A stretch of 64,000 nucleotides of DNA from Candidatus Edwardsbacteria bacterium (GTDB lineage Bacteria; Edwardsbacteria; AC1; EtOH8): positions 12,515 through 76,514 of the forward strand of contig JALOPJ010000001.1 of the NCBI GenBank assembly GCA_025453955.1, written 5' to 3'. Position numbers and translations under genes: made by a program. The notes under the pieces are model-generated. The model made no database searches. It worked only from the letters and a program-made list of their open reading frames with translations, and was not told the origin of the DNA. Positions within the stretch are counted from its first letter, which is position 1; each line of letters begins with the position of its first letter. This document shows, piece by piece, positions 1 through 64,000 of the stretch.

Positions 1-192
1 GAAGGCGGCGAAGCCGATGGCCAGCGCGGCGCCGATGGCCTTGAAGATCACCTTATAGTCGATGTCGCCCTTGGCCTGCTCGGTGGTGCCGGCCGGCTGG
101 GCCGCCGCCGGCGCCTCGTGCTGGGCCCAGGCGGCGGAGGCGAAGGTCATCGCGATGACGGACAGCATCAGGATCGCCAGGAACTTTTTCAT
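1..192 (-). CDS. ntpK: V-type ATP synthase subunit K (proteolipid), N-terminal part; the gene continues beyond the window start
   Basis: Minus-strand translation from the ATG at 190-192 gives MKKFLAILMLSVIAMTFASAAWAQHEAPAAAQPAGTTEQAKGDIDYKVIFKAIGAALAIGFAA... The Gly/Ala-rich proteolipid helix follows the normal V-ATPase I-K gene order. The ORF is open to coordinate 1. Confidence 0.55.
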   Translation of the reverse strand, partial: MKKFLAILMLSVIAMTFASAAWAQHEAPAAAQPAGTTEQAKGDIDYKVIFKAIGAALAIGFAAF

Positions 193-2087
193 GGGGTCTC
201 TCCCGTTGTTTTGAAGGGTTTGTATTGTTTGCCGGGATAATCGTGGTACTTGAACTTGGTGAAGAACTCCACCACCTGGAGACGGAACGGCTGCATGATG
301 GGACTGATCAGGCCCAGCGCGAAGAACAGCGGATGGATCACCAAGGCGGCCACCAGGAACCCCGCCACCCCGCCGATGGTGCGGCCGATCAGGTTGGCCG
401 CATACGCCAGATATGCCGCGGACAATCCGATCGCGAACAAACGGGCGTACGAGAGGATGTTCCCGACGTTGCCGAAGATCTCGATCGGCCCGGCCACGCC
501 GGCCAGGATGCCCAACGTGACCGCGCACACTCCGGCCACTACCACCGAGGGCCACATCAGCGCGACCGGCAGGACCTTGACCATCACGGTGAAGAAGATG
601 CCGAACACCGCGACCACTCCCAGGGCGAAGGCGATGGGCTCCAAAACGTGGTGCAGGTTGCGATGCTTGATCCCGTTGTAGAGCATGATCCCGTAGCCGA
701 CATAGACCTGCACGAAACCGATCACCAGCGACAGCTGGAACAGGGACATGATCGACTCGGTGCTCAGACGGTTCATGCTCTCGGAAACCGGCTTGATCCA
801 GTGCATATGCTCGCCGAAATCGCCGAACAGCTCGCCGTAGACGAAGCCCCAGACGATCGTCCACAGCGCGCAGATGCCGAAGATGGTCGCCAGCGAACGG
901 GCCAGTCGTGAACTGCGGTACTTCAGCCAGATGACCGCGACGGCGAGCGACATGACCGCTCCGTATCCGATGTCGCCGACGATGAAGCCGAAGAAGAACG
1001 GGAAGAAGAACGCGATGAACGGTGTGGGGTCCACCGCCCCGTACTGGGGAGGGTTGAAGATGGAGAGCAGCAGCTCGAAGGGCCTGACCACCGGGTTGTT
1101 CCTGAGGGTCACCGGCACCCGGGGCGCGTCGTGGTGGCCGATCTCCAGCAGTTGGACCGTCACCGCGTCCTTGAACTGCGCGCGCAGCGCGTCCTGCAGC
1201 GCCGGCAGGTCGTCCTGCGGCAGGTAGCCCCGCAGCGAGAAGCTGAAGCGGCCCTCGCCGGCCCGGCCCCGGGCGTCGAACCGCGCCAGCTCGTCGGCTG
1301 CCTGGCGGCGCCAGCCGGCCAGTTCCGGCCCCCACTGGTCCGCCAGCGCGCGGATCTCGGTCCGCGCGGCGCGGATCCGCTGCGGCAGGTCGTGCAGCTT
1401 GCGCTTGAGCTGGCGCACCGCCTCCGGCACCGGCAGCTCCGCCACGGTCGACGGCAGCTTCAGCTCGTTGATCCCGGCCTTGGAGAAGAAGCCGCGCACC
1501 CGGTCGGCGTCGGCGGCGTGGTAGGCCACCAGCGCGGCCACCCGGCCGTCGCCCAGCGCCTGGGCGTACAGCTCGCAGCGGCCGGCGGTGGCCTTGGCCA
1601 GCTCGCGCCGCACCGGTTCGACCGCCGCGGCATCGGCGCCCCGCGCCACGAAACCGAAGGCCCGCAGCTTGGCGCTGCCCTCCAGCCGCGTCAACAGCGG
1701 CGAGAGCGCCTCCAGCGCCGACTGATAGCTGGCGATCAGCGCCAGTTCGTCCCTCAGCTCCAGCTCCCCGCGGACCAGCGCGCGCGCCTGCTCCTGCCGC
1801 TCACGCAGCAGCTGTTCCAGGGACGCCCAATCGGCCACCACGGCCGTTGGCGCGGGCGGGCCGCGGTGGCCCAGCAGCGACAGCAACCCGTCGATCGCCG
1901 CGGCGGCTTTCTCCAGCAGCGACCGCCGCTCGTCCTCGTCCGGCGACAGCCGGCCGGTGGCCACGCCGGCCGCGGTTCCGGGCATCGTGGCCAGGTGCAC
2001 CCGCCCCGCCCGCTGGACCGCGGCGATCACCGCCGGCAGCAGCGGCCGCGGCCCGACCATCAGGATGTTCGCCATGGGGACGATCAT
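189..2087 (-). CDS. ntpI: V-type ATP synthase subunit I (116-kDa a-subunit homolog)
   Basis: 632-aa ORF. The N-terminal soluble domain has the I-subunit pattern (MANILMVGPRPLLPAVIAAVQRAGRVHL). The C-terminal membrane domain carries the conserved SYARLFAIGLSAAYLA motif and multiple TM helices. Confidence 0.85.
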   Translation of the reverse strand: MIVPMANILMVGPRPLLPAVIAAVQRAGRVHLATMPGTAAGVATGRLSPDEDERRSLLEKAAAAIDGLLSLLGHRGPPAPTAVVADWASLEQLLRERQEQARALVRGELELRDELALIASYQSALEALSPLLTRLEGSAKLRAFGFVARGADAAAVEPVRRELAKATAGRCELYAQALGDGRVAALVAYHAADADRVRGFFSKAGINELKLPSTVAELPVPEAVRQLKRKLHDLPQRIRAARTEIRALADQWGPELAGWRRQAADELARFDARGRAGEGRFSFSLRGYLPQDDLPALQDALRAQFKDAVTVQLLEIGHHDAPRVPVTLRNNPVVRPFELLLSIFNPPQYGAVDPTPFIAFFFPFFFGFIVGDIGYGAVMSLAVAVIWLKYRSSRLARSLATIFGICALWTIVWGFVYGELFGDFGEHMHWIKPVSESMNRLSTESIMSLFQLSLVIGFVQVYVGYGIMLYNGIKHRNLHHVLEPIAFALGVVAVFGIFFTVMVKVLPVALMWPSVVVAGVCAVTLGILAGVAGPIEIFGNVGNILSYARLFAIGLSAAYLAYAANLIGRTIGGVAGFLVAALVIHPLFFALGLISPIMQPFRLQVVEFFTKFKYHDYPGKQYKPFKTTGETP

Positions 2088-2438
2088 CTATGACCGCTCC
2101 GGCAGCACGCTGTTGACCACTTCCGCCACCGCGGCGTCCATCCGGGATGCCGCGCCGGCCCGCAGCCGCTGCTCCTCCTGCCGGGCCTGCGCCTGCCTCG
2201 CGGCGCCGATCTCCGCCGCGATGCCCGCCAGGCGCTGCTGGTGCTCGGCCATCAGCAGCCGCTCGGCCTCGGCGGCCTCGCGCTCGACCCGGGCGGCATC
2301 AGCCTGCGCCTGTTCGACGATGCGCCGGGCCTCGGCCTGCGCCTGCTCGACCGTGCGCTCCAGCTCCCGCTCGCGCTCGGCCAGCTGCTCGATGATGTCG
2401 AGCCCCTGGTCCCGGTGGCCGTCGTGTCCGTGCGTCAT
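2088..2438 (-). CDS. V-type ATPase peripheral-stalk subunit G/H-like coiled-coil protein
   Basis: Short, highly charged A/E/R/Q-rich coiled-coil ORF (MTHGHDGHRDQGLDIIEQLAERERELERTVEQAQAEARRIVEQAQADAARVEREAAEAERL...) immediately upstream of and abutting subunit I, as in atpG/ntpF-I-K operons. I use the internal ATG at 2438, which avoids overlap with the upstream gene; the track ORF extends to 2492. Confidence 0.5.
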   Translation of the reverse strand: MTHGHDGHRDQGLDIIEQLAERERELERTVEQAQAEARRIVEQAQADAARVEREAAEAERLLMAEHQQRLAGIAAEIGAARQAQARQEEQRLRAGAASRMDAAVAEVVNSVLPERS

Positions 2439-2449
2439 CGTGATACCCT

Positions 2450-2827
2450 TCAGCCTGCGTAGAGAAACTTGGCGAAATCGTCCGTCGCCCACCGCATCTG
2501 CAGCCGCGCCATGCCCAGGTTCCCGGCGCCGGCCGGCAGCCCCACCCCGAGGTAGAAGTCGCTGCCGACCATCTTGAGGATGATCATGATGCGGTCGGTG
2601 GCGACGATCAGCTCGGTGATGTCCCCCACCTGGAGGTTCCCGGCGGCGCGGTTGGCCGCGGCCAGCATGGTGGCGAACTCGGCGTCGGCCAGCGTGGTGT
2701 CCAGCGCGGGGTCGGCGTTGTAGGTCGCGATCCCGATGCCGTCGATGCCGGTCAGGTTGGCCGATACCGCGCCCGGGATGCTGTCGACCAGTTCCCTCAG
2801 CCGTTGCTCGTAATCGGCCATGTCCAT
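2450..2827 (-). CDS. Roadblock/LC7 (MglB-like) domain protein
   Basis: 125-aa ORF with the Roadblock/LC7 signature (GAVSANLTGIDGIGIATYNADP...TELIVATDRIMIIL). It sits directly upstream of the V-ATPase genes. Confidence 0.65.
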   Translation of the reverse strand: MDMADYEQRLRELVDSIPGAVSANLTGIDGIGIATYNADPALDTTLADAEFATMLAAANRAAGNLQVGDITELIVATDRIMIILKMVGSDFYLGVGLPAGAGNLGMARLQMRWATDDFAKFLYAG

Positions 2828-2860
2828 GCGCGGGACCTCACGTGATGGCTGCGGCGACGT

Positions 2861-3517
2861 TCAGCCGCCGAACATTTTCCCGAAGAACCCCTTCTTCTCC
2901 TTGGCGATCTGCTCCAGCCGCTGCTTGGCGGTGACGTTGTTGGGGTCCCACTTGAGGGCCTCCTTGAACTGCTCCTTGGCCTTGTCGTGCTGCCCCGCCA
3001 GCTGGTAGATGATCCCCATCGACAGGTAGTGCTCGGGGTTGTACATCTCCAATTGCTGGGCCTTCTCGCACTGGGCGCGGGCCTCGTCGACCGGGCCGCC
3101 GGCCTTGACCAGCGCGATCCCCAGCCGGTCGTAGTAGGACGCCTTCTTGGGATTGAGCCGCACCGCCGCCTTGAAATACTCCACGGACCGCTTGAAGTTC
3201 TGCTCGTTGTAGGCCTTGACGCCCTGCCGGTAGACCATCTCCGCCTGGTTGGCCTCGTGGCCGTGGCCGTCGGTCACCCCGGACTGGCGGTCCATCAGCA
3301 GCTTGTTGTAGGCCTCCCGCTTCCTGCGGTCGACCAGCGTGTGGTAGGCCTCGTTGACGTCCTGGAACTGGCTGCTGGCGAAGCCCAGCTTGCTCTCGGA
3401 CGGGTTCTTGTCCGGATGCAGCCTGATGGCCAGCCTGCGGTAGGCCTGCTTGATGTCCTGGTCGCCCGCCGAGCGGCTGATCCCCAGGATCACGTAGTAG
3501 TCCTTGAATTCAGCCAT
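2861..3517 (-). CDS. J-domain (DnaJ-like) protein with TPR repeats
   Basis: Start MAEFKDYYVILGISRSAGDQDIKQAYRRLAIRLHPDKN gives a canonical J-domain with the HPD motif. The C-terminal half has TPR-like repeats (YRQGVKAYNEQNFKRSVEYFKAAVRLNP..., SMGIIYQLAGQHDKAKEQFKEALKWDPNN). Start verified at the cat at 3515-3517. Confidence 0.75.
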   Translation of the reverse strand: MAEFKDYYVILGISRSAGDQDIKQAYRRLAIRLHPDKNPSESKLGFASSQFQDVNEAYHTLVDRRKREAYNKLLMDRQSGVTDGHGHEANQAEMVYRQGVKAYNEQNFKRSVEYFKAAVRLNPKKASYYDRLGIALVKAGGPVDEARAQCEKAQQLEMYNPEHYLSMGIIYQLAGQHDKAKEQFKEALKWDPNNVTAKQRLEQIAKEKKGFFGKMFGG

Positions 3518-3677
3518 GTCCGATGGTCCCCATCGCGCCACCTGACAGGCCAGCGGCGGCCACGGCTGTCGGGATACCAACGGCCCGGCGGCGACGCCGG
3601 GCAGCGAAACGCCCCAGGGTCCGCTGCAGGGCCTGGTCGCAGGAGTGGTCCTTGATGATCGGGTCGACGAAGGTCAT
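3513..3677 (-). CDS. Hypothetical small protein (55 aa) translationally coupled to the J-domain gene
   Basis: Minus-strand ATG at 3675-3677 encodes MTFVDPIIKDHSCDQALQRTLGRFAARRRRRAVGIPTAVAAAGLSGGAMGTIGHG. Its stop TGA (3510-3512) overlaps the J-domain ATG as ATGGCTGA. GC3 is high, consistent with coding. It is too short for the ORF track, and I have no homology evidence. Confidence 0.25.
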
Positions 3678-3764
3678 TGCTGTGGCTCGCTACGTCGCGG
3701 AGCTGTCTGGGCGGGTATCGGAGGGATCGACCGCGGCCGTTCCGCGGCGGGGCGAAAGGGGACA

Positions 3765-3851
3765 TGGTGCCGGGAGTGGGACTTGAACCCACATGGCTTG
3801 CGCCATACGCACCTCAAACGTACGTGTCTACCAAAATTCCACCATCCCGGC
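3765..3851 (-). tRNA. tRNA-Leu (anticodon GAG), type II with long variable arm; CCA is genomically encoded
   Basis: The reverse complement GCCGGGATGGTGGAATTTTGGTAGACACGTACGTTTGAGGTGCGTATGGCGCAAGCCATGTGGGTTCAAGTCCCACTCCCGGCACCA folds as follows. Acceptor GCCGGGA/TCCCGGC. D stem GTG/CAC with a long D loop. Anticodon stem TACGT/GCGTA with loop TTGAGGT, giving anticodon GAG and G37. Variable arm GGC-GCAA-GCC. T arm GTGGG-TTCAAGT-CCCAC. Discriminator A, then CCA. Confidence 0.85.
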
Positions 3852-3979
3852 ACTGCGACGGGCCGTTGATGCCAGAGGTTAACCTGTTATTGTTCTATGC
3901 GGTTATCGTTGATGACCATCGGGATATTGTATCGTAAAACGACCGGGGCTGTCAACCCAAAACCGGGCAAAAACACCGG

Positions 3980-5484
3980 TCAACCGTTGAGCAGCCTGTC
4001 GCCGTCGAGGTCCCGCACCGCGAACTGGGACATCGGCAGCTGCTTGTCGGCGACCAGGTACACCTCGGCCCGCCGCGTCCGGCGCAGCTCGGCGATGACA
4101 TGGACCCCCTCCCCCCGCAGGTAGTCTTGAAAGGCCGGCGCCACCGAGATCTGCAGCCGCTTGCGCTTGAGGGCCTCACCCTGGGCGGCCAGCCAGCGCT
4201 CCAGCTTGAGGGCCATGGTCAGGGGCGAGACCACCCGGCCGGTGCCGCCGCAGGTCGGGCATTCCTGGGACAGCGACTGCCACAGGCTGGGCCGCACCCG
4301 CTTGCGGCTCATCTCCACCAGGCCCAGCGGCGAGATGTCGTAGACCTTGGGACGGGAGCGGTCGCTGGCCAGCGCCTTCTTGAACTCGTCGACCACCGAC
4401 GAGCGGTGGCTGCGCTTCTCCATGTCGATGAAGTCGACCACGATGATGCCGCCCATGTCCCGCAGCCGCACCTGGCGCGCCACCTCGCGGGCCGCGGCCA
4501 TGTTGACCTTGTAGACGGTGTCCTCCGGACTGCCGCCGCGCTTGCCGACGAACTTGCCGGAATTGACGTCGATGGCCGCCAGGGCCTCGGTCTGCTCGAT
4601 GGTGATGTGCCCGCCGCCCTTCAGCCAGACCTTGCGCTCCACCGCCTTCTCCAGCTGCTCCTCGACGCCGTGGACCTCGAACAGCGGCCGGGCCTCCTTG
4701 GCGAGCCGCACCTTCTTCTTGAGGTCGGGATCGGTCTTGGCCAGCTGGTCGCACAGCAGCCTGTGCATCTCCCTGCCGTCGGTGACCACCTGCCGGATAT
4801 CGTAGGAGGCCAGGTCCTGCAGCAGGCCCAGCACCAGCGGCGGCTGGGCGTGCACCTTGGCCGGCGCCACCGCCTTCTTGCCCGCCTTCTCGACGGCCTC
4901 CCAGGTCTTGACCAGCCAGGCCAGGTCGGCCTTCAGCTTCTTGTCGGGCATCCCCTCGGCCGCGGTGCGGACGATGGCGCCGCAGCCCGGCGGCAGCAGC
5001 CCGCCGATGGCCTCCTTCAGCCGCCGCCGCTCCCCGCGGTCCTCGATCTTGCGCGAGACGCCGATGCCCTGCTCGAACGGCACCAGCACGCAGGCGCGGC
5101 CGGGCAGCGAGATCTGGGCGGTGAGGCGCGGGCCCTTGGTCGAGATCGGTTCCTTGGTGACCTGCACCAGCACCTCCTGGCCGGCCTTCAGCATCCGCTC
5201 CAGGCGGCGGGGCCGCGCGCCCTTGCCGCCCTCCTCATCCTCGAAGTCGGACGGGTCGAACACGGCGTCGTCCAGCGACAGGAAGCCGCTCTTCCCGGCG
5301 CCGATGTCGACGAAGGCCGCCTGCAGGCCGGCCAGCACCTTCTCCACCCGCCCCTTGTAGATGTCGCCCACCGCGGCGCGGGCCTCGCCCCGGTCCATCC
5401 AGAACTCGACCAGCTGGCCGTCCTCGAGCACGGCGATCCTGGTCTCCGCGGGCATGGCGTTGATGATGATGTCGAAGGGCATCG
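3980..5484 (-). CDS. rng: Ribonuclease G (RNase E/G family)
   Basis: 501 aa from MPFDIIINAMPAETRIAVLEDGQLVEFWMDRGEARAAVGDIYKGRVEKVLAGLQAAFVDIG, an S1 domain followed by the RNase E/G catalytic core (DVNSGKF...GIIVVDFIDM, Zn-link CPTCGGTGRV). The track ORF 3980..6277 carries a 265-aa spurious upstream extension. Start verified at the cat at 5482-5484. Confidence 0.85.
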
Positions 5485-5520
5485 ATGGTTCCGATCGTGT
5501 GAGGCTCGGCGCGGCCGCTG

Positions 5521-6285
5521 TCAGCGCTTCTTGTCCCTGATCTCGATGCCGGCCAGCAGGACGTTGATGCCCTTCAGCATCAGCAGGGGGTCGCAGGTCC
5601 AGCCCTTGAGGTCCGGGGCGAACAGCGGGCCCAGGCCGCCGGTCAGCAGCAGGCGCGGCTTGGCCTGCAGTTCGCGGGCGATCCGCTCCGCCAGTTCCCG
5701 CACCATCCCCACCGTGCCCCAGTAGACGCCGGAGCGGACGCACTCGGCGGTGTCCCGGCCGGTGGCCAGCGGCGCCCGCTTCAGGACCACCTCCGGCAGC
5801 TGGGCGGTGCGCTCGGCCAGCGCCTTCAGCAGCAGGCCCGGGCCGGGGGCGATGGCCCCGCCCCGGAACACGCCGCGGGAGTCCACCGCGTCCCAGGTGA
5901 CGGCGGTGCCGATGTCCACCACCAGCGCCGGCCCGCCGTGCAGCTTCCAGGCGGCATAGGCGTTGACCAGCCGGTCGGCCCCCAGCTGCTCGGGCCGGCG
6001 GTAGCTGACCTTGAACCCCGGCAGCAGCCGGGAATGGATCACCAGCGGGTTGACGGCCAGCAGCTCCCGGATCACGCCGCTGGCGGTCTTGGTGAGATCG
6101 GGCACCACCGAGACGATGGCCGCCTTCTTGATGGAGCGGACGCCGATCACCTTCTCCAGGTAGCTGAAGAACCCCTCGTGGGTCAGGGTCCGGCTGTGCT
6201 CCAGCCGGGCCTGGCGGATCAGCTTGTCGCCCGAGAACACCGCCAGGGCGATCTTGGTGTTGCCGATGTCGAGGCACAGGTTCAT
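5521..6285 (-). CDS. coaX: Type III pantothenate kinase
   Basis: 254 aa from MNLCLDIGNTKIALAVF..., with the CoaX/Bvg-accessory-factor fold motifs DIGNT and VVDIGTAVTWD. The longer track ORF 5521..6732 is an upstream extension. Overlaps birA by 4 nt. Confidence 0.85.
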   Translation of the reverse strand: MNLCLDIGNTKIALAVFSGDKLIRQARLEHSRTLTHEGFFSYLEKVIGVRSIKKAAIVSVVPDLTKTASGVIRELLAVNPLVIHSRLLPGFKVSYRRPEQLGADRLVNAYAAWKLHGGPALVVDIGTAVTWDAVDSRGVFRGGAIAPGPGLLLKALAERTAQLPEVVLKRAPLATGRDTAECVRSGVYWGTVGMVRELAERIARELQAKPRLLLTGGLGPLFAPDLKGWTCDPLLMLKGINVLLAGIEIRDKKR

Positions 6286-7073
6286 GCGCCGGCCTCCAGC
6301 ACGCTTCCCGACGTGACGCGCATCGTCTCCCCCTTCTCGTTGATCAAAAGCAGCGCCCCCTGGCCGTCGTAGCCGGTGACTACCCCGGAGCTCGACGCGC
6401 CGTCGTCGCCGGCGACCGTCACCCGCTTCCCGGCCAGGTACGACCGGGCCTGCAGCGGCGCCAGCAGCGATTCCAACCCGCCGCGGGCGAACTCCAGGTA
6501 GTCCCGCTCGATCGCGGCCAGCAGCCCCACCAGCAGGCCCTCGCGGAAGACCGACGACCCGGACTCCAGCGCCAGCGACGTGGCGCTCTCGCACAGCTCC
6601 AGCGGCAGGAAATCGTTGTTGACGTTGATGCCGATCCCGACCGCGGCGTAGGCCACGTCGGACTTGGCCGCGCTGATCTCGGTCAGGATGCCCCCGCACT
6701 TGCGGCCGTTGCAGAACAGGTCGTTGGGCCACTTGACGGCGACGGCCACGCCCGCGGCCGCCTCGATGGCGGTGGCCGCGGCGTGGCCCAGCGCCAGGGT
6801 CAGCCCCGACAGCCGGATCAGCGGCAGCTGCGGCCGCAGCAGCAGCGAGCAGTACAGCCCGGTGCCGGGCGGCGAGTACCAGCTGCTGCCCTGGCGGCCG
6901 TGCCCGGCCGTCTGCTGCTCGGCGATCACCACGCTGCCCTCGGCCGCGCCGTCGGCGGCCATGGCCTTGAGCCGCGCGCTGGTCGAGTCCAGCCGCTCGA
7001 AATAGGTCAGCTTCCGCCCGATGATGGCGGTGTGGAGGTTTTCCCTGACGTAGTCGATCTGCAGATATCTCAT
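6282..7073 (-). CDS. birA: Biotin--[acetyl-CoA-carboxylase] ligase, group I (no N-terminal HTH repressor domain)
   Basis: Start MRYLQIDYVRENLHTAIIGRKLTYFERLDSTS... with the biotin-protein ligase catalytic motif (QTAGHGRQGSSWYSPPGTGLYCSLLLR, KWPNDL) and a C-terminal SH3-like domain. At 263 aa it lacks the E. coli-type wHTH. The stop overlaps coaX as ATGA. Confidence 0.85.
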   Translation of the reverse strand: MRYLQIDYVRENLHTAIIGRKLTYFERLDSTSARLKAMAADGAAEGSVVIAEQQTAGHGRQGSSWYSPPGTGLYCSLLLRPQLPLIRLSGLTLALGHAAATAIEAAAGVAVAVKWPNDLFCNGRKCGGILTEISAAKSDVAYAAVGIGINVNNDFLPLELCESATSLALESGSSVFREGLLVGLLAAIERDYLEFARGGLESLLAPLQARSYLAGKRVTVAGDDGASSSGVVTGYDGQGALLLINEKGETMRVTSGSVLEAGA

Positions 7074-7120
7074 ATCCGGCCGCCGGGTGCGATAATGCGC
7101 ATAAAACTTTTCAACATAGT

Positions 7121-7149
7121 ATTTTACACGAAACACGGCCAACTTTCAA
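7121..7149 (-). promoter_or_regulatory. Candidate sigma70 promoter for the birA-coaX(-rng) transcription unit
   Basis: On the minus strand: TTGAAA - 17 nt - TAAAAT (plus-strand tttcaa at 7144-7149, atttta at 7121-7126), about 45 nt upstream of the birA start. Confidence 0.4.
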
Positions 7150-7261
7150 CAAAAAAACCACAGGGAAAATGATCCGGCGGCATGACGGCTCCGCCGCCAT
7201 GCGAACGGCGATCGATACGCCTCGAGGAAGTGCGGGGTGCGGACGGCCGGGCACGCAAACG

Positions 7262-7290
7262 TGCGCCCCTCTCCGGTCTCACCGGAGAGG
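7262..7290 (-). terminator. GC-rich stem-loop downstream of the membrane-protein gene (terminator-like, no U-tract)
   Basis: cccctctccgg-tctca-ccggagagggg, an 11-bp perfect stem immediately 3' of the 7318..8430 gene on the minus strand. Confidence 0.35.
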
Positions 7291-7317
7291 GGCGGGAGGA
7301 CGACCGCGGAAGGCCCG

Positions 7318-8430
7318 TCAGGCCTTGGCCGGCGCCGGAGCCGGCGGCTCGCAGATCTCCCCTTCGCGCTTGAGCTCGGCGGCCCGCTTGATCTCGGCGC
7401 GGGTCATGAAGCCCACGGCGATGAAGATGAACACCAGCGCCAGCCAGTCTTCCGACTTGGGATACTTGCCCCCGAAGAACAGGGCGAAGACCAGGGTGGC
7501 CAGGGTGCCGGCCACGAGCGAGGTCAGCCGGTTGGCCAGCCCGGCAAACGTGGCGGTGCGGCCCTTGAACATGAAGATGAACACCGAGGAAAAGGCCACG
7601 ATGCCGAACACTCCGCCGGCCACCACCACCATCGGCCAGTGGATCGAGGCCGCAACATAGCCGCGGTGCAGCGCCTCCAGAATCTTGCCGGAGCCGGAGG
7701 GCAGGAGCATCAGGACCGCCAGGGCCAGCAGGATGGTGATCGATGCCGAGACCTGCTCCACCGCGAAGAAGGCTTTGTTGTCCTGCTTGCATCCCTTGCC
7801 CCTGGTGTTCTTGTAGTAGTTCATGATGTAGATCCGGATGAAATAGGCCAGCAGATAGCTGCACAGCACCAGCATTGCCAGCGTGTTTTTCAACAGGTCG
7901 CTCCCGCCCGCCTCCTTGACGAAGAACAGCTGGAGCCCGACCGCCGCGATGGCGAACAGCACCGCCACCTCCTCCTCCCAGAAGACCTTCTTGTGGAGGA
8001 TGCCCTGTTTGATCTGGATGGCATCGATGATCCGGGAGAAGATGATCACCGACCCCCGCATGATCAGCATGGCCACCATCACCGAGCGCAGCAGGACATA
8101 CAACAGGGTGGTAGTGGGGATGACCACGGCCGTGCAGATGCCCGAGGGGATGATGTACAGGTATTCGGCCGGGAAACGGAGCTTTCCCCAGGTGATCATG
8201 TTGGCGGACTCCATCCGCGCCCAGCGGAAAATGGATACCACCGCCATGCAGATCAGGCTGCCGCCCAATGTGCTGTAGACCAGAAATTCCCAGTTGTTGA
8301 CCCCGGGCAGGCCGCGCGACACCGGGCCGGTGTAGTATTTGGTGGCCACCGTGTAGATGGTATACGTGCCCAGGTAGGCCAGGCACAACTCGACCAACGC
8401 GGCGGTACTGCCCTCTTTTGACTTGAACAT
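7318..8430 (-). CDS. Integral membrane protein of unknown function (two-repeat, about 10 TM; DMT/EamA-like topology)
   Basis: 370-aa, strongly hydrophobic ORF with two internally similar 5-TM halves and a charged C-terminal tail (AEIKRAAELKREGEICEPPAPAPAKA). Its GC content is visibly lower than the flanking DNA. Confidence 0.55.
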   Translation of the reverse strand: MFKSKEGSTAALVELCLAYLGTYTIYTVATKYYTGPVSRGLPGVNNWEFLVYSTLGGSLICMAVVSIFRWARMESANMITWGKLRFPAEYLYIIPSGICTAVVIPTTTLLYVLLRSVMVAMLIMRGSVIIFSRIIDAIQIKQGILHKKVFWEEEVAVLFAIAAVGLQLFFVKEAGGSDLLKNTLAMLVLCSYLLAYFIRIYIMNYYKNTRGKGCKQDNKAFFAVEQVSASITILLALAVLMLLPSGSGKILEALHRGYVAASIHWPMVVVAGGVFGIVAFSSVFIFMFKGRTATFAGLANRLTSLVAGTLATLVFALFFGGKYPKSEDWLALVFIFIAVGFMTRAEIKRAAELKREGEICEPPAPAPAKA

Positions 8431-8492
8431 TCTCGCGCTGTCCTCTGATGAAAGTTTCGCTAATGGCCAGTGTTGTCATGCCGTGTCCTGGT

Positions 8493-8564
8493 GTCATTCC
8501 GGCGAAGGCCGGAATCCAGCGACGAACGCTTATTTGGCTGGATTCCGATTTTCATCGGAATGAC
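8493..8564. repeat. Nested palindromic (REP/MITE-like) element overlapping the ispG stop codon
   Basis: gtcattccgg-cgaagg-ccggaatccag ... ctggattccg-attttcat-cggaatgac. The outer 9-bp and inner 10-bp inverted repeats can fold either as two adjacent hairpins or as one long hairpin. Confidence 0.5.
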
Positions 8565-9639
8565 GGTTCCCCAGTTCGCCGATCTCCCGCAGCAGGGCCG
8601 GGACCAGGTCCCGCTCCCGCACCGTCGCCACGACCTTCCCCTTGCGGATCACCGCGCCGCGGCCCTGACCGCCGCAGATGCCGACGTCGGCCTGCCGCGC
8701 CTCGCCCGGGCCGTTGACCGCGCAGCCCATCACGGCGATCCGCAGCGGCCGCGTCATGCCCCGGACCGCGGCCTCGACCCGGCGCGCGATCCGCTCGACG
8801 TCGATCTGGCAGCGGCCGCAGGTGGGGCAGGCGATCACGGTCGGCCCGAAGACGCGCAGGTCCAGCGACTGCAGGATCAGCCGGGCGGCGGCGATCTCCT
8901 TCACCGGGTCGCCGCACAGCGACACGCGGATGGTGTCCCCGATGCCCTCGGCCAGCAGCGCGCCGATCCCCACGGCCGAGCGCACCGCGCCGGCGAAGGC
9001 CGTCCCCGCCTCGGTGATGCCCAGGTGCAGCGGGTAGCGGCAGGCCCGCGCGGCCAGCCGGTAGGCGGCGATGGTCATCGGCACGTCCGAGCCCTTCAGC
9101 GACAGCACGATGTCCCCGAACCCGGCCCGCTCCAGCAGCCGCACGTGGCGCAGGGCGCTCTCCACCATGCCCGCCGCGGTGGGGTGCCCGTGCTTGCGCA
9201 GGATGTCGCGCTCCAGCGAGCCGGCGTTGACGCCGATGCGAATGGGAACGTTTCGTGCCTTTGCGGCCTTTACCACTTTCCACACATTTTCGGCCGGCCC
9301 GATGTTCCCGGGGTTGATCCGCAGCTTGTCGACGCCGGCGTCCAGCGCCGCCAGCGCCAGCCGGTGGTCGAAATGGATGTCGGCCACCAGCGGCAGGTCG
9401 GTGCGCCGGCGGATCCCGGCCAGCGCTGCTGCTGCGGCGGCGTCGGGCACGGCCAGCCGCACGATCTCGCAGCCGGCCTTGGCCAGGCGGCGGATCTGCG
9501 CCACGGTCGACCGGACGTCCCGGGTGTCGGTGTTGGTCATCGACTGGATGGCGACGGGCCGGCCGCCGCCGAGGGCCACGCCCCCGACCCGCACCATCCT
9601 GGTGCGCCGTCGCTCGATGCTGCCGTCTCGGTTCGTCAT
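8530..9639 (-). CDS. ispG: 4-hydroxy-3-methylbut-2-en-1-yl diphosphate synthase (IspG/GcpE)
   Basis: MTNRDGSIERRRTRMVRVGGVALGGGRPVAIQSMTNTDTRDV aligns with the E. coli IspG N-terminus. The C-terminal 4Fe-4S motif is present (CPTCGRC...GCAVNGPGE). The track ORF starts at a GTG at 9660; the ATG at 9639 is preferred. Confidence 0.9.
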   Translation of the reverse strand: MTNRDGSIERRRTRMVRVGGVALGGGRPVAIQSMTNTDTRDVRSTVAQIRRLAKAGCEIVRLAVPDAAAAAALAGIRRRTDLPLVADIHFDHRLALAALDAGVDKLRINPGNIGPAENVWKVVKAAKARNVPIRIGVNAGSLERDILRKHGHPTAAGMVESALRHVRLLERAGFGDIVLSLKGSDVPMTIAAYRLAARACRYPLHLGITEAGTAFAGAVRSAVGIGALLAEGIGDTIRVSLCGDPVKEIAAARLILQSLDLRVFGPTVIACPTCGRCQIDVERIARRVEAAVRGMTRPLRIAVMGCAVNGPGEARQADVGICGGQGRGAVIRKGKVVATVRERDLVPALLREIGELGNRHSDENRNPAK

Positions 9640-9741
9640 ATCGGTATTATAGAACTTCACCGAACGCTTTGCAATAGAAATATCGCCGGGATAACGGGTT
9701 GGACTATGCCGACAAAAATGGAAAAATCGTGCGGTCGCCCC

Positions 9742-9770
9742 TTGACAAACGACCGATTCGTGACTATAAT
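9742..9770 (+). promoter_or_regulatory. Perfect consensus sigma70 promoter
   Basis: TTGACA (9742-9747) - 17 nt - TATAAT (9765-9770), divergent from ispG. Confidence 0.7.
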
Positions 9771-9776
9771 GGCGAT

Positions 9777-10006
9777 GGAACGGTGGCTAGCTCCAATGTA
9801 CTACTGGTGTGACACTGGTCTACCCGGTAACCCGTGAATCAACCTAACGTTGGAGTGCGGTACCTTCCCCGGTACCCTGGAATCCGGTGACTTGGGACTC
9901 TGGAGACATGGAGCAACGGTATCCGGTACTCTGGACACCCCGGGACCCGGAGCTAGCCACCAGGTTCTTCACTGGGAAACCCCGATGAGCGATCATCGGG
10001 GTTTTT
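9777..10006 (+). ncRNA. Structured small RNA of about 230 nt (6S RNA-like candidate; alternative CsrB/RsmZ-like)
   Basis: Transcript predicted from the consensus promoter to an intrinsic terminator. ggtggctagctcc (9782-9794) is perfectly complementary to ggagctagccacc (9949-9961), closing an irregular helix of about 180 nt with an apical GGUACC hairpin (9858-9880). There are multiple CCGGTA and GGA motifs, and no plausible ORF. Confidence 0.6.
9980..10006 (+). terminator. Rho-independent terminator
   Basis: ccccgatga-gcga-tcatcgggg followed by ttttt. It may act bidirectionally for the convergent minus-strand gene. Confidence 0.7.
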
Positions 10007-10023
10007 CGTCGCCGGCCGCGCCG

Positions 10024-10446
10024 TCATTCCAGCTGCGGGTCCGGCAGGCGGATCCAGCGCAGGCATCCCCGGTAGCGTCGCGGGATGACATATCCCTCGA
10101 TCAAACGCACGTCGACGAATCCGCTGTCGGCGCTGCGGGCGACCGTCGCGATCGCCAGTCGTCCCCGGAACGATTCCCGGAACTGCCTGGCCGTCACCGA
10201 GACCCGGACGGTCATCTCCCCGTCCGCGCCGGTGTCCGCCCGGGCGACCCTGACGCGGTCGGCCGCCAGCAGCCGCAACACTCGTCCGCAGTGCGCGGTG
10301 TCGGTGCCGAGGTCGAGCATCAGGGAGTCAACCCCGGTGTTCGATATGCTGATCCCTGCCGCGCCCGTTGCCGGCGGTTCGGGCACCGGCAGGTCATCGC
10401 AGACCGCGCTGGTTACGAAAGCAGTCGCGGCGAACAGCACCATCAT
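10024..10446 (-). CDS. Hypothetical small secreted protein downstream of the subtilase
   Basis: MMVLFAATAFVTSAVCDDLPVPEPP... has a signal-peptide-like N-terminus (possible lipobox ending in Cys), runs 140 aa, shows a high-GC3 codon pattern, and starts 45 nt after the subtilase stop. I have no homology evidence. Confidence 0.35.
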   Translation of the reverse strand: MMVLFAATAFVTSAVCDDLPVPEPPATGAAGISISNTGVDSLMLDLGTDTAHCGRVLRLLAADRVRVARADTGADGEMTVRVSVTARQFRESFRGRLAIATVARSADSGFVDVRLIEGYVIPRRYRGCLRWIRLPDPQLE

Positions 10447-10490
10447 GCCTGCACATGAAACCGGCGGTCCCGCCCGCGACCGGTCGCCCG

Positions 10491-12236
10491 TCACCGCAGC
10501 AGCACCACCTTCGACGTGGCCGTCGCGCCTGCCGCCGCCAGCCGGCAGAGATAGACGCCGCCGGCCGCCCGGCGCCCCGCCCGGTCGAGGCCGTCCCAGC
10601 GGAGCGCGCCGCCGCCCGCCGGCAGGCGGACGCCGGGCAGCACGCGCACCAGCCGCCCGGCGACGTCGTAGATCGACACCGAGGCCTCGGCGGCGCGGGG
10701 CATCGCGCAGGCCAGTGTCACAGCGGAACGGGACGGGTTCGGCCAGCAGGACAACCGCAGCCCCGGGCTGATCGCGGCGCCGGGATGATTGTGGCCCACG
10801 CCGCTGCCGTCGTAGTGGATGGCGGCCCAGGCGTCGATGATCCCCCAGCCGTAGGTGGTGCTGTCGGGCGCCGCGCTGCGGTCGGCGGTCATCATCAGGG
10901 CCTCGCGCACTTGCAGCGCGGTCCACCCGGGATGGGCCTCCAGCACCAGGGCGCAGGCGCCCGCCACCAGCGGCGTGGCGCAGGAGGTGCCGGTGGCGTA
11001 ATGGGTGTAGTTGCTGGCGCCGGTCCAGCTGGCCCAGTAGATGTTGGTGCCCTGGGCGCAGACCTCGGGCTTGGGCCGCCCGTCGTAGGTCGGGCCGCGG
11101 GAACTGCCGGGATTGATCATCCCGAACGAGTCGACGTTGCCCACCGCAAGGATCGAGTCGGCGTCGGCCGGGGCGGACAGCGACCCGGCCGACGGGCCGC
11201 TGTTGCCCATGGCATTGCAGACGATGATGCCCAGCGCCGCGGCGTGGCGCGCCGCCAGCGACGAGATCGCGGTGCTGCCGTCCATGTCCGCGTAGGAATA
11301 GGACTGCTGGGAGGAGTCGAAGGTGAAATACCCCAGCGAGCTGGAGACGACGTCCGCGCCGACCGAGTCGGCCCGCTGCAGCGCGGCCGCCCAGTGGTCC
11401 TCTTCGACGTTGAGCTCGAAGCGGTTGTCCTCGGTGTGGTAGATCGCCCACAGGGCGCCGTACGCCGGGCCGATCAGCTGTCCCGGCACGTAGCCGCCGG
11501 CCTCTGACCAGGTGCCGGTGCCGTGCGAGGCCCACTCGACGGTGTCGGCGTTGGTGCAGAAATCCCATTCGTCGACCAGCCGCCCCGAGGCGAAGATCGA
11601 GTCGAACGCCTGGTGGTCCCTGCGGAAACCGTTGTCGAACATGGCGACCAGCACGCCGGCGCCGGAGTAGCCGGAGTCGTGGCAGATGACGGCATTGACC
11701 AGGCTGTCCTGGGTGAGCGACGGCCCGTAGTCCAGCAGGTGGGACTTGGGCGCCGGTGACCCGCCCCCGGGCGCGCTGGCCGCTGGCGGCTCGGGCCGGA
11801 TCGTCCGCCGCCGCGCCGGCAGCAGGTCGATCTTCATCACGAACGGGAGGTCCGCGGCGGCGGCGGCCTGCGCCGCGGTCATCTCGAAACTGGCGGCGTT
11901 GAACCAGTTCAGCCGCTGCCGCTGCCGCGCCCCGGTGGCCTCGATCTCCCGGACGTACTGCTCGCAGACCGGCAGGTCCTCGAAGGTCACCGCTGCCCCG
12001 CACTTGGCGCGGCGGGCCAGTGCCCGCTGGCTGAGCTGCAGCCGCCGGGCGTCCAGCGCGGCCCGGTCGGCGATGCCCTTGTCCCGGAAAAAGACCAGCA
12101 CCGGAACCGGCACCGCGGGAACGCTGTGTTCGAGCTGCGCTACCAGCCGCGGCGTGACGGTCGGCGGCACGACCGCGACCGCAGCCATCGTCGGCACGAG
12201 CATCCCGGCGATAGTAATCCAATAAAGCTGTCTCAT
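10491..12236 (-). CDS. Secreted subtilisin-like serine protease (S8) with C-terminal T9SS/FlgD-Ig-like sorting domain
   Basis: Signal peptide MRQLYWITIAGMLVPTMAAVAVV. Catalytic triad context: D in AMFDNGF, H in HGTGT, S in GTSCATP. The C-terminus CWPNPSRSAVTL...VSIYDVAGRLVRVL...WDGLDRAGRRAAGGVYLCRL...SKVVLLR matches the por-secretion CTD pattern. Confidence 0.85.
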   Translation of the reverse strand: MRQLYWITIAGMLVPTMAAVAVVPPTVTPRLVAQLEHSVPAVPVPVLVFFRDKGIADRAALDARRLQLSQRALARRAKCGAAVTFEDLPVCEQYVREIEATGARQRQRLNWFNAASFEMTAAQAAAAADLPFVMKIDLLPARRRTIRPEPPAASAPGGGSPAPKSHLLDYGPSLTQDSLVNAVICHDSGYSGAGVLVAMFDNGFRRDHQAFDSIFASGRLVDEWDFCTNADTVEWASHGTGTWSEAGGYVPGQLIGPAYGALWAIYHTEDNRFELNVEEDHWAAALQRADSVGADVVSSSLGYFTFDSSQQSYSYADMDGSTAISSLAARHAAALGIIVCNAMGNSGPSAGSLSAPADADSILAVGNVDSFGMINPGSSRGPTYDGRPKPEVCAQGTNIYWASWTGASNYTHYATGTSCATPLVAGACALVLEAHPGWTALQVREALMMTADRSAAPDSTTYGWGIIDAWAAIHYDGSGVGHNHPGAAISPGLRLSCWPNPSRSAVTLACAMPRAAEASVSIYDVAGRLVRVLPGVRLPAGGGALRWDGLDRAGRRAAGGVYLCRLAAAGATATSKVVLLR

Positions 12237-12310
12237 GGATCACCTCCTCTACGGCATGAGTGTACCGCCGTCGCACCCGAAAGTCAAGCGGTCATCGCGG
12301 TCGGGGATGC

Positions 12311-12341
12311 GGAAACCCCTTCCCGATGCGGGAAGGGGTTT
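12311..12341 (-). terminator. Terminator-like hairpin after rpsA
   Basis: aaaccccttcccg-atgc-gggaaggggttt, immediately downstream of the rpsA stop on the minus strand. Confidence 0.35.
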
Positions 12342-12356
12342 AGGGTCACTGCGGGA

Positions 12357-14120
12357 TCAGGCCTGCGCGTCCGGCTTGTTCTCCTCCTGCTTCTGCAGGG
12401 CCTCCTTCAGCGCGTCGCCCATGGCGGTGCCGCCGCCGGCCGCGCTCTCCTTGAGGAACGGCTTGACGTCCTGGTTCTCCTGGGCCTTGGTGTGCGCCTT
12501 CTGGGACAGCGCGATCCGCCGGTTGACCTGGTCGATCTCGATGATCAGCAGGTCCAGCGGCTCGCCGCCCTTGAACGCCTCGGCCAGCTTGGCCTCGTCC
12601 ACGCCCTCCAGTTCGGTCACCGGCACGAATCCCTCGAAGCCGTGGTCCATGTCCACCAGCAAGCCCCGTTCCAGCGAACGGTTGACGGCGCAGCGCACGG
12701 TCTGCCCCAGCTTGAAGCGAGAGCCGATCAGCATCCAGGGGTCCTCCTGCAGCTGCTTGGTGCCCAGCGAGATGCGGCGGTTGTCCTTGTCGATGTTGGT
12801 GACCACGCACTTCACCAGGTCGCCCTTCTTGACCACCTCGGAGGGGTGCTTGATGCGCTTGGTCCAGGAGATGTCGGAGATGTGGATCAGGCCGTCGATG
12901 CCCTCCTCGATCTCCACGAAGATCCCGAAGTTGGTGATGTTCCGCACCTTGCCTTCGACCGTGCTGCCCACCGGATACTTGCGGTCAATGGTGAACCAGG
13001 GATCGGGCTCCAGCTGGCGCAGCCCCAGGCTGATCTTCTGCTCGTTCTTGTCGATCTTCAGCACCACCGCGTCCACCAGGTCGCCGATCGACAGGATCTT
13101 GGAGGGGTGCTTGACCTGCTTGGTCCACGACATCTCGGAGATGTGGATCAGGCCCTCGACGCCGCGCTCCAGCTCGATGAAGGCGCCGTAGTCCACGATC
13201 GAGACGATCTTGCCCTTGATGGTGGCGCCCACCGGGAACTTGGTCTCGATGTTCTCCCAGGGGTGCGGCGTCAGCTGCTTCAGGCCCAGCGACACCCGCG
13301 AGCGGTCACGGTCGTACTCCAGGATCTTGACCTTGACCCGCTGGCCGATCTTCACCACCTCGGTGGGATGGTTGATCCGGCCCCAGGAGATGTCGGTGAT
13401 GTGCAGCAGGCCGTCCAGGCCGCCCAGGTCGATGAAGGCGCCGAAGTCGGTGATGTTCTTGACCACGCCCTCGCGGATCTGGCCCTTGTCGATCTCGGCC
13501 AGGATCACGTCGCGCAGCTTGGCGCGCTCGGCGTCCATCACCACCCGCCGCGACACCACGATGTTGCGGCGCTTCTTGTTGATCTTGATCACCTTGAGCG
13601 GGACCATGTTGCCGACCAGCGAGTCCTGGGACTCCAGCGGCCGCAGGCCGATCTGGGAGGCCGGCAGGAAGGCGTCGACGCCCATCAGGTCGATGATCAG
13701 GCCGCCCTTGACGCGGCGCACCACCCGGCCCTCCACCACCTTCTCGCCGTCCAGCGACTCCTTGACCTTGTCCCACACCCGGATGAAGTCGGCGCGCTGC
13801 TTGGACAGCACGATCTGGCCCTCGTCGTCCTCCACCTTCTCCAGGTACAGCTCCAGCTTGTCGCCGGGTTTCACCGCCTCGATGTCGGTGAACTCGTTGG
13901 TCGGCACCACGCCTTCCGACTTGAAGCCGATGTCCACGATCACCGAGTCCCCCGAGATCCGCAGCACCGTGCCCTGCACCACCTCCCCCTCCTCGAACTT
14001 CTTGTGGTGGAGGGACTGGTCCAGCAACTGGCGGAACTCCTCCGCGGCCTGGATCTCCTGCTGATCCGTGATCAGCTCGTCGTTCAGGTCCTCTGAACGC
14101 AGTTTGTTGGGTTTTGCCAT
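12357..14120 (-). CDS. rpsA: 30S ribosomal protein S1
   Basis: 587 aa with six S1 repeats (e.g. GEVVQGTVLRISGDSVIVDIG, GQIREGVVKNITDFGAFIDLGG, GATIKGKIVSIVDYGAFIEL). Confidence 0.95.
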   Translation of the reverse strand: MAKPNKLRSEDLNDELITDQQEIQAAEEFRQLLDQSLHHKKFEEGEVVQGTVLRISGDSVIVDIGFKSEGVVPTNEFTDIEAVKPGDKLELYLEKVEDDEGQIVLSKQRADFIRVWDKVKESLDGEKVVEGRVVRRVKGGLIIDLMGVDAFLPASQIGLRPLESQDSLVGNMVPLKVIKINKKRRNIVVSRRVVMDAERAKLRDVILAEIDKGQIREGVVKNITDFGAFIDLGGLDGLLHITDISWGRINHPTEVVKIGQRVKVKILEYDRDRSRVSLGLKQLTPHPWENIETKFPVGATIKGKIVSIVDYGAFIELERGVEGLIHISEMSWTKQVKHPSKILSIGDLVDAVVLKIDKNEQKISLGLRQLEPDPWFTIDRKYPVGSTVEGKVRNITNFGIFVEIEEGIDGLIHISDISWTKRIKHPSEVVKKGDLVKCVVTNIDKDNRRISLGTKQLQEDPWMLIGSRFKLGQTVRCAVNRSLERGLLVDMDHGFEGFVPVTELEGVDEAKLAEAFKGGEPLDLLIIEIDQVNRRIALSQKAHTKAQENQDVKPFLKESAAGGGTAMGDALKEALQKQEENKPDAQA

Positions 14121-14220
14121 GGTTTGGGTACGCTCCTTTTCCTAGGATCGGCCGACCAATGCCGGCCGTCTAAAACCAAAACAGAATGCGGAAACGGATC
14201 CGTCCATCGCGGGCGTCGGG

Positions 14221-15087
14221 TCACTGCCCGCGCCGTCTTCGGCCTTCTGCCTTCGTTTTCCCGGTCGTGAGTTCCCGGATCCGTCTGACCACCCGCTGCA
14301 CGGTCGCCGCCGGCGTCGAGGCTCCGGCGGTGACCCCCACCTTGCGCACGCCCCGGAACCAGGCGGTCCGCAGCTCGTCCTCGGTCTCCACCGAGCGGGT
14401 CGGCTGGCCCACCCGCTTGCACAGCTCGGCCAGTCGCGCGGTGTTGGCCGAGTCGCGGCCGCCCACCACCACCATCAGGTCGGACCGCTGGGCCAGCTCC
14501 ATGGTCTGGCGCTGGCGGATCTGGGTGGCGTTGCAGATAGTGTTGAAGATGTGGATGTCGGACGCCTGCTTGCCGAACGCCAGCAGCGCCCGCACGAAGT
14601 CGTCCTCGCTGACCGTGGTCTGGGACAGCACGCCGATCCGGTTCTTGATCCGCACCGGCTGGTGGTTGAAGATCACCGAGTCGCGGCCGGCGTAGCCCTT
14701 CAGCGCCACCACCTCGGGGTGGCGGGGCTCGCCCACGATCACCACCTGGCGCCCCTCGCCCCGCAGCGCCGCCGCCGCCCGCTGGGCCTTGGTGACGAAG
14801 GGGCAGGTGGCGTCGACCACCGTCAGGCCCCGCCGCCGCAGCGATTCGATCACGTCAGGGTGCACGCCGTGGGAGCGGATGATCACGGTGCCCCGCCGGA
14901 TGTGACGGGCGTCGGCGATGGCCCGCACCCCGTGCCGTTCCAGCTCCGCCACCACCTGGGGGTTGTGGATGATCGGCCCCAGCGTGTGGACCGGCCCGCC
15001 CGATGTGCGGGCGGTCTCGAAGGCCAGCTGCACCGCGCGCTTGACCCCGAAGCAGAACCCGGCGTTGCGGGCGACCTCGATCTTCAA
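14221..15087 (-). CDS. ispH: 4-hydroxy-3-methylbut-2-enyl diphosphate reductase (IspH/LytB)
   Basis: AGFCFGVKRAV, TLGPIIHNPQVV, DATCPFVTKAQ and ICNATQIRQ are conserved LytB motifs with three Cys ligands. Confidence 0.9.
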   Translation of the reverse strand: MKIEVARNAGFCFGVKRAVQLAFETARTSGGPVHTLGPIIHNPQVVAELERHGVRAIADARHIRRGTVIIRSHGVHPDVIESLRRRGLTVVDATCPFVTKAQRAAAALRGEGRQVVIVGEPRHPEVVALKGYAGRDSVIFNHQPVRIKNRIGVLSQTTVSEDDFVRALLAFGKQASDIHIFNTICNATQIRQRQTMELAQRSDLMVVVGGRDSANTARLAELCKRVGQPTRSVETEDELRTAWFRGVRKVGVTAGASTPAATVQRVVRRIRELTTGKTKAEGRRRRGQ

Positions 15088-15731
15088 CCGCTGTCCTTCC
15101 CGCCGTCCCGCAGCAAGGCAATGCGGTCCATCACCAGCCGGCTGAGGGCTTGGTAGCCGTCGCGGTCGTCGGGGAAGCGTCCGACCTCCCGGGCGGTGAT
15201 CGGCCGCCCGATCCGTCCCACCAGCGGCGTTCTCCGCAACAGCAGCTCAGGCAGCGGGCGTTGCGTCCCGTCGATGTACATCGGCAGCACCGGCACGCCC
15301 AGCTTGATCGCCATCAGGCCGATGCCCGGCTTGGGATCGAGGAAATGCCCGGCCCGGCTGCGGGTTCCCTCGGGGAACACCATCACCGGGATGCCGCGGT
15401 CCAGCGTGCGTCGGACGTGCCGCAGCGCCGCGGTGTCCCAGCCACCCCGCCGGATCGGCACGGCGTTGTGCGCGGTGATCAGCGCCCGCAGCCAGGGGTT
15501 GGCGAACAGCTCCTTCTTGGCCAGGAATCCGCATTCCCGGTTCAGGCAGGCGCCGGCGTAGGGCGGGTCGAGCAGGGCGACGTGGTTGGCCGCCACCAGG
15601 AACGCGCCGTCCCGCGGCACATGGCTGCGGCCGCCGACCCGCCAGTCGAACAGCGCCGGGATCAGGGCATTGAGGGTGTACCACGACAGGCGGAAGGCCC
15701 GCGACCGGAACGCCCGGCTCTCCCAGATCAC
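15084..15731 (-). CDS. plsC: 1-acyl-sn-glycerol-3-phosphate acyltransferase
   Basis: The HxxxxD motif (VAANHVALLDP) and the FPEGTRS motif are typical of PlsC. Confidence 0.8.
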   Translation of the reverse strand: MIWESRAFRSRAFRLSWYTLNALIPALFDWRVGGRSHVPRDGAFLVAANHVALLDPPYAGACLNRECGFLAKKELFANPWLRALITAHNAVPIRRGGWDTAALRHVRRTLDRGIPVMVFPEGTRSRAGHFLDPKPGIGLMAIKLGVPVLPMYIDGTQRPLPELLLRRTPLVGRIGRPITAREVGRFPDDRDGYQALSRLVMDRIALLRDGGKDSG

Positions 15732-16411
15732 GACGACCGTTCCTTGGCCGCCGCCGCCAGGGCCGCCACCCGCTCGACCTGCTGGGCGATGGACATCCCG
15801 GTGGTGTCGATCACCACCGCGCCGGGCGCGCGGGCCAGCGGGCTGTCGTGCCGCCCGCTGTCCTGCCGGTCGCGGGCGGCGATCTGCGACTCCAGCTCGT
15901 CGGCCCGGGCCGCGATGCCGCGGGCGGAGAGCTCCGACCCGCGACGCCGGGCGCGCTCGGCCAGGGACGCTTCCATGTACACCTTGACCTCGGCGTCCGG
16001 GAACACCACGGTCCCGATGTCGCGGCCCTCCATCACCACCCCGCCCGAGCGGCCCATGGCCTGCTGCAGCGCCACCAGACGGCGGCGCACCGCCGAGATG
16101 GTGGAGATGTCGGAGGCGGCCTGCGAGATCTCGGGGCTGCGGATGGCGGCGCTGACGTCCTCGCCGTCCAGGAACGTCGCCACCCCGCCGGGGACCTGCT
16201 GCTGCCGGACCTCGGTGCGCTCGGCCATGGCCGCGACGGCCGCCAGGTCGGCCAGCGGGATGCCGAGGCGGCGCGCCTTCAGCCCCATCGCCCGGTACAT
16301 GGCGCCGGTGTCGATGTACAGGTACCCCAGCCGTTCGGCCACCAGCCGGGCCGTGGTGCTCTTGCCCGACGCGGCCGGTCCGTCGATGGCGATCACCAGC
16401 TGGCGGGGCAT
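15728..16411 (-). CDS. cmk: Cytidylate kinase
   Basis: IAIDGPAASGKST P-loop, the YIDTGAMYR motif, and the conserved cmk-rpsA neighbourhood. Confidence 0.9.
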   Translation of the reverse strand: MPRQLVIAIDGPAASGKSTTARLVAERLGYLYIDTGAMYRAMGLKARRLGIPLADLAAVAAMAERTEVRQQQVPGGVATFLDGEDVSAAIRSPEISQAASDISTISAVRRRLVALQQAMGRSGGVVMEGRDIGTVVFPDAEVKVYMEASLAERARRRGSELSARGIAARADELESQIAARDRQDSGRHDSPLARAPGAVVIDTTGMSIAQQVERVAALAAAAKERSS

Positions 16412-16430
16412 GCTCGTACCCGGATCCGGT

Positions 16431-17534
16431 CTACCGCGACCGGCCGGCCAGCGCCTTCTTCAGGGCGGCGACCAGCCGCCGGTTCTGGGGCGGCGTGCCC
16501 ACCGTCACCCGCAGCTGCGTCGGCATCCCGTAGTTCTTCACCGGGCGGACGATGACGCCCAGCTGCTGCATGGCCAGGAACACCGGCTGCGAGTCGCGCC
16601 CGGTGTCGATCAGGATGAAATTGCCCTGGGACGGCACGGCGGGGACGCCCAGGGCCTGGAACCGGGCGTACAAGTATTTCTTCCCCGCGGCGTTGACGCG
16701 GCGGCTCCGCGCCACGTGCCGCCGGTCGCCGATGGCCGCCCGGCAGGCCAGCTGCGACAGCAGGCCGACGTTGAACGGCAGCCGCACCTTGCGGATCGCC
16801 GCGATCAGGTCGGGATGCCCGATGCCGTAGCCCACCCGCAGCCCGGCCAGGCCGTAGATCTTGGAGAACGTGCGCAGCACGATCAGGTTGGGGTGCTCGG
16901 CCAGCAGCCCGATGCTGTCCGGGAACGCGGGGTCATCGACGTACTCGTAATAGGCCTCGTCGAACACCACCAGGCAGGACCGGGGGACCTTCCTCAGGAA
17001 GGCGCTGGCCTGGCGCTGGCCGAACGCGGTGCCGGTCGGGTTGTTCGGGTTGACGACGAAGACGACCTTGGTCCGCGCGTCCACCGCCCGGGCCATCGCA
17101 TCCAAGTCGTGGGTGTGGTCCCTGAGGGGGACGACGGTGGCCCGGGCGCCGGCCACCTTGGCCGCGATGGCGTACATGATGAAGGACTGGTCGGCCAGGA
17201 CCACGTGGTCGCCGGGGGACACGTAGGACTTCATCACGAAGTCGATCACCTCCACCGCCCCGTTGCCGAAGATCAGCTGGTCCTCGGCCACGCCGAGGTG
17301 CCCGGCCAGGCGCCGGCCCAGGTAGTAGCAGCTGTCGTCGGGATACAGGTGGACGCCCGTCAGCCCCTGGCGCAGGGCGGCCAGCGCCAGCGGCGACGGG
17401 CCCAGCGGGTTCTCGTTGGAGGCCAGCTTGAGGATCTCGCCCTTCAGCCCGAGCTCGCGCCGCACCTCTTCGATCGGCTTGCCCGGGACGTAGGGGCTGA
17501 TCTCCTGGACGTTCTGCTTCGGCTGGGGGATCAT
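16431..17534 (-). CDS. hisC: Histidinol-phosphate aminotransferase
   Basis: LASNENPLGPSP, class II aminotransferase fold, PLP lysine in TFSKIYGLAGLRVGY. Confidence 0.9.
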   Translation of the reverse strand: MIPQPKQNVQEISPYVPGKPIEEVRRELGLKGEILKLASNENPLGPSPLALAALRQGLTGVHLYPDDSCYYLGRRLAGHLGVAEDQLIFGNGAVEVIDFVMKSYVSPGDHVVLADQSFIMYAIAAKVAGARATVVPLRDHTHDLDAMARAVDARTKVVFVVNPNNPTGTAFGQRQASAFLRKVPRSCLVVFDEAYYEYVDDPAFPDSIGLLAEHPNLIVLRTFSKIYGLAGLRVGYGIGHPDLIAAIRKVRLPFNVGLLSQLACRAAIGDRRHVARSRRVNAAGKKYLYARFQALGVPAVPSQGNFILIDTGRDSQPVFLAMQQLGVIVRPVKNYGMPTQLRVTVGTPPQNRRLVAALKKALAGRSR

Positions 17535-17568
17535 GTCGGCATCTCGCGTTGACGGCAGATAACCGTGT

Positions 17569-17598
17569 ATTATATCACAAAAGACCGTGCGAAATCAA
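17569..17598 (-). promoter_or_regulatory. Candidate extended -10 sigma70 promoter for hisC-cmk-plsC-ispH
   Basis: Minus strand: TTGATT - 18 nt - TGaTATAAT (plus attata at 17569-17574), 35 nt upstream of the hisC ATG. Confidence 0.35.
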
Positions 17599-17601
17599 TC
17601 A

Positions 17602-18810
17602 TCAAACGCTGCCGGTCGCCGCAGCCGCGCCGTCGATCCGGCGCGCCGCCAGGGCCAATCCCAGCATCGTCCACATCACGGTCACCGGCACCGACGACCC
17701 GAAGTTGTACTCGGCCAGGCCCATCACCATGAACCCGACGGCGCAGGCCAGCCCCCCCCGGGCGACGGGCCGCAGGGCCGGGCCGGAAACGCGCAGCGCG
17801 GCCGCCAGCTCCCGGAAAACGGCGGTCCACATCAGCACGAACGCGGCCAGGCCGACGGCCCCGGTGGTGACGGCGAACTGGATGAAATTGTTGTGCAGAT
17901 GGCCGGTCGACATCGCGATCCCCCAGTAGGGATTGTCGCAGGGGATATGGCAATACTGGTCCTGCAGCGAGATCAGTCCGAACCCGGTGAGGGGACGCTG
18001 CTGGAAGAGGTGCCACCCCATCCGCCAGAGGTTGAAGCGGATCTGGAGGCTGACCGGCTTGTTGCCGGTGAAGAACAGCCAGGCTTCCATCGGCCGGTCC
18101 CGGAACGTCACCGCCAACAGGGCGACGGCGGCCAGCGCGACCGCGGCGACCAGCCACCACCAGCGCCGCCGGATCAGCAGCGTCAGCCCCGCCACCCAGC
18201 CGGCCCAGGCGCTGATCGTCTTGGTCAGCGCCAGCCCGGCGACGACGGCCGCACCGGCCGCGGCCAGCGCCCAGGCCCGGCCCCGCTGGCGGGCGGCGAT
18301 GCTGCCGGAGAGCAGCGACAGCGCCAGCAGCGCGGCCATCATGTAGATGCCGCCGGAGTGCATCGCGGTCGGCTGGGTCCCCAGCAGGCGCCCGTCGACG
18401 CCGATCGCGACCTTGGCCAGGCCGTACCCGGCGGTGAGCGCCGCCCCGGCCAGGAACGACCCGGCCAGCCAGCGCAGCTGCCGGGCGTCCTTGACCGCGA
18501 ACTGCAGCAGGTACACCGGCGTGACCAGGTAGAACTTCTTCAGCATCACGGCGCTGTCGGCCGGCCGCGGCGAGAACGCGGTCGCCAGCAGGCAGGCGGC
18601 CAGGAACAGGCCGAACCACTTGTCCAGCGGCGTGGCGAACCCCAGCCAGCGGCGCGACACCCCGCATTTCGCCAGCCAGAGCACGATCGCCACGAACAGC
18701 GAGATCTGGGTCAGCGCGATGCCGACCGTCAGGCTGAAGGCGAACAGCAGCAGGACGGCAGCGAGGACGCGGTCCAGCGCCCGGAGCGCGGCCGGGGCGG
18801 GCCCGGTCAT
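17602..18810 (-). CDS. waaL: O-antigen ligase family protein (WaaL/Wzy_C domain)
   Basis: 402-aa polytopic membrane protein with the Wzy_C signature (HLHNNFIQFAVTTGAVGLAAF) and a periplasmic loop. It is the last gene of the polysaccharide locus. Confidence 0.65.
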   Translation of the reverse strand: MTGPAPAALRALDRVLAAVLLLFAFSLTVGIALTQISLFVAIVLWLAKCGVSRRWLGFATPLDKWFGLFLAACLLATAFSPRPADSAVMLKKFYLVTPVYLLQFAVKDARQLRWLAGSFLAGAALTAGYGLAKVAIGVDGRLLGTQPTAMHSGGIYMMAALLALSLLSGSIAARQRGRAWALAAAGAAVVAGLALTKTISAWAGWVAGLTLLIRRRWWWLVAAVALAAVALLAVTFRDRPMEAWLFFTGNKPVSLQIRFNLWRMGWHLFQQRPLTGFGLISLQDQYCHIPCDNPYWGIAMSTGHLHNNFIQFAVTTGAVGLAAFVLMWTAVFRELAAALRVSGPALRPVARGGLACAVGFMVMGLAEYNFGSSVPVTVMWTMLGLALAARRIDGAAAATGSV

Positions 18811-19403
18811 GGCAGCTCGATCCAGTACTCATTCATGCGGCGGCCCTCCGGCGTCGCGTATTCGCGGCCCACGGCGAACCCGCAGCGCCGGTAGAATCCG
18901 TTGACGGCGTCGTTGCCGTCCCGGTCCGTCGTCAGGAAAACGCGGCGCGCCCCGCGGCGGACGGCCTCGTCCAGGAACGCCCGCACCAGCTCCCGGCCGG
19001 CGCCCCGGCCCTGCTCGCGGGGGTGGACGCCCAGCGAGAACAGCCCGGCGACCTCCCCGCCCGGCGGGTTGACCGAGGGCTGGCGCAGCGCCCGCAGCAG
19101 GCGCGGGACGACCGCCGGCCGCCGGACCACCGCCGCCAGCGCCGCCAGCCCGAACCGCAGCCAGTCCCGCCGCAGCAGCCCGGCATAGAAGCCCCGGGGA
19201 TCAGCCGCCCCTGCGACGAAGCCGGACGGACGCCCCCCGCCGTCCAGGTGCACGAAGGCGATCCCCTGCGGCGAGCGACAGACGCCCCGGTAGAACAGCG
19301 CCAGGAATCTGGTCCCCAGGGTGCTGAGGAAGAACCCGGGGAAACTGGCCTCGTGGACCGCCGCGATGTCGCGGCAGTCCACGGCCCTCATCGGGCGGAT
19401 CAC
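18807..19403 (-). CDS. GNAT family N-acetyltransferase
   Basis: Acetyl-CoA binding motif (QGRGAGRELVRAFLDEAVRRGARRVFL). Overlaps its neighbours by 4 nt. Confidence 0.7.
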   Translation of the reverse strand: MIRPMRAVDCRDIAAVHEASFPGFFLSTLGTRFLALFYRGVCRSPQGIAFVHLDGGGRPSGFVAGAADPRGFYAGLLRRDWLRFGLAALAAVVRRPAVVPRLLRALRQPSVNPPGGEVAGLFSLGVHPREQGRGAGRELVRAFLDEAVRRGARRVFLTTDRDGNDAVNGFYRRCGFAVGREYATPEGRRMNEYWIELP

Positions 19404-20632
19404 GGCCCGCCCCTCCCCGCCCGTGCCAGCAGCCGCTGGTAGGCGGCGGTGGCGGCGCGGCGCTCGCAGTACCGCCGCAGGAAGTCCCGGCCGTTGCGGC
19501 CCAGGCGGGCGCGGCGGGCACGGTCGCGGCGGAGCGCCAGGATGGCGTCCGCCAGCGCCGGCGCGTCACCGGGAGCGACCGTAATCCCGCAGTCCGCCCG
19601 TTCTATCAACGAGCGGGTGTCGCTGTCCGCGTCGACGCTGGCGATGACCGGGCGGGCAGCCGCCATGTACCCCAGCACCTTGCTCGGCACCGAGGTCCGG
19701 CCCATCCCCGGCCCCAGGGTGACCACCGATACGTCCGCGGTTGATTGCACCAGCGGCAGCAGCTGCCGCGGCTGGAAGGGGAGGAACACCATGTTGGCGA
19801 GTCGGCGCCGCCGGGCCAGGTCCCGGACCTCGTCCTTGGCCACCCCTTCGCCCACGAACAGGAAGACGATGTCGCGGTGGCGGGCGAGGCGTTCGGCGCA
19901 GTCGACCAGCAGGGCGGCCCCGGAGATCAGGCCGATGGTGCCGGAGTACAGCACCACGAACTTGCCGACCAGCCCGTGGGCGCGGGCGAACCGGTTGTCG
20001 CGGGGCGCCGGGGCGATCTCGGACGCGTCCAGCCAGTTGTAGACCAGGTCGACCTTGTCCGCCGGCTGGCCTTTGGCCACGATCGCGTTGCGGAACCCCT
20101 CGGAGATCACGGCGACCCGTCGCGCCCGGCCGTAGATCGCGCCCTCCAGCCGGCGCAGGGCCCCGATCAGGCGCTGATCGGTGATGACCCCGGCGTTGAC
20201 GGCCGCGTCGGGGTACAGGTCCTGGACGTTGAAGACGTAGGGCACGCCGCGCAGCCGCGACAGCGCGATCGCGATCAGCCCGTTGGTCAGCGGCGGCGAG
20301 GGCAGCAACGCCACGTCCTGCCGCGGCAGCCGCAGCGACGCCAGCAGCGCGGTGAGTCCGAAACTGGCGTAGGTCAGCACCCGCGACAGCGTCGTCCGGC
20401 GGGGGGAGGAGAATTGGTAGCAGCGCACCACGTCGACGCCGCCCAGCCGCTCCCGCCGCGCCAGGCGCTGCCGCCAGCCCGGGAACACCACGCCGGCGGG
20501 ATGGCTGGGGAATCCGGTGACCACGGTGACGCGATGCCCCCCCGCCGCCAGGTCGTCGGCCAGCTCCTTCATCATCACCCCGATCGGCGCGACCTCCGGC
20601 GGGAAGTACTGGCAGATGATCAGTATCCTCAT
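19400..20632 (-). CDS. Glycosyltransferase family 4 (GT-B, GT1-type)
   Basis: Start MRILIICQYFPPEVAPIGVMMKEL (verified at the cat at 20630-20632). The C-terminal EX7E-type region (GPGMGRTSVPSKVLGYMAAARPVIAS) is present. The track ORF carries an 80-aa spurious N-terminal extension. Confidence 0.8.
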   Translation of the reverse strand: MRILIICQYFPPEVAPIGVMMKELADDLAAGGHRVTVVTGFPSHPAGVVFPGWRQRLARRERLGGVDVVRCYQFSSPRRTTLSRVLTYASFGLTALLASLRLPRQDVALLPSPPLTNGLIAIALSRLRGVPYVFNVQDLYPDAAVNAGVITDQRLIGALRRLEGAIYGRARRVAVISEGFRNAIVAKGQPADKVDLVYNWLDASEIAPAPRDNRFARAHGLVGKFVVLYSGTIGLISGAALLVDCAERLARHRDIVFLFVGEGVAKDEVRDLARRRRLANMVFLPFQPRQLLPLVQSTADVSVVTLGPGMGRTSVPSKVLGYMAAARPVIASVDADSDTRSLIERADCGITVAPGDAPALADAILALRRDRARRARLGRNGRDFLRRYCERRAATAAYQRLLARAGRGGP

Positions 20633-20648
20633 CGCCCCCCTCGCTTCT

Positions 20649-21665
20649 TCATGGCGCGTCCCGTCCGGCCCCGGCGAATTTCCCGAGCTTCGCCGGCAGC
20701 CAGCGCCGGTCGAGCGCGGCGCCGATCTCCGCCGGCGTCGCCGTCCGCAGGGACTGGACGGCCTGGCGCTTGCGCCGGATCGACGGGAGTTGCCGCACCA
20801 GGTCCCGCTTGGCCCGCAGGAACGCATCCACCCTGCCGATCCTGGCGAAATAGGCGAAGCTGCCCAGCGCATAGGCCAGGTGCAGCGGCCCGTATCTTGC
20901 CAGCAACGCCGCCGGCATGTTCTTCAGGAACGTGGCGCTCACGTTCCGTTGGCCGTGGTACACGAATCCGGCGCTGTTGTGGACCTGGCTGAGCGACACC
21001 TTATGGTACACGCGGGCCGCCGGTTCGTTGACGATCCGATAGCCGGCCAAATGGGCCCGGAACGACCAATCCACGTCCTCGTAGCCGTTGAAGAACGCGT
21101 CGTCGAAGAATCCGATGGCATCGATCGCGGACCGCCGGTAGATGGCCGCGCAGGCCACGGCCACGAAGACATCGGCCGCGGCCGCCGTGGCGGGCCCGTC
21201 CGCCAGCCCGCTCCAGCGCGCCTGCACCGATCCGGCGACGGTGTAGGACGCCCCGGCGGCCCAGATGATGTGCGGCCGGTCGTAGTAGAGCACTTTCGAG
21301 TCGCAGGCGGCGATGCGGTCATCGGCGCTGATCCGGCGGTGCAGCGCGGCCAGCCAGCCCGGTTCCACCCGGGTGTCGTTGTTGAGCAGCGCGACGTACC
21401 TGCCCCGGGCCAGCGACAGGCCGGCGTTGTTGCCGGCGCTGAAACCGGTGTTGGACACCAGGCGCAGCAGCCGCACCCGGGGATGGTGCCGGGCGACCCA
21501 TGCGGCGGAACCGTCGGTCGAGCCGTTGTCGACCAGGATGGTCTCGCAGTCGCGGAACGATTGGGCCGACAGCGACCCCAGGCAGTCGCCGAGCAGCGCC
21601 CGCCCGTTCCAGTTGACGACGATGACGCTGATCTCAGGACAGGATGGCGGGGTGCGCATGCGCAC
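20649..21665 (-). CDS. Glycosyltransferase family 2
   Basis: ISVIVVNWNG, DNGSTDGS and a DxD-type region (LNNDTRV), the GT-A fold typical of rhamnosyl/glucosyl transferases. Confidence 0.8.
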   Translation of the reverse strand: MRMRTPPSCPEISVIVVNWNGRALLGDCLGSLSAQSFRDCETILVDNGSTDGSAAWVARHHPRVRLLRLVSNTGFSAGNNAGLSLARGRYVALLNNDTRVEPGWLAALHRRISADDRIAACDSKVLYYDRPHIIWAAGASYTVAGSVQARWSGLADGPATAAAADVFVAVACAAIYRRSAIDAIGFFDDAFFNGYEDVDWSFRAHLAGYRIVNEPAARVYHKVSLSQVHNSAGFVYHGQRNVSATFLKNMPAALLARYGPLHLAYALGSFAYFARIGRVDAFLRAKRDLVRQLPSIRRKRQAVQSLRTATPAEIGAALDRRWLPAKLGKFAGAGRDAP

Positions 21666-22881
21666 GCTCCGGAACAGGTTGAACGGCGCCCCGGGCCCTG
21701 GCGAGGCCGCTGCGGGATCGGCATTGTTCGGACCAGAAGAAGACGACTGCCAGCATCCCGGTAGAATTGAACAGCAGGGGGTTGCTGCCGGCGATGACCA
21801 GATATGACGAAAGCCCTACCAGGATGAATCCGTTGGGAGGGCCGAACGGGGCGATCAGGAGCAGCAGGAAACAGAGGCTGCCGGCGAGGCCGAAATAGCG
21901 CACCATGTCGAGATAGGTGAGCTCCGTCTGATAGACCTCCTGCTCGACGCCCGGAGCAGCGCTGAAATACGAGGCCCCCAGTCCGTCCCCTGTCAGCAGC
22001 ACCGTCGGTTGTTCATCGATGTGGGCGATGAATGACCTGGCGTGCGCTATTTTCACGGAGTTCGATCGCTCGACGGCCGAGAACAGCGAAGTCCGTCTGA
22101 GTGCGATCAGGGCCGGGACGGAACAGGCCATCGCGACGAGCAGCGTCCCGGCGACCAGCCACGGCCTGCGTTTGACCGCCACCAGAATGCACGCCACGCT
22201 TTCCAGCAGCAGGACGAGGAGCAGTGCCCTTGAGGCCGACAGGATTGCCGCTGCGACGATCAGAAGCAGGAACAATGTCGCGCCGATCCTGGCGCCGGCG
22301 CCCGTGCGCCGGCCCACGATCGCGGCGATCAGGGACGGCACCGGCACGGCCAGGAGCGGCGACGTGACGAAGAAGATCATCATCAGATCCAGTCCCGCGA
22401 AGCTCCGGGAACCGATCAGCGCCACGTTGTGATCGATCAGGAACACGGAGACCCGTTGCTGGAGGGTCGGGTCCACGATCGATCCCAGGCCGAGGCCGAT
22501 GGTGCTCAGCGCCAGCAGCCCGGTCCAGAGAAAGACGGGCCGTCGCAGGTCGATGCCCAGGGCGACCACCGGCAGCACCAGGGCCACCGCCCACAACGCC
22601 TTGGCCAGCGACAGCCCGTCGGCGATGCTCTGCCCGGGATGGCGGATGACGAAGACGGCCATCGAAACGGCGGGGAACGCGACGGCGATGCAGAGCACGC
22701 GGAGCAGCAGATCCCGCGGCACGGTCACCCGGTCGAGCGCAATCAACGCCAAAAATAGGGACAGGATGACCGCGAAGACCGTGGGCTTCATTCCCGCGAC
22801 GCTGTCCGAAGGGTCGAAGACCGCGATCCCGCAGTAGAGAGCGGTAAACAGGGCGATGGCCGGAACGAGCAGCCGCTTCAT
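21634..22881 (-). CDS. Polytopic membrane protein, O-antigen polymerase (Wzy)-like
   Basis: 415 aa with about 10-12 TM helices and a large loop, no soluble domains, embedded among GT genes. Function assigned from context only. Confidence 0.45.
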   Translation of the reverse strand: MKRLLVPAIALFTALYCGIAVFDPSDSVAGMKPTVFAVILSLFLALIALDRVTVPRDLLLRVLCIAVAFPAVSMAVFVIRHPGQSIADGLSLAKALWAVALVLPVVALGIDLRRPVFLWTGLLALSTIGLGLGSIVDPTLQQRVSVFLIDHNVALIGSRSFAGLDLMMIFFVTSPLLAVPVPSLIAAIVGRRTGAGARIGATLFLLLIVAAAILSASRALLLVLLLESVACILVAVKRRPWLVAGTLLVAMACSVPALIALRRTSLFSAVERSNSVKIAHARSFIAHIDEQPTVLLTGDGLGASYFSAAPGVEQEVYQTELTYLDMVRYFGLAGSLCFLLLLIAPFGPPNGFILVGLSSYLVIAGSNPLLFNSTGMLAVVFFWSEQCRSRSGLARARGAVQPVPERAHAHPAILS

Positions 22882-23738
22882 CGGTGCTCACGGTTTGCCA
22901 GGACGTCGGACAGGTGCCGCAGGGTCAGGCGGGACAGCACCCGATCCCCGGCCAGGGCTTGCCGGCAGGCCCGGGCCGCCACAGCCAACAGATGGTAGAT
23001 GAAGTCGACCTTGCGGCAACAGGTCCGGTAATACCGGGTCTCCGCCCGCAGCACCGACCGATACCGCCCCGGGGTGACCCGACGCAGCCGTTGTCCGATC
23101 GAGAGGTCGTGGCCCACCACCGCCTCGGTGGCGTAGACCGTCCGCCCCTGGCGGCGGACCATGGCGAACAGCCAGTGGTCCAGATAATCCAGCGGGAACG
23201 CCTCGTTGAAACCGCCCAGATCTGCCATGAACGACGTCCGGATGAGGGTGCCGGAATTGATGGCGGTCACCGTGCCCCGGAGGACTCCCGCCGCGGTCCC
23301 GGCCAGCGGCCGGATCATCCCCCCCCACCGCAGCCGGGCGGGTGAGACCGGTACGCCGTGGTCGGCAACCCTGGGCACGACCGCCACCGTTCCCGGTCCG
23401 ATCGTTTCACCTGCCCGCCGGGTGACGGCGAGGAACCGGTCCGGCAGCGAGGAATCCTGGTCGAGCAGCAACAGCCATTCGTATCGACCGGCCGCGGCCA
23501 TCGCCAGCGCGCGGTTATACGCCCTGGCCAATCCGCCGTTCGATGGGTCGTGCAGGTACTGGTGCTCGAACGGCAACGCCACCGTCATGTCCTGGGCGGC
23601 CGGGCCGTTGTCATGGATGACCAGCGTCAGCCGCGGCCGGTCCTGCGGACAATGCTCCCAGGATCGCACCAGGGAAGCGATTGTGGATGACTCGTCAGGC
23701 CGGCATTGGTACAAGACCACCACGGCGATGATGTTCAT
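22878..23738 (-). CDS. Glycosyltransferase family 2 (rhamnosyltransferase-like)
   Basis: Start MNIIAVVVLYQCRPDESSTIASL (ATG at 23738; the track ORF extends to 23765), with a DQD motif (LLLDQDSSL). Confidence 0.75.
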   Translation of the reverse strand: MNIIAVVVLYQCRPDESSTIASLVRSWEHCPQDRPRLTLVIHDNGPAAQDMTVALPFEHQYLHDPSNGGLARAYNRALAMAAAGRYEWLLLLDQDSSLPDRFLAVTRRAGETIGPGTVAVVPRVADHGVPVSPARLRWGGMIRPLAGTAAGVLRGTVTAINSGTLIRTSFMADLGGFNEAFPLDYLDHWLFAMVRRQGRTVYATEAVVGHDLSIGQRLRRVTPGRYRSVLRAETRYYRTCCRKVDFIYHLLAVAARACRQALAGDRVLSRLTLRHLSDVLANREHR

Positions 23739-24595
23739 CCTCTGCCCCGGGCCTTGCCGATGCAAGCCGCTATCGTCTGCATCATGGTCCGCTTGCGGGG
23801 CAGGCCGGCGATCGCGTCCTCCCGCTCCCGGATCGCTTCATCGATGGCCGGCTGACAGTCGGGGCGTCCCAGGTGGTCCGACAGCAGCCGCAGCATCTCG
23901 ATCTCGCGCAGCCATTTCGACATGGCCGGCGCCCCGCCCCAGGCCCCGGTCTGATGGATCCGGTAGACGGCCATCGTCTCGTTGATGAAACCGATCTTCC
24001 CGTGCCGGGCCGCCAGCACGAAATAGGGCCAGTCGAGGGGCGTGACCCGATCGAACCACGGCGGCAGCACATCGGACCGATGGTTGCGGACCATGCATGA
24101 CGCCGTGTAGATGAAGTTGCGCCGGCACAGGTCCGCGATGGTCAGGGTTGGGGCCAGGCGGCCGCTGGAGCGCCGGCGCCTGAAGAGGTTCGCGACGGTC
24201 CGGGGGTACGACAGGACCACGCGGTGGAAGCACAGCGCATAGTCCGGATTGGCCTCCAGGAAGTCCACCTGCTGCTGCAGCTTGTCGGGATCGGTCCAGT
24301 AGTCGTCGCCTTCCAGACATGCGATGTATCTCCCGGTGCATAATGGCAACGCAGACTCGTACGCATTGCGCATGGCCCCCACGTTCTTTGTCTGGCAGAC
24401 CGCGGTGATCGCACCCGGATGGGTGGCCTGGTATCGCTTGACGATGTCCGTCGTGCCATCGGTCGAGCAGTCATCACCGATGACGAGTCGGTAATCGAAG
24501 CTGGTCCGCTGCATCAACACGCTTTCGATCGCCCGAGCGATGTACCTCGCATGATTGTAGGTGACCATCCATACGCTGACCATGGGCTCGGCCAC
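23735..24595 (-). CDS. Glycosyltransferase family 2
   Basis: VSVWMVTYNHARYIARAIESVLMQ, DDCSTDGT and a DxD-type region (LEGDDYW). Confidence 0.8.
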   Translation of the reverse strand: MAEPMVSVWMVTYNHARYIARAIESVLMQRTSFDYRLVIGDDCSTDGTTDIVKRYQATHPGAITAVCQTKNVGAMRNAYESALPLCTGRYIACLEGDDYWTDPDKLQQQVDFLEANPDYALCFHRVVLSYPRTVANLFRRRRSSGRLAPTLTIADLCRRNFIYTASCMVRNHRSDVLPPWFDRVTPLDWPYFVLAARHGKIGFINETMAVYRIHQTGAWGGAPAMSKWLREIEMLRLLSDHLGRPDCQPAIDEAIREREDAIAGLPRKRTMMQTIAACIGKARGRG

Positions 24596-25278
24596 TAGTA
24601 CAGCCCCCCGTTCACATCGATGCTCGTCCCGGTGATATAGCCGCAGCTGATCAAGTACTTGATCGTTGTCAGGATCTCCGATGGCTCGCCCAACGCCCTG
24701 GACGGGATGGCCCGTTTCACCTCTTCCCGCAATTCCGTCGGCACATCACTGATCATCCCGATGTCGAAATATCCCAGGTTGATGTTGTTGATGGTGATAC
24801 CCCGGTCTGCGTTTTCCGCTGCGATCGCCCTGGTCATCCCCCATAATCCTGCCTTGGAGGCGGCGTACGCGCTCGTCCCGGGCACGGCTTTCTGGGCGAC
24901 GACCGATGACAAGTTAATGATCCTCCCGTAGCGTTGCTCCCGCATCATCGGCAACAAGGCGTTGATGACGTGGAAGGTCCCCACCAGGTTGACCGTGATC
25001 AAACGGGCCCACCGCGCCGGGTCCGCCTTGTGCGCCAGCGCGTTGTAATTCACGCCGGCGCAATTGATCAGCACCATCTTGCTGCCGTTGCGCTTTTTGA
25101 TGGCGGCCGCGAAGGCCGCGACATCCGCTGGATCGGCGACATCGACCCGGCGCATCGAGCCGACGTTTTTGTTCGGCGCCGTGCTGTTGAAAAGGCCGAT
25201 GACATCCTGCTCCTCACGGATGAATTCCCCCATGAGGTACAGCCCGATGCCCTTAGATGCGCCGGTAATGATGATCAT
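24595..25278 (-). CDS. Short-chain dehydrogenase/reductase (FabG-like 3-oxoacyl reductase)
   Basis: Start MIIITGASKGIGLYL (cat at 25276-25278), catalytic YxxxK (YAASKAGL) and NAG motif (NNAG...). The track ORF has a 55-aa spurious extension. Confidence 0.8.
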   Translation of the reverse strand: MIIITGASKGIGLYLMGEFIREEQDVIGLFNSTAPNKNVGSMRRVDVADPADVAAFAAAIKKRNGSKMVLINCAGVNYNALAHKADPARWARLITVNLVGTFHVINALLPMMREQRYGRIINLSSVVAQKAVPGTSAYAASKAGLWGMTRAIAAENADRGITINNINLGYFDIGMISDVPTELREEVKRAIPSRALGEPSEILTTIKYLISCGYITGTSIDVNGGLY

Positions 25279-25300
25279 GGTTGGCACCTTGCATTGGATC

Positions 25301-26293
25301 TCAAGACCATTTGATGATCGAGGCGCCCCACGTCCAGCCTGAGCCGACGGCGGCAAAAAGCACGAGCGTGCCGGGACTGAGCTTCCCCGATCGGTTGACC
25401 TCGTCCAGCAAGATTGGGATCGTTCCTCCCGAGGTGTTCGCATACCGGTCCATGTTGGTCATCACTTTTTCGAATGGCAGCCCGATCATTTCTGCGGTCT
25501 TCTTCAGGATGGCGATGCTCGGTTGATGCGGGATCATGTAATCGATATCAGCGATGCGGAGATTGGTGTCCGAGAGGACCTGGGTGATCGCCTGCGACAG
25601 CACCTTGGTCCCGGTATTGTAGACTTCCCTGCCGTTCATCGTGAAAAACTGCAATCCTTCCCGGATGTTCTCCTCAGTCAGGGGGATCTCGGAGCCGCCC
25701 CCGGGCACGGTGAAGTTGAACTTCCCCCTGCCGTCCGAATAGAGCCGAAAAGCCAAGAACCCTTCGTCGCCGCTGCTGTGCGACAGGACGGCGGCGCCGG
25801 CCCCGTCGCCGAAGAAGACGGCGTCCCTGCTGGTCCAATCCGTGATCCGCGAGAATATGTCGGCCCCGACGACGAGCACGTTGTTGTACACGCCGCTGGC
25901 GATGAACTGCGCGGCCGTCGACATTGCGAAGAGAAAACCCGAGCAGACGGCCGCCAAGTCGAACGCGACCGCGTTGTACGCCTGGATCTTGTCCTGGACG
26001 ATGCAGGCCGTCGACGGGGCTTTCCGGTCAGGCGTGGCGGTCGCGACGATGATCAAGTCGATGTCCGGGGGACGCAACCCAGCGTTCGCGATCGCGGACA
26101 GGCCGGCCTTGGCGGCCAAATCGCTCGTGGTCTCGTTTTCGGCGGCGATCCTTCTTTCCCTGATGCCCAGCGTCGATTGGATCCACGCAGCCGAGGTCGG
26201 CACGATGCTTTCGAGATACTCGTTCGTACAAACCTTTTCGGGGACGTACGAACCCGTCCCCGAGATCTTCACCCTGCGGATGAGCTGTCTCAT
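25301..26293 (-). CDS. fabH: 3-oxoacyl-[ACP] synthase III (KAS III/FabH family)
   Basis: Active-site Cys context (AFDLAAVCSGFLFAM), His (IPHQPSIAIL) and Asn (YANTSGGTIP). Sits inside a sugar-modification gene block. Confidence 0.8.
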   Translation of the reverse strand: MRQLIRRVKISGTGSYVPEKVCTNEYLESIVPTSAAWIQSTLGIRERRIAAENETTSDLAAKAGLSAIANAGLRPPDIDLIIVATATPDRKAPSTACIVQDKIQAYNAVAFDLAAVCSGFLFAMSTAAQFIASGVYNNVLVVGADIFSRITDWTSRDAVFFGDGAGAAVLSHSSGDEGFLAFRLYSDGRGKFNFTVPGGGSEIPLTEENIREGLQFFTMNGREVYNTGTKVLSQAITQVLSDTNLRIADIDYMIPHQPSIAILKKTAEMIGLPFEKVMTNMDRYANTSGGTIPILLDEVNRSGKLSPGTLVLFAAVGSGWTWGASIIKWS

Positions 26294-26844
26294 GGCTCAA
26301 GCTCGTATCGCTGCTTGACCTGGATGTATTCTTCCTGCAGGATGCTCAGCAGCCACGTATTCTTGTGCTCGCCGTTCTTATACACATAGTTCCGCATCAA
26401 TCCCTCCTTGCGAAAGCCGGCTTTTTCCATCAGCTTGATCGCCACGCCATGCTCTTCGAGCGCATGACCGATGCATCGGACCATCCGCAACTCCTCGAAC
26501 ACGTACTTCAAGATCATCAGGGCGGTCTGGAGGCCGTACCCCTTGCCCGATTTCTCGGGCGCCAGCTTGATGCCGCTCCAGAAGCAACTGCCGTTGCGGT
26601 AATCGATATCCGCTATCGACGTGTACCCGATGATGCCGTCGTTGCCGTTTTCGCATATCGCCAGGTACACTGCCGACGGGTTGTCGCCCTGGATGATGTC
26701 CTGCACCCATTTGAGCTCCCGCTCCGGGGACACGAACCGCTTCACGCCCCCGATCTTGTTCTCCATCGCCTCGATCCGCCGCAAGGCGTTGATGAACAGA
26801 GCGTCCTCGGTCCGGAAAGCCCTGAGGTAAATGCCGAATACCAT
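26290..26844 (-). CDS. GNAT family N-acetyltransferase (RimJ/RimL-like)
   Basis: 184 aa with the acetyltransferase fold motif (GKGYGLQTALMILKYVFEELRMVRC). Lower GC than its surroundings. Confidence 0.75.
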   Translation of the reverse strand: MVFGIYLRAFRTEDALFINALRRIEAMENKIGGVKRFVSPERELKWVQDIIQGDNPSAVYLAICENGNDGIIGYTSIADIDYRNGSCFWSGIKLAPEKSGKGYGLQTALMILKYVFEELRMVRCIGHALEEHGVAIKLMEKAGFRKEGLMRNYVYKNGEHKNTWLLSILQEEYIQVKQRYELEP

Positions 26845-26848
26845 GTCG

Positions 26849-27799
26849 TTACCCTCCTATCAACGTGCTGAGTTCTTGGAGATCGGCTTTCCCGTACCGC
26901 TGATCGATGGGCAGCGCCAGCAAGTCGTCCGCCAGATGCCGCTCGAAGGGACTGGGCCGGGCGGCCAGCGACGACGGCCCCCAGTACTGGGCGACGTACA
27001 CCTTGTTCCTGATCAGCGCCTTCCTGATCACCTTCCCGTCGCCGCGCAGGTAGGGATAGATCAACGGGCAGTCGCGCGCCCCCAAGTGTACCCGGAGTTC
27101 GTTCGTTCCGCCCAATCGCGAATGCAGGAACGCGAAATTGCCCCGCCGGATGGTCCTGACGGCCTCATAGTCGATGTTCCGCAACAACGCCAGGGTCAGC
27201 GCCGACATCGCGGCGATGGGCTGCCCGGCCAGTGACCGTTCGTTTCGGACGAAGTCGCGATATCCCTGATCGGGATTGCCGTCGATCCTTTTCAGGAGAT
27301 GCCTCATCCGGTGCCAGGAACTGGCCGGTCGCGGCGCCGCCGCGAGTCTTTTCTCGGTATAGAGATAGCCGCCATCGGGTACGCCGAAAAATTTTCTGGG
27401 CGAATAGAAGGCGTCGACCCCCGGCAGTGGCGTGGCGTAAAACGCCTGGGCGTTGTCGATGATCACGTTGGGGCATACCCGGGCGATCCGCTGCGCCCCG
27501 CGCCCGTGCAGGCCGAAGTAATTGGTATACACGAAGGCCTCCCGGGGCCGGACCAGCGCAACGTCGAACAGGGGTTCCAACCGCTCATCGAGATGGTAGT
27601 ATTGGCACGCCAGCCCCAGCTTCCGGATCGGCTCCCGCATCACATCACAGGTGTACGCTGGCAGGTATACCTTGCGGTACTTCCCGGCCCGCAGGAGGTA
27701 TTCGAAGGCATTGCGGGCGGTGTTCACCCGGATCGCCCCCGGGTGGTACTCTGCGCCCTTGCGCAGTTCCAATTCGAAATACCCGCCGACGGCTCTCAT
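26849..27799 (-). CDS. Short, divergent DegT/DnrJ/EryC1-like (PLP-fold) protein
   Basis: 316 aa. VYLPAYTCDVMREPIRKLGLACQYYHLDE resembles the DegT AAT-fold region, and FYSPRKFFGVPDGGYLYT resembles the SFHATK...EGG PLP-lysine region. It is about 60 aa shorter than canonical DegT. Confidence 0.45.
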   Translation of the reverse strand: MRAVGGYFELELRKGAEYHPGAIRVNTARNAFEYLLRAGKYRKVYLPAYTCDVMREPIRKLGLACQYYHLDERLEPLFDVALVRPREAFVYTNYFGLHGRGAQRIARVCPNVIIDNAQAFYATPLPGVDAFYSPRKFFGVPDGGYLYTEKRLAAAPRPASSWHRMRHLLKRIDGNPDQGYRDFVRNERSLAGQPIAAMSALTLALLRNIDYEAVRTIRRGNFAFLHSRLGGTNELRVHLGARDCPLIYPYLRGDGKVIRKALIRNKVYVAQYWGPSSLAARPSPFERHLADDLLALPIDQRYGKADLQELSTLIGG

Positions 27800-28491
27800 A
27801 TCAGTTCATGCTCGTTCAGCATGCGGCCGATGGCTTCCCGCGAATTGAACATGATCACGTCGATGATGGACAGGTCGGGGACGAACTGCGGGCAATTCTG
27901 CCGATACCGGACGTCCTTGCTCCTGATGAAGCTCAACCGTATCCCGTTGCCTGCGAAATCCTCCTTCCGGTACAGCGACCGGCCGCCGATCGGGTTGATA
28001 TAGTCGGTCGCGCCGTTCAAGCGGCAAATCTCGACCAAGCGCCCGGTCTTCTCCAGTCCCTTCGTCGCCGCTGCATGGCTGCTGCTGGCCTGGAAACTGG
28101 TGTCGATGCCCAGGTAGTGCGATACCTTCGTGACGGATCGCATCGCCAGCTCGCCGATCAGCGTGGTGTCGCTGCGCAAGCAGTCCTCGACCACCGGCCA
28201 GGCCTGCCCGAAAAAGGGCGCCTTCTGGTACGCCTGTTGGATCGTTTTCAACAGCTTGCCCCTGTTGTCGGTGAACTCGACGCGATTGATCGGCGAGAAG
28301 GAACTGGCATTCTTCAATTGGACGGTCAGGTAATGCGGTGCCCCGTCGATGAGGATGCGGTTGCGGTTGATCCAGCCATTCTTGATAAAATTCACATCAT
28401 CATAGAAAACGAACGTATCGGCCGCGCGCACCAGCTGGAAATACCCGAGGTACGGGAAAAAGTACGGCTGCATGACGGCGAGTTTGTTCAT
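27796..28491 (-). CDS. WbqC-like family protein
   Basis: MNKLAVMQPYFFPYLGYFQLVRAADTFVFYDDVNF matches the WbqC family (PF08889) N-terminus. The family is typical of O-antigen clusters that make N-acylated amino sugars. Confidence 0.75.
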   Translation of the reverse strand: MNKLAVMQPYFFPYLGYFQLVRAADTFVFYDDVNFIKNGWINRNRILIDGAPHYLTVQLKNASSFSPINRVEFTDNRGKLLKTIQQAYQKAPFFGQAWPVVEDCLRSDTTLIGELAMRSVTKVSHYLGIDTSFQASSSHAAATKGLEKTGRLVEICRLNGATDYINPIGGRSLYRKEDFAGNGIRLSFIRSKDVRYRQNCPQFVPDLSIIDVIMFNSREAIGRMLNEHELI

Positions 28492-29600
28492 GTCCGCCGC
28501 AACAGCCCGGCCACGTGATCGACGTCGGCCGGATCAAGGTCCGAGTAGAGCGGCAGGCAGATGACCTGCCCGGCCACCCGCTCCGCCACCGGCAGGTTCC
28601 CGGGCGCGGCGCTGGGCAGGCCCTTGTAGGTCGGGAACTGGCTGATCAGCGGGTAAAAGTAGCGGCGGCCGAACACGTTGTGCCGCTTCAGTTCCTCGTA
28701 CACGGCGTCGCGCGAGCGCCCGTAGCAGCCCTGGTCGATCAGGACCGGGAAATAGGGATAACAGTGGACCACCCCGGGCGCGTCCTCGAGGAACGACAAC
28801 CCGGCGATGCCCCGCAGGCGCTCCCGGTAGCGCCGGGCGAGGCCCTGCCGCTTTGCGATCGACCCGTCGACGTATTTCAGCTGCAGCAGGCCCAGCGCCG
28901 CCTGGAACTCGTTCATCTTGGCGTTGATCCCCGGCGCCACCACGGTGGTCTCGCCGGCAAACCCGAAATTCTTCAGGAAATCGATCCGTTGCTTCATGGC
29001 TCCGTCGTGGCAGACGATGGCCCCGCCCTCGAACGTGTGGTAGACCTTGGTGGCGTGGAAGCTCATCACCGACAGGTCGCCGAAGTTCAGCACCGGCTGG
29101 CCACCCACGGTGACGCCGAAGGTGTGGCAGGCGTCGTAGATCAGCTTCAGCCCGTAGGCGTCGGCGATCTTCTGCAGCCGGTCGACCTGGCAGGGGTTGC
29201 CGTACACATGGACCGGCATGATGGCGGTGGTCTGCGGGGTGATGGCCGCCTCCACTTTGTCGGGGTCCAGGTTGAAGTACCCGGGCTCGATGTCGGCGAA
29301 CACCGGCTTGATGTTGTTCCACCAGATGGAGTGGGCGGTGGCCACGAAGCTGAAGGGCGTGGTGATCACCTCGCCGGTGATCCGCAGCGCCTGCAGGGCG
29401 GTGATCAGCGCCAGGGTGCCGTTGGAGAACAGCGAGATGTGCTCGACCCCCAAATAGCGGCACAGCGCCCGCTCGAGTTCCTGGTGGTACTTCCCGTTGT
29501 TGGTCACCCACTTGGTGTCCCAGATGTCCCGCAGGGCGGCCTCGAATTCCTCCAGCGGCGGGAGGAACGGCTGGGTCACGTAGATCGGTTTGCTGGTCAT
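28488..29600 (-). CDS. DegT/DnrJ/EryC1/StrS family sugar aminotransferase
   Basis: IYVTQPFLPPLEEF, GTLALITALQALRI and the PLP lysine in SFHATKVYHTFEGGAIV, 370 aa. Confidence 0.85.
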   Translation of the reverse strand: MTSKPIYVTQPFLPPLEEFEAALRDIWDTKWVTNNGKYHQELERALCRYLGVEHISLFSNGTLALITALQALRITGEVITTPFSFVATAHSIWWNNIKPVFADIEPGYFNLDPDKVEAAITPQTTAIMPVHVYGNPCQVDRLQKIADAYGLKLIYDACHTFGVTVGGQPVLNFGDLSVMSFHATKVYHTFEGGAIVCHDGAMKQRIDFLKNFGFAGETTVVAPGINAKMNEFQAALGLLQLKYVDGSIAKRQGLARRYRERLRGIAGLSFLEDAPGVVHCYPYFPVLIDQGCYGRSRDAVYEELKRHNVFGRRYFYPLISQFPTYKGLPSAAPGNLPVAERVAGQVICLPLYSDLDPADVDHVAGLLRRT

Positions 29601-29659
29601 CAGCGGTCCGCCTATGTCATGATGCAGTCAGAACCGGTCGGGCCGGACGGCCCGAACAG

Positions 29660-31897
29660 TCACGGTTTCGAGGCGACGTACAGCACCGAGCCTTCGTGGA
29701 TGCCGCAGCGGTCGAACTGCTGCCGGCCGAAGTGATCCACGGCGAGCTCCTCGATGGTGAATCCGACGCTTTGCACTTTCGCGGTGAACCCCGGCTTGGA
29801 GTAGGTCCGGACATGGTCGTCCTGGCCGTAATGGTGCCACCGCTCCGCCGCCGTCAACGGTCCGCCGACCTGGTAATCGCGCTCCAGTCCCAGCTGGATC
29901 GGCACCATCAGGATCGCCCGCCCGCCCGGGGACAGCACCCGGTACAGCTCCCGCATCGCCTTGACGTCATCCTCCACGTGCTCCAGGATGTGCGAGCAGA
30001 TGATGAAATCGTAGTTGCCGTCTGGATAGATCGACATATCGGTGATGTCGACCGTATCGTCGACCCCCGGCATGTGGAGGTCGGCGGTCCGGTGCCGCAC
30101 GCCCCGGTGGGAGCGGATCAACGCCGCCAGCGGCCGGGACGGTGCCATCTCCAGCAGTTGCAGCTCCTTGCCCGCCAGGTATGCGTCGAGGTACAGCGCG
30201 GACAGGCGGTCCCGGTCGCTGGCGCCGCAGGAGGGGCAGGCGTAGGCCAGGATATTGATCGTTTCGCCGTTGAAGATGCTGTGCACATACCGGTGCTTCA
30301 TCCATTGCCGGAAATAGGCGTCAGGCAGGCGCTCGAATCCGCGCACCCTGCGCCGGCACACCGGGCAGTAAAACCGCCGCCGGCCGAACAGCGCGGCCAC
30401 GTCCTTGAGCACGGCGACCGGCACGTACGGCCGCAGCCGGCTTCTCAGTTTTTCCCCCATCCGCATCATGAACGACCTGGCGATCCCTTTCATCTCGAGG
30501 TATTCCGGGTTGCGGACCGTTTCCGATATGGCCACCAGCAGCGCGGCCCCCGATGCCAGCTGGACCGCCAGCAGCAGCGGCCGGCCGGCGTTGATGAAGC
30601 GGGTCTCGAGGAACAGGACGGCGCTGACGACCGCTCCGATGACGAAGGACGGCAGGATGTCCGCGATCTGCTCCCGGGCGCCGTACCGGATCAGCTTGCC
30701 CGAGTAATACCCGTTCAGGAAGAACGCGCCGAAGGAGATGGCGATCAGACCGGCCAGCATCGCCTTGATCCCCATCGCCATCGCCGCCAGGATGATCGGG
30801 ATCACCAGGAGTTTCTTCACGATCTCGATCCTCAGCGACAGGTCGGAGCGACCCTTGACGTGCAGGACGTTCAGGTTCAGGGCGTGCAGCGGATACAGCA
30901 TGGCGGAGAAGCACAGCAGCTGCAAGTACACGGCGGAGGTGGCCCATTGTTCGCCGATCAGCGTGGTGACGAGCGGTTGCGCCACCGCGGCCAGCCCCAT
31001 CATCGAGATGAAGGAAATGAACATGGTGTTCTTGATGATCCGCTGGAACCCGGCCTTCAGCTTGTGCGGCTCATCCTGCAGCTGCGACAGCACCGGGTAG
31101 CTGACCCGCTGGACGACGGTCGTGATGTTCGACGAGGGCAGATTGCTGAACTCCTCGGCCTTGGTGTAGTATCCCAGTTGGGCCGCGCTGAAGTACCGTC
31201 CGATCAGAAGATAGTAGATGTTCTGGTAGACCGTGTTGATCAGGTTGGTGAACAGCAGCTTGTACCCGAACCGGAAATGCTCCTTGAAGGCGCTGAGGCT
31301 GAACGCCGGCAGCGGCTGCCAGCGCGTCCACGCCCACAGCAGCACCGTGGACAACGCCGTCGCGGTGATGGCCTTCCACACCAGGCTCCACACCCCGAAC
31401 CCGCGGTAGGCCATGCCGATCGCCACGGCGCCCGAAGCGGCGGCCGCGATCACCGAGATGGTGGTCTGGGTCCGGAAGTCGATCCGCTTGACGAGGATCG
31501 TCCGGTGGATGATCCCGAGGCTGCCGATCACGAGGCCGACGGCGACCACCCGCACGATCGGGACCAGTCTCGGTTCGTGGAAGAAGACGCTGACCGGCCC
31601 GGCCAGGACATAGAGGGCCAGGTACGCGACGGCGCTCCCGGCCAGGTTGAAGTAGAAGACCGTGCTGTAATCTTCCTGGGTGCAGGACGTTTTCCGGATC
31701 AGCGAGTGGCTGAAGCCGCCGTCGATGACTATCAGGGAAACGGCGACGAACACCGTGACCATGCCGATCAGGCCGAACTCGCCCGGGGACAACAAGCGGG
31801 CCAGGATGATCCCGACGATGAACTGGATGCCGAGGCTGGCGACGTTCTCGGTGACGCTCCAGGCAAGCCCGTCGATCGTCTGCTGCTTCAGGGACAT
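29660..31897 (-). CDS. wzx: Wzx-type polysaccharide flippase (MOP superfamily) fused to a C-terminal SAM-dependent methyltransferase domain with Cys4 Zn-ribbon
   Basis: Residues 1-480 form a 12-TM polysaccharide biosynthesis protein (LAWSVTENVASLGIQFIVGIILARLL...). Residues about 500-745 hold CPVCRRRV...CPSCGAS and a class I MTase core (DFIICSHILEHVEDDVKAMRELYRVLSPGGRAILMVP). A single uninterrupted ORF of 745 aa. Confidence 0.7.
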   Translation of the reverse strand: MSLKQQTIDGLAWSVTENVASLGIQFIVGIILARLLSPGEFGLIGMVTVFVAVSLIVIDGGFSHSLIRKTSCTQEDYSTVFYFNLAGSAVAYLALYVLAGPVSVFFHEPRLVPIVRVVAVGLVIGSLGIIHRTILVKRIDFRTQTTISVIAAAASGAVAIGMAYRGFGVWSLVWKAITATALSTVLLWAWTRWQPLPAFSLSAFKEHFRFGYKLLFTNLINTVYQNIYYLLIGRYFSAAQLGYYTKAEEFSNLPSSNITTVVQRVSYPVLSQLQDEPHKLKAGFQRIIKNTMFISFISMMGLAAVAQPLVTTLIGEQWATSAVYLQLLCFSAMLYPLHALNLNVLHVKGRSDLSLRIEIVKKLLVIPIILAAMAMGIKAMLAGLIAISFGAFFLNGYYSGKLIRYGAREQIADILPSFVIGAVVSAVLFLETRFINAGRPLLLAVQLASGAALLVAISETVRNPEYLEMKGIARSFMMRMGEKLRSRLRPYVPVAVLKDVAALFGRRRFYCPVCRRRVRGFERLPDAYFRQWMKHRYVHSIFNGETINILAYACPSCGASDRDRLSALYLDAYLAGKELQLLEMAPSRPLAALIRSHRGVRHRTADLHMPGVDDTVDITDMSIYPDGNYDFIICSHILEHVEDDVKAMRELYRVLSPGGRAILMVPIQLGLERDYQVGGPLTAAERWHHYGQDDHVRTYSKPGFTAKVQSVGFTIEELAVDHFGRQQFDRCGIHEGSVLYVASKP

Positions 31898-31907
31898 GGG
31901 GACCGCG

Positions 31908-32879
<972 letters not shown>

Positions 32880-33656
32880 TCACCGTTGTGTGTGTGCCGT
32901 CCGGCCGCGGGCCGCACGGAGCAACGCCGCACCCACGATACCAGCCAGCAGGCCAAGGATGGCGCTGGCCGCTGCATGGACGCCCCGCTGGGGCGCGACG
33001 GGCACCGGATCCGTCACCGGGTCACCGACGAAATGGTAGCCACCGAGGTGTTCGAGCGAGCTGCGCGCGCGGCGCAGTTCCGCCTGTAACGCGACCAGGC
33101 CCGCCTCGGCCGCCACGACGTCGCTGGCGCTGCGCCGCGGCGCGCGTACGACCCGTTCCACGGCCTGTTCCAGGTCCCGCTGCCGGGCCTCGGCCTCGGC
33201 CCGGGCCACCGCGACCCGGTCCCGTACGGCCGGCAGATCGCGCAGGTGATCGAGCGCCTTGGCCGACAGCGCCGCCGCCGCACTGGGGTCGTCACGGGAG
33301 ATCACCGTCAGGCGGAACCACGACTCGGCGGCGCCGACCTGGCTGAGCGAAACGCTGTGGCAGAGCGGCAGCAACGGGTCGCCCGGGGCCAGGGCACCGG
33401 ACGGGAACCGCGCCAGCAGCAGCCGGGTCTCGGAGACCGTGAACAGGGGCGCGTCGCAGCCGGCGCTGTCGGCGGCCGGCCAGCGCCAGGCGGCGGGCAG
33501 CTCCACCAGCGACTGGCAGCGGTAGAGCAGCGGCGCCCGCAGGTCGGCCAGCAGCGCGGCGCCGCCGAAGATCACGGCTCCGGCCAGCCCCGCGGGCCAG
33601 CCGCGCCGGGCGGCTCGCCAGAGCGCCGTCAGGTCGATGATCGCGTCAGTGCTCAT
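32880..33656 (-). CDS. Wzz-like chain-length determinant / co-polymerase-like membrane protein
   Basis: 258 aa with TM helices at both ends and a periplasmic coiled-coil region (ARAEAEARQRDLEQAVERV...LQAELRRARSSLEHL), i.e. PCP-like topology. Weak. Confidence 0.35.
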   Translation of the reverse strand: MSTDAIIDLTALWRAARRGWPAGLAGAVIFGGAALLADLRAPLLYRCQSLVELPAAWRWPAADSAGCDAPLFTVSETRLLLARFPSGALAPGDPLLPLCHSVSLSQVGAAESWFRLTVISRDDPSAAAALSAKALDHLRDLPAVRDRVAVARAEAEARQRDLEQAVERVVRAPRRSASDVVAAEAGLVALQAELRRARSSLEHLGGYHFVGDPVTDPVPVAPQRGVHAAASAILGLLAGIVGAALLRAARGRTAHTQR

Positions 33657-33708
33657 GACTCGAACGATGCGGTGAACGGACTGATCAACGCGTCCACGCC
33701 CGGGCGAC

Positions 33709-35088
33709 TCACCGCGCGCCCTTCTGCAGCAGCACCACCGGGATGGTCAGCAGCAGGATCTTGAGGTCCAGCCACAGCGACCAGCTGTCGATGTACTGCA
33801 TGTCCAGCTTCATCCACTCCGTGAAGTCGATGTCGTTGCGCCCGCTGATCTGCCAGAGGCAGGTGATCCCCGGCAGCACGCTGAGCCGGCGCTGCTCGTT
33901 GAGCTTGAACTTCTTGATCTCGTAGGCCGGGAGCGGCCGCGGCCCCACCAGGCTGATCTCGCCCCGCACCACGTTCCACAGCTGCGGCAGCTCGTCCAGG
34001 CTGGCGCGGCGCAGGAACCGGCCGACCGGCGTCAGCCGCGGGTCGTTGGTCAGCTTGAACACCGGCCCGGACATCTCGTTCTGGTCCTCGAGCTTCTCGC
34101 GCAGCTGCTCCGCGCCGGCCACCATCGAACGGAACTTGTAGAGCTGGAACAGCCGGCCGTTGAGGCCGCTGCGAACCTGGCTGAAGATCACCGGGCCCGG
34201 GGAGGTCAGCTTGATCACCAGCGCGATCGCCGCCAGCAGCGGGGACAGCACCACCAGGCCCAGCCCGGCCCCCACCAGGTCGATGGCCCGCTTGATCACG
34301 GTCTCCCAGGCCCTGCGCTTGGCCGAGTCCAGGGTGATCACCGGCAGGCCGAAGAAGTCCTCCATCCGCACCTTGCCGGCGCGGTTCTTGAACCAGTCCG
34401 TCATGATGTGGATGGCGACGCCCCGTTCCTCGCACAGCATGATGTCCGGTTCGATGTCCTGCAGCTTGGTCCGTCCCAGGGTGAAGATGACGTCGTCGAT
34501 CACCATCGTCCCCAGCGCGGCCGCCAGCCGCACCGGGTCGCGGCGCTCCATGGTCTCGACCACCGTGACGCCCCACTCCTCCCGCAGGCGCTCGAACATG
34601 CCCTGCTGCGGCAGCTTGCCGGCGTCCCCCACCACCAGGATATGGCGGCGGTCGAGATCGCGGGCGAACAGCCGGCGGGAGGACAGCAGCAACAGCCGCC
34701 AGACGGTCAGCAGCAGGCAGTTGACGAGGAAGAACAGCAGCACCAGCGCCCGGCTGACCGAGGCCAGTTTCAGGAAGTAGGCGATGGTGATGGCCACCGC
34801 CATGCCGATCAGGTTGGCGCGGTAGGCCGGCAGCAGCGGCAGCGTGTAGCGGCCCAGGATCTTGACGGGGTGGTACTGCCCCATCCGGTAGTAGAGGAAC
34901 CACCACAGCGGCAGCAGCAGCAGCAGGGCCTTCATCGTCACCGCCAGCGGATAGACGCCGCCCTCCTGGAACCACGGCACCGGCAGCGCCACCCGCAGCC
35001 AGTAGGCCGTGAAGAAGGCGACGACGGTGATCACCAGGTCGATCGCCAGCATCGACAGCGACAGGATCGAACGCTTATCACGCAGCAT
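33709..35088 (-). CDS. wbaP: Undecaprenyl-phosphate hexose-1-phosphate transferase (WbaP/CpsE-type initiating sugar transferase)
   Basis: N-terminal TM domain, then the conserved sugar-transferase C-terminus (PVIFSQVRSGLNGRLFQLYKFRSM...GPRPLPAYEIKKF...LPGITCLWQISGRNDIDF). Confidence 0.85.
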   Translation of the reverse strand: MLRDKRSILSLSMLAIDLVITVVAFFTAYWLRVALPVPWFQEGGVYPLAVTMKALLLLLPLWWFLYYRMGQYHPVKILGRYTLPLLPAYRANLIGMAVAITIAYFLKLASVSRALVLLFFLVNCLLLTVWRLLLLSSRRLFARDLDRRHILVVGDAGKLPQQGMFERLREEWGVTVVETMERRDPVRLAAALGTMVIDDVIFTLGRTKLQDIEPDIMLCEERGVAIHIMTDWFKNRAGKVRMEDFFGLPVITLDSAKRRAWETVIKRAIDLVGAGLGLVVLSPLLAAIALVIKLTSPGPVIFSQVRSGLNGRLFQLYKFRSMVAGAEQLREKLEDQNEMSGPVFKLTNDPRLTPVGRFLRRASLDELPQLWNVVRGEISLVGPRPLPAYEIKKFKLNEQRRLSVLPGITCLWQISGRNDIDFTEWMKLDMQYIDSWSLWLDLKILLLTIPVVLLQKGAR

Positions 35089-35141
35089 GGGATTCCTCCC
35101 TCGCGAACAGCGGTCCCTTTGGTGTTGCGGCCACGCCCGGA

Positions 35142-36127
35142 TTACCCTTCACCCTGAACTCGGCTCGGGACGCCGCCAGCCAGCCACTCGGCGACCGCGG
35201 CCCGCAGGTCGTACCGGAACGAGAACCCGTCGCCTGACAGCGCCTGCGGCACCGCATCGGTCGACCGGTACAGCTTGTCGATCCTTCTGGGGTGCAGCCC
35301 GTTGCGCAGCCCGGCCTTCTCCAGCAGCGGCCCGATCTTGGCCAGCCACCGCATCGGGCGGTACGGCAGCACCGGCACCCAACGCCTCCATCCCTCTGCG
35401 TCGCAGATCGTATCGACGATCTGGCCGACGTCGTACCGGGCCGGGAACACGCAGTTGTACACGGCGCTCTTCGCCGCCGGTGTCTCCATGAATCGCAGGC
35501 ACGACGCTACGTCGCGGACGTAGACGCTGCCCTTGATCGTCGTACGACGGCCGACGAAGCAGAACAGATTGTACTGCAGCGCGCGGTGCAACCGGATGAA
35601 GTTGCCGTAGTCGCCCGGGCCGAACACTACGCCCGGCCGGACGATCCGCAGCCGGTTCCCTTCTGCCGCCCACCGCTCCAGTTCTCGCTCCGCCAGCAGC
35701 TTCGACTCGCCGTAGGCGGTATCGGGCCGCGGCTCGGCCGACTCGTCGCAGGGCCGGTCACCGGGCGGGTACACCATGATGGTGCTGGTGAAGACGATGC
35801 TGCGGATGCCCCGCCGTCGGCACAGGTCGATCACGTTCCTGGTCCCGATATGGTTGGTAGCGAAGTATTCCTGCCGTTCGTGACCCGGTTCCCGGCACAC
35901 AGCCGCCAGGTGGAAGCAGGTGCCGGTCCCGCCCGGCAGGTCGACCTCCAGGGGCCGGCGGATGTCCGCGATCACCGTTTCCAGGCGCGGGTCAGGCGCG
36001 CCGGGGTACGGCCGCAGGTCGAGGTTGACCACCTTCGCCGTGCCCGGATCCCGCAGCAGGTCGGCGATCAGGTGGCCGCCGATGAACCCGCTGCCGCCGG
36101 TGACGAGGTACCTCCGGTCGATATTCA
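35142..36127 (-). CDS. NAD-dependent epimerase/dehydratase family protein
   Basis: Start MNIDRRYLVTGGSGFIGGHLIADLL with YxxxK (YGESKLLAE). The track ORF carries a 49-aa N-terminal extension from a GTG. Start coordinate is uncertain by 1 nt. Confidence 0.75.
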
Positions 36128-36189
36128 TCGGTGATGCTGAGCAGTGGCAGGTGTAGCCACCCGGCATGCTGGCCGGTGCGTAGTGCCGC

Positions 36190-36924
36190 TCATCTCCGAT
36201 CGCCTTGTGGATACGCGATGAAGTAGTATTCTGCACCGGTTTCGAAAAGGTGTTCGAATCTCTCACGGCTGACACCGGTTTTCCCGTTTAGCCATCGATC
36301 CAAGGTCGATACGTTCATACCGCATTCCCGGGTAAGGAAATCGTGGAGGTCCCCAGGGTTCGTCCCATAGTATTCTGCGGATCCAAGACCGCATTCGAAC
36401 ACGATAACGGGTCGGCATCGTTTGATGGTCTCCCGTGCGCCTCGCAGGACGTTGAATTCCCCACCCTCCACATCGAGCTTGATGAATGCGACCGCCTCGT
36501 CGCCTGGCAGGCAGCGGTCGAGGGTGTCTTTCGTGACTTTGATGGTGCGGATGATCGGGTTGGAAATATCGTAGCGTCGGATCTTCAACCCACTGTAGGC
36601 CGGGGCATTCTCGATGAAGTTGAACTCCGCAGTGCCCGTAGCATCACTGAGGGCGGTATCGGATACCGTGACGGACCGATTCCGGTATCTCTCCTGCAGC
36701 TCTGCAAATAGCTCGGGAATCGGTTCGAAGGCGTAATGGTGTCCGTGCGGTGCCTGTTTGATGATAGTGTCCAGCACTTCGCCACGATGACACCCGATGT
36801 CGACGCATGTAGATCCAGCACTCAGGACCCGTTTGATGATCCGTTCAGTTTTCCGGTCGTACTGCATGTTCCGCGTGATGTCAAGATGCAGCAGGTACAG
36901 CAGTTTTTTAACAAGTTTTTTCAT
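36190..36924 (-). CDS. FkbM-family SAM-dependent methyltransferase
   Basis: Start MKKLVKKLLYLL (cat at 36922-36924). Motifs VDIGCHRGEV and IKLDVEGGEFNVLRGA match FkbM-domain methyltransferases. GC is conspicuously low (about 50%). Confidence 0.75.
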   Translation of the reverse strand: MKKLVKKLLYLLHLDITRNMQYDRKTERIIKRVLSAGSTCVDIGCHRGEVLDTIIKQAPHGHHYAFEPIPELFAELQERYRNRSVTVSDTALSDATGTAEFNFIENAPAYSGLKIRRYDISNPIIRTIKVTKDTLDRCLPGDEAVAFIKLDVEGGEFNVLRGARETIKRCRPVIVFECGLGSAEYYGTNPGDLHDFLTRECGMNVSTLDRWLNGKTGVSRERFEHLFETGAEYYFIAYPQGDRR

Positions 36925-37070
36925 TTTGTCCTGTGATCCAAGAAGATTTATCACTCCGCATCGGCTGCGGCAACCCCGGCTGGGTCGCCTCGTGATGCAC
37001 TTTGATGACGGTATTGATGAACAGCCGTGTGACCGTCGCGACATCATCGCGGATGGTCGATGAGCGTTGA

Positions 37071-38366
37071 TCAGGGGCGACGCTGGCCACCATCAGGTTC
37101 CCGCAGCCCGAGGACGTCCAGGAACGTGTTCCGGATCGTACCATCGTCGTGGTGCTTGGCCGAATAGTCGCGCGCCGCCAGGGATAGACGTTTCCGCAGG
37201 CGCACGTCGCCCATCAGTCGGATGACGTGGTCGGCGTATTCATCGTCGGTTTTCGCGATCAAAATGTCCTCGCGGTCCGAGACCGGAAGCCCATCGGCGC
37301 CGGTGGTCGTCGTCACCACCGGCATCCCCAGTGCCAAGGCATCGATGATCTTGACATTGACGCCCGATCCGCTATAGATCGGCGCGATAAATATCTCGGT
37401 CTGGCACACGGCCGACCGATAATCCTCGACGAACCCGGCCAGCACGATGCGATCGTTATGCGCAGCGACAGCCTTCCTGATCTCGGCCGTCGGTTTGGAC
37501 CCGATGATGCGGAACGTGACGTCAGGGTACTGGGAGACGACCGCTGGAAAGATATTCCTGATGAACCGTAGAAGCCCTTCTTCGTTCGGGGAGTAATTGA
37601 GCAGGCCCATGAAGCTGAGGCTGTGCGTGATCGGACGGCACGCTGCCGTGCCTCTCGTCGCTGCAGGCGGAATCCCGACAACCGACGCTTCCGGGTATTC
37701 TCTTTTCAGCCGCGCTGCCTCCACGGGTGATACAAGGATCGTGTGGTCGACGGCCCGGATGTATTTCGCCTCGCTCGCCGCCAAGCGCTTCACCTCACTC
37801 GTCAACAGGATCGTCCGTAGCATCCTGTCGGCGAGGATACCGACGAACGCCGGCAGGTTCTCGGTGAAGGAACCGAGCACCTTCAGGTTGGTACGCAACA
37901 TCCCACGATATCGATCCGAAAGGATGTCCTGCATTAGAAACACTGAACGGGCGGCGCCGGTCTTCAATTCCGAATGGTACTGTACCGTGCGCACCATATC
38001 GAAGCATATGATGTCCGGGCGATGCTCGGCGACCGCGGCTCGCAACCTGCCGAGAGCGGGCCGATCGTAATAGAGGCATTCTTGGAAGCTCTTGTTCCTC
38101 TTCAGCAGCGCATAACATAGGCAGTTGACGGCTGCCGTGAGCGGGGACGGTAGGTCGAGCAAGACGACCTCGCGGATGGACGGCAGCGCGCGGGTCAACT
38201 CCTTGCAGCGTTCCCCGATATCGGTGTCGTGCCGCGAACGGAAGGAACACAACACCACGGTATTGTCGCGACGATCCAGGAACGAAAGGTACTGCATAAG
38301 CACCTTCTCCGCGCCGCTCCTGGGCGGATACGGGAACCTCGTCGATATGAAAAGAACTCGGGTCAT
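37071..38366 (-). CDS. Glycosyltransferase family 4 (GT1-type)
   Basis: MTRVLFISTRFPYPPRSGAEKVLMQ N-terminal GT-B domain and a C-terminal nucleotide-sugar binding domain (GSGVNVKIIDALALGMPVVTT). Confidence 0.8.
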   Translation of the reverse strand: MTRVLFISTRFPYPPRSGAEKVLMQYLSFLDRRDNTVVLCSFRSRHDTDIGERCKELTRALPSIREVVLLDLPSPLTAAVNCLCYALLKRNKSFQECLYYDRPALGRLRAAVAEHRPDIICFDMVRTVQYHSELKTGAARSVFLMQDILSDRYRGMLRTNLKVLGSFTENLPAFVGILADRMLRTILLTSEVKRLAASEAKYIRAVDHTILVSPVEAARLKREYPEASVVGIPPAATRGTAACRPITHSLSFMGLLNYSPNEEGLLRFIRNIFPAVVSQYPDVTFRIIGSKPTAEIRKAVAAHNDRIVLAGFVEDYRSAVCQTEIFIAPIYSGSGVNVKIIDALALGMPVVTTTTGADGLPVSDREDILIAKTDDEYADHVIRLMGDVRLRKRLSLAARDYSAKHHDDGTIRNTFLDVLGLREPDGGQRRP

Positions 38367-39586
38367 GCGGGGGCGGCACTCGCTCGCCGCACTACCTCCT
38401 GGATGATCTTCTCAGTCCGAGAGACGGCGGCGGGCCAACTGTACTCATTCTCCACCAAAGACCGGCCATTGGCGACCAACCGTTGCGCGTGCTCATCATC
38501 GTTCAACAGCGTGACGACCGACCGCGCGAATTCATCGGCATCATCCGCGATCATCAGGTAGCGTCCATTTTCCGCGGTGATACCTTCCGCGCCGATGCTG
38601 GTGGAGACGATGGGGATACCCGCCGCCATGTAATTGAGGATCTTGATCCTCATTCCGCCGCCGACCCACAGCGGGACCACCGCCAGGCGGCAGCGGGCGA
38701 ACATGTCGTCAGGGTTTTCGACAAAACCGGCCACTTCGACGTTCGGGCCGCGGTACCGCTTGAAATGAGTCGGCATGTTGCGGCCGGCCACCACCAGCTT
38801 GGCATCGGGCGCTAGCGCGACGATCTTCGGGAACACACTCCGTAAGAACCACGTTAAACCCTGCCTGTTGGGTAGCCAATCCATCGAGGCCAAGTGGAGG
38901 ATCACCCGCGTCTGGTTCACCCGGCCGCTGCAGCACCGTGAGAGGTCGACGCCCGCCGGCACCACGTGCGTCCTCCCGGCAAGGGTTCTATCCAATGCGA
39001 TGATCCGTTCCCGATCCTCCGTCGTGATGGCTAAAATGGCGTCGAACCTGCCGAGCATCTCACGTTCGTATCTCACCAGTCGCCCGGCCTGCGATCGGTA
39101 GAGGGCGCGCTTGAACGGGTTTCGTTCGTTCGCGGCCAGCCGCCCCATGATAGCACTGTCGACATCATGCTCGCGTAATATGACCGGCAGCTCGGGCCAC
39201 CTGCGTTTTATCGCCGCGGCATAATGCGACATGTGCAGATAGTCAACATGAACGCAATCGACAGCGGTCCGCTCGAGATACGACATGATGTAACCAAGGA
39301 TTTCATCGGACATGTACTTGGTCATGTTATACGGCAAACGCGAGCACAGCGCGTTGGCGAGGAACGACGAGCGCCGGTTGTCCACGTCCCGATAGAAGAC
39401 CATGCAATGCCTAGCTAGTTCCCGCAGCGGCGCTAGATTGACGTTCCGTTCTTGGTCCGGTGCTATCACGACCAGATGGACCTCATGACCGCGGGCGGAG
39501 TATTGGCGGGTAAAATTATAGATGCTGATCTTCCCGCCGTCGATCGGCGGGTACGGCAGGCGGTGGCAGAGCTGGAGAATCTTCAC
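38363..39586 (-). CDS. Glycosyltransferase family 4 (GT1-type)
   Basis: MKILQLCHRLPYPPIDGGKISIYNF, plus a C-terminal GGMRIKILNYMAAGIPIVSTSIGAEG. Confidence 0.8.
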   Translation of the reverse strand: MKILQLCHRLPYPPIDGGKISIYNFTRQYSARGHEVHLVVIAPDQERNVNLAPLRELARHCMVFYRDVDNRRSSFLANALCSRLPYNMTKYMSDEILGYIMSYLERTAVDCVHVDYLHMSHYAAAIKRRWPELPVILREHDVDSAIMGRLAANERNPFKRALYRSQAGRLVRYEREMLGRFDAILAITTEDRERIIALDRTLAGRTHVVPAGVDLSRCCSGRVNQTRVILHLASMDWLPNRQGLTWFLRSVFPKIVALAPDAKLVVAGRNMPTHFKRYRGPNVEVAGFVENPDDMFARCRLAVVPLWVGGGMRIKILNYMAAGIPIVSTSIGAEGITAENGRYLMIADDADEFARSVVTLLNDDEHAQRLVANGRSLVENEYSWPAAVSRTEKIIQEVVRRASAAPA

Positions 39587-40584
39587 ACCGCCCCCCTGCC
39601 AGGACGGACCGGCACCACTCGTCGCGGGCTCGGCACGTGTGCGGCGACGATCCCGGCCCGTCGTACCAAACGGTCGCTGAGGAATACCAACGAGGCGTGG
39701 GCTGCGGGGAAACGGCTCGCCAGCCGTGCATAGGACCGCAGCAAGCTCCCCCGAGGGCCTGCCGCGCGCACGAGGGCATCAACGACCCTGATATCGGCCA
39801 GCGCGGCACCCGTTCGGCGGATGGCAGGCACGAGACTCATCTCGTCGAGAATGCAGGTGGCCTTGGTCGTGAAGAGGCTGTAGGTTTCGGCGGTCAGCGG
39901 AAAGGACGAATGCCAAGCGTCGCTCGATGTCGTATCGGTCGGGCACAGATACTCCCGCAGTTTCCGTTTCAGGCTGGCGGACAACGGCGCGTCACGCCGG
40001 AATGGCTGCTGGTCGTAGCCGCACGCAAAGAATTCTGCGGCGCGCAATCGAGGCCATTCCAGCCGCTGCAGCACCCGGTACGGGAGGATCAACACATTGC
40101 TGCGGACCCAGTGGTTGAATCGCTCGCCCTTGATCTCGTATGTCGCTGGCGCATGCGTGACGAACCGCAGCCAGCCGCGGTGACGGTTGAATCCGTAGGT
40201 CAAGCCTGCGCAAGCCGACTGGCCGATGACGAACTCAAACAGCTCGTCGGTCAAGCAGTGGCGGTACTCCCCGGCATTCAACCGATAGGTCTCGTTGGCG
40301 AACATCACGGCGTCTGGGCGGACGTCCTGCTGCAACGCGTACTGGATGCCCCGCATCCAGCCCGAGAACTCGCGGTAGCTGTTGTCACCGCCGATCACTA
40401 CCTCGTCGGGCGCGAGGCGCGATGCGGGGCGGGATTCGTCCTTGTTGTCGACGATGCAGTACTGGAAACTGCCTCGCCGGCAGCGGTCGAAGTACCGTTT
40501 GAACTCAGCGACGGACGACTGGAACTTGCCCTGGTCGTATTGGACGTAGATCACCAGAACGGAATAGTGCTTTGCCGGGTTCAT
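39583..40584 (-). CDS. Hypothetical protein within the polysaccharide locus
   Basis: Start MNPAKHYSVLVIYVQYDQGKF (cat at 40582-40584), no recognisable motifs and no TM segments. Translationally coupled (4-nt overlap) to the downstream GT4. Confidence 0.45.
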   Translation of the reverse strand: MNPAKHYSVLVIYVQYDQGKFQSSVAEFKRYFDRCRRGSFQYCIVDNKDESRPASRLAPDEVVIGGDNSYREFSGWMRGIQYALQQDVRPDAVMFANETYRLNAGEYRHCLTDELFEFVIGQSACAGLTYGFNRHRGWLRFVTHAPATYEIKGERFNHWVRSNVLILPYRVLQRLEWPRLRAAEFFACGYDQQPFRRDAPLSASLKRKLREYLCPTDTTSSDAWHSSFPLTAETYSLFTTKATCILDEMSLVPAIRRTGAALADIRVVDALVRAAGPRGSLLRSYARLASRFPAAHASLVFLSDRLVRRAGIVAAHVPSPRRVVPVRPGRGAV

Positions 40585-40588
40585 CGGT

Positions 40589-41545
40589 TCACAGTTTGAT
40601 GTTCTTGAACGTCTTGATGTTGTAGAACCGGTCATCGCCGTAGTCGCCATACTGCGGGCGGTGGGCGTAGAGGTCCGCCACGATGTCGGGAATGTCGTAA
40701 ATTGGCTGGAACCCCAACTCGGTCTTGGCCTTCTCGCAGGTGACCTTGTAGTTCCGGAAATCCTCGATGTTCTTCATCTCGATCGCGATATGCCTGTCCG
40801 TCAGCGTCTCGACCTCGTGCTTGACCAGGTCGGCCACCTGTCCCACCGTGTAGTTCCCGGAGGTGACGTTGAACACGCCGTTGACCGCGCCGCCCGCCTG
40901 GATCGCCCTGAAGTATGCGTTGACCGCGTCTCGCAGGTCGTAGATCGGACGCCAGATGGCTGGATTGTTGACGATGATCCTGCCCTCGGTCATCGCGGAC
41001 TTGAACATGGTGTTGACGATGAGGTCGAATCGCATCCGCGGGCTGTGTCCGCAGACAGTGCCCTGGCGCAGCGCGATCACCGAGAACGAGTCGTCGTGGA
41101 GCTGCAGGACCCCGCGCTCCCCCTGCAGTTTCGAGATGCCGTACGGATAGGCGCAGGTGACCGGCGATTCCTCGTCATAGAGCTGGTTTACGGTGTACCC
41201 GTACACCGAACATGACGAGGCGTAGATGTACCTCCAGACGCCGACCCGTTTGGCGATGTACGCCAGGTACGACGGCAGCGCGCCGTTGTAGATGAAGTTG
41301 TTGGCCGGGCTGTACTCGGCCATCGGGTCGTTTGAAAGGCCGGCCAGGAAGACCAGCTGATCGAAGCCCTCCAGATCCCGCTCGGTGCAGTCGAACAGGT
41401 TCTTGCGAGTGACCTTGACCGCGTCCGGCAGCATGTTGCCGAACCAGCAGAGGTCGATCACCTCCACCTTGTAGCCATGGTCTAGCAGGGCGGGGGCCAG
41501 CATGGAGCCGATGTAGCCGGCGCCGCCGGCCAGCAGGATGCGCAT
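40589..41545 (-). CDS. NAD-dependent sugar epimerase/dehydratase (SDR extended family)
   Basis: MRILLAGGAGYIGSMLAPALLDHGYKV and catalytic YGISK. Confidence 0.8.
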   Translation of the reverse strand: MRILLAGGAGYIGSMLAPALLDHGYKVEVIDLCWFGNMLPDAVKVTRKNLFDCTERDLEGFDQLVFLAGLSNDPMAEYSPANNFIYNGALPSYLAYIAKRVGVWRYIYASSCSVYGYTVNQLYDEESPVTCAYPYGISKLQGERGVLQLHDDSFSVIALRQGTVCGHSPRMRFDLIVNTMFKSAMTEGRIIVNNPAIWRPIYDLRDAVNAYFRAIQAGGAVNGVFNVTSGNYTVGQVADLVKHEVETLTDRHIAIEMKNIEDFRNYKVTCEKAKTELGFQPIYDIPDIVADLYAHRPQYGDYGDDRFYNIKTFKNIKL

Positions 41546-41548
41546 CGT

Positions 41549-42274
41549 TCACTCCTTGGTTTCGATGAGGTCGTGGAGGCGGCTGACGTCGAGCGATGTG
41601 TCGACCGGGACCTTGAAGTCGACATCGTTGATCGACAGTGGCTCGATGACCCTGGCCGGGTCGAGCGAGTGCGCATATTCCATAACGGTCTTGCGCTTGC
41701 CACCAACATGTACGGTGCCGGACGCGTCCTTCTCCAGCAGCGCGACGATCATCCGGGCAATCGTCCGTACCGGCTCGCGGCTGGTCCATTGATCGGTGAA
41801 CGCCTTATCGTACGGGAAAACATTGGGGCCGAACGTCGTTCTTATAATCAGCGACTTGTCGTACAGCCGGACGGCGCATTCGCCGCCCAGTTTGGACCAG
41901 GCGTACTTGTTGACCGGGTAAACCGAATCGTCCTCGGTGTAGTTGCCCCGGTCCCCACGGAACACGTAGTCGGTGCAGATATAGGCAAGCTTGAGTCCGT
42001 GCTTCATGCACAGCTTGACCACGCTGGCTGTCCCCGCGATGTTGACGTCCAAGGCTTGGAGCGGGTCCTGGTCTATCTTGGGGGGCGAGACGAAGGCTGC
42101 GGCATGAAGCATCAGCGAGAACGCGCGCCCCTCCAGGTACCGGTCCATCTGGCAGTAGTTGGTTAGGTTGAAATCAGCCTCTGACGGGTAGTCTGCCTCC
42201 GGCAGGAGTTTCCGGATCTCGCCGCCGAGCAAGCCGCTGCCGCCCGTCATGATCATCGTCGACTGGTCGAACAT
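41549..42274 (-). CDS. dTDP-4-dehydrorhamnose reductase-like NAD(P)-dependent oxidoreductase
   Basis: Start MFDQSTMIMTGGSGLLGGEI (cat at 42272-42274), YxxxK (YAWSKLGGE), RmlD-like size after trimming. The track ORF has a 71-aa spurious extension. Confidence 0.65.
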   Translation of the reverse strand: MFDQSTMIMTGGSGLLGGEIRKLLPEADYPSEADFNLTNYCQMDRYLEGRAFSLMLHAAAFVSPPKIDQDPLQALDVNIAGTASVVKLCMKHGLKLAYICTDYVFRGDRGNYTEDDSVYPVNKYAWSKLGGECAVRLYDKSLIIRTTFGPNVFPYDKAFTDQWTSREPVRTIARMIVALLEKDASGTVHVGGKRKTVMEYAHSLDPARVIEPLSINDVDFKVPVDTSLDVSRLHDLIETKE

Positions 42275-42324
42275 GTCGTCGCCACCCTGTGCTGGTTGAT
42301 GCATTGCCGGTGTCGCTGGTCGGG

Positions 42325-43173
42325 TCACCCGGTTCGCCCCATGGTCGCCATCATTCGCCCGATGACCTCCTGCCAATCGACGGCCGGGGCCAGACCAGTC
42401 GTTTCGAGATGGGTTCCCAGCGCCGGCATCGGGACCCACAGCCGGCGCCGGCTTCCGAGCAGGATGTACGGCCAGCAGTACAGCCATGCCTTAATGATGA
42501 TCCTGAACACGCCGCTCCCGGACAGAGCGTGGCGAACGAAGCTGCCCGGACCCAGCTGGTGCTTCGTCATGCCGAGCCATAGGCTGGCGTCGTCGTTTCC
42601 CCGCGCGAAGCTAAGAACACAACGACGTGTTCGCCGCAGTGTGGCTTTCGTTGTCAGGAATGTAAGACAAGTCGAGTTGGCGGTCCTCCAGTGGCGGCCG
42701 CCATGCACGCAGATGTGGCTCGGGTGGTCGTGCAGCGGTGCCGTGTAGAGGTCGATGTGGTCATAGGCCGAGATGAAATCCGCATCGGTCCGTGCGCGCA
42801 GGAACCCGACCATGTCGACGAGCGCGTTCGGAAGGTAGAGGTAATCGTCCTCGGCAACATACACGACTTCGGAGCACTCCTGCGCGAGTAACGACTTGAC
42901 CTGCGTCGCGAACGTCGCCCTGTTCCCGATGGCATCGGTGTTGATCACCGTGAGGTCGGCGGCGGCGAATGAAGCCCGGAACAGCTCTTCGTACGCCGGC
43001 GGGCAGCCGTCGAGGATGACAATCATCTTAGCACGCAGCGAACCGAGCGCCCCCAGCAGCGACCGCAGGCACAGCCGGACCAGCGCGAGCTTGTCGTCCG
43101 CGTGAGCCAGCGGCCGTTTCGAGATGGACGGGCAGACGCGATATGCGATGGCGATATCGTAGTGTCTATCCAT
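42325..43173 (-). CDS. Putative glycosyltransferase (nucleotide-diphospho-sugar transferase-like), uncharacterised
   Basis: 282 aa with IAIAYRVCPS...MIVILDGCPPAYEELF...VYVAEDDYLY (DD motif). The assignment is tentative. Confidence 0.4.
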   Translation of the reverse strand: MDRHYDIAIAYRVCPSISKRPLAHADDKLALVRLCLRSLLGALGSLRAKMIVILDGCPPAYEELFRASFAAADLTVINTDAIGNRATFATQVKSLLAQECSEVVYVAEDDYLYLPNALVDMVGFLRARTDADFISAYDHIDLYTAPLHDHPSHICVHGGRHWRTANSTCLTFLTTKATLRRTRRCVLSFARGNDDASLWLGMTKHQLGPGSFVRHALSGSGVFRIIIKAWLYCWPYILLGSRRRLWVPMPALGTHLETTGLAPAVDWQEVIGRMMATMGRTG

Positions 43174-44449
43174 GCGCGACCGTCCCTGGGGCCTTTCCCG
43201 TCGCGGTGTCGAGCAGACAGCGCTCCAATCGCACCGTCGCCTGCGTCAGTGTCCATCGCCGCTCGACCTCGGCCAGCCCCTGCTTGCCCATTACGTCACG
43301 CAATCGTCCGTCGCTTACCAAGCGCCCGATGCCAGCCGCCATTGACTCCGGGTCCGGTGCCACCAGCAGCCCGTTCTCCTGGTCGACGATCGTCTCCCGC
43401 ACGCCCCCCTCCGCGGCAGCGACCACGGGGATCCGGCAGGCGTTTGCCTCGAGGGTGACATACCCGAACGGCTCCAGCCGCGGGGCGTAGACGGCGAATA
43501 GTGCACCGTTGTAGAGCTCGACCAGCTCCCGGTCAGGGACGTTCACCCTGATGTCGATCGAGATGCCGTGGTCGTGCGCATAGCGGATGACCTCATCCCG
43601 GTAGTCCGGGTCGAAGCCGTTCGCAACACACACCAGCGCGGGCCGGTCCCGCTTCAGGGAACGGAGCGCTCGCAGCAGGAACATGGTGTTCTTCAGCGGA
43701 TTGACGGAACCGACAGTGATGACGTACGCGCCCTTGCCGACGGTTGCGACCGGGCGGAACAGTGAGGTATCAACCCCCAGATAGCAGACCGTCGCATCCA
43801 GCCCGTACGCTCGCAGCGTGCTCTCCCGCGAGAAATATGAATTGACCAGGATGGAATCGAAGGCCGCCGCGTTGTCGTGCTCTTCCCGCGCCTGCACCCG
43901 CAGGTAATGGATCCGTAACTGGTCCTCGGCTCGCTCGCAAAGATGCCGGACGGGATTACTCCCGGCACGGAAGGGTGGCGGCGCCTTCCACGGCAGTACC
44001 GGCACCGCCTCGTACAGCGCCCGGTTCGGTTCCTGCAGGTACAGCACCCTGGGCAATGTTGCATAGCGCCCGATGTAGGGCGCGGACATCACGGCGCAGG
44101 GATGGGCGAGCAGGACATCGAACCCACCATCGTCGATCTCTCGGGCGCACGTCCGACCGTGGCGCCCCAGCGTATCGAACGACCGCCACTTACGGGACAG
44201 TTTCCGGGCCGCACCGGCGATCGCCCCGGCAGAGATGTTCCCCCACTCGATGCGCCGAGGAACCTCCTCCCATGCCAACGGCCGGACGTGTTCCGGGATC
44301 AGCTGCCGCAGCGACAGGTAGTCGACCGCCGCCGTCGTGGGGCACCATGCCGCGACAAGGTGGCCCCGCGCCAAGAGTCCCTTCACCTGTTGGTGCAGCG
44401 CTCGTTTGCCGCCGCCGCTTGGCAGGTTGTGCCAGATCGCTATCCTCAT
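43166..44449 (-). CDS. Glycosyltransferase family 4 (GT1-type)
   Basis: Start MRIAIWHNLPSGGGKRALHQQVKGL (cat at 44447-44449), plus a C-terminal EX7E-like region (EPFGYVTLEANACRIPVVAAAEGGVRE). Confidence 0.75.
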   Translation of the reverse strand: MRIAIWHNLPSGGGKRALHQQVKGLLARGHLVAAWCPTTAAVDYLSLRQLIPEHVRPLAWEEVPRRIEWGNISAGAIAGAARKLSRKWRSFDTLGRHGRTCAREIDDGGFDVLLAHPCAVMSAPYIGRYATLPRVLYLQEPNRALYEAVPVLPWKAPPPFRAGSNPVRHLCERAEDQLRIHYLRVQAREEHDNAAAFDSILVNSYFSRESTLRAYGLDATVCYLGVDTSLFRPVATVGKGAYVITVGSVNPLKNTMFLLRALRSLKRDRPALVCVANGFDPDYRDEVIRYAHDHGISIDIRVNVPDRELVELYNGALFAVYAPRLEPFGYVTLEANACRIPVVAAAEGGVRETIVDQENGLLVAPDPESMAAGIGRLVSDGRLRDVMGKQGLAEVERRWTLTQATVRLERCLLDTATGKAPGTVAHG

Positions 44450-44472
44450 ATTCGCCGTCGCCGCCGCTCCGT

Positions 44473-45732
44473 TCAGAGCCAGCGGTCCTTCACAAGATAG
44501 ATCCCCTGCTGCCTGACGAAGACCACCATCAGGACCAGCACGCACAACTCCGACAACATGAATACGGACGCCGTCCCGATCCCTTTGAAGAACGGCACGA
44601 CGACCAGTGCGGTGGCCACCGAGACGATCCCAGCAGCGACGATCGCGGTCATGAACTTGCGCGCCTGCCCGATGTTGATCAGCACCTGCGTCCCATAGAG
44701 GTTGTCAATGAAGATCGTCAGCGGGGCAAGAGCCATGATCCGGACCATTGCCGCGATCGCCGGGTCGTCACCGCCTGCGACGATCCGGACGAGCAAATCC
44801 GCCCCCACGATGACGGCTGCGCAGATCACACCGAACAACACTGCCCCGTAACGCAGCACCCTGCGCATCACCGCCACCGCTTCGGTGGTCGACTGTTCGA
44901 ACAGCGCGCTGGCTTGCGGAAAGAGCGCCGTACTGATCGGGGTACAGACATTGATGAATATCCGGACGATCTTCTCCGCGATCGCGAACGCCCCGACGGC
45001 CTGGTTGTTCGCGAACATACCGAGAATGATCACGCCCGTATTGTTGACAAGCGTCGAGGATAAGATGGAGACGAACACCACCCACCCCTCCGACAGCAGC
45101 TTCCGGATCTCGGCTACGGACGGCAGGTACCATCGGATCGGATACCAGCGCGCGACCAGGCCGAGGGCCACCAGACCCGAGAACACAACACTCGAAGACT
45201 GGAGCAGAACCGCGGTGTGCAGCCCGTCTGGGCCCTTGACGAACAGCAGCAACGCCACCGTGAAAATGACCTTGCTCGCAAGATTGATCAGGGACAGGAT
45301 CTTGATACGTTCGATGCCCTGGAAGTACCAGACCGGAAAAAGAAAATTCCCGAGAACGGCGATGTAAGCGATCAAATAAGTCGCCCACTCCGGCCGTAGC
45401 CTGGGCAGCGCTAGTACGACCGTGGTGAAGATGGCGAACCCCGCGATCAGCAAGAAGAGTTTGATAATCATGACCGACCAGAAGGTCGACGCCAGCTGTT
45501 GCGGGTCCTGGCGCTGGATGGCGATCCGACGCGTTGCGCTGAGGTTGAATCCGTAATCGACGAAAACGACGAAGTACTGCACCAATGCCATGGCGTACGA
45601 CATCAGGCCGAAATTCCCGACGCCCAACATCCTGACGAGGTACGGGAACGACACCAACGGGATGACGTAGTTGGCGAACTGCACCACCATCAGCGACGAC
45701 AGGTTCTCAAAGAACCGCTTCTTCCTCGACAT
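44473..45732 (-). CDS. wzx: Wzx-type polysaccharide flippase (MOP superfamily)
   Basis: Start MSRKKRFFENLSSLMVVQFANYVIPLVSFPYLVRMLGVGNFGL (cat at 45730-45732), 419 aa, 12 predicted TM helices. The track ORF has a 62-aa spurious extension. Confidence 0.8.
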   Translation of the reverse strand: MSRKKRFFENLSSLMVVQFANYVIPLVSFPYLVRMLGVGNFGLMSYAMALVQYFVVFVDYGFNLSATRRIAIQRQDPQQLASTFWSVMIIKLFLLIAGFAIFTTVVLALPRLRPEWATYLIAYIAVLGNFLFPVWYFQGIERIKILSLINLASKVIFTVALLLFVKGPDGLHTAVLLQSSSVVFSGLVALGLVARWYPIRWYLPSVAEIRKLLSEGWVVFVSILSSTLVNNTGVIILGMFANNQAVGAFAIAEKIVRIFINVCTPISTALFPQASALFEQSTTEAVAVMRRVLRYGAVLFGVICAAVIVGADLLVRIVAGGDDPAIAAMVRIMALAPLTIFIDNLYGTQVLINIGQARKFMTAIVAAGIVSVATALVVVPFFKGIGTASVFMLSELCVLVLMVVFVRQQGIYLVKDRWL

Positions 45733-45748
45733 GGTCCCCGGATGCGCT

Positions 45749-47137
45749 TCAGGAGGTGGCGGGCGACACAACGATGCCCATCTGATCCGCATTGCGGGCG
45801 AAACGGATGGCGATCGCGTACAACGTCCAGAACAGCATCCCATAGTGGTAGAGCGGGAGCGTCGCTTCCATTTGGCTGTTCGCCAGCGCGACCAAGTACG
45901 GCAGCATGAGCAACGCATACAGCGCCCTGCCCTGCTGCGGGTCGTCCCGCAGCAGCCGGGCGTTTCTCACCACTGGAATGGCGAGTAACACCAGCAAAAT
46001 GATGATCGCGATTCCGCCGATATCGACACCGTACCGCAGGAAGAGATTGTGAGGGTCCGTCTGCGGCAGGAAGAAGTCGTTGTAGCGGTACTGGTCTGGC
46101 CCCACCCCGATCAGCGGGTGGCGACGGATCGCCAGCAATGCATCCCTGATCATATACATGCGGGATAGCATTGAAAGGTCAAACTTGAGATCCTTGAAAC
46201 GCTCGATCAGCGCCAACAGCGATTTCTGCAGGACAACGCCCAGGACGAAGACACCGATCGCGGCGGTGGTCGCCCACTTCGCGATGTTGATCCTACGTTC
46301 CAGCAACGCCCGGAAGGCGACGAACATGCCAGCTCCGGCCACGAGGCTGATGATCGCGCCCCGAGAGACGATGACCAGTGCGATGCCGACCAGCATCGTG
46401 GCGATCGTATAGTAGAGGAGCCTGACCACTGCACGTTGTCGCTTGATAAGTGGGTTGGGCAGGATCATGGCTGCGATCAGCACCGCGATGGCGGCGAGGG
46501 TGTTTGAGCGGGTCCAGCCGAGATCGAAACCGTAGCGATATGTGACCCAGTGATGCTCGGAGACGATGGTGTTGACGAGGTTGAGCGCTATCACCTGGAC
46601 GATCATCCATGCACCGGCGAACGGTACGTACACCGTGAAGAACCGGCGGCATCCGGCGGCACTGACAAAGTCGTCCTGGAACAGCACGTACAGTGACAAC
46701 GGCAACGCGAACGCGTACTGCATGCCGTGGATACCCTTGCCGACATCGTTCCATCGCGGTATCGTCAACACCGTCACCAACGCCATCGCGGCCCACGACA
46801 GCACGACTGCATCGATCCGCAGCAGCGGCCGCCGCATGAGGAACCGACGGAGCAGCGCCAGCAACAACAGGAAGTAGATGATCGGGTTCCCGAACTTGTG
46901 CGGCAGGTCGGAAAAATTGGTCAGGATGCCGACGAAGAGCACAGCATCGGGTGCCGCCAGGCACAGGAAGCCGATCAGCGGCGCGGCCAGCAGGCCGAGC
47001 AGCACGAAACCTGCGGTGAACTGGTTGATAGCGAATAGGACGACCGCGCCGCACCCCAGCAGCGCTGCCCCGCCATACAGCGCGCGGCGTACGTCCACAA
47101 CCGGTAATCCAGCGCTGGTTACTATGTTCGCGGCCAT
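45749..47137 (-). CDS. wzy: O-antigen polymerase (Wzy)/O-antigen ligase-like membrane protein
   Basis: 462 aa, polytopic, with a large periplasmic loop. Positioned between wzx and wzz as in Wzy-dependent loci. Confidence 0.55.
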   Translation of the reverse strand: MAANIVTSAGLPVVDVRRALYGGAALLGCGAVVLFAINQFTAGFVLLGLLAAPLIGFLCLAAPDAVLFVGILTNFSDLPHKFGNPIIYFLLLLALLRRFLMRRPLLRIDAVVLSWAAMALVTVLTIPRWNDVGKGIHGMQYAFALPLSLYVLFQDDFVSAAGCRRFFTVYVPFAGAWMIVQVIALNLVNTIVSEHHWVTYRYGFDLGWTRSNTLAAIAVLIAAMILPNPLIKRQRAVVRLLYYTIATMLVGIALVIVSRGAIISLVAGAGMFVAFRALLERRINIAKWATTAAIGVFVLGVVLQKSLLALIERFKDLKFDLSMLSRMYMIRDALLAIRRHPLIGVGPDQYRYNDFFLPQTDPHNLFLRYGVDIGGIAIIILLVLLAIPVVRNARLLRDDPQQGRALYALLMLPYLVALANSQMEATLPLYHYGMLFWTLYAIAIRFARNADQMGIVVSPATS

Positions 47138-47158
47138 CGGTGGATCATCTTGTCCCTT

Positions 47159-48355
47159 TTAGCGGGTGCCGCGCAGCTCCTCGACGAATCGTCGGACCAG
47201 CGTCCGGTGACGCTCGTCGTCCGAAAACCGCTGCCACCAGAACGAGTACGCCGCGACGATGATGCCGACAAAAATACCGACGAAAGCGGACAACGCAACG
47301 ATCGGCAGGCGTTTGGGCCAACTCTTGCGATACGGCGGGGCCGCCCGCTCCAGGAACTGGACTTTTGGCGTGTCCTTGGCCTCCAAGATCTTCGCCTGCT
47401 CCAACTGCTGCATCAGTAACGCATACAGCTCCTGATGGATCCTTACGTCCCGAGTCAGCTGCCCCAGCATAATCCCAATCTCCGGTGCCTTGGCAAAGGA
47501 AACGAACAACGTCTTCCCCCGCCCCCCGGCGACTAGCGTGTTCAGCTCCTGCTGCGACTTCGCAATCTGGTTCTCGAGGACCTTCACCTGGGTGTTGTCA
47601 TCGGTCGCATACGATTTGAGGGCGTCCAGTTCGATCTTCTGGCCGATGATCTTGGCTTCCAGCGTCGCGGTCATCTCGACCAGGGCCTTCATCTCATCTG
47701 GCAGTGAAATCGTCTTGTACCGCTGCTGGAACTGCTTGAGCGAATCCTCGGTCTGCTGCAGCAGCGACTCCTCCTGGAGCAGGCGTTTCTCGATGAACTC
47801 CCGCATCTTGCCGCCTTGGGTCATGGTCATCTTCGCATAGACACGGTCCAAGGCCTCGCCGTAAGCGTTAGCAATATCGGCGGCCTTGGTTTTACTCTTA
47901 TCCTCGACCGTGATGGTAATGAACCGCTCGTCGGTGACATTGATGACGGTGGCCCGTTTCAACCGTTTGGCGACGTTGTCCATCGCCTTATCCTGCCGCT
48001 TTGCGAACGCCCTGTCCTGCTTGTAATGATTGACCAGGCCGCACTCACCGATGACGATGCTGGCGACCGTTCCGCTCCTCAGCATGTAGGCGAACACGTC
48101 GGATGGTGTGATCATCCCTGGCATGAAACCGGTACCGCCGATCTCGGGATCGGACATCAGGCTGGTTCGGCTCATCAATGACATGAGGCTGGCACCCTGC
48201 GAGACCGGCGGCATCAGCGTAGCAGTGGCCTTATACTTCTTTGGGATGGCCAAGCTCATCGCCAATCCGAACGCCGTAAAACCGATGGTCGTCCACATGA
48301 TCAGCCTGCGGTTCCTTGCAAACGCAAGCAGCATCTCGTACATGCTGTTGAACAT
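47159..48355 (-). CDS. wzz: Polysaccharide co-polymerase / chain-length determinant (Wzz/GumC family)
   Basis: N-terminal TM (LIMWTTIGFTAFGLAMSLAI), a long coiled-coil periplasmic domain, and a C-terminal TM (LPIVALSAFVGIFVGIIVAAY). Confidence 0.75.
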   Translation of the reverse strand: MFNSMYEMLLAFARNRRLIMWTTIGFTAFGLAMSLAIPKKYKATATLMPPVSQGASLMSLMSRTSLMSDPEIGGTGFMPGMITPSDVFAYMLRSGTVASIVIGECGLVNHYKQDRAFAKRQDKAMDNVAKRLKRATVINVTDERFITITVEDKSKTKAADIANAYGEALDRVYAKMTMTQGGKMREFIEKRLLQEESLLQQTEDSLKQFQQRYKTISLPDEMKALVEMTATLEAKIIGQKIELDALKSYATDDNTQVKVLENQIAKSQQELNTLVAGGRGKTLFVSFAKAPEIGIMLGQLTRDVRIHQELYALLMQQLEQAKILEAKDTPKVQFLERAAPPYRKSWPKRLPIVALSAFVGIFVGIIVAAYSFWWQRFSDDERHRTLVRRFVEELRGTR

Positions 48356-48363
48356 GACCCCTC

Positions 48364-49296
48364 CTACTGCACTCGTGCAACTTGCCAGACGATGAAGCCC
48401 ATCGTCGTCACCTGGGCCAGCAGGTTGATGTAGTCGCGCCAGCCCTTGATCTGCATCTCGCCCACCACCACCACGTCGCCGGGCTCCATGGTGGTGCTTT
48501 CCTTCCCCTTCACCGCCTTGCCGCCCCAGCGGTTGATCCTGATGTTCCCGGTGCTGGCGCGCTCGGCGTAGCCGCCGGCCATGCCGATGTAGTAGGACAG
48601 CAGGGTGCCGGGCTCGAACGGGAAGGTGCCGCCCTTCTGCACCTGGCCCACTACCGTGATCGTGGTCGGCGTGGTCGGCACGGTGATGATGTCGCCCTCC
48701 TGCAGCGGGATGTCGAGCGCGGGATCACGGTCGATGGAAAGCCGCTTGAAATCGATGCTGATCACGCTGTCCAGCCGGGCGATGTTCTGGACCTTGATGT
48801 TCTCACGGGTGGCGATGGGCGTGAATCCCCCGGCCATCACGATCGCGTCCATCAGCCGCTCGCCCTGCTTGATCTCGTACTTGCCGGGCCGGAACACCTG
48901 GCCGGCGATGGTCACCATGTTCTCGGCCAGCGGAAAGAACACGATGTCCCCGTCCCTCACCTCGGGGTTCTCCTCCTGCCGGTTCTGGGTCATATACCGG
49001 TAGAGGTCGAGCGTGTCGATCGGCTGGCCGCCCCGGATAAGCACCACCGAGCGGATCGAGGCCTGCTCGTTGGGGCCGCCCGCGACGCCCACCGCGTTGG
49101 CCACGCGGTCGTAGGCCTGCAGGGTGTGGAGACCGGGGTTGCGCACCTGGCCCAGCACCTGCACCTTGATCGCCGGGCGTTCCCGGGTCCAGTCCAGGCC
49201 GGTCTGCTGGACGATCGTCCGCTGCGACAGCGCCGGTGCGGCCAGGACGAGCATCGAGGCTATCACTGCGACAATAATGGTAGAGCGTCTCATCAT
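48364..49296 (-). CDS. wza: Polysaccharide export protein (Wza family; Poly_export + SLBB domains)
   Basis: Signal peptide MMRRSTIIVAVIASMLVLAAPALS. Motifs VQVLGQVRNPGLHTL and TVVGQVQKGGTFPFEPGTLLSYYI are SLBB-like. Start at the cat-cat at 49291-49296. Confidence 0.8.
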   Translation of the reverse strand: MMRRSTIIVAVIASMLVLAAPALSQRTIVQQTGLDWTRERPAIKVQVLGQVRNPGLHTLQAYDRVANAVGVAGGPNEQASIRSVVLIRGGQPIDTLDLYRYMTQNRQEENPEVRDGDIVFFPLAENMVTIAGQVFRPGKYEIKQGERLMDAIVMAGGFTPIATRENIKVQNIARLDSVISIDFKRLSIDRDPALDIPLQEGDIITVPTTPTTITVVGQVQKGGTFPFEPGTLLSYYIGMAGGYAERASTGNIRINRWGGKAVKGKESTTMEPGDVVVVGEMQIKGWRDYINLLAQVTTMGFIVWQVARVQ

Positions 49297-49687
49297 GATA
49301 TCCATGTGATACTGCTGTTTGATTGATCCTTGATACCGACAGGTCATTTACCGGGGATGGCCGTGCCTCCCGATACATCCGCCGCAGGTCGAGTGGCCGC
49401 CATCTCGATACGAACCGGTCACGGTCCTACTCGATGTGCGGCTGTATCGAGACCCGGCGGACTACTCGAGGCACGGCCCGGTTCAGCAACAAAAACCGGG
49501 CGACCGTCAGACGGCGCCCGGCAAAGGAATGCGAGGTCCTTTGTCTCCAAAGAAGCTTGGATACGGCGCGCCGTGCCAAAGCGGGGTTTCGAGCAATCCC
49601 GAGCTTTCGAAGGTATGTCAGAATGTCCGAAAACCGCCGACTTTAACGCTCTCGCCCGTACGCTCCCTTGGATTGATAATTGCCGAT

Positions 49688-49716
49688 ATTTTACACCAGA
49701 ATGCCTGATTTGTCAA
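49688..49716 (-). promoter_or_regulatory. Near-consensus sigma70 promoter for the polysaccharide locus (wza operon)
   Basis: Minus strand: TTGACA (plus tgtcaa at 49711-49716) - 17 nt - TAAAAT (plus atttta at 49688-49693). It is followed by a roughly 385-nt leader before wza. Confidence 0.5.
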
Positions 49717-49735
49717 GCACTTAATGCATTATCTT

Positions 49736-49787
49736 GACCCCGCCCTGCCCTCCCCGAATGCGTTCGGGGTGGGTCAAGGGAGGGGTC
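49736..49787 (-). terminator. Imperfect GC-rich hairpin immediately after the oxidoreductase gene stop (terminator-like)
   Basis: gaccccgccctgccctcccc-gaatgcgttc-ggggtgggtcaagggaggggtc. Separates the upstream gene from the wza promoter. Confidence 0.35.
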
Positions 49788-50895
49788 ATGCCTGTCGCAG
49801 CAGGTCAGCCACCTGCTCCCCGATCGCCAGGCTGGCCGTCAGACCGGGCGACTCGATCCCCAGCAGGTCGACGAATCCCGGGAACCCGCGGCCGGCCTCT
49901 TCCCGGATGACGAAGTCCCGGACCTCGTCATCGCCCGGGCCCTGCAGCTTGGGCCGGACCCCGGCCTGGTCCGGCGCCAGCCGGGCGGCGTCGATGGCGG
50001 GGAACAGCCGCCGCGCGGCGGCCTGGAACGCCGCCAGCTTGCGTTCGTCCACCGTGAAGTCGTCGGTCGACGACACGTACTCCACGTCCGGCCCGAACCG
50101 CAGCCGGCCGGCCAGGTCGATGGTGGCGTGCACGCCCAGGCCGGTCAATCCCTTCTCCGGGATCGGGTAGACCAGGTGCGTCACCCGGTGCGTTCCCGCA
50201 TAGGCGAAGTACGATCCCTTGCAGGGGTGCATGGCCTCCGGCTCCAGCCCCGGCATCCGGGCGACGGCCGGCGCGCCCAAGCCGCCGGCGTTGACCACGG
50301 TCGCCGATCCGAACTCCTCGCCGGAGCGCAGCCGCAGCCGGTACCCGGCGCCAGCCCGGTCCAGTGCCACCACCTCGGACTCGTAGGAAACGGTTCCGTT
50401 GTCCGCTGCGATGTCGGACTCCAGCGCCTTCATGTAGGAATGGGTGTCGAAGATGCCGGTCTCGGCCAGGAACAGCGCCGCGCTGGCCCGCACCTCCGGT
50501 TCCAGCGCCGCCGCCTGTCCGCCGGTCAGGCGCTCGACGTTCTCGATCCCGTTGCGGAGGCCTTTCTGATAGAGCGCCTCCAGCTCCGGTTCCTCGACAG
50601 CGTCGGCGGCCACCACCAGCTTGCCGCACTTCTTGAACGGGACGCCCCTGGCCTCGCAGTATTGGTACAGGGCGCGCCGCCCCCCGACGCACAGCCGGTG
50701 CTTGAGGCTGCCGGTGGGGTAGTACAGGCCGGAATGGACCACCTCGCTGTTGCGGCTGGAGATCCCCGTCCCGAACGACTTGCCCTGCTCGACCACCAGC
50801 ACGTCGTTCTCGCCGTGAAAGCGCGCTGCCAGCGCGCGGGCCACGGCCAAGCCGACCGCGCCCGCGCCGATCACCGTACAGCGGAACGACAGCAC
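49786..50895 (-). CDS. FAD-dependent oxidoreductase (L-2-hydroxyglutarate oxidase/LhgO-like)
   Basis: N-terminal dinucleotide-binding motif (VIGAGAVGLAVARALA) in the DAO family. Confidence 0.75.
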   Translation of the reverse strand: MLSFRCTVIGAGAVGLAVARALAARFHGENDVLVVEQGKSFGTGISSRNSEVVHSGLYYPTGSLKHRLCVGGRRALYQYCEARGVPFKKCGKLVVAADAVEEPELEALYQKGLRNGIENVERLTGGQAAALEPEVRASAALFLAETGIFDTHSYMKALESDIAADNGTVSYESEVVALDRAGAGYRLRLRSGEEFGSATVVNAGGLGAPAVARMPGLEPEAMHPCKGSYFAYAGTHRVTHLVYPIPEKGLTGLGVHATIDLAGRLRFGPDVEYVSSTDDFTVDERKLAAFQAAARRLFPAIDAARLAPDQAGVRPKLQGPGDDEVRDFVIREEAGRGFPGFVDLLGIESPGLTASLAIGEQVADLLRQA

Positions 50896-50899
50896 CGCG

Positions 50900-51538
50900 T
50901 CAGCACTTCCCGTGGATGAAGTTGTCGGACCTGGGGTCGGCCCGCCAGGCCTTCAGCGTGAACCCGTCGCGGTCCTTGTCGGTGATCAGGGCGCCGGCCG
51001 CGACCAGCGAGTCGAACTCCCGCTTCAGCGCCGGGTCGCACAGCGCCCAGTCGATGTCCGGGGCCAGCGGCGAGATGCCGGCCTCGCAGCCCGGGCTGTA
51101 CTCGCCCGAGCAGAAGTACTCGATCCGGCTCTCGGCGGTGAAGTAGTTGCCGTGGGCGAAGCCGGCCGGCACCCAGATCCACTCGCCGTGGGGCGCGTCG
51201 GGGTCGTCGGGCAGGTCGCAGGCGGCGGCCTGGCCGAAGGTCGGCGATCCCTTCCTGATGTCGAGGAACAGGTCCACCATCCGGCCGGACGTGGTGCGCA
51301 CCAGCTTGCCCATGTACGGGTTCCACTGGAAGTGCAGGCCGCGCACCGTGCCGGGCCGCGACCGGCTCTCGTTGCACTGGCCGAACGAAACGCCCCGCAT
51401 GAAATCCAGCTCCGGCAGTCGCTCGAAATCGCTGCGGCGGTAGGTCTCGGTGAAGTAGCCCCGGTGGTCGGCGAACCGCTGGTAGCGGACCACCTTGACG
51501 TCGGGGATGGCCAGGTTGGTAACGCTGAGAATCTTCAT
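50900..51538 (-). CDS. rfbC: dTDP-4-dehydrorhamnose 3,5-epimerase-like (RmlC cupin)
   Basis: RFADHRGYFTETY...RGLHFQ has the conserved RmlC His/Asp/Tyr context, 212 aa. Confidence 0.75.
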   Translation of the reverse strand: MKILSVTNLAIPDVKVVRYQRFADHRGYFTETYRRSDFERLPELDFMRGVSFGQCNESRSRPGTVRGLHFQWNPYMGKLVRTTSGRMVDLFLDIRKGSPTFGQAAACDLPDDPDAPHGEWIWVPAGFAHGNYFTAESRIEYFCSGEYSPGCEAGISPLAPDIDWALCDPALKREFDSLVAAGALITDKDRDGFTLKAWRADPRSDNFIHGKC

Positions 51539-51566
51539 TCGTCCCTCCGTGTGATACTATTTCTTT

Positions 51567-52340
51567 CTACCTGCGACTGACGATCGTCGCCGACGCCTGG
51601 GCGGTCGGCATGATCACGATGGTCTCGATGTCGACATGGGCGGGGCGCTCGCAGGCCCAGACCACGGCCTCGGCGACGTCGGCCGCCGCCAGCGGCCGCA
51701 GCCCCTGGTAGACCTTCTTGGCCCGTTCCCGGTCGCCGCGGAAGCGGACCACCGAGAACTCGGTCTCGGCCAGGCCGGGGTCGACGCTGGTGACCCGCAC
51801 GCCGGTGCCGGACAGGTCCATCCGCATCGCCTTGGTGAGCGCCCGCACCGCCGCCTTGGTGGCGCAGTAGACGTTGCCGGACGGATAGGTCTCGTGCCCG
51901 GCGATCGAGCCGACGTTGACCACGTGCCCGCCGCCCCGCGCCGCCATGCCCGGCAGCACGGCGCGGGTGACGTAGAGCAGGCCCTTGACGTTGGTGTCGA
52001 TCATCTCCTCCCAGTCGCGGACCTCGCCCGCCTGGAGGGGGTTGAGGCCGCGCGACAGCCCGGCGTTGTTCACCAGGATGTCGATGTCCCGCCAGCCGCG
52101 CGGCAGCCCGGCGATCGCCGCGGACACCGCACGGCGGTCCCGCACGTCCAGGGGCATGGTGCGGACCTCGGCGCCATGCTCGCGGATCAGCCCGCGGGCC
52201 AGCTGCCGCAGGCGGCCGATCCGCCGGGCGGCGACGATCAGCCGCGCGCCCCGCGCGGCGAAGGCCTCGGCGCAGGCCAGCCCGAAGCCGCTGGAGGCCC
52301 CGGTGACCAGGACGGTCTTCCCCGTCATCGACGTGCTCAT
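51567..52340 (-). CDS. SDR family oxidoreductase
   Basis: VLVTGASSGFGLA, NNAG, YCATKAAV (YxxxK). Confidence 0.8.
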   Translation of the reverse strand: MSTSMTGKTVLVTGASSGFGLACAEAFAARGARLIVAARRIGRLRQLARGLIREHGAEVRTMPLDVRDRRAVSAAIAGLPRGWRDIDILVNNAGLSRGLNPLQAGEVRDWEEMIDTNVKGLLYVTRAVLPGMAARGGGHVVNVGSIAGHETYPSGNVYCATKAAVRALTKAMRMDLSGTGVRVTSVDPGLAETEFSVVRFRGDRERAKKVYQGLRPLAAADVAEAVVWACERPAHVDIETIVIMPTAQASATIVSRR

Positions 52341-53641
52341 AACGTCTCCACGATCAGCGGCGGCGGCTCGGGACGCTGCGGCGATACCCGGATCAGCTCG
52401 GTCAGCCGGGCCGCGGCCGCGGCCGCCTTGGCCCGGTCGTCGCTATGGACCGTCGCCACCGGCTCGCCCTGCGCCACCGGGTCGCCGATCTTCTTGAGGA
52501 AGGTGAACCCGGCCGCCGGGTCGACGGCGTCGGCCATCGTCCGCCGGCCGCAGCCCAGGTCGACCGAGGCCATCCCCACCTCCCGGTTGTCCATGCCGGC
52601 GACGAACCCGTCATCCGGCGCGTAGACCGCGACGGTGCCGGCCGCCTGCGGCAGCCGCTGCTTCGGCTCGTCCGCCACCCGCGGGTCGCCGCCCTGGGCG
52701 GCCACCATCTCGCGGAACTTTTCCAGGCCCTGGCCGGAGTCGACGATGCCGCGCAGGGCCCGGCGGGCGGCATCCAGGTCGGCGGCCCGCTCGCCCATCA
52801 CCAGCATCTCGGCGCCCAGCTCGTAGGTGACCGCCATCAGGTCGGCCGGGCCGCCGCCCCGCAGGCACTCGACGCATTCCCCGATCTCCAGGGCGTTGCC
52901 GACCGTCCGTCCCAGCGGCTGGTTCATGTCGGTGATCACCGCCCGCATCCGCCGGCCCATCCCCGCGCCGATGGCCAGCATCGTCCGGGCCAGGGCCCGG
53001 GAGTCGTCCAGTCCCTGCATGAAGGCGCCGCTGCCGGTCTTGACGTCCAGCACCAGGCCGTCGGCGCCCTCGGCCAGCTTCTTGGACATGATCGACGCCG
53101 AGATCAGCTGCAGGCAGTCCACGGTGGCGGTGACGTCGCGCAGGGCGTAGAGCTTCTTGTCGGCCGGCGCCATGTCGGCGGTCTGGCCCATCATCGCCAG
53201 GCCGGTGCGGGCCAGGATCCGCTTGAACTCGTCGTAGGACAGGTTCGTGCGGAAGCCGGGGATCGACTCCAGCTTGTCGAGGGTGCCGCCGGTGTGGCCC
53301 AGCCCCCGTCCCGACACCATCGGCACCGGGACGCCGGCGGCGGCGACCAGCGGCGCCAGGACGATCGACACCTTGTCGCCCACCCCGCCGGTGGAATGCT
53401 TGTCGACCTTGATCCCGGGGATGTCCGACAGGTCGAACACCCGGCCCGACTCCATCATGGCCGTGGCCAGCTGGGTGGTCTCCGCGAAGTCCATCCCTTT
53501 CAGGAAGACCGCCATCAGCAGAGCCGCCGCCTGGTAGTCGGGGATCTCCCCGGCGGTGTACCGTTCGACGAACCAGCGGATCTCGGCCGCGGTCAGCGCC
53601 CCGCCGTTGCGTTTCTTGTAGATGATCTGGTATGGCGTCAT
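52337..53641 (-). CDS. deoA: Thymidine/pyrimidine-nucleoside phosphorylase
   Basis: Start MTPYQIIYKKRNGGALTAAEIRWFV (cat at 53639-53641). Conserved KHSTGGVGDK and SGRGLGHTGGTLDKLE motifs. Confidence 0.85.
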   Translation of the reverse strand: MTPYQIIYKKRNGGALTAAEIRWFVERYTAGEIPDYQAAALLMAVFLKGMDFAETTQLATAMMESGRVFDLSDIPGIKVDKHSTGGVGDKVSIVLAPLVAAAGVPVPMVSGRGLGHTGGTLDKLESIPGFRTNLSYDEFKRILARTGLAMMGQTADMAPADKKLYALRDVTATVDCLQLISASIMSKKLAEGADGLVLDVKTGSGAFMQGLDDSRALARTMLAIGAGMGRRMRAVITDMNQPLGRTVGNALEIGECVECLRGGGPADLMAVTYELGAEMLVMGERAADLDAARRALRGIVDSGQGLEKFREMVAAQGGDPRVADEPKQRLPQAAGTVAVYAPDDGFVAGMDNREVGMASVDLGCGRRTMADAVDPAAGFTFLKKIGDPVAQGEPVATVHSDDRAKAAAAAARLTELIRVSPQRPEPPPLIVETL

Positions 53642-53732
53642 GGTGCTCCATCGGTGACGGCCGGCGCGGCCGGCCCGGGGCGCCGGCAAAAACGCCCTGA
53701 ACGGACGTCAGGGCGCGGGAGCGGCGGCGCCG

Positions 53733-54197
53733 TCACGACTTGCTGCGCAGCGACAGGTTCAGCAGCACCGGCCCGTGGCGGGTCTCCACCGGGATGGTGA
53801 CGATCTCCATGCCGCTGTTGGTGATGTCCATGTCGTGGCCGGTGAACAGCGTCGGCGGGTTGATGTCCATCCGCAGGCCGCGGTTGACCAGGGCCGACAC
53901 CGCCTGGCCGCAGACCATGTTGTTGAGCTCGTTGATGGTGGAGCTGACCATGGCGTCGTAGGAGCCGGCCGGCTCGCCGCTCATGGCCCCGGCCAGGCTG
54001 CAGGCGGTCTCCCGCGACATGTCCAGCACCGCCCGGCCCTCGGACGACCCGGTGATGCCGATGATGCTGGCCACCCCCATGGTGGCGATGGGCGACGATT
54101 TGACGCCGACCGCCCCGCGCTTCACCGGCTGGCCGGTGGACTGCTCCAGCACCTTGACCAGCGCGTCGACGAACGGCTGGATGAACTCGCTCCTCAT
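53733..54197 (-). CDS. cheX: CheX-like chemotaxis phosphatase domain protein (CheC/CheX/FliY family)
   Basis: 154 aa. MRSEFIQPFVDALVKVLEQSTGQPVKRG...SIIGITGSSEGRAVLDMSRETACSLAGAMSG matches the CheX fold pattern. Confidence 0.7.
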   Translation of the reverse strand: MRSEFIQPFVDALVKVLEQSTGQPVKRGAVGVKSSPIATMGVASIIGITGSSEGRAVLDMSRETACSLAGAMSGEPAGSYDAMVSSTINELNNMVCGQAVSALVNRGLRMDINPPTLFTGHDMDITNSGMEIVTIPVETRHGPVLLNLSLRSKS

Positions 54198-54242
54198 GGA
54201 TCGGCCTCTCTTCTGGCTCCGTGTTCGCGGGGCGCCGCCCGG

Positions 54243-55703
54243 TCAGTCGTACCCGATCAGCATCAGCAGCCCGTTGACCACCTCGGGATCGAACTGGGTG
54301 CCGCTGTTGCGCTTGATCTCGCCCACGATGTCCGGCAGCCCCAGCGCCTGGCGGTAGACCCGCGGCGACACCATGGCGTCGAAGGCGTCCGCCAGCGCCA
54401 GGATCCGGGCCTTGATCGGGATCTGTTCCCGGGACAGCCGGTCGGGATAGCCGCCGCCGTCCCAGCGCTCGTGGTGGTGGCGGATGTCCGCGGTGATGGC
54501 CCGCAGGTTGTCGATCTTGGAGACGATCTCGGCGCCCAGCACCGAATGCCGCCGCACGATGGCCCACTCGTCGTCGCTCAAGGCGCCCTTGTAGTTGAGG
54601 ATGTGCTTGGGCACGCCCAGCTTGCCGACGTCGTGCAGCAGCGCCGCCATCTCCAGCTCCTTGAGGTCGAACAGGCCGTGCGACATCAGGTAGGCCTGGT
54701 TCATGGCCGAGGCGATGTTCTTGGCCTTGATCGCCACCCGCTCGGAATGGCCGCTCTCGTAGGGATCGCTGATCTGCAGGGCGTTGACCAGCACCTTGAC
54801 CATCTGGAAGCGGTTCTGCTCGAACTCGTCCTGCAGCGAGAAGACCCGGTTCAGCTCATGGGCCATCTCGTGCTGCATCCGGTCCATCTCGCTCTCGTAG
54901 GAGACCCGGACCTGGGACTTGACGGTGCGCTTCAGCTCGCGCGAGCGGTCCACCGCCCGCCGCAGCGCGGCGGCGATCTCGTCGACCGGCTCGTCGTACG
55001 ACAGGAAATCCGCCGCCCCCGCCCGCAGCGCCCGGCGGATCTCGTCGTAGTCCCTGTCCCGGGCCACCATCGCGACCGGCGTGAACCGGTGCTGGGCGGC
55101 GAACCGCTCGACCAGCTGCCAGCCGGCGCGGTCGGCCACCGGCACCAGCAGGGCGTCGACGGCGGTGGTGGCGTAGCGTTCCAGCAGCGCCGGGGCGTCC
55201 GCGGCCGTCGTCACCGTGAATCCGCCCCGCTGCCGCAGCCGCCGCGCCAGGGCCCGGTCGTCGTCGCCGCGTTCCCAGGCCAGCAGCTGGAGGTCGCTGC
55301 CGCCGCCCTCACCGCCCCCGGTCCCGGCGGCCAGCTCCCGCGACAGCTCGCTGCGGATCTTCTGCACCAGGGTGTCGACGTCGAACGGCTTCTCCAGGTA
55401 CTGCCGCGCGCCCAGGGCCCGGCCGCGCTCCTCCATCTCCTGCGTGCCGAAGGCCGTCATCAGCATCACCGGCACCCCGGGATGGTTGGTCTTCATGTAC
55501 TCCAGCAGCTCGAAGCCGTCCATCTGGGGCATCTTGATGTCGGTGACCAGCAGGTCGACGGTCTGGCGCTTCAGCACCGCGACCGCGGCCCGGCCGTTCT
55601 CGGCGGTGATGATCCCGAAATCCTGCTCGTGGCCCTGCAGGCCCTGCGACAGGATGGACAGGAACGCCCGCTCGTCGTCGACGATCAGTACCTGTTTCAT
55701 CAT
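54243..55703 (-). CDS. Response regulator with tandem receiver domains and C-terminal HD-GYP phosphodiesterase domain
   Basis: REC1 is VLIVDDERAF...LLVTDIKMPQMDG...EKP. The second REC-like domain is degenerate. HD-GYP is LLHDVGKLGVP...HHERWDGGGYP. Confidence 0.85.
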   Translation of the reverse strand: MMKQVLIVDDERAFLSILSQGLQGHEQDFGIITAENGRAAVAVLKRQTVDLLVTDIKMPQMDGFELLEYMKTNHPGVPVMLMTAFGTQEMEERGRALGARQYLEKPFDVDTLVQKIRSELSRELAAGTGGGEGGGSDLQLLAWERGDDDRALARRLRQRGGFTVTTAADAPALLERYATTAVDALLVPVADRAGWQLVERFAAQHRFTPVAMVARDRDYDEIRRALRAGAADFLSYDEPVDEIAAALRRAVDRSRELKRTVKSQVRVSYESEMDRMQHEMAHELNRVFSLQDEFEQNRFQMVKVLVNALQISDPYESGHSERVAIKAKNIASAMNQAYLMSHGLFDLKELEMAALLHDVGKLGVPKHILNYKGALSDDEWAIVRRHSVLGAEIVSKIDNLRAITADIRHHHERWDGGGYPDRLSREQIPIKARILALADAFDAMVSPRVYRQALGLPDIVGEIKRNSGTQFDPEVVNGLLMLIGYD

Positions 55704-55760
55704 GGGTCCTCCCTGCTGCCGATTATAGCCAAAGCCCCGTCGAAAAGCAAGCGCTTTCGG

Positions 55761-57692
55761 TCAGGCGCCGGCGGGTTCCGCGGCGCCCGCGTCCTGCGGC
55801 GCCGTGGCCGGGATGGAGATCACCACCTCCGTGCCCCGGCCGATCCGGCTGTCGACCTCGATGGTGCCGTTCATCTTGGCGATGATGTTCTTGGTGATCA
55901 CCAGCCCCAGCCCGGTCCCGGTCGACTTGGAGGTGTAGAACGGCTTGAACAGGTTGGCCAACTGTTCGGCCGACATGCCGCAGCCGTTGTCCCGCAGGGC
56001 GATCCGCACCAGTGCGCCATCCCGCCGGGCCGTGATGTCGATCTGCTTGGCGTCCCGGCCCTCCAGGGCGTCGGCGGCGTTGGACAGCAGGTTCAGCATC
56101 ACCTGGTGCAGGGCCCGGGGATCAGCCCAGGCGCTGGCGGCGTCGGGATCGCAGCGGTGGTTGATCTTGATGCCCTTGCTCTTGAAATCGCCGGTGGCCA
56201 GCATCACCAGTTTCTTGAGGAAATCGGCGACGTCGACGGGCTGGATCTTGGGGGCCTCGTACATGCTGAAGTTCTTGAGGGAGCGCAGCAGGTCCTCCAT
56301 CCGCGCCACCTCGTTCATGGCCATGTCGACGAACTTGCGCAGCGCCTCGGGCTGCCAGCCGGACAGGTTCTTCTGGACGATGCTGGTGGCCATCTTCATC
56401 GAGTTGAGGGCGTTGCCGATCTCGTGGCGGATGCCGGAGAAGACGTAGCCGATGTTGTTCATGGTGTTGGCCGCCTCGGCGATCGACTGCAGCCGCCGCT
56501 TCTCGGTGACGTCCCGGGTGATGGCCACGAAATTGAAGATCTCGCCGTCGGCGTTCTGCACCGCCGAGATGGTGGCCTCCTCCTCGAAGACGGTGCCGTC
56601 CTTCTTGCGGTTGAGGAAGTATCCCTGCCAGGTCGTGCCCGCCAGCAGGTGCTGCCACAGGGACCGGTAGAACTCGGCATCGTGCCGGCCGCTCTTCCAC
56701 AGCGACGGCGTGCGCCCCCGCACCTCGTCCGCCGCGTAGCCGGTCACCGCCGTGAACCGGGGATTGACGTACTGGATGACGCCGTCGCGGTCGGTGATCA
56801 CCACCGACTCGTCCATCTGCTCCATCGCCTGCGAGAGGCGGTTCAGCGCCTCCCGGCTGGTGCGGCGCTCCAGGGCCGTGGAGATGTGCCGCGAGACGAA
56901 GTTCAGCAGCTCCTTGCCCTTCTCGCCGAACCGCAGCTTGCCGCTGTAGCTCTGCACCGCCAGCACGCCGATCGTCTGCTCTCGCCGCTTGAGCGGGACC
57001 CCCAGCCACTCGACCGATTGGGTGCCGAAGGGGACCAGGTCCGGCAACGTCGAGTGGCGGGTCAGCTCGTCGCGGGAATCGAGGAACGGCTGGCCGGTCT
57101 TGATCACGTAGTCGGTGACCCCACCGCTCAGTCGGCGGGGCCCGGAGGGCGGGTCGTGCTCGTCCTCCCAGAACGGGAAGCTCATCGTATCGCTGGCCGG
57201 GTCGTAGAGGGCGATGTACATGTTCCCGGTCCCCATCAGCCGCTGGACGATGCCGTGGATCTCGCGGTAGAACTCCTGCATGCTCTCGGCCCGTTCGGTC
57301 AGTTCGCCGATGGCGTAGAGCGCCTGCTGCAGGTCCTCGGCCTGCTTGCGTTCGGTGATGTCGCGCTCGATGGCCACGTAATTGATGGTCTCGCCGTCGT
57401 CGCCCCGCACCGGCGAGATGGTGACCTCCTCGTCGTGGAGGGTGCCGTCCTTCCGGCGGTTGGTCAGGGTGCCCTGCCAGATGCGCCCCTGCGCCAGCTG
57501 CGCCCACATCTCGCGGTAGAAACCGTCGCCCTGCCGGCCGCTGTTCCATGCCCGCGGGTTGCGGCCCACCACCTCGCCGCGGTCGTAGCCGCTGATCTTG
57601 GTGAAGGCCGGGTTGACGTACTGGATGGTGCCGTCGCGGTCGGTGATCACCACCGACTCCTCCATGCTCTCGATGGCCAGCCCCAGCCGCAT
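55761..57692 (-). CDS. Sensor histidine kinase, C-terminal fragment (PAS-GAF-PAS-HisKA-HATPase_c) of a disrupted giant hybrid kinase
   Basis: 643-aa ORF with PAS (VVITDRDGTIQYVNPAF), GAF, PAS, an H-box (HEIGNALNSM) and N/G boxes (LLSNAADA..., DNGCGM, GTGLGLV). In-frame upstream sequence still aligns with the preceding GAF repeat. Confidence 0.8.
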   Translation of the reverse strand: MRLGLAIESMEESVVITDRDGTIQYVNPAFTKISGYDRGEVVGRNPRAWNSGRQGDGFYREMWAQLAQGRIWQGTLTNRRKDGTLHDEEVTISPVRGDDGETINYVAIERDITERKQAEDLQQALYAIGELTERAESMQEFYREIHGIVQRLMGTGNMYIALYDPASDTMSFPFWEDEHDPPSGPRRLSGGVTDYVIKTGQPFLDSRDELTRHSTLPDLVPFGTQSVEWLGVPLKRREQTIGVLAVQSYSGKLRFGEKGKELLNFVSRHISTALERRTSREALNRLSQAMEQMDESVVITDRDGVIQYVNPRFTAVTGYAADEVRGRTPSLWKSGRHDAEFYRSLWQHLLAGTTWQGYFLNRKKDGTVFEEEATISAVQNADGEIFNFVAITRDVTEKRRLQSIAEAANTMNNIGYVFSGIRHEIGNALNSMKMATSIVQKNLSGWQPEALRKFVDMAMNEVARMEDLLRSLKNFSMYEAPKIQPVDVADFLKKLVMLATGDFKSKGIKINHRCDPDAASAWADPRALHQVMLNLLSNAADALEGRDAKQIDITARRDGALVRIALRDNGCGMSAEQLANLFKPFYTSKSTGTGLGLVITKNIIAKMNGTIEVDSRIGRGTEVVISIPATAPQDAGAAEPAGA

Positions 57693-60600
57693 CAGCGATT
57701 CCTGGCTGCGGCTCGCCGCTCTTGAGCGGGACGCCCAGCCAGTCGACCGACGGGCTGCCGATGGTGGCGATCCCCTTGTCCAGCTGGATCCGCTCGGCCC
57801 CGTCGCCCGTCAGGAACAGCGGCTCCCCGGTGGTGATGATGTAGTCGGTCAGCCCGTTGGCCAGCTCCCGCGGCGGCGGCGGCGAGTCCATCTCGTCGAT
57901 GAAGTAGGGGAAGCTGACCCGGCGGGTGGCCGGATCGTAGAGGGCGATGAAGAAGTTCGGGGTGTAGATCAGCGCCTCGATCACCCGGTGCACCGCCGCG
58001 TAGAATTCCTGGAGGTCCCCGGCGGTGTTGGTGATCTCCTCGATGCGGTAGAGCGCTGCCTGCAGGGCCTCCGACTGCTTGCGTTCGCTGATGTCGCGGC
58101 TGTTGATGATGATCCCGCTGACCACCGGGTCCCGCAGCAGGTTGTTGCCGACCGATTCCAGGTAGACCCAGGTGCCGTCGGCCCGCCGGGCCCGGTACTC
58201 GATCTGCCGGATCAGCCCCGGCTGGTCGAGGTGGCTCTGCAGCGCGTCCATCACCCGGGGGCGGTCGTCGGGATGGACCAGGTCGTAGGCGCTGGTCCCC
58301 AGCAGGGCGCCGGGATCGTACCCCAGCACGTGGGTCGACTCGTAGGTGATGGTCCCGGCCGCGTCGACCACGATGATGTCGTCGCTGGAGTGCTGCACCA
58401 TGGCCCGGAACCGCTCCTCGCTGCGGGCCAGCGCCGCCACGGCCCGCCGCCGCTCGTCGATGTCCATCAGGGTCAGGCAGACGCCGTAGACCTGCCCGGA
58501 GGCGTCGTGCACGGGGTTGAAGCCCGCCTCGAACCAGTGCTGTTCCCCCTGGCGCACGAACGGCAGTTCGGCCGCCAGCGACCGGCCCTGCTTGGCGGTG
58601 TTGATCTGCGCGGTGAACCCGTCGGCCTGGTCGGGTGCGAGGTAATAGTAGATCAGGTCGTCCTGCCGCAGCGCCCGGCCGCAGTAGGCCTGGGACCAGT
58701 CCGCCGCCCGGCTGTTGAACGACTTGATCTTCTGGTGGAGGTCCAGCAGGATGAACACCTGGTTGCTGCTGTTGAACACGGCCCGCAGGTCGGCCTCCGA
58801 CCGCCGCAGCGCCTCCTGGGTGCGCTTGCGCTCCAGCGCCACGGCCACCTGCTGGGCGACGTAGGTCAGGATCTCCTTGTCGCGTTCGACGAAGAACATG
58901 CTGTCCGCGTAACTCTGCACCACCAGCGCGCCGATGGTGGCCTGGGACGTCTTGAGCGGCACCGCCAGCAGCGCGGTGGGCAGGGCCCCCTGGATGTCGA
59001 CCGCCGACTCGTCCATCAGCTTGCGGAGGTGCTCGCGGAACGCCAGCAGCGGCTGGTTGTGGCGGATGATGTACTCGGTCAGGCCGCGGCCCATGCGGCG
59101 CGACTGGGGCGGCAGGTCGAACTCGTCGACGAAGTACGGGTAGGTCAACTGCTGGGTGGCGGGATCGAGCAGGCAGATGAAGAAGTTCCGGGCGTACATC
59201 AGCTCCGCCACCACCCGGTGGATCCCGGCGAAGAACTCCCCCATGTCGCCCGCGGCGTTGGTCAGCTCGGACAGCTTGTAGATGGCGTGCTGCAGCTGGT
59301 CGGCCTGGCGCCGCTCGGTGACGTCGCGCGAGTTGATGATCACGCCGTTGATCACCGGGTCGGCGATCAGGTTCTGGGCGATGTGCTCCAGCGTGCGCCA
59401 GGACCCGTCGGCGTGCCGGATGCGGCATTCCACCGGCGGCAACGGCCCGACCAGCGACAGGTTGCGCCGCAGCGTGCGGCGGACCGCCGGGACGTCGTCG
59501 GGGTGCACCAGGGACAGCAGCGGCCGCCCGGCCACCGCGTCGGGCGCCAGCCCCAGCACGGTCCCCGCCGACGGGCTGGCATAGCGGATGGTCTGGTCGG
59601 CGTCGACGATGGTGATGATGTCGCTGGAGTTCTTGAGCAGGGCCCGAAAGCGCTCCTCGTTGTTGCGCAGGTCCTCGTCGGCCCGTTTGCGCTCGCTGAC
59701 GTCCTGCGTCAGGCTGACCACCCGGTCCACGACCCCGTCCCGGCCGGTGATCCCGTAGATCTGCTGGGAGATCCAGGTGACGCTGCCGTCGTCCTGGTCC
59801 ACCACCCGCAGCTCGGGGAAGGCCAGGGTGCCGCCGCGGTCGAACACCTCGGCCACCCGCGCCGTGTCGACGCCCCAGGAAGCGTATGACCGGATGATCG
59901 TCTCCATGTCCACCTGGCGCACCCGCGGGATATCGGCGTCGGTGATCCGGCAGATGCGCTGCCAGGCCCCGTTGTGGATCAGCAGCCGGCCGGCGCGGTC
60001 GCGCACGGTGATCCCGACCGGGGAATGCTCGATCACCGTGCGGCTGAACTCCTCGCTCTGGCGCAGCTGCAGCTCGGCCCACTTGCGCTGGATAGCCAGC
60101 GCTGCCTGGTTGATGATGGTCTCGACCACCGGCCGGTTCTCGATGGTGTCGCCCTGCCGCAGCAGCACGACCACGCCGCCGTAGAGCCGGCCCTCGATGG
60201 TGAACCCCATGCTCTGCACCTGGCGCACGCCCAGCAGGCGCTCGACGGCCCGGCAGACGGCACGGGGCAGCCGGCGGGCCGACAGCGTGTGCAGCCCCCC
60301 GGGAACCGCCATCAGCTTGCCGCTGGTGAACCAGCCCAGCTCCTCGGCGGTCATCTCGTCGGTGCGGATGGCCAGCGTCCGGGGCTCCAGCCCCAGCGCC
60401 TCGGTGACCCGTCCCAGCTGCTGCTCGAACCCCCAGCTGCTGTGGATCCGGATCGTCCCGTCGTCGGGTTCGTACCGGCAGATGATCAGGTACGGGCCGT
60501 TGGTCAGCTCGCGGAGCACCTCCCCGAGGTACTGGAAGATCCCCTCGATCCCGTCCATCGAGTTCAACAGCGACGTCGTCTCGTAGAGCACCGACAGCTC

Positions 60601-61386
60601 CCGCAGGTACTGCCGCTCCTTCTCCTCGGCCAGCCGCCGGGAGGAGATGTCCTCGACCCATCCCTCGTAGTAGAGGACGCTGCCGTCCGCGGCCCGCACC
60701 GCCGTCGCGCTCTCCCGGACGACGATCCGCTGCCCGTCCCTGGCGCGCCAAATCGATTCGTGGTTGGCCACGTGGCCGTCGCGGTCGAGTGCGGCGAAGA
60801 ACGATTCCCGGTCGGGTGCCGGCGCCATCGCCTGCTGTTGCAGGTTGATCCGGGCCAGGCCCTCGAACGAATCGTACCGCAGCATCCGCACCAACGCCGG
60901 ATTGGCATAGAGCACCGCCCCCGCCGGCGTCGTCTGGTATACCCCGCTCGGCAGGTTCTCCAGCAGCTCGCGGTTGCGCCGTTCGCTCTCGGCCAGCGCC
61001 TGTTCGGCCTGCCGCCGCAGCAGCGAGTTGCTGATGGCGCCGGGCAGGGCGGTCAGGTAGTGGCGGTCGTGGTCCTTGATGATGTAGTCGTAGGCGCCCT
61101 GCCGCAGCGCCCGCGCCGCGATGGCCTCGTCGCCGTGGCCGGTGACGAAGATCACGGGGGTGCCGCCGGCGCGGTGCAGCACGTCGAGCCCCGTCCCCTC
61201 CCCCAGCAGGTAATCGGACAGGATCACGTCGTAGCGGTGCCCCCCGATCGATGCCAGCGCCTCGGCCAATGAACCGGCATCGGTCACCTCGTACGGCAGC
61301 CGCTGTTCGTCGAAAAAACGCCGCATGGCGGCCCGGTCGACCGGGTCGTCGTCGATCAGCAGGATGGCGTATCGGTGTTCGGTCAT
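57693..61386 (-). pseudogene. N-terminal portion (REC + multiple PAS/GAF modules) of the same giant hybrid sensor kinase, separated from the kinase core by a frameshift/deletion
   Basis: Start MTEHRYAILLIDDDPVDRAAMRRFF (receiver domain). This is followed by at least 5 PAS and 3 GAF domains in tandem repeat units. The reading frame of the 1854-aa track ORF leaves the homologous frame at about 57,700 (…VDWLGVPLKSGE then nonsense). Confidence 0.7.
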
Positions 61387-61408
61387 CGTCGCCGTTCGTC
61401 GCATGGCA

Positions 61409-62608
61409 TCAGCTGGCATCTCGTCGCAGGGTGCGGGCCCGGACCACCGCCCGCCGCCCGAAGCGTTCCCGCACGGTGTCCACCGCGGCGTCGACGGTGC
61501 GCCGCCTGCCGCGGAGGGGATCGTCGGCGGCGAACAGGTCCGGGGGGCGACCGCTGCCGCCGAAGTTGGTGACCGTAACGCCGACCAGCCGCAGCGGGCG
61601 CGTCCGGTCGCCGTGCGCCTGCAGCAGCCCCCGGGCCGCCGTGTAGAGGCCGATGGTCTCGTCCAGCCCCTCCGCCACCGTGGCACGGTGGGTGTGGGTC
61701 TCGAAGCCCTGGTAGCGCAGCTTGAGGGTGATCGTCCGGCCCCGCAGGCCCTGCCGCCGCAGCCGGGCGGCGACGCGGTCGCACAGCTCCAGCAGGGTCC
61801 GGACGATCTGTTCGCGGTCGGCCGTGTCCCGGTCGAACGTCAGCTCGGCGCCCAGCGATTTCTCCCCTCGCCCGCCGCTCACCGGGTCGTCGTCCTCGCC
61901 GGCGGCGCAGCGCTGCAGCCAGCGGCCCGATTCCCCGAACCGCGCCGCCAGCGCCGCCGGGTCCAGCGCCGCCAGCTGGCCGATCTCACCGACGCCCAGT
62001 TGCAACAGCGCCGCCTCGGTCGCCGGGCCGACGCCCCACAACCGCCGGATCGGCAGCGGCGCCAGGAAGGCCCGCGCGTCGCCGGCCGCGACCACCACCA
62101 GGCCGTCGGGCTTGCGCAGGTCGGAGGCGATCTTGGCCACCAGCTTGTTGGGCCCGATCCCCACCGACGCCGTCAGCCCGGTGCGCTGGCGGACGGCGGC
62201 CTTGATCCGGGCGCCGGTCTGATGAGCGTCGCCCCACAACCGCCGGCAGCCGCTGAGGTCGAGGAAGGCCTCGTCCACCGACACCTGCTCGACCAGGGGA
62301 GTGAAGCCTTCCAGCACGGCCATCACCTGGCCGGACACCTCGCCGTAGCGCCGCATCCGGCCCGGCAGGAACGCGGCGCCGGGACAGAGCCGGTAGGCCT
62401 GCGAGATCGGCATCGCCGAATGCACGCCGAACCGCCGCGCCTCGTATGATGCCGCCGAGACCACGCCCCGCCCCGCCCCGTTCCTGGGGTCGGCGCCGAC
62501 GATCACCGGCCGGCCGCGCAGCGACGGATCGTCCATCACCTCGACCGCCGTGAAGAACGCGTCCATGTCCACGTGGGCGATCACCCGTTCGCCGGATGCG
62601 TCCGTCAT
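61409..62608 (-). CDS. dinB: DNA polymerase IV (Y-family)
   Basis: IAHVDMDAFFTAVE, SVDEAFLD, and little-finger domain. 399 aa. Confidence 0.9.
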   Translation of the reverse strand: MTDASGERVIAHVDMDAFFTAVEVMDDPSLRGRPVIVGADPRNGAGRGVVSAASYEARRFGVHSAMPISQAYRLCPGAAFLPGRMRRYGEVSGQVMAVLEGFTPLVEQVSVDEAFLDLSGCRRLWGDAHQTGARIKAAVRQRTGLTASVGIGPNKLVAKIASDLRKPDGLVVVAAGDARAFLAPLPIRRLWGVGPATEAALLQLGVGEIGQLAALDPAALAARFGESGRWLQRCAAGEDDDPVSGGRGEKSLGAELTFDRDTADREQIVRTLLELCDRVAARLRRQGLRGRTITLKLRYQGFETHTHRATVAEGLDETIGLYTAARGLLQAHGDRTRPLRLVGVTVTNFGGSGRPPDLFAADDPLRGRRRTVDAAVDTVRERFGRRAVVRARTLRRDAS

Positions 62609-62635
62609 GATGCGGCCGTTCAGGGGGCCGTTCCG

Positions 62636-63337
62636 CTACTTGGCGGGGACCGTCTGGCTGTCGAGGGCCGCCGGCGCGATCTCCCGGTCGATCTTGCCGG
62701 ATCCGCCGTCCCAGCCGATGGCGAAGTCGTCCATGGTCGACGAGACCGCCAACTCGCCCGACTGGCCCGGCTCCGTCGTCAGCGCATAGGCCGCCCGCCG
62801 CAGCTGCCGGTCGTTCCAGACCCGCAGGTTCAGCCGCGCCTGGTCGGCGCCGACGGCCCGGATCCGCAGTTCCACCACGTCGCCGCCGGTGAACTCGGCC
62901 CTGGTCTCCCCGTCCTTCAGGGTGTACTTGAAGTTGGGGATGCGGCGGGTCACGGCGAACTCGCCGGCGCTGCCGGTCTCCTGCATCCTGGCCTTCATCT
63001 CCTCGAGGCTGGTCCGCTCCTGGGGATGGAGGTTGGGATTGCTCAGCGCCAGCTGCACCACCGGCAGGTACTCCTCGGCGGTGGCCGGTCCGGTGTGCCG
63101 GTCCTCGCTGTCGTAGAAATGGAGCTCGACCGCCCCGCTGGCCTCGACCGAGAACCCGTGCATCGTTGCCGGATCGACCCGTTTGGCCGCGGTGTCCGCC
63201 GGCGCCGCGGCCGGCAGCGAATCGAGCTTCATGCCGGTCTTGGAGGTGAACCCGGCGTCGCCGGGCTGCCGGGAGCAGCTGCCGGACAGCAGCAGGGCCC
63301 CGGCCAGGATCGTCGCCAGTGAATGTGCGCGGTTCAT
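62636..63337 (-). CDS. Hypothetical lipoprotein
   Basis: Start MNRAHSLATILAGALLLSGSC with a lipobox (LSGSC), no recognisable domain. Overlaps the nth stop by 4 nt. Confidence 0.55.
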   Translation of the reverse strand: MNRAHSLATILAGALLLSGSCSRQPGDAGFTSKTGMKLDSLPAAAPADTAAKRVDPATMHGFSVEASGAVELHFYDSEDRHTGPATAEEYLPVVQLALSNPNLHPQERTSLEEMKARMQETGSAGEFAVTRRIPNFKYTLKDGETRAEFTGGDVVELRIRAVGADQARLNLRVWNDRQLRRAAYALTTEPGQSGELAVSSTMDDFAIGWDGGSGKIDREIAPAALDSQTVPAK

Positions 63338-63963
63338 GATCGCTCCTTGCTGTGATGCCAAGTGCAGTGTCGCTGGATGGGGCAGGCCGGACAGGCTGGC
63401 CGGCCGGGATGGCAGACCGCCCGGCCGTGGGCAATGAGGTTGAGATGCAACGAAAGCACCAGCCGGTCGGGCACCAGCCGGCGGAACCGCTCCTGGAAGG
63501 CGGCGGGCGTCTCGCCGGGTCGCGCCCAGCCCAAGCGCTGCGAAATCCTGGCGATGTGGGTGTCGACCGGGAAGATCGGCGTCCCCTGGCCGAACAGCAG
63601 CGTGCAGGCTGCCGTTTTCGGCCCCACGCCCGCCAGCGACAGCAGGTAGCGGTAGGCGTCCTCCGCCGGCAGGCGCCGCAGCGGCTCGAGCGTCGGCCGG
63701 CCGAACCGCCGGGCGAACTCCGACAGCAGCGCCTTGATCCGCACCGCCTTGATGTTGGCCAACCCTCCCGACGCGATCGGGGCGGCGACCGCGCGCACCG
63801 GGGCGTCCATCACGAGATCCCAGCGGGGGAACCGGCGCCGCAGCGCCAGGTATGCCCGGTGGCTGTTGCGGTCGTTGGTGTTCTGCGACAGCACGGTCTC
63901 GACCAGCACGTCCAGCAGCGGCCGGCGGCGCGCCCGCCGGGGCCGGCCGTAGCGGCGCGCCAA
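63334..63963 (-). CDS. nth: Endonuclease III-like HhH-GPD DNA glycosylase with 4Fe-4S cluster
   Basis: HhH motif (LSLAGVGPKTAACTLLFG) and a C-x6-C-x2-C-x5-C cluster (CHPGRPACPACPIQRHC). The N-terminus lies close to the window edge. Confidence 0.75.
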   Translation of the reverse strand: MARRYGRPRRARRRPLLDVLVETVLSQNTNDRNSHRAYLALRRRFPRWDLVMDAPVRAVAAPIASGGLANIKAVRIKALLSEFARRFGRPTLEPLRRLPAEDAYRYLLSLAGVGPKTAACTLLFGQGTPIFPVDTHIARISQRLGWARPGETPAAFQERFRRLVPDRLVLSLHLNLIAHGRAVCHPGRPACPACPIQRHCTWHHSKERS

Positions 63964-64000
63964 CGCCGCCGCCGCCGCGCTGATCGTGCCCCGGGACGGC

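Follow-up and report, generated by a model that had tools for sequence, protein, structure and literature searches.

The DNA analyzed here is a 64-kb stretch of a Candidatus Edwardsbacteria genome (hereafter, the window), from a group in which we know of neither a cultured member nor any regulatory RNA that has been described. The window is covered by minus-strand ORFs with a coding-type GC1>GC2<<GC3 composition, and its plus-strand ORFs are shadow frames. This is consistent with an initial annotation of the sequence that called the feature at positions 9742–10006 the only plus-strand gene in 64 kb. ARAGORN reports a plus-strand tRNA-Ser at 49986–50066, but it lies within a minus-strand ORF and is unconfirmed by Rfam. 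All the neighbors of the feature (ispG, a 141-aa ORF and a subtilase gene) are on the opposite strand. The initial annotation placed it between ispG and the subtilase gene, which is correct on the ispG side only; the gene adjoining its 3' end is the 141-aa ORF (10024–10449, minus strand), and the subtilase gene lies beyond this, at 10491–12236. A mere 70 bp or so separates the promoter of the feature from the divergent ispG promoter. An exact look-up of the window's IspG gave no record; a protein search with it recovered an NCBI protein of 100% identity, encoded by a metagenome-assembled genome of Candidatus Edwardsbacteria. A replication origin was rejected as an explanation of the locus because gene orientation does not switch there, and so was a retron or other reverse transcriptase-linked RNA: an inverted repeat is present, yet the transcript stops at a terminator and there is no downstream gene on the same strand.

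Promoter, terminator and coding potential

The coordinates of the features are given in Table 1. The promoter matches the consensus at 12 of 12 positions, as initially annotated, and TTGACA-N17-TATAAT is identical in all eight homologs that have an available 5' flank, including L120. There are two promoter-like sites in the region of the RNA, compared to 0.2 expected. Transcription would start at about 9776–9778, 3' of a G+C-rich discriminator (GGCG). The columns of the A-tract pair, and the TCG that follows, do not vary in a five-sequence alignment, and L096, L118, L119 and L120 have an A/T-rich tract at the equivalent position. By comparison with the rrn promoters of E. coli, we regard the A-tracts as a putative UP element.

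The terminator is a textbook hairpin and U-tract, again in agreement with the initial annotation. An automatic terminator scan did not list the hairpin at 9977–10006, probably because some of the U run is taken up in its stem. In all 10 copies of the RNA this stem (CCCCGAUGA/UCAUCGGGG) is unchanged and the loop varies. The A/U flanks form a weaker opposite-strand terminator for the convergent 141-aa ORF.

Between the conserved promoter and the conserved terminator there is no conserved ORF, a combination that generically marks an sRNA gene. We rejected the plus-strand ORF at 9850–10458 and the minus-strand ORFs at 9844–9996 and 9801–9938, because frames, lengths and strands vary among homologs and a 1-nt indel intervenes; the short 5' ORFs fail on the same variation in frame, length and strand. 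Between close homologs, 1-nt indels and frame changes break every candidate, so the initial judgment that no ORF is plausible holds among the homologs too.

Table 1. Positions of the features of the RNA gene in the window.
Feature	Position	Strand	Description
A-tract pair CAAAAATGGAAAAATC, UP-element-like	9714–9729	+	13–28 nt 5' of the -35 box
Sigma-70-type promoter	9742–9770	+	TTGACA 9742–9747, 17-nt spacer, TATAAT 9765–9770
P1 closing stem, 5' arm GGUGGCUAGCUCC	9782–9794	+	13-nt perfect inverted repeat with 9949–9961
P2 domain	9792–9854	+	Base helix UCCAAUGU/ACGUUGGA, 9792–9799 with 9847–9854
Degenerate tandem octamer array, C-Y-G-G-W-R-A/C-C	9803–9948	+	15 GG units
Conserved non-repeat island	9823–9855	+	CCCGGUAACCCGU, then C/A-rich GAAUCAACCUAAC, then GUUGGAG
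P3 hairpin GGUACC-UUCCCC-GGUACC	9859–9876	+	Arms 9859–9864 and 9871–9876
P4 long imperfect hairpin UCCGG...CCGGA (predicted)	9883–9951	+	Minimum-energy and clade-A consensus folds; octamer units pair with one another
P1 closing stem, 3' arm GGAGCUAGCCACC	9949–9961	+	Inverted repeat; covariation
Linker between P1 and terminator	9962–9976	+	GGUUC 9964–9968 can pair with GGAAC 9777–9781, extending P1
Intrinsic terminator AAACCCCGAUGA-GCGA-UCAUCGGGGUUU	9977–10006	+	Hairpin 9977–10004, then U run to 10006

Homologs and sequence conservation

By synteny with ispG, and by scanning metagenomes for the terminator pattern, we found nine full-length homologs and one partial homolog of the RNA in metagenomic contigs. 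The pattern scan returned 28 loci, but only L090, L096 and L117 contain the RNA and the others are unrelated terminators. Wherever the upstream flank can be seen, the copy lies upstream of ispG and divergent from it, and the closing stem and the sequence of the terminator stem are common to all copies. The homologs comprise two clades, A and B. In nhmmer searches each clade's profile detects the other clade, with E-values of 2e-5 to 5e-3, and the profiles have no match in 110 other loci. Within clades, the identity of the RNA is 0.90–0.93, compared to 0.63–0.79 at four-fold degenerate sites in ispG, and this conservation above the level of synonymous sites spans the entire transcribed segment, beyond the promoter. 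Judging from these sequence comparisons, the RNA (about 190–230 nt) is under purifying selection.

L087, another Edwardsbacteria genome, has a 244-nt gap at the same site from which the RNA is absent. At the more distant IspG loci L086, L088 and L089 synteny differs and the space is too small for the RNA; L085 has too little sequence upstream, and L121 stops 157 nt upstream of ispG. Scanning contigs from one genome per species for IspG yielded only proteins of Bacillota and other phyla, 50–61% identical and without the RNA beside them. Pattern scans of viral contigs gave seven matches, all due to chance and lacking the repeat or a profile match, and BLASTN searches of plasmid and phage collections gave none. 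A literature search for RNAs of Edwardsbacteria, or for repeat RNAs like this one, turned up nothing of relevance. An Rfam 15 scan of the window at gathering thresholds, together with permissive scans of the locus and of seven homologous loci, found only tRNAs and chance matches confined to terminators, with no family fitting the RNA. SRP RNA, 5S rRNA, tmRNA, RNase P RNA and Y RNA were rejected as identities because their models do not match; ARAGORN likewise finds no tmRNA here.

Secondary structure

The 232-nt transcript folds at -102.5 kcal/mol (z = -4.24), and none of 200 shuffled sequences is as stable. Its two ends are joined by the closing stem P1, which is 13 nt long and 100% complementary, as the initial annotation had noted. 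The minimum-energy fold pairs the initial 10 nt of P1 with 9952–9961, and the remaining UCC starts helix P2. The possible extension of P1 into the linker comes from the minimum-energy fold of the full transcript and a three-sequence consensus. P1 is 100% paired across five distinct sequence variants, compared to 18–51% for slid controls, and 4 of its 13 pairs show double compensatory changes. The sample for covariation is small (these five variants of P1, and four clade-B sequences), with most of the covariation in P1 and P2. The initial annotation had named a lack of conserved structure in homologous loci as grounds for doubt; there, the closing stem covaries and the RNA is conserved.

The P2 base helix, which is seen as an inverted repeat, in the minimum-energy fold and in the clade-A consensus fold, encloses a small hairpin (approximately 9802–9829) and the non-repeat island. 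The equivalent P2 hairpin in clade B carries compensatory changes. The C/A-rich part of the island is mostly unpaired in the predicted fold. Clade B has the same island, CCCGGUAACCCGUAC(A/U)AACC..ACAGAUCGGAGG, as a predicted 15-nt apical loop on a second long hairpin. P3, with its UUCCCC loop, is the GGUACC hairpin of the initial annotation; as a separate element it exists in clade A and has no counterpart in clade B. Variation in P4 consists of one-sided changes that keep pairs, with one pair broken in L082 and a few in L090, and its sequence is otherwise almost invariant among the window, L081 and L082. Because of this near-invariance, the pairing of this longest arm is predicted and not proven.

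The initial annotation described the RNA as a single long irregular hairpin with an internal bubble. A multi-way junction is better supported: the minimum-energy and consensus folds are three- or four-way junctions without a large central bubble. For clade B, the branched fold has 99.6% of cells paired, compared to 22–51% in slid controls (with the structure derived from, and scored on, the same sequences), and it includes a series from C-G to U.G to U-A that retains a pair while destroying a GG unit. Forcing these sequences into a single-hairpin rod lowers the paired cells to 92.5%, leaving 19 unpaired, with zero covariation outside P1. The compensatory changes in clade B favor a local 5'-half hairpin, which a rod would not allow. 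Alternative folds, including the rod, are only 2–19% less stable than the minimum-energy fold, because the octamer units described next are self-complementary.

A tandem array of palindromic octamers

Most of the region between the arms of P1 is a degenerate array in which GG dinucleotides recur at spacings of 7–9 nt, in 11 of 14 cases. Dinucleotide shuffles of the RNA have a mean of 1.7 such spacings and a maximum of 6 in 1000 shuffles, and no other cluster of this type exists in the 64 kb. Across the family each RNA has 13–19 regularly spaced GG units and 8–12 spacings of 7–9 nt (shuffles 1.3–1.7, maximum 5–7). The octamer is palindromic, and in the predicted folds its copies pair with one another into rods punctuated by mismatches, so that 15–20 of the 17–22 GG dinucleotides are base-paired. 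GGU is about as frequent as GGA in the unit. At one unit GG has changed to AA and its partner has compensated, so what is retained at that unit is pairing and not the motif. The repeated CCGGUA of the initial annotation is real (there are three CCGGTA) but is part of this stronger 8-nt palindromic periodicity, which had not been recognized; the seven GGA that it reported are nine by our count in 9777–9965.

Possible functions of the RNA

There is little doubt in our minds that 9742–10006 is a stand-alone gene for a real structured non-coding RNA. The proposal of an orphan, strongly promoted, structured sRNA has thus stood: it has its own promoter and terminator, does not code for protein and is conserved in relatives. 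It founds a previously undescribed RNA family, limited to a subclade of Candidatus Edwardsbacteria, that we judge to be neither 6S nor CsrB-type. The covarying 10–13-bp P1 locks the 5' and 3' ends together and leads into a conserved junction, P1-[UCC...GGA]-...-[UCC...GGA]-P1', from which two or three arms emerge. In the predicted folds, copies of the octamer within the arms pair into rods with a mismatch or small internal loop every 4–8 nt. Between lineages the arms are reshuffled, with P1, the junction, the C/A-rich island, the promoter and the terminator constant. Given the strong promoter and a 5' end sequestered in P1, the RNA is probably both stable and very abundant.

Our preferred reading of its role, which we put forward tentatively, is that the RNA may work in trans, as a scaffold for a ribonucleoprotein or as a decoy, the default role for structured RNAs that have no seed. 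A protein that binds structured or duplex nucleic acid would find many equivalent sites on the regularly interrupted helical arms of the RNA. Such a partner would be unlike CsrA, a reader of single-stranded GGA, and unlike RNA polymerase engaged through an open-promoter bubble. We found no candidate for the partner protein: ispG is the sole constant linkage, and nothing ties IspG to RNA binding. A bolder version, which is possible but rather unlikely, makes the RNA the founding member of a new class in which a covarying closing stem and junction bear the octamer arms. These regularly mismatched duplex rods would be able to switch from a branched to a rod form and back, and the RNA, driven by an rRNA-like promoter, would imitate duplex nucleic acid multivalently. 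Such a mimic might titrate a protein that binds DNA, dsRNA or junctions, or else RNA polymerase without a bubble.

One parallel is E. coli naRNA4, a REP-derived, nucleoid-associated RNA that binds HU. Like the RNA described here it is built of palindromic units in tandem, folded into a number of hairpins or cruciform-like arms, and its proposed partner protein recognizes distorted duplexes and junctions. REP units, however, are about 35 nt long and occur in hundreds of dispersed genomic copies with no dedicated promoter–terminator gene, whereas the Edwardsbacteria RNA has an 8-nt unit, a locus that is single-copy in the window, and an array enclosed by a closing stem that covaries. Orphan motifs discovered by comparative genomics, such as raiA, Chlorobi-1, Bacteroidales-1, OLE and ROOL, are also similar in being lineage-restricted, with a conserved promoter and terminator and a covariation-supported structure, and in having no assigned function when they were discovered. 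None of them matches our RNA, nor does any other Rfam 15 family, and we know of no orphan RNA whose arms consist of a periodically repeated palindromic octamer.

The locus is a well-bounded and, from its sequence, probably highly expressed RNA gene that could be used for tracking in metatranscriptomes and for synthesis, with ten natural variants (nine of them full-length) and a covariation-supported core at hand. If a partner protein exists, it would be a new case of multivalent control of a protein by RNA through structured, not single-stranded, motifs. A tempting mis-annotation as 6S or CsrB is also removed.

Comparison with 6S RNA

6S RNAs are 160–200 nt long and rod-shaped, with an enlarged central loop or bulge between long helical arms, and non-canonical candidates have been mentioned (PMC8414754). 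The core of the Edwardsbacteria RNA between the P1 arms, at 166–203 nt, agrees with this length range, and the RNA shares with 6S (SsrS; RF00013, and 6S-Flavo, RF01685; core about 170–200 nt) a stand-alone gene, a strong housekeeping-type promoter, ends paired in a closing stem, helices broken by small loops like the bulged arms of 6S, and probable abundance. It might then be a divergent 6S-type RNA, an open-promoter mimic that binds the housekeeping RNA polymerase holoenzyme and is freed by product-RNA synthesis, as the initial annotation suggested; the energy of the rod is near that of the minimum-energy fold (ratio 0.81–0.98), and 6S RNAs from poorly sampled phyla may evade covariance models. 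We consider this improbable. RF00013 and all other 6S models have no match at E ≤ 10 in 9640–10040 (401 nt), or at E ≤ 5 in seven homologous loci. The central bubble of about 15 nt that was expected is absent from both the minimum-energy fold and the best forced single hairpin, which has no bubble of at least 10 nt (in the window's rod, unpaired stretches reach about 6 nt at most); in a control with an E. coli 6S sequence, the rod is the minimum-energy fold and the bubble is present. The RNA further differs from 6S in its three- or four-way junction, in the support of clade-B covariation for the local 5' hairpin, in the lack of a recognizable template site for product RNA, and in its 8-nt-repeat arms, whose number and order vary between clades. 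If it were nevertheless the phylum's equivalent of 6S, the known structural range of RNA polymerase decoys would widen.

Possible base pairing in trans, and a possible link to ribosomes

We give an equally small chance to a trans-acting base-pairing sRNA, with the C/A-rich loop (GAAUCAACCUAAC, or ACAACC(C)ACAGA in clade B) as its seed and the remainder as a stabilizing scaffold. The island is the sole extended non-repeat element common to both clades, and is predicted to be largely unpaired, lying in the apical loop in clade B. However, the loop sequence is not the same in the two clades, and a scaffold for a seed would need far less than 190 nt of conserved structure. A search of the 64-kb window for targets of the loop found nothing above chance: no window transcript has a complement of at least 10 nt, and 8-mers are below the chance level.

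Slightly poorer still are the prospects of a stable RNA involved in translation or ribosome biogenesis, co-regulated with rRNA and released by a processing stem flanked by a leader and a trailer. The promoter is rRNA-like in its consensus hexamers, A-tracts and G+C-rich discriminator; a boxA-like G[CUA]UCUUU[AU], for example GGCUCUUUAGAUAA, is found 10–20 nt 5' of P1 in all four clade-B leaders; and rpsA, RNase E/G and a tRNA are close by in the window. We take the likeness to rrn promoters and boxA as a lead and not as a test. Clade A has no leader and no boxA, and the 5S, SRP, tmRNA and RNase P models show no similarity. The family is limited to one subclade and missing at the same site in L087, which would be unusual for a core component.

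CsrB-type sponges and readings without an RNA function

The initial annotation also left open a sponge of the CsrB/RsmZ type, which would titrate CsrA, or another reader of single-stranded GG, by its GG(A/U) motifs. CsrB, CsrC and RsmX/Y/Z, too, have many short GG-containing motifs, their own promoter and terminator, and a motif copy number and order that drift among relatives, and the evenly spaced GG units recall them. Each RNA has 5–10 GGA; in most clade-A copies this exceeds shuffles by about 2 sd, and in L084 by about 3 sd, but the excess is only about 1.6 sd in L118 and L119, and GGA is not enriched in L096 and L120. We judge this reading very unlikely. The CsrB/CsrC/RsmX/Y/Z models match nothing in the window, the locus or seven homologous loci. 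Whereas these sponges display A(N)GGA in hairpin loops, here the motifs are paired with one another: hairpin loops contain 0–1 GGA per RNA, and 0–2 GGA have at least 2 unpaired nt. The strict 8-nt spacing, the parity of GGU with GGA, and the unit where pairing outlived GG all differ from a sponge as well. The 64-kb window has no csrA-like small ORF, which says little about the whole genome; we know of no CsrA in the Candidatus Edwardsbacteria phylum.

That the locus has no function at the RNA level, and is instead a small-protein gene, a DNA-level cluster of repeats or binding sites, or noise transcribed from a promoter that serves ispG by supercoiling, is scarcely credible: several short ORFs can be drawn and the ispG promoter is close, but the ORFs differ in frame, strand and length between homologs, with a 1-nt indel separating the window from L081, an 8-nt period does not fit coding, the full transcribed segment outconserves synonymous sites, and P1 and P2 carry compensatory changes, a signature at the level of RNA.

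Locus and transcription signals

The RNA gene at positions 9742-10006 has the consensus promoter, the perfect 13-bp closing stem and the intrinsic terminator described in the initial annotation, and also its GGUACC hairpin, whose coordinates we corrected. The region contains 2 promoter-like sites (0.2 expected). The 232-nt transcript has a fold energy of -102.5 kcal/mol (z = -4.24 relative to dinucleotide shuffles), and G+C content is 51–58% at the gene compared with 70–78% in its flanks. The placement between ispG and a subtilase gene holds on the ispG side; on the other side the immediate neighbor is a 141-aa ORF, with the subtilase behind it. A 750-aa ORF (10024-12276) that seems to adjoin the RNA gene is a frame artefact without a Pfam match.

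By codon-position G+C analysis of the window, ORFs of coding-type composition lie on the minus strand throughout the 64 kb, an extreme strand bias, and all the genes flanking the RNA gene are on this strand. The RNA gene is therefore the sole plus-strand gene in the window, as first proposed, and its transcription is head-on to all its surroundings; the head-on arrangement on the ispG side is kept in all relatives. Two ARAGORN calls, tRNA-Ser(GGA) at 49986-50066 (+) and tRNA-Pro(GGG) at 5845-5929 (-), lie within long coding ORFs, lack Rfam confirmation and are probably false positives; the only tRNA confirmed by the Rfam tRNA model is tRNA-Leu(GAG) at 3765-3851 (-).

Features of the RNA gene, its neighbors and its homologs (window positions unless a locus is named)
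Feature	Position	Strand	Remarks
ispG	8530-9639	-	GcpE, E = 2e-147
Two A-tracts	9714-9729	+	5' of promoter
Promoter TTGACA-17-TATAAT	9742-9770	+	12/12 consensus positions
Perfect inverted repeat, 13 nt	9782-9794 with 9949-9961	+	
P1 (clade A/window)	9782-9791 with 9952-9961		
P2 base helix (clade A/window)	9792-9799 with 9847-9854		
P3 (clade A/window), GGUACC-UUCCCC-GGUACC hairpin	9859-9876	+	
P4 (clade A/window)	9883-9951		
Terminator hairpin AAACCCCGAUGA-GCGA-UCAUCGGGGUUU	9977-10004	+	U run directly 3'
141-aa ORF	10024-10449	-	signal peptide; without Pfam match
Subtilase	10491-12236	-	beyond 141-aa ORF; Peptidase_S8, FlgD_ig
P1 (clade-B consensus)			10 bp
Long hairpin P2 (clade-B consensus)			about 70 nt
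Second long hairpin (clade-B consensus)			about 100 nt; capped by 15-nt C/A-rich loop
Clade-B leader segment	L096:325-350	+	
Clade-B leader segments	L118:3785-3815, L119:3700-3730, L120:1830-1860	-	

Homologs and distribution

The IspG protein of the window is 100% identical to one from a Candidatus Edwardsbacteria MAG. Local gene order is kept on contigs whose IspG is 79–89% identical (pairwise values; L081, L082 = L083, and L084), and each has a homologous element opposite the ispG strand, with promoter, closing stem and terminator as in the window. A scan of metagenomes with the terminator-stem pattern gave three further copies among 28 loci (L090, the truncated L117, and L096, where ispG is divergent and upstream of the element), and IspG relatives at about 71–72% identity led to three more (L118, L119, L120). 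The nine full copies and one partial copy form two groups: clade A (window, L081, L082 and L090, with L084 as a divergent member) and clade B (L096, L118, L119 and L120). Each clade's sequence profile detects the other clade (E-values from 2e-5 to 5e-3 in 1.2 Mb), and the profiles match none of 110 other loci, including 80 ispG loci of other phyla. The element is absent between rpsA and ispG in another Edwardsbacteria genome (L087, IspG 67%), searches of plasmids, phages and viral contigs found no match, no family in Rfam 15 matches it, and literature searches for RNAs of this phylum found nothing. The element founds a new, lineage-restricted family of ncRNAs. Its only constant genetic linkage is to ispG, which is probably inherited synteny. 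Stand-alone structured RNA genes are of a familiar kind in bacteria; what is unusual here is the construction, in which a palindromic octamer recurs periodically around a junction that covaries.

Selection on a non-coding structure

Core identity within clades is 90–93%, compared with 63–79% at the four-fold degenerate sites of ispG, its neighbor. The closing stem P1 occurs in five sequence variants, every one fully paired, and in 4 of its 13 pairs both partners have changed (G-C/A-U, U-A/C-G, C-G/U-A, U-A/C-G); in a control, shifting one strand against the other by 1–3 columns reduces pairing to 18–51%. L084 has a further variant with one bulge. Candidate short ORFs vary in strand, frame and length among homologs, and a 1-nt indel between the window and L081 falls inside every one, in keeping with the earlier view that no ORF is plausible. 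The transcript unit is conserved, structured and non-coding, and its consensus signals for transcription are very strong.

A predicted branched fold built from octamers

The RNA had been read as a long single irregular hairpin with an internal bubble, but its best-supported folds are three- and four-way junctions. The clade-B consensus is a three-way junction whose junction residues are almost all paired; it is 99.6% paired over the four sequences from which it was itself derived, compared with 22–51% in slid controls. Clade-B P2 has one double compensatory pair (G-C to A-U) and two pairs in the series C-G (L096), U.G (L119, L120), U-A (L118), and in L118 a GG unit has turned into AA with its pairs kept. 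Forcing these sequences into a rod leaves 19 cells unpaired and no covariation outside P1, whereas the branched fold accommodates every substitution. The clade-A consensus, like the minimum-energy fold of the window, is a four-way junction. The junction has the layout P1-[UCC...GGA]-...-[UCC...GGA]-P1' in both clades, and so the 13-bp version of P1 (GCUCC/GGAGC) is in competition with the basal parts of the first and the last arm. The full-length fold extends P1 to about 18 bp.

Cut ahead of every GG, the interiors resolve into a degenerate tandem octamer with the unit consensus C-Y-G-G-W-R-A/C-C (for example CCGGUAAC, CUGGUGAC, CUGGAAAC and CCGGUACC). Each RNA has 14–19 GG units, with 8–12 successive GG-GG distances of 7–9 nt compared with 1.3–1.7 in 1000 dinucleotide shuffles (maximum 5–7), and the window has no second such cluster. 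As RNA, the unit is complementary to itself (CYGG pairs with CYGG via G.U, and GGU-N-ACC is palindromic), and so units pair with one another into 3-6-bp helices split by 1x1 to 3x3 loops; predicted folds display the pattern '(((.(((.((('. Since pairing is possible between all units, a single-hairpin rod falls just 2–19% short of the stability of the branched minimum-energy fold. The arms are also easily remodelled. Between the window and L084, IspG is 79% identical but the RNA only 65%, and the differences between L090 and the window include an 8-nt insertion. What stays fixed is the promoter, P1 and the junction, together with the non-repeat island CCCGGUAACCCGU-(C/A-rich)-GGAG and with the terminator stem CCCCGAUGA/UCAUCGGGG (window 9980-10001). 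This stem is identical in all 10 copies, including those to which IspG led without use of the stem, around a variable loop (GCGA, GAAA, ACGG, GGUC, GUGA or GCUU). Drift or covariation, rather than sequence conservation, would be expected of a terminator stem. By chance, about 25 metagenomic loci unrelated to these also have an identical hairpin as a terminator.

Candidate functions

We tentatively favor a trans-acting ribonucleoprotein scaffold or decoy, because what the arms conserve is regularly interrupted pairing rather than exposed single-stranded motifs, and because the number and order of arms can change. Such arms would present a protein that recognizes imperfect duplexes or junctions with numerous structured sites, all equivalent. 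With its 5' end buried in P1, the RNA is probably highly abundant and stable. It is possible but doubtful that it belongs to a truly novel functional class of multivalent duplex mimics.

Canonical 6S RNAs are rods of 160–200 nt whose helical arms flank an enlarged central loop (PMC8414754). The length and closing stem of our RNA fit the 6S identity first suggested, but 6S models match no copy searched, even at permissive thresholds, and no fold has a large bubble, the best forced rod included. In a control with an E. coli 6S sequence, the rod was the minimum-energy fold and had the expected bubble. On models, bubble and rod fold we reject 6S membership, and an RNA polymerase decoy that is bubble-less or very divergent is unlikely. 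A base-pairing sRNA acting via the C/A-rich loop is similarly improbable.

All four clade-B leaders have a boxA-like G[CUA]UCUUU[AU] 10–20 nt ahead of P1 (for example GGCUCUUUAGAUAA in L118), and a U-tract lies directly 3' of P1 in L118, L119 and L120 (GCCGUCUUUUUCUUU) or after one A in L096 (CCACCAUUUUUGUUU). These motifs may point to antitermination by Nus factors and to a second site of termination or processing that depends on P1. The combination recalls stable-RNA operons, which we take as a lead; a stable RNA linked to translation or the ribosome is rather improbable.

The CsrA sponge (CsrB/RsmZ-like) left open in the initial annotation fared worse. CsrB/Rsm models gave no match, and GGA motifs number 5–10 per RNA (9 in the window, not seven), at most a modest enrichment (about 2–3 sd in clade A, 0–1.6 sd in clade B). 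Hairpin loops contain only 0–1 GGA per RNA, 15–20 of 17–22 GG dinucleotides are base-paired, and the 64-kb window, a small part of the genome, contains no CsrA-sized gene. With no model match and at most one loop-exposed GGA per RNA, CsrB/Rsm membership is rejected, and a CsrA-type sponge is very unlikely. Absence of any RNA-level function, beside the covarying closing stem, is hardly credible.

Leaders and neighboring genes

L084 (3690-3745, minus strand) and L090 (25-92, +) have an extra 5' leader with the common segment CAACATCTATTAACTCT.GACGGAGGTAATGATG. It comprises a Shine-Dalgarno GGAGG, 5 nt and an ATG that opens an ORF of 15–16 codons (MMLRTKKQIFPIDGG in L084 and MMRQLKKIIFHPWCGG in L090, each then a stop). 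Because the stop codon sits in the 5' arm of P1, translation of this ORF would compete with P1 formation. The window lacks such a leader, its inferred transcription start being about 5 nt 5' of P1.

A promoter-like site for ispG, TTGCAA-17-TATAAT (10/12), lies within 9637-9674 (-) and ends 6 nt ahead of the ATG at 9639, a distance that suggests a leaderless mRNA. The gap between TATAAT and ATG is 0–6 nt in relatives, which casts doubt on one of the two assignments, the start codon or the promoter. Directly downstream of ispG is a conserved 366-371-aa protein (window 7318-8430 (-), L081:3669-4769, L082:6132-7247, and L085:1343-2443), to which neither the window analysis nor precomputed annotations of relatives assign a Pfam family. 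The protein of ORF 10024-10449 (-) is conserved at 134–143 aa with an invariant C-terminus, RWIRLPDPQ(L/I)E. In clade-A loci this signal-peptide protein always follows the S8 subtilase, and it could be the cognate inhibitor or chaperone of that enzyme.

Follow-up and report, generated by a model that had tools for sequence, protein, structure and literature searches.

Next to the his operon of E. coli, the O-antigen locus forms a tandem with a locus for capsule or colanic acid (PMC6128206). The polysaccharide locus analysed here, from an uncultured organism labelled Candidatus Edwardsbacteria by NCBI, lies in a window of 64 kb (the whole stretch of DNA that was analysed). With the E. coli and Klebsiella tandem (wca or cps plus O-antigen) it shares two Wzx/Wzy clusters that follow each other head to tail on the same strand, the first of them with wza, a PCP and a WbaP/WcaJ-type transferase and the second O-antigen-like, as well as conserved export genes, variable centres and an adjoining histidine biosynthesis gene (PMC6128206), which in the window is hisC, directly at the end of module 2. 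The colanic-acid/group-1-capsule plus O-antigen tandem beside his in E. coli is the closest analogue. As the Edwardsbacteria lineage is unrelated to E. coli and Klebsiella, the layout is convergent.

There are also differences. The locus contains neither a Wzb/Wzc kinase-phosphatase pair nor Wzi, and its Wzz is short (258 residues) and placed at the start of a module. Rfam scans of the leader gave no match to JUMPStart; a different conserved leader is present. The WaaL-type gene is located within the cluster, whereas waaL of E. coli belongs to the core locus. Module 1 further resembles group 1 capsule and exopolysaccharide (EPS) export systems (Methylobacillus Eps, PEP-CTERM-associated EPS loci) in starting with an outer-membrane export (OPX) protein of the SLBB type and a PCP with Wzz and GNVR domains, and in having an EPS-type phosphoglycosyl transferase (TIGR03025). 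The best NCBIfam matches of its OPX and PCP proteins are EpsE and EpsF, both far under their cut-offs, as are all equivalog scores in this comparison. It departs from these systems in lacking a BY-kinase, no kinase domain being found by Pfam in the PCP or any other protein of the locus, nor in the related loci L119, L123 and L124 (our comparison set consists of loci from related metagenomic genomes, labelled L plus a number), and in an OPX protein with no match to the Pfam Poly_export domain.

We interpret the locus as two separable Wzx/Wzy-dependent glycan modules arranged head to tail, probably with one strong promoter, and estimate the probability of this reading at about two in three. The finding is well supported but largely ordinary, its layout resembling the known E. 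coli arrangement. From gene content we infer the labels capsule/EPS for the product of module 1 and O-antigen for that of module 2.

Extent and gene content of the locus

The ORF listing and third-position GC define the locus as 30 tightly spaced genes on the minus strand that span 17602-49347 (Table 1), with exact 4-nt overlaps at eight junctions and a widest intergenic gap of 146 nt. A reading made from the sequence only had counted 31 consecutive minus-strand genes, a number reached only if a 61-residue ORF proposed by the JGI gene caller (36908-37093) is added; the overlaps it noted are there. It had also stressed that the locus occupies a single strand, which is true but not a locus-specific trait, both housekeeping flanks and almost all of the 64-kb window being on the minus strand as well. 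Composition is mosaic, with a GC content of 0.54-0.66 in module 1 (variable centre) against about 0.70 in the flanks. The promoter expected upstream of wza has a good candidate, both hexamers of which are unchanged in three related genomes (L123, L124 and L119).

Table 1. Features of the locus and its upstream region, in the direction of the minus strand.
Feature	Position	Strand	Evidence
Promoter-like site TTGACA-17-TAAAAT before module 1	49688-49716	-	11/12 consensus matches
Untranslated structured leader, ~190 nt, terminator-like hairpin at end	49486-49687	-	Folding, conservation
Imperfect palindromic element between leader terminator and start codon	49357-49478	-	Inverted relative to L123, L124
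Module 1	33709-49347	-	
Wza-like outer-membrane export (OPX) protein, SLBB type	48364-49347	-	SLBB 107 bits, SLBB_2 73 bits
PCP, Wzz + GNVR domains, two transmembrane segments	47159-48355	-	Both domains above gathering scores
Wzy-type polymerase candidate	45749-47137	-	Wzy_C (PF04932) 54.9 bits, gathering score 31.7
Wzx flippase 1	44473-45732	-	Polysacc_synt (PF01943) 173.9 bits; start refined to 45732
Variable centre, eight genes	36190-44449	-	Pfam; starts refined
GT4	43166-44449	-	Pfam
Unknown protein with EDDY motif	42325-43173	-	
RmlD-like reductase	41549-42304	-	Pfam
SDR epimerase	40589-41545	-	Pfam
Unknown protein	39583-40584	-	
GT4	38363-39586	-	Pfam
GT4	37071-38297	-	Pfam
FkbM methyltransferase	36190-36924	-	Pfam
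SDR epimerase, 3' end of module 1	35142-36128	-	
WbaP-type polyprenyl-phosphate glycosylphosphotransferase	33709-35088	-	Bac_transf 223 bits, CoA_binding_3
Module 2	17602-33656	-	
Short Wzz/PCP-superfamily protein, 258 aa, first gene	32880-33656	-	Family profile
GDP-L-fucose-synthase-like (Fcl-like) epimerase/reductase	31908-32870	-	NF047922 309 bits, under cut-off 500
Wzx flippase 2 + zinc-ribbon + SAM-methyltransferase, in-frame fusion, 745 aa	29660-31897	-	Polysacc_synt_3 (PF13440) 302 bits
Sugar-modification (acyl) cassette, six genes	24595-29600	-	Pfam/NCBIfam
DegT/DesI-like aminotransferase	28488-29600	-	
WbqC	27796-28491	-	
Unknown protein, 316 aa	26849-27799	-	
GNAT	26290-26844	-	
FabH-type KAS III	25301-26293	-	FabH above NCBIfam cut-offs
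FabG-like reductase	24595-25278	-	
Module 2 tail, seven genes	17602-24583	-	Pfam
GT2	23735-24583	-	
GT2-like	22878-23738	-	
Divergent Wzy_C protein	21634-22881	-	Wzy_C 23.1 bits, below gathering score 31.7
GT2	20649-21659	-	
GT4	19400-20632	-	
GNAT	18807-19403	-	
WaaL-type Wzy_C protein	17602-18810	-	Wzy_C 68.7 bits

By family membership, module 1 is predicted to encode an initiating transferase, a MOP-family Wzx, a Wzy of the Wzy_C family and a PCP. The Wza-like protein contains three SLBB stretches, matches EpsE partially and is 57% identical to its L119 homologue, while 135 homologues were found for the PCP, many carrying an Edwardsbacteria label. About 11 hydrophobic segments are predicted in the Wzy candidate, which is a variable gene, since it is merely 23% identical to its L119 counterpart. 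The variable centre has a different gene content in L119 and L123. The WbaP-type transferase reaches 369.8 bits with TIGR03025 (cut-off 295.55) and is found in the same position in L119/L120, L121, L122 and L123; among these relatives, only L123 has the SDR epimerase before it. By analogy, module 1 would build undecaprenyl-diphosphate-linked repeat units, flip and polymerise them, and export the resulting capsule or exopolysaccharide through the outer membrane.

Module 2 opens with the short Wzz protein, in which a transmembrane segment at each end recalls the PCP-1 proteins (WzzB, FepE, WzzE) and the periplasmic domain of Wzc. Its family, 14 cluster representatives found among 1.84 billion proteins, gives a profile that matches the structures of Wzc (best E = 6e-10), FepE and WzzE, over the first transmembrane segment with the Wzz motif and the region into the second. 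The Pfam Wzz model (PF02706) is matched by 13 of the 14 members, the protein of the window itself being without a match. Classical Wzz proteins have about 325-380 residues, compared to which it is around 100 residues shorter. Homologues stand before Wzx2 in L115-L122. The Fcl-like enzyme that follows is 80-83% identical to those of L118 and L115.

Wzx2 is unusual in that methyltransferase domains are also matched by Pfam in the same reading frame. None of the 119 other best homologues listed, all of 477-508 residues, contains a methyltransferase domain, and in relatives flippase and methyltransferase are encoded by two genes with a 4-nt overlap; the fusion would attach the methyltransferase to the cytoplasmic C-terminus of its partner. 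In the sugar-modification cassette, the composition of which differs among L114, L118 and L120, the aminotransferase, FabH-like and FabG-like enzymes and N-acyltransferase may lead to an N-(3-hydroxyacyl)-type 4-amino-6-deoxy sugar. The conserved part of the module 2 tail consists of the last six genes, from the GT2-like gene onward, which are 40-66% identical across L117, L118, L120 and L114; the GT2 gene before them has a close counterpart in L114-L116 and L118 only.

Much of the machinery named in the sequence-only reading was recovered. Pfam supports two Wzx flippases, although that of module 2 is a fusion with a methyltransferase rather than a plain Wzx; of the two Wzy-like proteins, one is recognised by Pfam and the other by its family and model (see below); the PCP, the short Wzz-like protein, WbaP, the Fcl-like enzyme with three further SDR proteins, and the acyl-modification block are likewise present. 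The claim of ten or more glycosyltransferases did not hold: Pfam supports seven, four GT4 and three GT2 (one weak), and two unannotated proteins might raise the count to nine. Calling the machinery duplicated is misleading, as the two Wzx are 26% identical over 76 residues only and the three Wzy_C proteins show no BLASTP similarity to one another; the paired Wzx/Wzy components are, as far as these comparisons go, not recent duplicates.

Wzy_C proteins of module 2

The Wzy_C model of Pfam is matched by 12 of the 16 members of the family of the 21634-22881 protein, and no other family is matched. Its AlphaFold model (pLDDT 83) is closest, among solved structures, to the WaaL ligase of Cupriavidus metallidurans (PDB 7TPG; TM 0.51), followed by FtsW and RodA. 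Together, family and model support its assignment as a divergent member of the Wzy_C/WaaL-fold superfamily, with a putative polymerase role. It could be argued that this protein and the short Wzz are decayed or unrelated membrane proteins and that only one pathway works, given that the former, with 23.1 bits, stays short of the Pfam gathering score of 31.7 and the latter has no Pfam Wzz match in the window. Both, however, come from conserved families with reading frames intact in many genomes, family and fold evidence leads to the Wzy_C/WaaL and Wzz/PCP superfamilies, and third-position GC is 0.84-0.88, typical of coding sequence. This alternative is largely refuted and we consider it hardly credible. 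The earlier reading had itself named homology searches that show these second copies to be unrelated transporters as the outcome that would count against it; the homologies found are to the two superfamilies instead.

The sequence of the WaaL-type protein matches the same ligase, 7TPG, as its sole solved structure (E = 2.9e-4). Sequence identity in the comparison with 7TPG is about 16%; neither sequence nor fold separates ligase from polymerase here, and by sequence the roles of ligase, polymerase and oligosaccharyltransferase cannot be told apart. The module 2 tail may, in a reading that we regard as unlikely, belong to another glycoconjugate system, such as one for a common-antigen-like glycan or for O-glycosylation of proteins in general, with 17602-18810 as the oligosaccharyltransferase. 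In relatives, the Wzy_C protein always precedes a small phosphoglycosyl transferase and PglF/E/D-like genes, suggestive of a bacillosamine-type sugar, and in L122 a fused Wzy_C and Bac_transf protein of 590 residues is found. The identities in the tail, including the Wzy-like protein, are unusually high for O-antigen genes, and the RfaL equivalog model gives merely 27 bits (cut-off 277). On the other hand, at E ≤ 0.01 Pfam finds PF04932 alone in 17602-18810 and not the additional domains specific to PglL-type O-oligosaccharyltransferases, which we take to be PglL_A and Wzy_C_2. WaaL is the only solved structure matched by sequence. That a Wzz accompanies a Wzy-like protein fits a polymerised O-antigen, and a Kdo transferase gene near the L117 locus makes lipopolysaccharide likely in the lineage. 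In the O-antigen-like interpretation of module 2 that we prefer, the lineage-conserved end block would polymerise the unit, with ligation to lipid A-core or another acceptor.

Separability of the modules

The sequence-only reading left a choice between two fused pathways and one very complex repeat unit, and comparison with relatives favours the former. The same tandem, in which the short Wzz and the rest of module 2 come immediately after WbaP, is present in L119+L120 (one organism, 100% overlap), L121 and L122; in L119 and L120, module 1 is visible as well with its Wza-PCP-Wzy-Wzx head. Module 2 occurs alone in L117 and L118, directly after thrS, with module 1 absent within 10 kb. Module 1 retains a conserved flank and leader of its own in L123 and L124; L123 has the upstream flank (DAO beside Wza) and leader in common with the window and a different internal set of glycosyltransferases. 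From this synteny, the relatives show the locus to be made up of two modules.

If instead all 30 genes served one pathway, WbaP would start one repeat unit, large or branched, and the two Wzx/Wzy sets would act on the main chain and on a side-branch or sub-unit. Such a polymer would explain why WbaP is the sole phosphoglycosyl transferase in the 64-kb window, where no second Bac_transf homologue was found. It also agrees with the tight gene packing, with numbers of terminator-like and promoter-like sites inside the locus that do not exceed shuffle expectation, and with a tandem order kept in several relatives. We nevertheless hold it to be improbable: two relatives have module 2 by itself after thrS, its counterparts have a small phosphoglycosyl transferase of their own, and each module contains a full Wzz/PCP-Wzx-Wzy set.

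Some features of the window also speak against two modules. The one phosphoglycosyl transferase, WbaP, lies between the modules, and at their boundary, a gap of 52 nt, no promoter or terminator is predicted; the single strong promoter would probably read both. A tyrosine kinase partner for the PCP is lacking, the Wza-like protein has no match to the Poly_export domain, and the locus genes include neither a nucleotidyltransferase nor a clear 4,6-dehydratase. Module 2 encodes a predicted Wzx and Wzz and no initiating transferase in its own cluster. In five relatives, a small phosphoglycosyl transferase and PglF/E/D-like genes are found 3' of module 2; these are missing from the window. The transferase in relatives has 184 residues and is encoded directly 3' of the WaaL-type gene, apart from the fusion in L122. 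As WbaP is the only such enzyme left, module 2 may depend on it or on a gene elsewhere, blurring the independence of the modules in this genome.

Leader and palindromic element upstream of the wza-like gene

The wza-like gene is preceded by a structured leader of high conservation, at the end of which a terminator-like hairpin (about 49488-49522) reads GCCGGGCGCCGUCUGACGGUCGCCCGG and then UUUUU. A stretch of 341 nt (49345-49685), which reaches from the promoter-like site up to the start codon and includes the leader, folds with -163.9 kcal/mol (z = -6.3 relative to shuffles). Leader DNA is 93-95% identical to that of L123 and L124, compared with merely 73-84% for the neighbouring PCP, and in the distant L119 five of the seven pairs of a short hairpin are kept through compensatory changes. 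Against Rfam 15, no family reached its gathering score (best E-value 0.64).

The imperfect palindromic element, which lies past the leader terminator and ahead of the start codon, aligns better with L123 and L124 as its reverse complement (score 146) than forward (48), being 94% identical over 82 nt to their opposite strand. A phase-variation switch with an invertible promoter, of the Bacteroides capsule type, would comprise inverted repeats around a segment that occurs in both orientations, together with a recombinase. Here there are inverted repeats, and L123 and L124 have the element the other way round; no recombinase turned up in the vicinity of the locus. Fragments of the element are present at unrelated sites in L003, and these copies suggest that it is a dispersed palindromic repeat.

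The two modules of the locus and their counterparts in relatives

The minus-strand polysaccharide locus running from 49347 down to 17602 is real, and the sequence-only reading of it is essentially right. Thirty genes were counted; the 31 originally claimed are reached only with a small open reading frame called by JGI. After refinement of the start codons no gap within the locus exceeds 146 nt, and 4-nt overlaps occur at eight junctions, in agreement with the earlier mention of many such overlaps. A promoter had been proposed upstream of wza, and a strong promoter-like site is indeed found in the 438-nt gap 5' of the first gene; promoter-like and terminator-like matches within the locus are not above shuffle expectation. 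Single-strandedness is no trait of the locus itself, as almost all credible genes (third-position GC above 0.8) are on the minus strand across the window, which has a G+C content of about 70%. Its proteins have exact matches in metagenome assemblies, on contig Ga0392394_0000332 of JGI 3300037461 and in Logan SRR12684589.

Table. Features of the window and of the polysaccharide locus
Feature	Position	Strand	Remarks
tRNA gene	3768-3851	-	nothing else in the window reaches an Rfam gathering score
Subtilase	10491-12239	-	FlgD-Ig domain; weak match to Por/T9SS C-terminal sorting domain
WaaL-type protein	17602-18810	-	last gene of the locus
Wzy-like protein	21634-22881	-	415 aa
Protein with K-x6-DGG motif, 316 aa	26849-27799	-	module 2
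Short Wzz-family protein	32880-33656	-	258 aa; first gene of module 2
FkbM methyltransferase	36190-36924	-	module 1
JGI-called open reading frame	36908-37093		61 aa; overlaps the gap upstream of the FkbM gene
Protein lacking domain matches	39583-40584	-	module 1
Protein with EDDY motif	42325-43173	-	module 1
PCP	47159-48355	-	Wzz and GNVR domains
Imperfect palindrome, ~120 nt	49357-49478		between leader terminator and wza-like start codon
Promoter-like site and ~190-nt leader	49486-49716	-	terminator hairpin; conserved in relatives
Promoter-like hexamers	49716-49688	-	TTGACA-17-TAAAAT
Multi-PAS/GAF histidine kinase region	55761-61839	-	two long overlapping frames, 55761-57809 and 56122-61839

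Pfam and NCBIfam searches supported nearly every earlier assignment. The locus encodes an SLBB-type Wza-like protein, for which Pfam gives no Poly_export match, a PCP without a kinase partner in module 1, two flippases that both belong to the MOP family, three Wzy_C proteins (one of them below threshold) and a WbaP-type transferase scoring above the TIGR03025 cut-off. Three SDRs accompany the Fcl-like enzyme, as expected for the three epimerase/reductases, and an FkbM methyltransferase is also present; the acyl-modification block consists of DegT, WbqC, an unknown protein, GNAT, FabH and a FabG-like reductase. The enzyme named as fcl is there, but scores below its equivalog cut-off, and of the ten or more glycosyltransferases claimed only seven have domain support. 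Three proteins, two in module 1 and one in module 2, have no Pfam or NCBIfam match even at E = 5. One of the former carries an EDDY (DxD-like) motif; in the latter a K-x6-DGG motif recalls DegT enzymes, the similarity itself being insignificant, and its single-sequence AlphaFold model (pLDDT 34) is too poor for use.

The boundaries and variability of the locus were compared across relatives. In two of them, L117 (262-kb contig) and L118 (GCA_002412795.1, 230-kb contig), thrS is directly followed by the O-antigen-like module 2, with proteins 41-80% identical to those of the window and no Wza/PCP/Wzy/Wzx set within 10 kb upstream. Module 2 of L118 starts with an Fcl-like gene (missing at this position in L117), a short Wzz-family gene, Wzx, a separate methyltransferase and a variable cassette (DegT, hexapeptide acyltransferase, FabH, SDR), and continues with GT2, GT2-like, Wzy-like, GT2, GT4, GNAT and WaaL-type genes, after which come a 184-aa phosphoglycosyl transferase and PglF/E-like genes. 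Three other relatives have the tandem as in the window. The contigs L119 and L120, joined as one organism through a 4,640-nt overlap that is 100% identical, give the order Wza-like, PCP, Wzy, Wzx, glycosyltransferases and WbaP, directly followed by the short Wzz-family gene and the rest of module 2; in L121 and L122, where 10 kb upstream are covered, the visible part of the junction starts at the last glycosyltransferases and WbaP. In a further relative, L123 (PCP 73% identical), the upstream flank has the same genes in the same order as the window as far as the DAO gene, and the capsule/EPS-like module 1 has the same head (leader, Wza-like, PCP, Wzy, Wzx) and ends with an SDR and WbaP, around a different internal set of glycosyltransferases. 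In module 1, then, the centre varies and the ends are kept, as in serotype-variable loci; in module 2 the sugar cassette varies and the tail is conserved. The division shows in composition as well: genes of module 1 have a GC content of 0.54-0.66, below the ~0.70 of the flanks, and a lower GC3. The occurrence of module 2 on its own, the conserved tandem and the module 1 boundary in relatives, together with the composition, support two fused Wzy-dependent pathways, the first of the two alternatives offered before.

No gene of the locus is poorer in GC than that for the FkbM methyltransferase (0.54; GC3 0.64). It is bordered by gaps of 146 and 61 nt, among the largest within the locus, a setting that suggests a recent insertion.

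The two-module locus is a known type of arrangement, mirroring the layout in E. coli, where a colanic-acid or group 1 capsule locus is in tandem with an O-antigen locus beside the his operon (PMC6128206). The tandem known from enterobacteria has arisen independently in the Edwardsbacteria/UBP2-like lineage. Understanding of the Wzx/Wzy pathway is not overturned by the locus; what stands out is the uncultured lineage, of whose surface-polysaccharide genetics it gives a reasoned picture and a first view of the envelope, and, within the locus, the short Wzz family, a fusion protein and a conserved leader.

Kinship of the second Wzz-like and Wzy-like proteins

The two-pathway reading would be undermined if the second copies were unrelated transporters, but none proved to be one. 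The 258-aa protein at the start of module 2 has one hydrophobic segment at either end. Its family is small; an exhaustive HMMER search gave only 14 cluster representatives, all of 208-275 aa. Among solved structures the family profile matches Wzc (E = 6e-10), FepE and WzzE, on the first transmembrane/Wzz motif and the stretch preceding the second transmembrane segment, and also recognises the window's own PCP; Pfam Wzz is matched by 13 of the 14 members and GNVR by six. By these matches the protein is a short member of the Wzz/PCP superfamily, and the short Wzz family constitutes a testable lead.

For the 415-aa Wzy-like protein, with its own Pfam score below threshold, the evidence comes from a family of 18 clusters, in which Wzy_C is the only Pfam family matched (12/16 members). 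The family profile found nothing significant in the other two Wzy_C proteins of the window, and no useful match among solved structures. The kinship left unresolved by profile searches was settled by a fold search: with an AlphaFold model from the family alignment (pLDDT 83, pTM 0.82), the best solved structure is the WaaL ligase 7TPG (Foldseek probability 1.00, TM 0.51), followed by FtsW and RodA, the remaining matches being noise. The product of the last gene matches 7TPG directly by sequence.

The machinery is paired, but calling it duplicated goes too far, as the divergence of the pairs shows that the components are not recent duplicates: the two Wzx are 26% identical over 76 residues, and the Wzy_C proteins of the locus have no BLASTP similarity to one another.

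Flipping, initiation and transfer in module 2

The second Wzx is a flippase as proposed, but the 745-aa protein also has a C-terminal methyltransferase domain. In L114-L116 and L118 flippase and methyltransferase are encoded separately, with a 4-nt overlap between the genes, and in the other relatives seen the two genes are adjacent or overlap; in the window they are fused in frame, with the former start methionine of the methyltransferase kept inside the fusion. The methyltransferase domain is absent from all 119 other best Wzx homologues, and the fusion has no other example among the homologues examined. In MOP flippases the Wzx termini are cytoplasmic, and so the fused domain would be well placed to methylate the lipid-linked unit just ahead of flipping. 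The Wzx-methyltransferase pair is a second testable lead, implying cytoplasmic-face methylation coupled to flipping.

The cassette of module 2 has a DesI/VioA-like aminotransferase (TIGR04427, 311 bits, below cut-off), which would yield an NDP-4-amino-4,6-dideoxyhexose. Its FabH-type condensing enzyme, above NCBIfam cut-offs, would with the FabG-like reductase provide a 3-hydroxyacyl group, which GNAT would attach in the window and the hexapeptide acyltransferase in L118. No nucleotidyltransferase or clear 4,6-dehydratase is present in the locus, and a literature search on WbqC found no functional study.

In five relatives a small phosphoglycosyl transferase and PglF/E/D-like genes follow the WaaL-type gene; these are missing in the window, where hisC lies 67 nt past it. 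As WbaP is the only Bac_transf homologue within 64 kb, module 2 must presumably use WbaP or a distant gene for initiation. The lone WbaP is the main argument for a single pathway making one complex polymer, a reading to be set against the relatives in which module 2 stands alone. As a rival reading, the WaaL-type protein may serve another glycoconjugate. This is kept alive by a 590-aa protein in L122 (14069-15841; Wzy_C and Bac_transf), a fusion of the WaaL-type protein with the small phosphoglycosyl transferase that brings together the enzymes opening and closing the lipid-carrier cycle; Pfam finds no PglL-specific domain in the WaaL-type protein of the window. At its furthest, the tail (short Wzz, Wzx-methyltransferase pair or fusion, Wzy-like and WaaL-type proteins, the last sometimes phosphoglycosyl transferase-fused) could be a glycoconjugate system not described before, with initiation and final transfer physically coupled.

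The leader and the flanks of the locus

The 341-nt stretch from the promoter-like site to the start codon folds far better than its shuffles (z = -6.3), and its first ~190 nt close with a terminator-like hairpin and U-run. This leader, with the sequence stretch AAGGGAGCGTACGGGCGAGAGCGTTAAAGTCGGCGG, is 93-95% identical to those of L123 and another relative, L124, although the adjacent PCP is only 73-84% identical; the distant L119 retains the promoter hexamers, the terminator stem and a short hairpin with five compensatory pairs. Rfam gives no family match, and thus no support for 6S RNA or a known riboswitch. The leader, a candidate regulatory RNA, is most simply read as an attenuator acting in cis or as a target of antitermination, although four sequences are not enough to prove it. 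It could gate the whole 32-kb double locus in Edwardsbacteria, either as a riboswitch-like attenuator or through processive antitermination; that it is a new cis-regulatory RNA is argued from its near-invariance against 16-27% protein divergence, its intrinsic terminator and the lack of an Rfam family. We consider it improbable, judging the two together, that the leader is such an RNA and the module 2 tail an undescribed glycoconjugate system. The strongly conserved, structured leader, which may control the operon, is a testable lead.

The palindrome may represent an element of the REP/MITE type or a segment that can invert. Its 82-nt core has the opposite orientation in L123 and L124, and palindrome-like pieces are present at unrelated sites (11667-11760 and 4911-4940) of L003, the UBA4780 relative. 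Because of these pieces a phase-variation switch is given less weight, and a dispersed element of REP type is suggested instead.

Upstream, the locus is flanked by genes for a DAO-type oxidoreductase, an RmlC-like protein, an SDR and a pyrimidine nucleoside phosphorylase, and downstream by hisC, cmk, an acyltransferase gene, ispH and rpsA. In a genome scan with hisC the nearest species-representative genome was UBP2_UBA4780 (70% identity), followed by Poribacteria (~50%), and the order hisC-cmk-plsC-ispH-rpsA was found in UBA4780 only. There, GroEL and a radical-SAM gene precede hisC instead of a polysaccharide locus, and so the hisC-side boundary, judged by this single distant genome, is apparently not conserved. 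A metagenome scan with WbaP gave 30 loci of at most 54% identity, with synteny beyond WbaP absent, and a literature search on Edwardsbacteria/UBP2 returned only papers on yeast Ubp2, none on the lineage.

Upstream of the locus, the overlapping frames of the histidine kinase region may reflect a frameshift or a shadow ORF; in L123 their counterpart is a single protein longer than 1,643 aa. On the other side, the subtilase hints, by its domain matches, at a type IX secretion system in the lineage. A few kb upstream of module 2, L117 has a Kdo transferase gene (Glycos_transf_N, 1-1185), suggesting that LPS is made by the lineage.

Follow-up and report, generated by a model that had tools for sequence, protein, structure and literature searches.

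A ketoacyl synthase and reductase pair within an amino-sugar cassette of Candidatus Edwardsbacteria: a predicted route to an N-(3-hydroxyacyl) 4-amino-6-deoxy sugar

Why should enzymes resembling those of fatty-acid synthesis be encoded among genes for amino sugars, and what would they make there? The question is raised by a 64-kb stretch of DNA from Candidatus Edwardsbacteria (hereafter the window), in which six minus-strand genes overlap or nearly abut between positions 24595 and 29600. In order, these encode a DegT/DnrJ/EryC1-family PLP aminotransferase (28488..29600; 370 aa; PF01041, E 1.7e-104), a WbqC-family protein (27796..28491; 231 aa; PF08889, E 6e-68), a DegT-fold protein that we call U316, recognised by its fold and by profile alignment (26849..27799; 316 aa), a GNAT N-acyltransferase (26290..26844; 184 aa; PF13302, E 1e-13), a FabH-like KAS III (25301..26293; 330 aa; ACP_syn_III and ACP_syn_III_C) and a FabG/PhaB-like classical SDR (24595..25278; 227 aa; adh_short, E 1.6e-40). 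They are flanked on the same strand by a GT2 glycosyltransferase, whose gene is conserved at the end of the cassette (23735..24595; 286 aa; PF00535), and by a Wzx flippase with a methyltransferase fused to its C-terminus (29660..31897; 745 aa; Polysacc_synt_3, E 5e-90), the methyltransferase domains occupying residues 617-717. Inspection of the sequence revealed ATGA overlaps at the DegT/WbqC, WbqC/U316 and GNAT/KAS junctions, a 4-nt gap with GGAGG upstream between U316 and GNAT, a 22-nt spacer between KAS and SDR and a TAGTG overlap between SDR and GT2, bearing out the original prediction that the six genes are contiguous and translationally coupled. The start of the longest SDR open reading frame (24595-25443) was rejected as it overlaps the KAS gene; the real start was placed at 25278, yielding 227 aa, because of homologues of 225-227 aa and the TGASKGIG motif.

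The KAS III passes the NCBIfam FabH subfamily model (370 bits against a cut-off of 249) and no second KAS III is found within the 64-kb window, as could be expected if KAS III and SDR were the housekeeping fabH and fabG located in a polysaccharide locus by chance. However, its identity to housekeeping FabH enzymes is only about 41-47%, whereas it belongs to a subfamily of 330-aa proteins that show 69-81% identity over at least nine phylum-level lineages, with hosts in Bacteroidota, Ignavibacteria, Marinimicrobia, Cloacimonadota, Chloroflexota, Armatimonadota, Leptospira, Gastranaerophilales and Acidobacteria. A polysaccharide locus was the setting of every relative examined, plsX, fabD and acpP were not found nearby, the SDR falls far under every FabG cut-off (167 against 298 bits), and the GC3 of the cassette is lower than that of the flanking genes. 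The spread of the subfamily, the context of the loci and the low FabG score of the SDR effectively refute the housekeeping identity, to which we attach next to no probability; the outcome named in the original prediction as fatal to it, a FabH homologue that is simply the cell's own fabH, is thus contradicted by distant identity, scattered phyla and constant residence in polysaccharide loci beside the SDR.

The company kept by this subfamily points to its role. The same short SDR adjoins the KAS gene, immediately downstream, in 79 of 82 loci, and among the 54 loci with sufficient flanking sequence the SDR was present in all 54, a recognised N-acyltransferase family (GNAT, hexapeptide-repeat or Antibiotic_NAT) in 45, an amine-generating enzyme (the aminotransferase DegT, or a de-N-acetylase of the PIG-L or polysaccharide-deacetylase type) in 43 and both of the latter in 37. 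Such co-occurrence is what marks a module supplying acyl donors for the N-acylation of amino sugars. Examination of the residues showed that the Cys-His-Asn triad and the equivalents of the CoA-contacting Trp32 and Arg151 are conserved without exception among the 83 members. The protein is consequently predicted to be a decarboxylating condensing enzyme whose product would be a 3-ketoacyl thioester, most simply acetoacetyl. In 81 of these 83 members Ala stands in place of Phe87, the residue by which E. coli FabH limits the size of the primer, so that the chain may exceed C4. KAS III-like acyltransferases exist (CerJ-type KAS III homologues), and the protein could be one of these, or the product of the KAS/SDR pair could O-acylate the polysaccharide rather than acylate the nitrogen of an amino sugar; in keeping with this, a few loci, such as L005 and Marinimicrobia loci, have no aminotransferase within five genes. 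We consider either version very improbable, as the invariant triad is typical of decarboxylative condensation, the near-obligate pairing with a ketoreductase implies a 3-keto product, and the DegT-less loci still carry N-acetyltransferase-family (Antibiotic_NAT) genes or de-N-acetylases.

In the pathway that we infer, with its substrates, use of CoA, chain length, order of steps and product, DegT would aminate an NDP-4-keto-6-deoxyhexose, probably a dTDP sugar, whose precursor enzymes would be encoded outside the window. The KAS III would join a malonyl thioester to a short acyl-CoA primer by condensation, forming a 3-ketoacyl thioester, which the FabG/PhaB-like SDR would reduce to the 3-hydroxyacyl thioester; the GNAT would then move the 3-hydroxyacyl group onto the sugar-borne amine, WbqC and U316 acting between amination and acylation, and the GT2 would place the modified sugar in the repeat unit. 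We judge it somewhat more probable than not that the cassette makes an NDP-activated 4-amino-4,6-dideoxyhexose with an N-substituent ending in a short 3-hydroxyacyl, most simply 3-hydroxybutanoyl.

DegT is predicted to be a C4 aminotransferase acting on NDP-4-keto-6-deoxyhexose, its top NCBIfam model being DesI-type (311 bits, under the cut-off of 650) and its top PDB match DesI (2po3, 250 bits), as compared with 173 bits for GDP-perosamine synthase. Because it is nearer to DesI than to perosamine synthase, and because several loci have RmlA-like genes upstream of DegT-WbqC, a dTDP sugar is the leading candidate; genes for RmlA, RmlB and Gmd are all absent from the 64-kb window and an Fcl-like gene is located nearby, so that the nucleotide may be dTDP or GDP. 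The SDR has the TGxxxGIG, NxAG and S...YxxxK motifs, scores equally on FabG and acetoacetyl-CoA reductase models (about 165 bits, under the cut-off for both) and is a predicted 3-ketoacyl reductase. For the GNAT, predicted to move the acyl group onto a sugar-borne amine, the top NCBIfam match is a weak one to PseH, a nucleotide-sugar 4-amine N-acetyltransferase (44.7 bits, cut-off 93.1), and its PDB sequence matches include none annotated as a sugar 3-hydroxybutanoyltransferase. Its clade (52-71% identity) comprises members from five KAS-SDR cassettes and from two without the pair, leaving its acyl specificity a prediction. The GT2 probably transfers the modified sugar: a homologous GT2 comes after the SDR in the related loci L003, L004, L009, L039 and L054, and after the GNAT in cassettes without KAS-SDR.

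Whether the acyl chain is carried by CoA or by ACP bears on how this pair would work. The original prediction had noted that no ACP gene is visible in the block; our search for open reading frames in all frames confirmed this and extended it to the whole 64-kb window, and an ACP-like ORF was absent from 81 of the 82 related loci. GNAT, hexapeptide-repeat and Antibiotic_NAT acyltransferases normally take CoA thioesters. Moreover, the ACP-docking lysines of FabH are not retained: Glu takes the place of K256 in 69 of 83 members, Ile, Leu or Val that of K257, and mostly Glu, Asn or Asp that of K214. The position of the docking Arg249 is Ala in the window KAS. Taking together the missing ACP gene, the CoA-dependent partner acyltransferases, the replaced lysines and this Ala, we favour CoA thioesters, in a route like that of NphT7 plus PhaB, over housekeeping ACP. 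PMC5432608, citing Okamura et al. 2010, describes NphT7 as a KAS III homologue whose Cys-His-Asn triad is intact and which needs no ACP for the condensation of acetyl-CoA with malonyl-CoA, and reports that this enzyme has lost the ACP-docking arginine. By that description the window KAS, non-basic at the same position, is similar, as is its pairing with an SDR that scores as well on acetoacetyl-CoA reductase models, although NphT7 belongs to a mevalonate-pathway cluster and the subfamily of the window KAS mostly keeps Lys or Arg at the docking position.

The same pathway could instead be ACP-dependent, with malonyl-ACP supplied by the fatty-acid synthesis of the cell, acetoacetyl-ACP reduced by the SDR and 3-hydroxyacyl-ACP serving as donor for the GNAT. 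Since 68 of 83 members have a basic residue, Lys or Arg, where E. coli FabH has Arg249, the use of housekeeping malonyl-ACP is possible; in addition, the KAS scores above the FabH thresholds of NCBIfam, one variant locus (L085) has an ACP-like ORF, and both characterised precedents encode an ACP (PMC3927599, PMC6519341). Against this stand the absence of the gene from the window and nearly all loci, the CoA-using habit of the partner families and the acidic or hydrophobic nature, in most members, of the three other basic residues of the E. coli FabH docking patch; in addition, a dedicated pair would be redundant, since housekeeping FabH and FabG already yield 3-hydroxybutyryl-ACP. We hence regard ACP dependence as possible yet the weaker candidate, and retain CoA as the preferred carrier.

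Comparison with known systems shows that the general kind of pathway is already known and that the cassette is an ACP-less, GNAT-based variant of it with two uncharacterised partners, WbqC and U316. The viosamine island of Pseudomonas syringae pv. tabaci (vioA, vioS, vioR, vioB, acp, vioM, vioT) makes dTDP-Qui4N(3-hydroxybutanoyl)2Me for flagellin glycosylation, and mutants in the reductase gene vioR lack the modified amino sugar (PMC3927599). It resembles the window by gene content, with C4 aminotransferase, KAS III, 3-ketoacyl reductase and N-acyltransferase clustered, and by its logic, a type-II-FAS-like pair building the N-acyl group; it differs in having its own 69-aa ACP, the hexapeptide-repeat acyltransferase VioB and a role in protein glycosylation, whereas the window has no ACP, a GNAT, the additional WbqC and U316, and a Wzx/Wzy polysaccharide locus. 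In the O-polysaccharide genes wfpC-wfpG of Flavobacterium psychrophilum, responsible for Qui2NAc4N(3,5-dihydroxyhexanoyl) (PMC6519341), ketoacyl synthase and ketoreductase genes likewise lie within an amino-sugar O-antigen locus, there of a Bacteroidota host, and an amide bond joins the acyl group to a 4-amino-6-deoxy sugar as predicted here, but that locus has two ketosynthases, the ACP WfpD, a PglD-like acyltransferase and a C6 dihydroxy chain instead of one KAS III, no ACP and a GNAT. The original prediction is therefore well supported by comparison as to an N-(3-hydroxyacyl) 4-amino-6-deoxy sugar, through the subfamily, the module co-occurrence and these precedents; of its proposed likeness to characterised N-acyl clusters, the existence of genetically studied precedents stands, while the ACP and hexapeptide-repeat acyltransferase that they possess are both missing from the window. 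Among 3-hydroxybutanoyltransferases, work from the Holden laboratory reportedly shows FdhC to be a GNAT with 3-hydroxybutanoyl-CoA as donor. FdhC and QdhC of E. coli O103, Salmonella O55, Acinetobacter and Hafnia (PMC4869667) are alike in the 3-hydroxybutanoyl N-acylation of a dTDP-amino-dideoxyhexose, but the amine acylated there is that at C3 (Fuc3N, Qui3N), and their clusters are not reported to include a KAS/KR pair. Qui4N(3-hydroxybutanoyl) structures occur in E. coli O49 and O123 (PMC7685785).

WbqC and U316, to neither of which the original prediction assigned a role, form a conserved module with DegT and GNAT. WbqC, a clear PF08889 member, follows DegT directly in 47 of 59 metagenome loci; it has no sequence relative in the PDB, and the sole notable PDB fold match of its AF2 model (pLDDT 93.7) is BshC (4wbd; probability 0.95, E 7e-3, TMq 0.48), a weak likeness at the fold level only. 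Papers that mention the family demonstrate no function for it, one describing it as functionally uncharacterised and another saying only that it possibly acts in O-antigen production. U316, which had been described as a short DegT paralog, is one at the level of fold and profile, but sequence searches of Pfam, NCBIfam and PDB do not recognise it. When its AF2 model (pLDDT 92.1) was compared with the PDB by Foldseek, each of the top 50 matches was a sugar aminotransferase or a homologous PLP enzyme (E as low as 3e-13), and in an hhalign alignment to a DegT profile (probability 88.8%, E 2.5e-6) K136 coincides with the Schiff-base Lys and D115 with the PLP Asp; D115, N116, Q118, S133, R135 and K136 are invariant among 50 homologues, in a family of 1683 50%-identity clusters at E<=1e-30. 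It is probably a shortened, PLP-dependent DegT-fold protein. A natural U316-GNAT fusion (P0379) suggests that the amine acylated by the GNAT may be one made or processed by U316, and this fusion together with the conserved DegT-WbqC-U316-GNAT module indicates that the acylated amine may not be the bare C4 amine.

These observations would also fit a scheme in which the 3-hydroxyacyl group does not go directly onto the C4 amine: WbqC would link that amine to a carboxylate, either of an amino acid or of a 2-oxo acid, U316 would transaminate or epimerise the sugar-linked residue, and the GNAT would cap the new alpha-amine with the acyl group made by KAS and SDR. The conserved order, the position of WbqC after DegT, the PLP Lys and Asp retained in U316 and the fusion all agree with it, as do the acetyl-, formyl- or methyl-transferase genes that come after WbqC where U316 is missing. 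BshC, moreover, is the putative cysteine-adding enzyme of bacillithiol synthesis, a reaction that would create an amide at the nitrogen of an amino sugar, and the name WbqC derives from an E. coli O-antigen cluster, which we take to be that of O121, whose sugar is Qui4N(N-acetylglycyl). Qui4N(N-3-hydroxybutanoyl-D-alanyl) is found in nature (PMC7685785). Nevertheless, the BshC match is accompanied by no sequence-level signal, WbqC has no evident ATP-binding motif, and a Proteus mirabilis O-antigen locus has the order DegT-GT2-WbqC-U316-SDR with no acyltransferase at all. We consider such a spacer rather unlikely, and equally so its product, an N-(3-hydroxybutanoyl)-aminoacyl-4-amino-4,6-dideoxyhexose like those of E. 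coli O123 and Salmonella O58.

A Wzx gene is conserved ahead of DegT, the order Wzx-DegT-WbqC recurring in L003, L039, L054 and many metagenome loci, and the full order Wzx-DegT-WbqC-U316-GNAT-KAS-SDR-GT2 is also found in Pedobacter cryoconitis and two Chryseobacterium species, a recurrence that argues against a chance arrangement. P. cryoconitis and Chryseobacterium caseinilyticum are examples of cultivable bacteria with the cassette. A search of E. coli DNA for KAS-SDR was negative. DegT-WbqC(-U316-GNAT-GT2) is a common stand-alone cassette, and in the window KAS-SDR occupies exactly the gap between GNAT and GT2 of the cassette also known without the pair. Most likely, then, the block belongs to a surface-polysaccharide locus of the Wzx/Wzy type and is a cassette shared by horizontal transfer, in which KAS and SDR constitute a portable two-enzyme 'mini fatty-acid synthase'.

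All six genes of the block were found on the minus strand of the window with overlapping or nearly abutting junctions (ATGA overlaps, one 4-nt gap and one 22-nt spacer, by sequence inspection), in agreement with the original prediction of a contiguous and coupled unit. These genes encode a DegT aminotransferase (28488-29600, 370 aa), a WbqC protein (27796-28491, 231 aa), an unnamed 316-aa protein hereafter called U316 (26849-27799), a GNAT of family PF13302 (26290-26844, 184 aa), a FabH-like KAS III (25301-26293, 330 aa) and a FabG-like short SDR (24595-25278, 227 aa). The SDR gene is present as proposed; the start at 25443 given by its longest ORF was wrong, and the true start is 25278. The SDR stop shares a TAGTG overlap with the start of the next gene, which encodes a GT2 glycosyltransferase, and a scan of the window between 17 and 36.5 kb yielded no promoter-like or terminator-like sites beyond the shuffled expectation. 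The contig, of a Candidatus Edwardsbacteria MAG, is high in GC, and its proteins have NCBI entries of 100% identity; it carries two complete tandem Wzx/Wzy-type polysaccharide loci arranged head to tail at 17.6-49.3 kb (17600-49350), with housekeeping genes (ispG, ispH, rpsA, cmk and a hisC-like gene) as flanks. GC3 is 0.81-0.83 in WbqC, U316, GNAT, KAS and SDR, versus 0.94 in DegT and 0.91 in Wzx, and identity to the Pedobacter cryoconitis proteins is 63-79% for GNAT, KAS and SDR and 43-50% for DegT, WbqC and U316. Such a GC3 split and uneven identity are consistent with a block built from modules of unlike history or age.

Several features were observed around the block. In one 745-aa ORF (29660-31897, minus strand) a Wzx flippase (Polysacc_synt_3, residues 31-321) is followed by paired CxxC motifs and then by a class I SAM methyltransferase at the C-terminus (residues ~617-717), whereas Wzx is a stand-alone protein of ~420-480 aa in homologous cassettes. 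The second polysaccharide locus (33.7-49.3 kb) comes with a Bac_transf initiating transferase of its own, an FkbM methyltransferase, GT1 and GT4 genes, Wzx, Wzy_C, Wzz/GNVR and an SLBB export protein, and its GC (0.58-0.64) is lower than that of its flanks (0.68-0.74). Three well-supported coding ORFs with high GC3 and no Pfam domain lie on the minus strand at 39583-40650 (355 aa), 42325-43173 (282 aa) and 7318-8430 (370 aa), the former two within this second locus.

The KAS III carries the domains PF08545 (ACP_syn_III) and PF08541 (ACP_syn_III_C) and scores 370 bits against NF006829 (cut-off 249) and 330 bits against TIGR00747 (cut-off 292). Its Cys-His-Asn triad (C112, H244 and N274 equivalents) is invariant in all 83 subfamily members, and the motifs AVCSGF, PHQPS and YANTS are present. 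Identity to solved housekeeping FabH enzymes is ~41-47%. The best 120 relatives listed, the window's own entry aside, are 73-81% identical and nearly all exactly 330 aa long, and they come from Pedobacter, Salinimicrobium, Ginsengibacter, Ignavibacteria, Marinimicrobia, Acidobacteria and MAGs of the FCB group. Scanning one genome per species identified 223 carriers of the subfamily, the best 80 of which (69-77% identity) belong to Bacteroidota, Ignavibacteria, Neomarinimicrobiota, Cloacimonadota, Chloroflexota, Armatimonadota, Leptospira and Gastranaerophilales. In every case examined, the nearest relatives (69-81% identity, from unrelated phyla) lie in polysaccharide loci. Pedobacter cryoconitis has the gene order of the window (Wzx-DegT-WbqC-U316-GNAT-KAS-SDR-GT2-GT2), which is also kept in two Chryseobacterium species; cultivable carriers of the cassette are P. 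cryoconitis, C. caseinilyticum and C. edaphi. Neither fabD nor an ACP gene, as a fab/pls-type setting would hold, occurs within the 64-kb window. The alternative set out at the start, that this gene is simply the cell's housekeeping fabH, thus failed, as the protein groups with a horizontally spread polysaccharide-locus subfamily and not with housekeeping FabH. By sequence comparison the KAS III is a dedicated polysaccharide-locus enzyme distinct from housekeeping FabH, and its relatives are much closer across phyla than phylogeny would allow. Median identity across the compared loci is 72% for KAS as against 50% for SDR, so that the high KAS identity reflects constraint and not solely recent transfer. 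The SDR keeps the Ser-Tyr-Lys catalytic motifs and scores 166.7 bits against the FabG model TIGR01830 (cut-off 297.75), the other FabG/PhaB models being likewise below cut-off; judged by these profiles it is FabG-like and not a FabG equivalog.

To place this pair in its genomic contexts, genes were called in 82 loci of the subfamily and their neighbours labelled with profiles and Pfam, neighbour counts being restricted to the 54 loci in which three or more genes upstream and four or more downstream were available. A short SDR directly follows KAS in 79 of the 82 loci and is present in all 54 flanked ones. Recognised N-acyltransferase families (GNAT Acetyltransf_3, GNAT Acetyltransf_9, two hexapeptide-repeat types, Antibiotic_NAT and a 310-aa protein lacking Pfam domains) occur in 45/54 flanked loci, and enzymes generating a free amine (DegT, PIG-L de-N-acetylase or polysaccharide deacetylase) in 43/54. 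Both types occur together in 37/54, which is an undercount because, for example, locus L004 carries both according to precomputed Pfam hits. The arrangements found include FdtA-FdtA-KAS-SDR-310aa-DegT-hexapeptide-repeat protein, belonging to a 3-amino-3,6-dideoxyhexose route, DegT-hexapeptide-repeat protein-KAS-SDR, PIG-L-KAS-SDR-hexapeptide-repeat protein, GT-KAS-SDR-GNAT-deacetylase, KAS-SDR adjoining Antibiotic_NAT, and the WbqC cassette as in the window. All share a core of amine, N-acyltransferase and KAS-SDR, as would be expected if the pair provides a non-acetyl acyl donor.

A de-N-acetylase and an acyltransferase flank the pair, with no aminotransferase, in loci L007, L011, L013, L033, L042 and L045, and the same flanking is seen in L012, L023, L041, L047, L071, L074 and L081. 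There PIG-L, or a polysaccharide deacetylase with DUF3473, represents the de-N-acetylase, and a hexapeptide-repeat protein or an Acetyltransf_9 GNAT the acyltransferase, an arrangement which suggests that an N-acetyl group is removed and the amine then re-acylated. Three further links were considered and set aside. The 310-aa protein of the FdtA contexts was examined as a relative of FdhC, and a PDB sequence search gave no relative; a blastn search with a low-GC KAS-SDR pair matched none of 5,426 E. coli genomes, and a link to E. coli O antigens of defined chemistry (O49 and O123) was dropped with it; and the clade of the window GNAT, with five of its seven members in KAS-SDR cassettes, is associated with the pair only in part, too weakly for acyl specificity to be read from clade membership.

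Whether the pair works on CoA or on ACP thioesters was weighed from several directions. No ACP gene had been noticed in the block, and a six-frame search of the whole window, using a home-made ACP profile of limited sensitivity and inspection of small ORFs by eye, extended that observation by finding no ACP-like ORF. The same crude profile and inspection detected only one among 51 small ORFs lying within 6 kb of KAS in the 82 loci. That single case, L085 (400-4938), has the order KAS-207 aa-ACP-like (76 aa)-SDR-second KAS, resembling the two-ketosynthase layout of F. psychrophilum. Residues were mapped on an E. coli FabH sequence whose numbering agrees at the triad. On this reference the equivalents of the CoA-contacting Trp32 and Arg151 are invariant in all 83 members, while the ACP-docking patch is altered, position K256 being Glu in 69/83, K257 being Ile, Leu or Val in 78/83 and K214 being mostly Glu, Asn or Asp. 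The KAS III homologue NphT7 condenses acetyl-CoA with malonyl-CoA without ACP and is reported to lack the ACP-docking arginine (PMC5432608). The window enzyme may work in the manner of NphT7, for which the missing ACP gene, the conserved CoA-contact residues and the degraded ACP patch are indirect indications.

The SDR scores alike against FabG and acetoacetyl-CoA reductase models (~165 bits each, both under cut-off), the partner acyltransferase families normally take CoA thioesters, and a dedicated pair would be redundant if it merely copied FabH and FabG on housekeeping ACP. Position R249 points both ways: it is Ala in the window KAS, and Lys or Arg in 68/83 members, which makes ACP use a plausible alternative, and loss of this arginine was rejected as family-wide proof of ACP-independence and kept as one indication among several. 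Taken together, the missing ACP gene, the altered docking patch, the precedent of NphT7, the SDR scores, the CoA-using partners and the redundancy argument tip the balance somewhat towards CoA thioesters as the acyl carrier. In E. coli FabH the primer pocket is capped by Phe87; the equivalent residue is Ala in 81/83 members, and a chain longer than C4 may therefore be made.

The sequences directly show gene identities, coupling, synteny, co-occurrence and conserved catalytic residues; the route built on them is inferred, as are its substrates and product, the acyl carrier, the chain length and the stereochemistry. In this route DegT would aminate an NDP-4-keto-6-deoxyhexose, KAS III and SDR would produce a 3-hydroxyacyl thioester, the GNAT would move the acyl group onto the sugar-borne amine and GT2 would install the modified sugar. 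DegT is closer to DesI (250 bits) than to perosamine synthase (173 bits) and RmlA-like genes precede several homologous cassettes, for which reasons its substrate is probably dTDP-linked, although the window contains no rmlA, rmlB or gmd and an Fcl-like gene is adjacent. Amination, KAS, ketoreductase and N-acyltransferase functions are contiguous. The proposal of an N-acyl (hydroxyacyl) amino-sugar pathway gains support from independent comparative evidence.

Two proteins of the block remain, U316 and WbqC. U316 gave no Pfam or NCBIfam match at E<=0.01 and no PDB sequence match better than E 0.8. It has more than 5,000 homologues in a word-indexed database, and among the 120 listed the source names shown were all "hypothetical protein" and none had a Pfam domain; an exhaustive search (E<=1e-30) delimited a family that forms 1,683 clusters when grouped at 50% identity. 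Foldseek comparison of its AlphaFold model (pLDDT 92) with the PDB gave, in the top 50 matches, only nucleotide-sugar aminotransferases or homologous PLP enzymes at 12-20% identity, WbpE, DesV, PerA, ArnB and DesI among them. Alignment by hhalign to a profile of 43 DegT sequences was significant (probability 88.8%, E 2.5e-6), which was not the case with a single DegT sequence. K136 aligns with the Schiff-base Lys of DegT and D115 with its PLP Asp, both being invariant, and U316 is ~50 aa shorter than DegT enzymes at the N-terminus. Its description as a short DegT paralog consequently holds at the level of fold and profile, and is not seen by Pfam, NCBIfam or PDB sequence search. On the predicted model and the profile alignment, U316 is a truncated, strongly divergent DegT-fold protein and probably PLP-dependent. 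In the protein P0379 (469 aa), a U316-family part (residues 3-314) is naturally fused to an Acetyltransf_3 GNAT (residues 319-454), a Rosetta-stone link that ties U316 functionally to the acylation step.

WbqC matches PF08889 with 229 bits (cut-off 21.3) over profile positions 1-216 of 218, and the searched literature on this family gives no experimentally established function. Neither single-sequence nor profile searches found PDB sequence relatives, and the one notable match of its model (pLDDT 94) among PDB folds is BshC (probability 0.95, TMq 0.48). Among 80 metagenome loci recovered with a WbqC profile, DegT lies directly upstream of WbqC in 47/59 and a U316-like gene directly downstream in 35; other genes found after WbqC encode hexapeptide-repeat acetyltransferases, PurN-like formyltransferases, methyltransferases, a sulfotransferase and an extended SDR. 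A DegT-WbqC-U316-GNAT-GT2 cassette is often found there without KAS-SDR, and in the window the pair sits precisely between the GNAT and GT2 of this cassette.

Three other loci were noted. One of them (L106, 1138-7955) has three U316 paralogues in the order DegT-WbqC-U316-245 aa methyltransferase-like-U316-U316-GNAT-GT2. The O-antigen locus downstream of cpxRA in Proteus mirabilis H63 (L167, 6835-17833) reads DegT-GT2-WbqC-U316-extended SDR-wzy-like-GT4-fnlABC, with no N-acyltransferase, so that WbqC and U316 occur in Enterobacterales O-antigen clusters too; a survey of Proteus O antigens makes no mention of Qui4N. On the Rhizobium leguminosarum plasmid pCC283b_3 (L166, 7854-13809) an isolated seven-gene operon among ABC-transporter genes, with no obvious polysaccharide locus near, has the order DegT-WbqC-"glycosylase"-hypothetical (323 aa)-GNAT-methyltransferase-glycosyltransferase, WbqC and GNAT being assigned by annotation and the 323-aa protein being a candidate member of the U316 family.

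A coherent idea from these folds and neighbourhoods is that WbqC and U316 may attach an amino or oxo acid as a spacer and process it, with the GNAT capping the amine of that spacer. WbqC would act as a BshC-like amide former coupling the amino or oxo acid to the amine of the sugar, U316 as a PLP enzyme transaminating or epimerising that sugar-linked residue, and the GNAT would cap the new amine with a 3-hydroxyacyl-CoA from an ACP-independent KAS III/ketoreductase pair. Composite substituents of this kind are known on Qui4N, namely N-(3-hydroxybutanoyl)-D-alanyl in E. coli O123 and Salmonella O58 and N-acetylglycyl in O121 (PMC7685785). That DegT-WbqC-U316-GNAT constitutes an undescribed four-enzyme route to composite N-acyl groups on 4-amino-6-deoxy sugars, with precisely these roles for WbqC, U316 and GNAT, we nevertheless consider improbable; if true, it would supply the missing genetics for Qui4N(N-3-hydroxybutanoyl-D-alanyl), Qui4N(N-acetylglycyl) and similar sugars.

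N-acylation of amino sugars by dedicated fatty-acid-synthesis-like enzymes has precedents, and the idea of an N-hydroxyacyl sugar is in itself unsurprising. The viosamine island of P. syringae comprises vioA, vioS, vioR, vioB and acp, and a vioR mutant loses modified viosamine (PMC3927599); wfpC-G of F. psychrophilum is a second case in which type-II-FAS-like enzymes build the N-acyl group of an amino sugar (PMC6519341). FdhC and QdhC are dedicated 3-hydroxybutanoyltransferases with no KAS/KR pair reported in their clusters (PMC4869667). Both precedents and the block cluster a C4 aminotransferase, KAS, ketoreductase and N-acyltransferase, and by analogy we file the block as working like the viosamine and wfp systems. 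However, those two systems have a dedicated ACP and a hexapeptide-repeat (VioB/PglD-type) acyltransferase, whereas the block has no ACP and uses a GNAT; hexapeptide-repeat partners do appear in other KAS-SDR loci. What would be new, as far as gene content and conservation indicate, is an ACP-less and GNAT-based system with a highly conserved, phylum-hopping KAS III joined to an uncharacterised DegT-WbqC-U316 module. The literature searched contained no description of the portable ACP-less module or of the WbqC/U316 gap.

Among the groups that define serotypes in O-antigens, capsules and flagellin glycans, N-(3-hydroxybutanoyl) sugars and related N-acyl amino sugars are common, and to our knowledge the source of their acyl donor has rarely been identified. 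U316, with 1,683 clusters at 50% identity and no model in the Pfam and NCBIfam copies searched, represents together with the unexplained WbqC a well-defined, testable gap in amino-sugar biochemistry, and the KAS is a candidate natural enzyme of the acetoacetyl-CoA-synthase type. Here a compact KAS III/ketoreductase pair lacking a carrier protein crosses phyla and fits at least five amino-sugar contexts: a C4 aminotransferase with GNAT, FdtA/FdtB-type 3-amino sugars, PglD-like acyltransferases, PIG-L or polysaccharide deacetylase with an acyltransferase, and Antibiotic_NAT. Because it travels between phyla and plugs into several such contexts, the pair can be used as a marker in genomes from which N-hydroxyacylated glycans are to be predicted.
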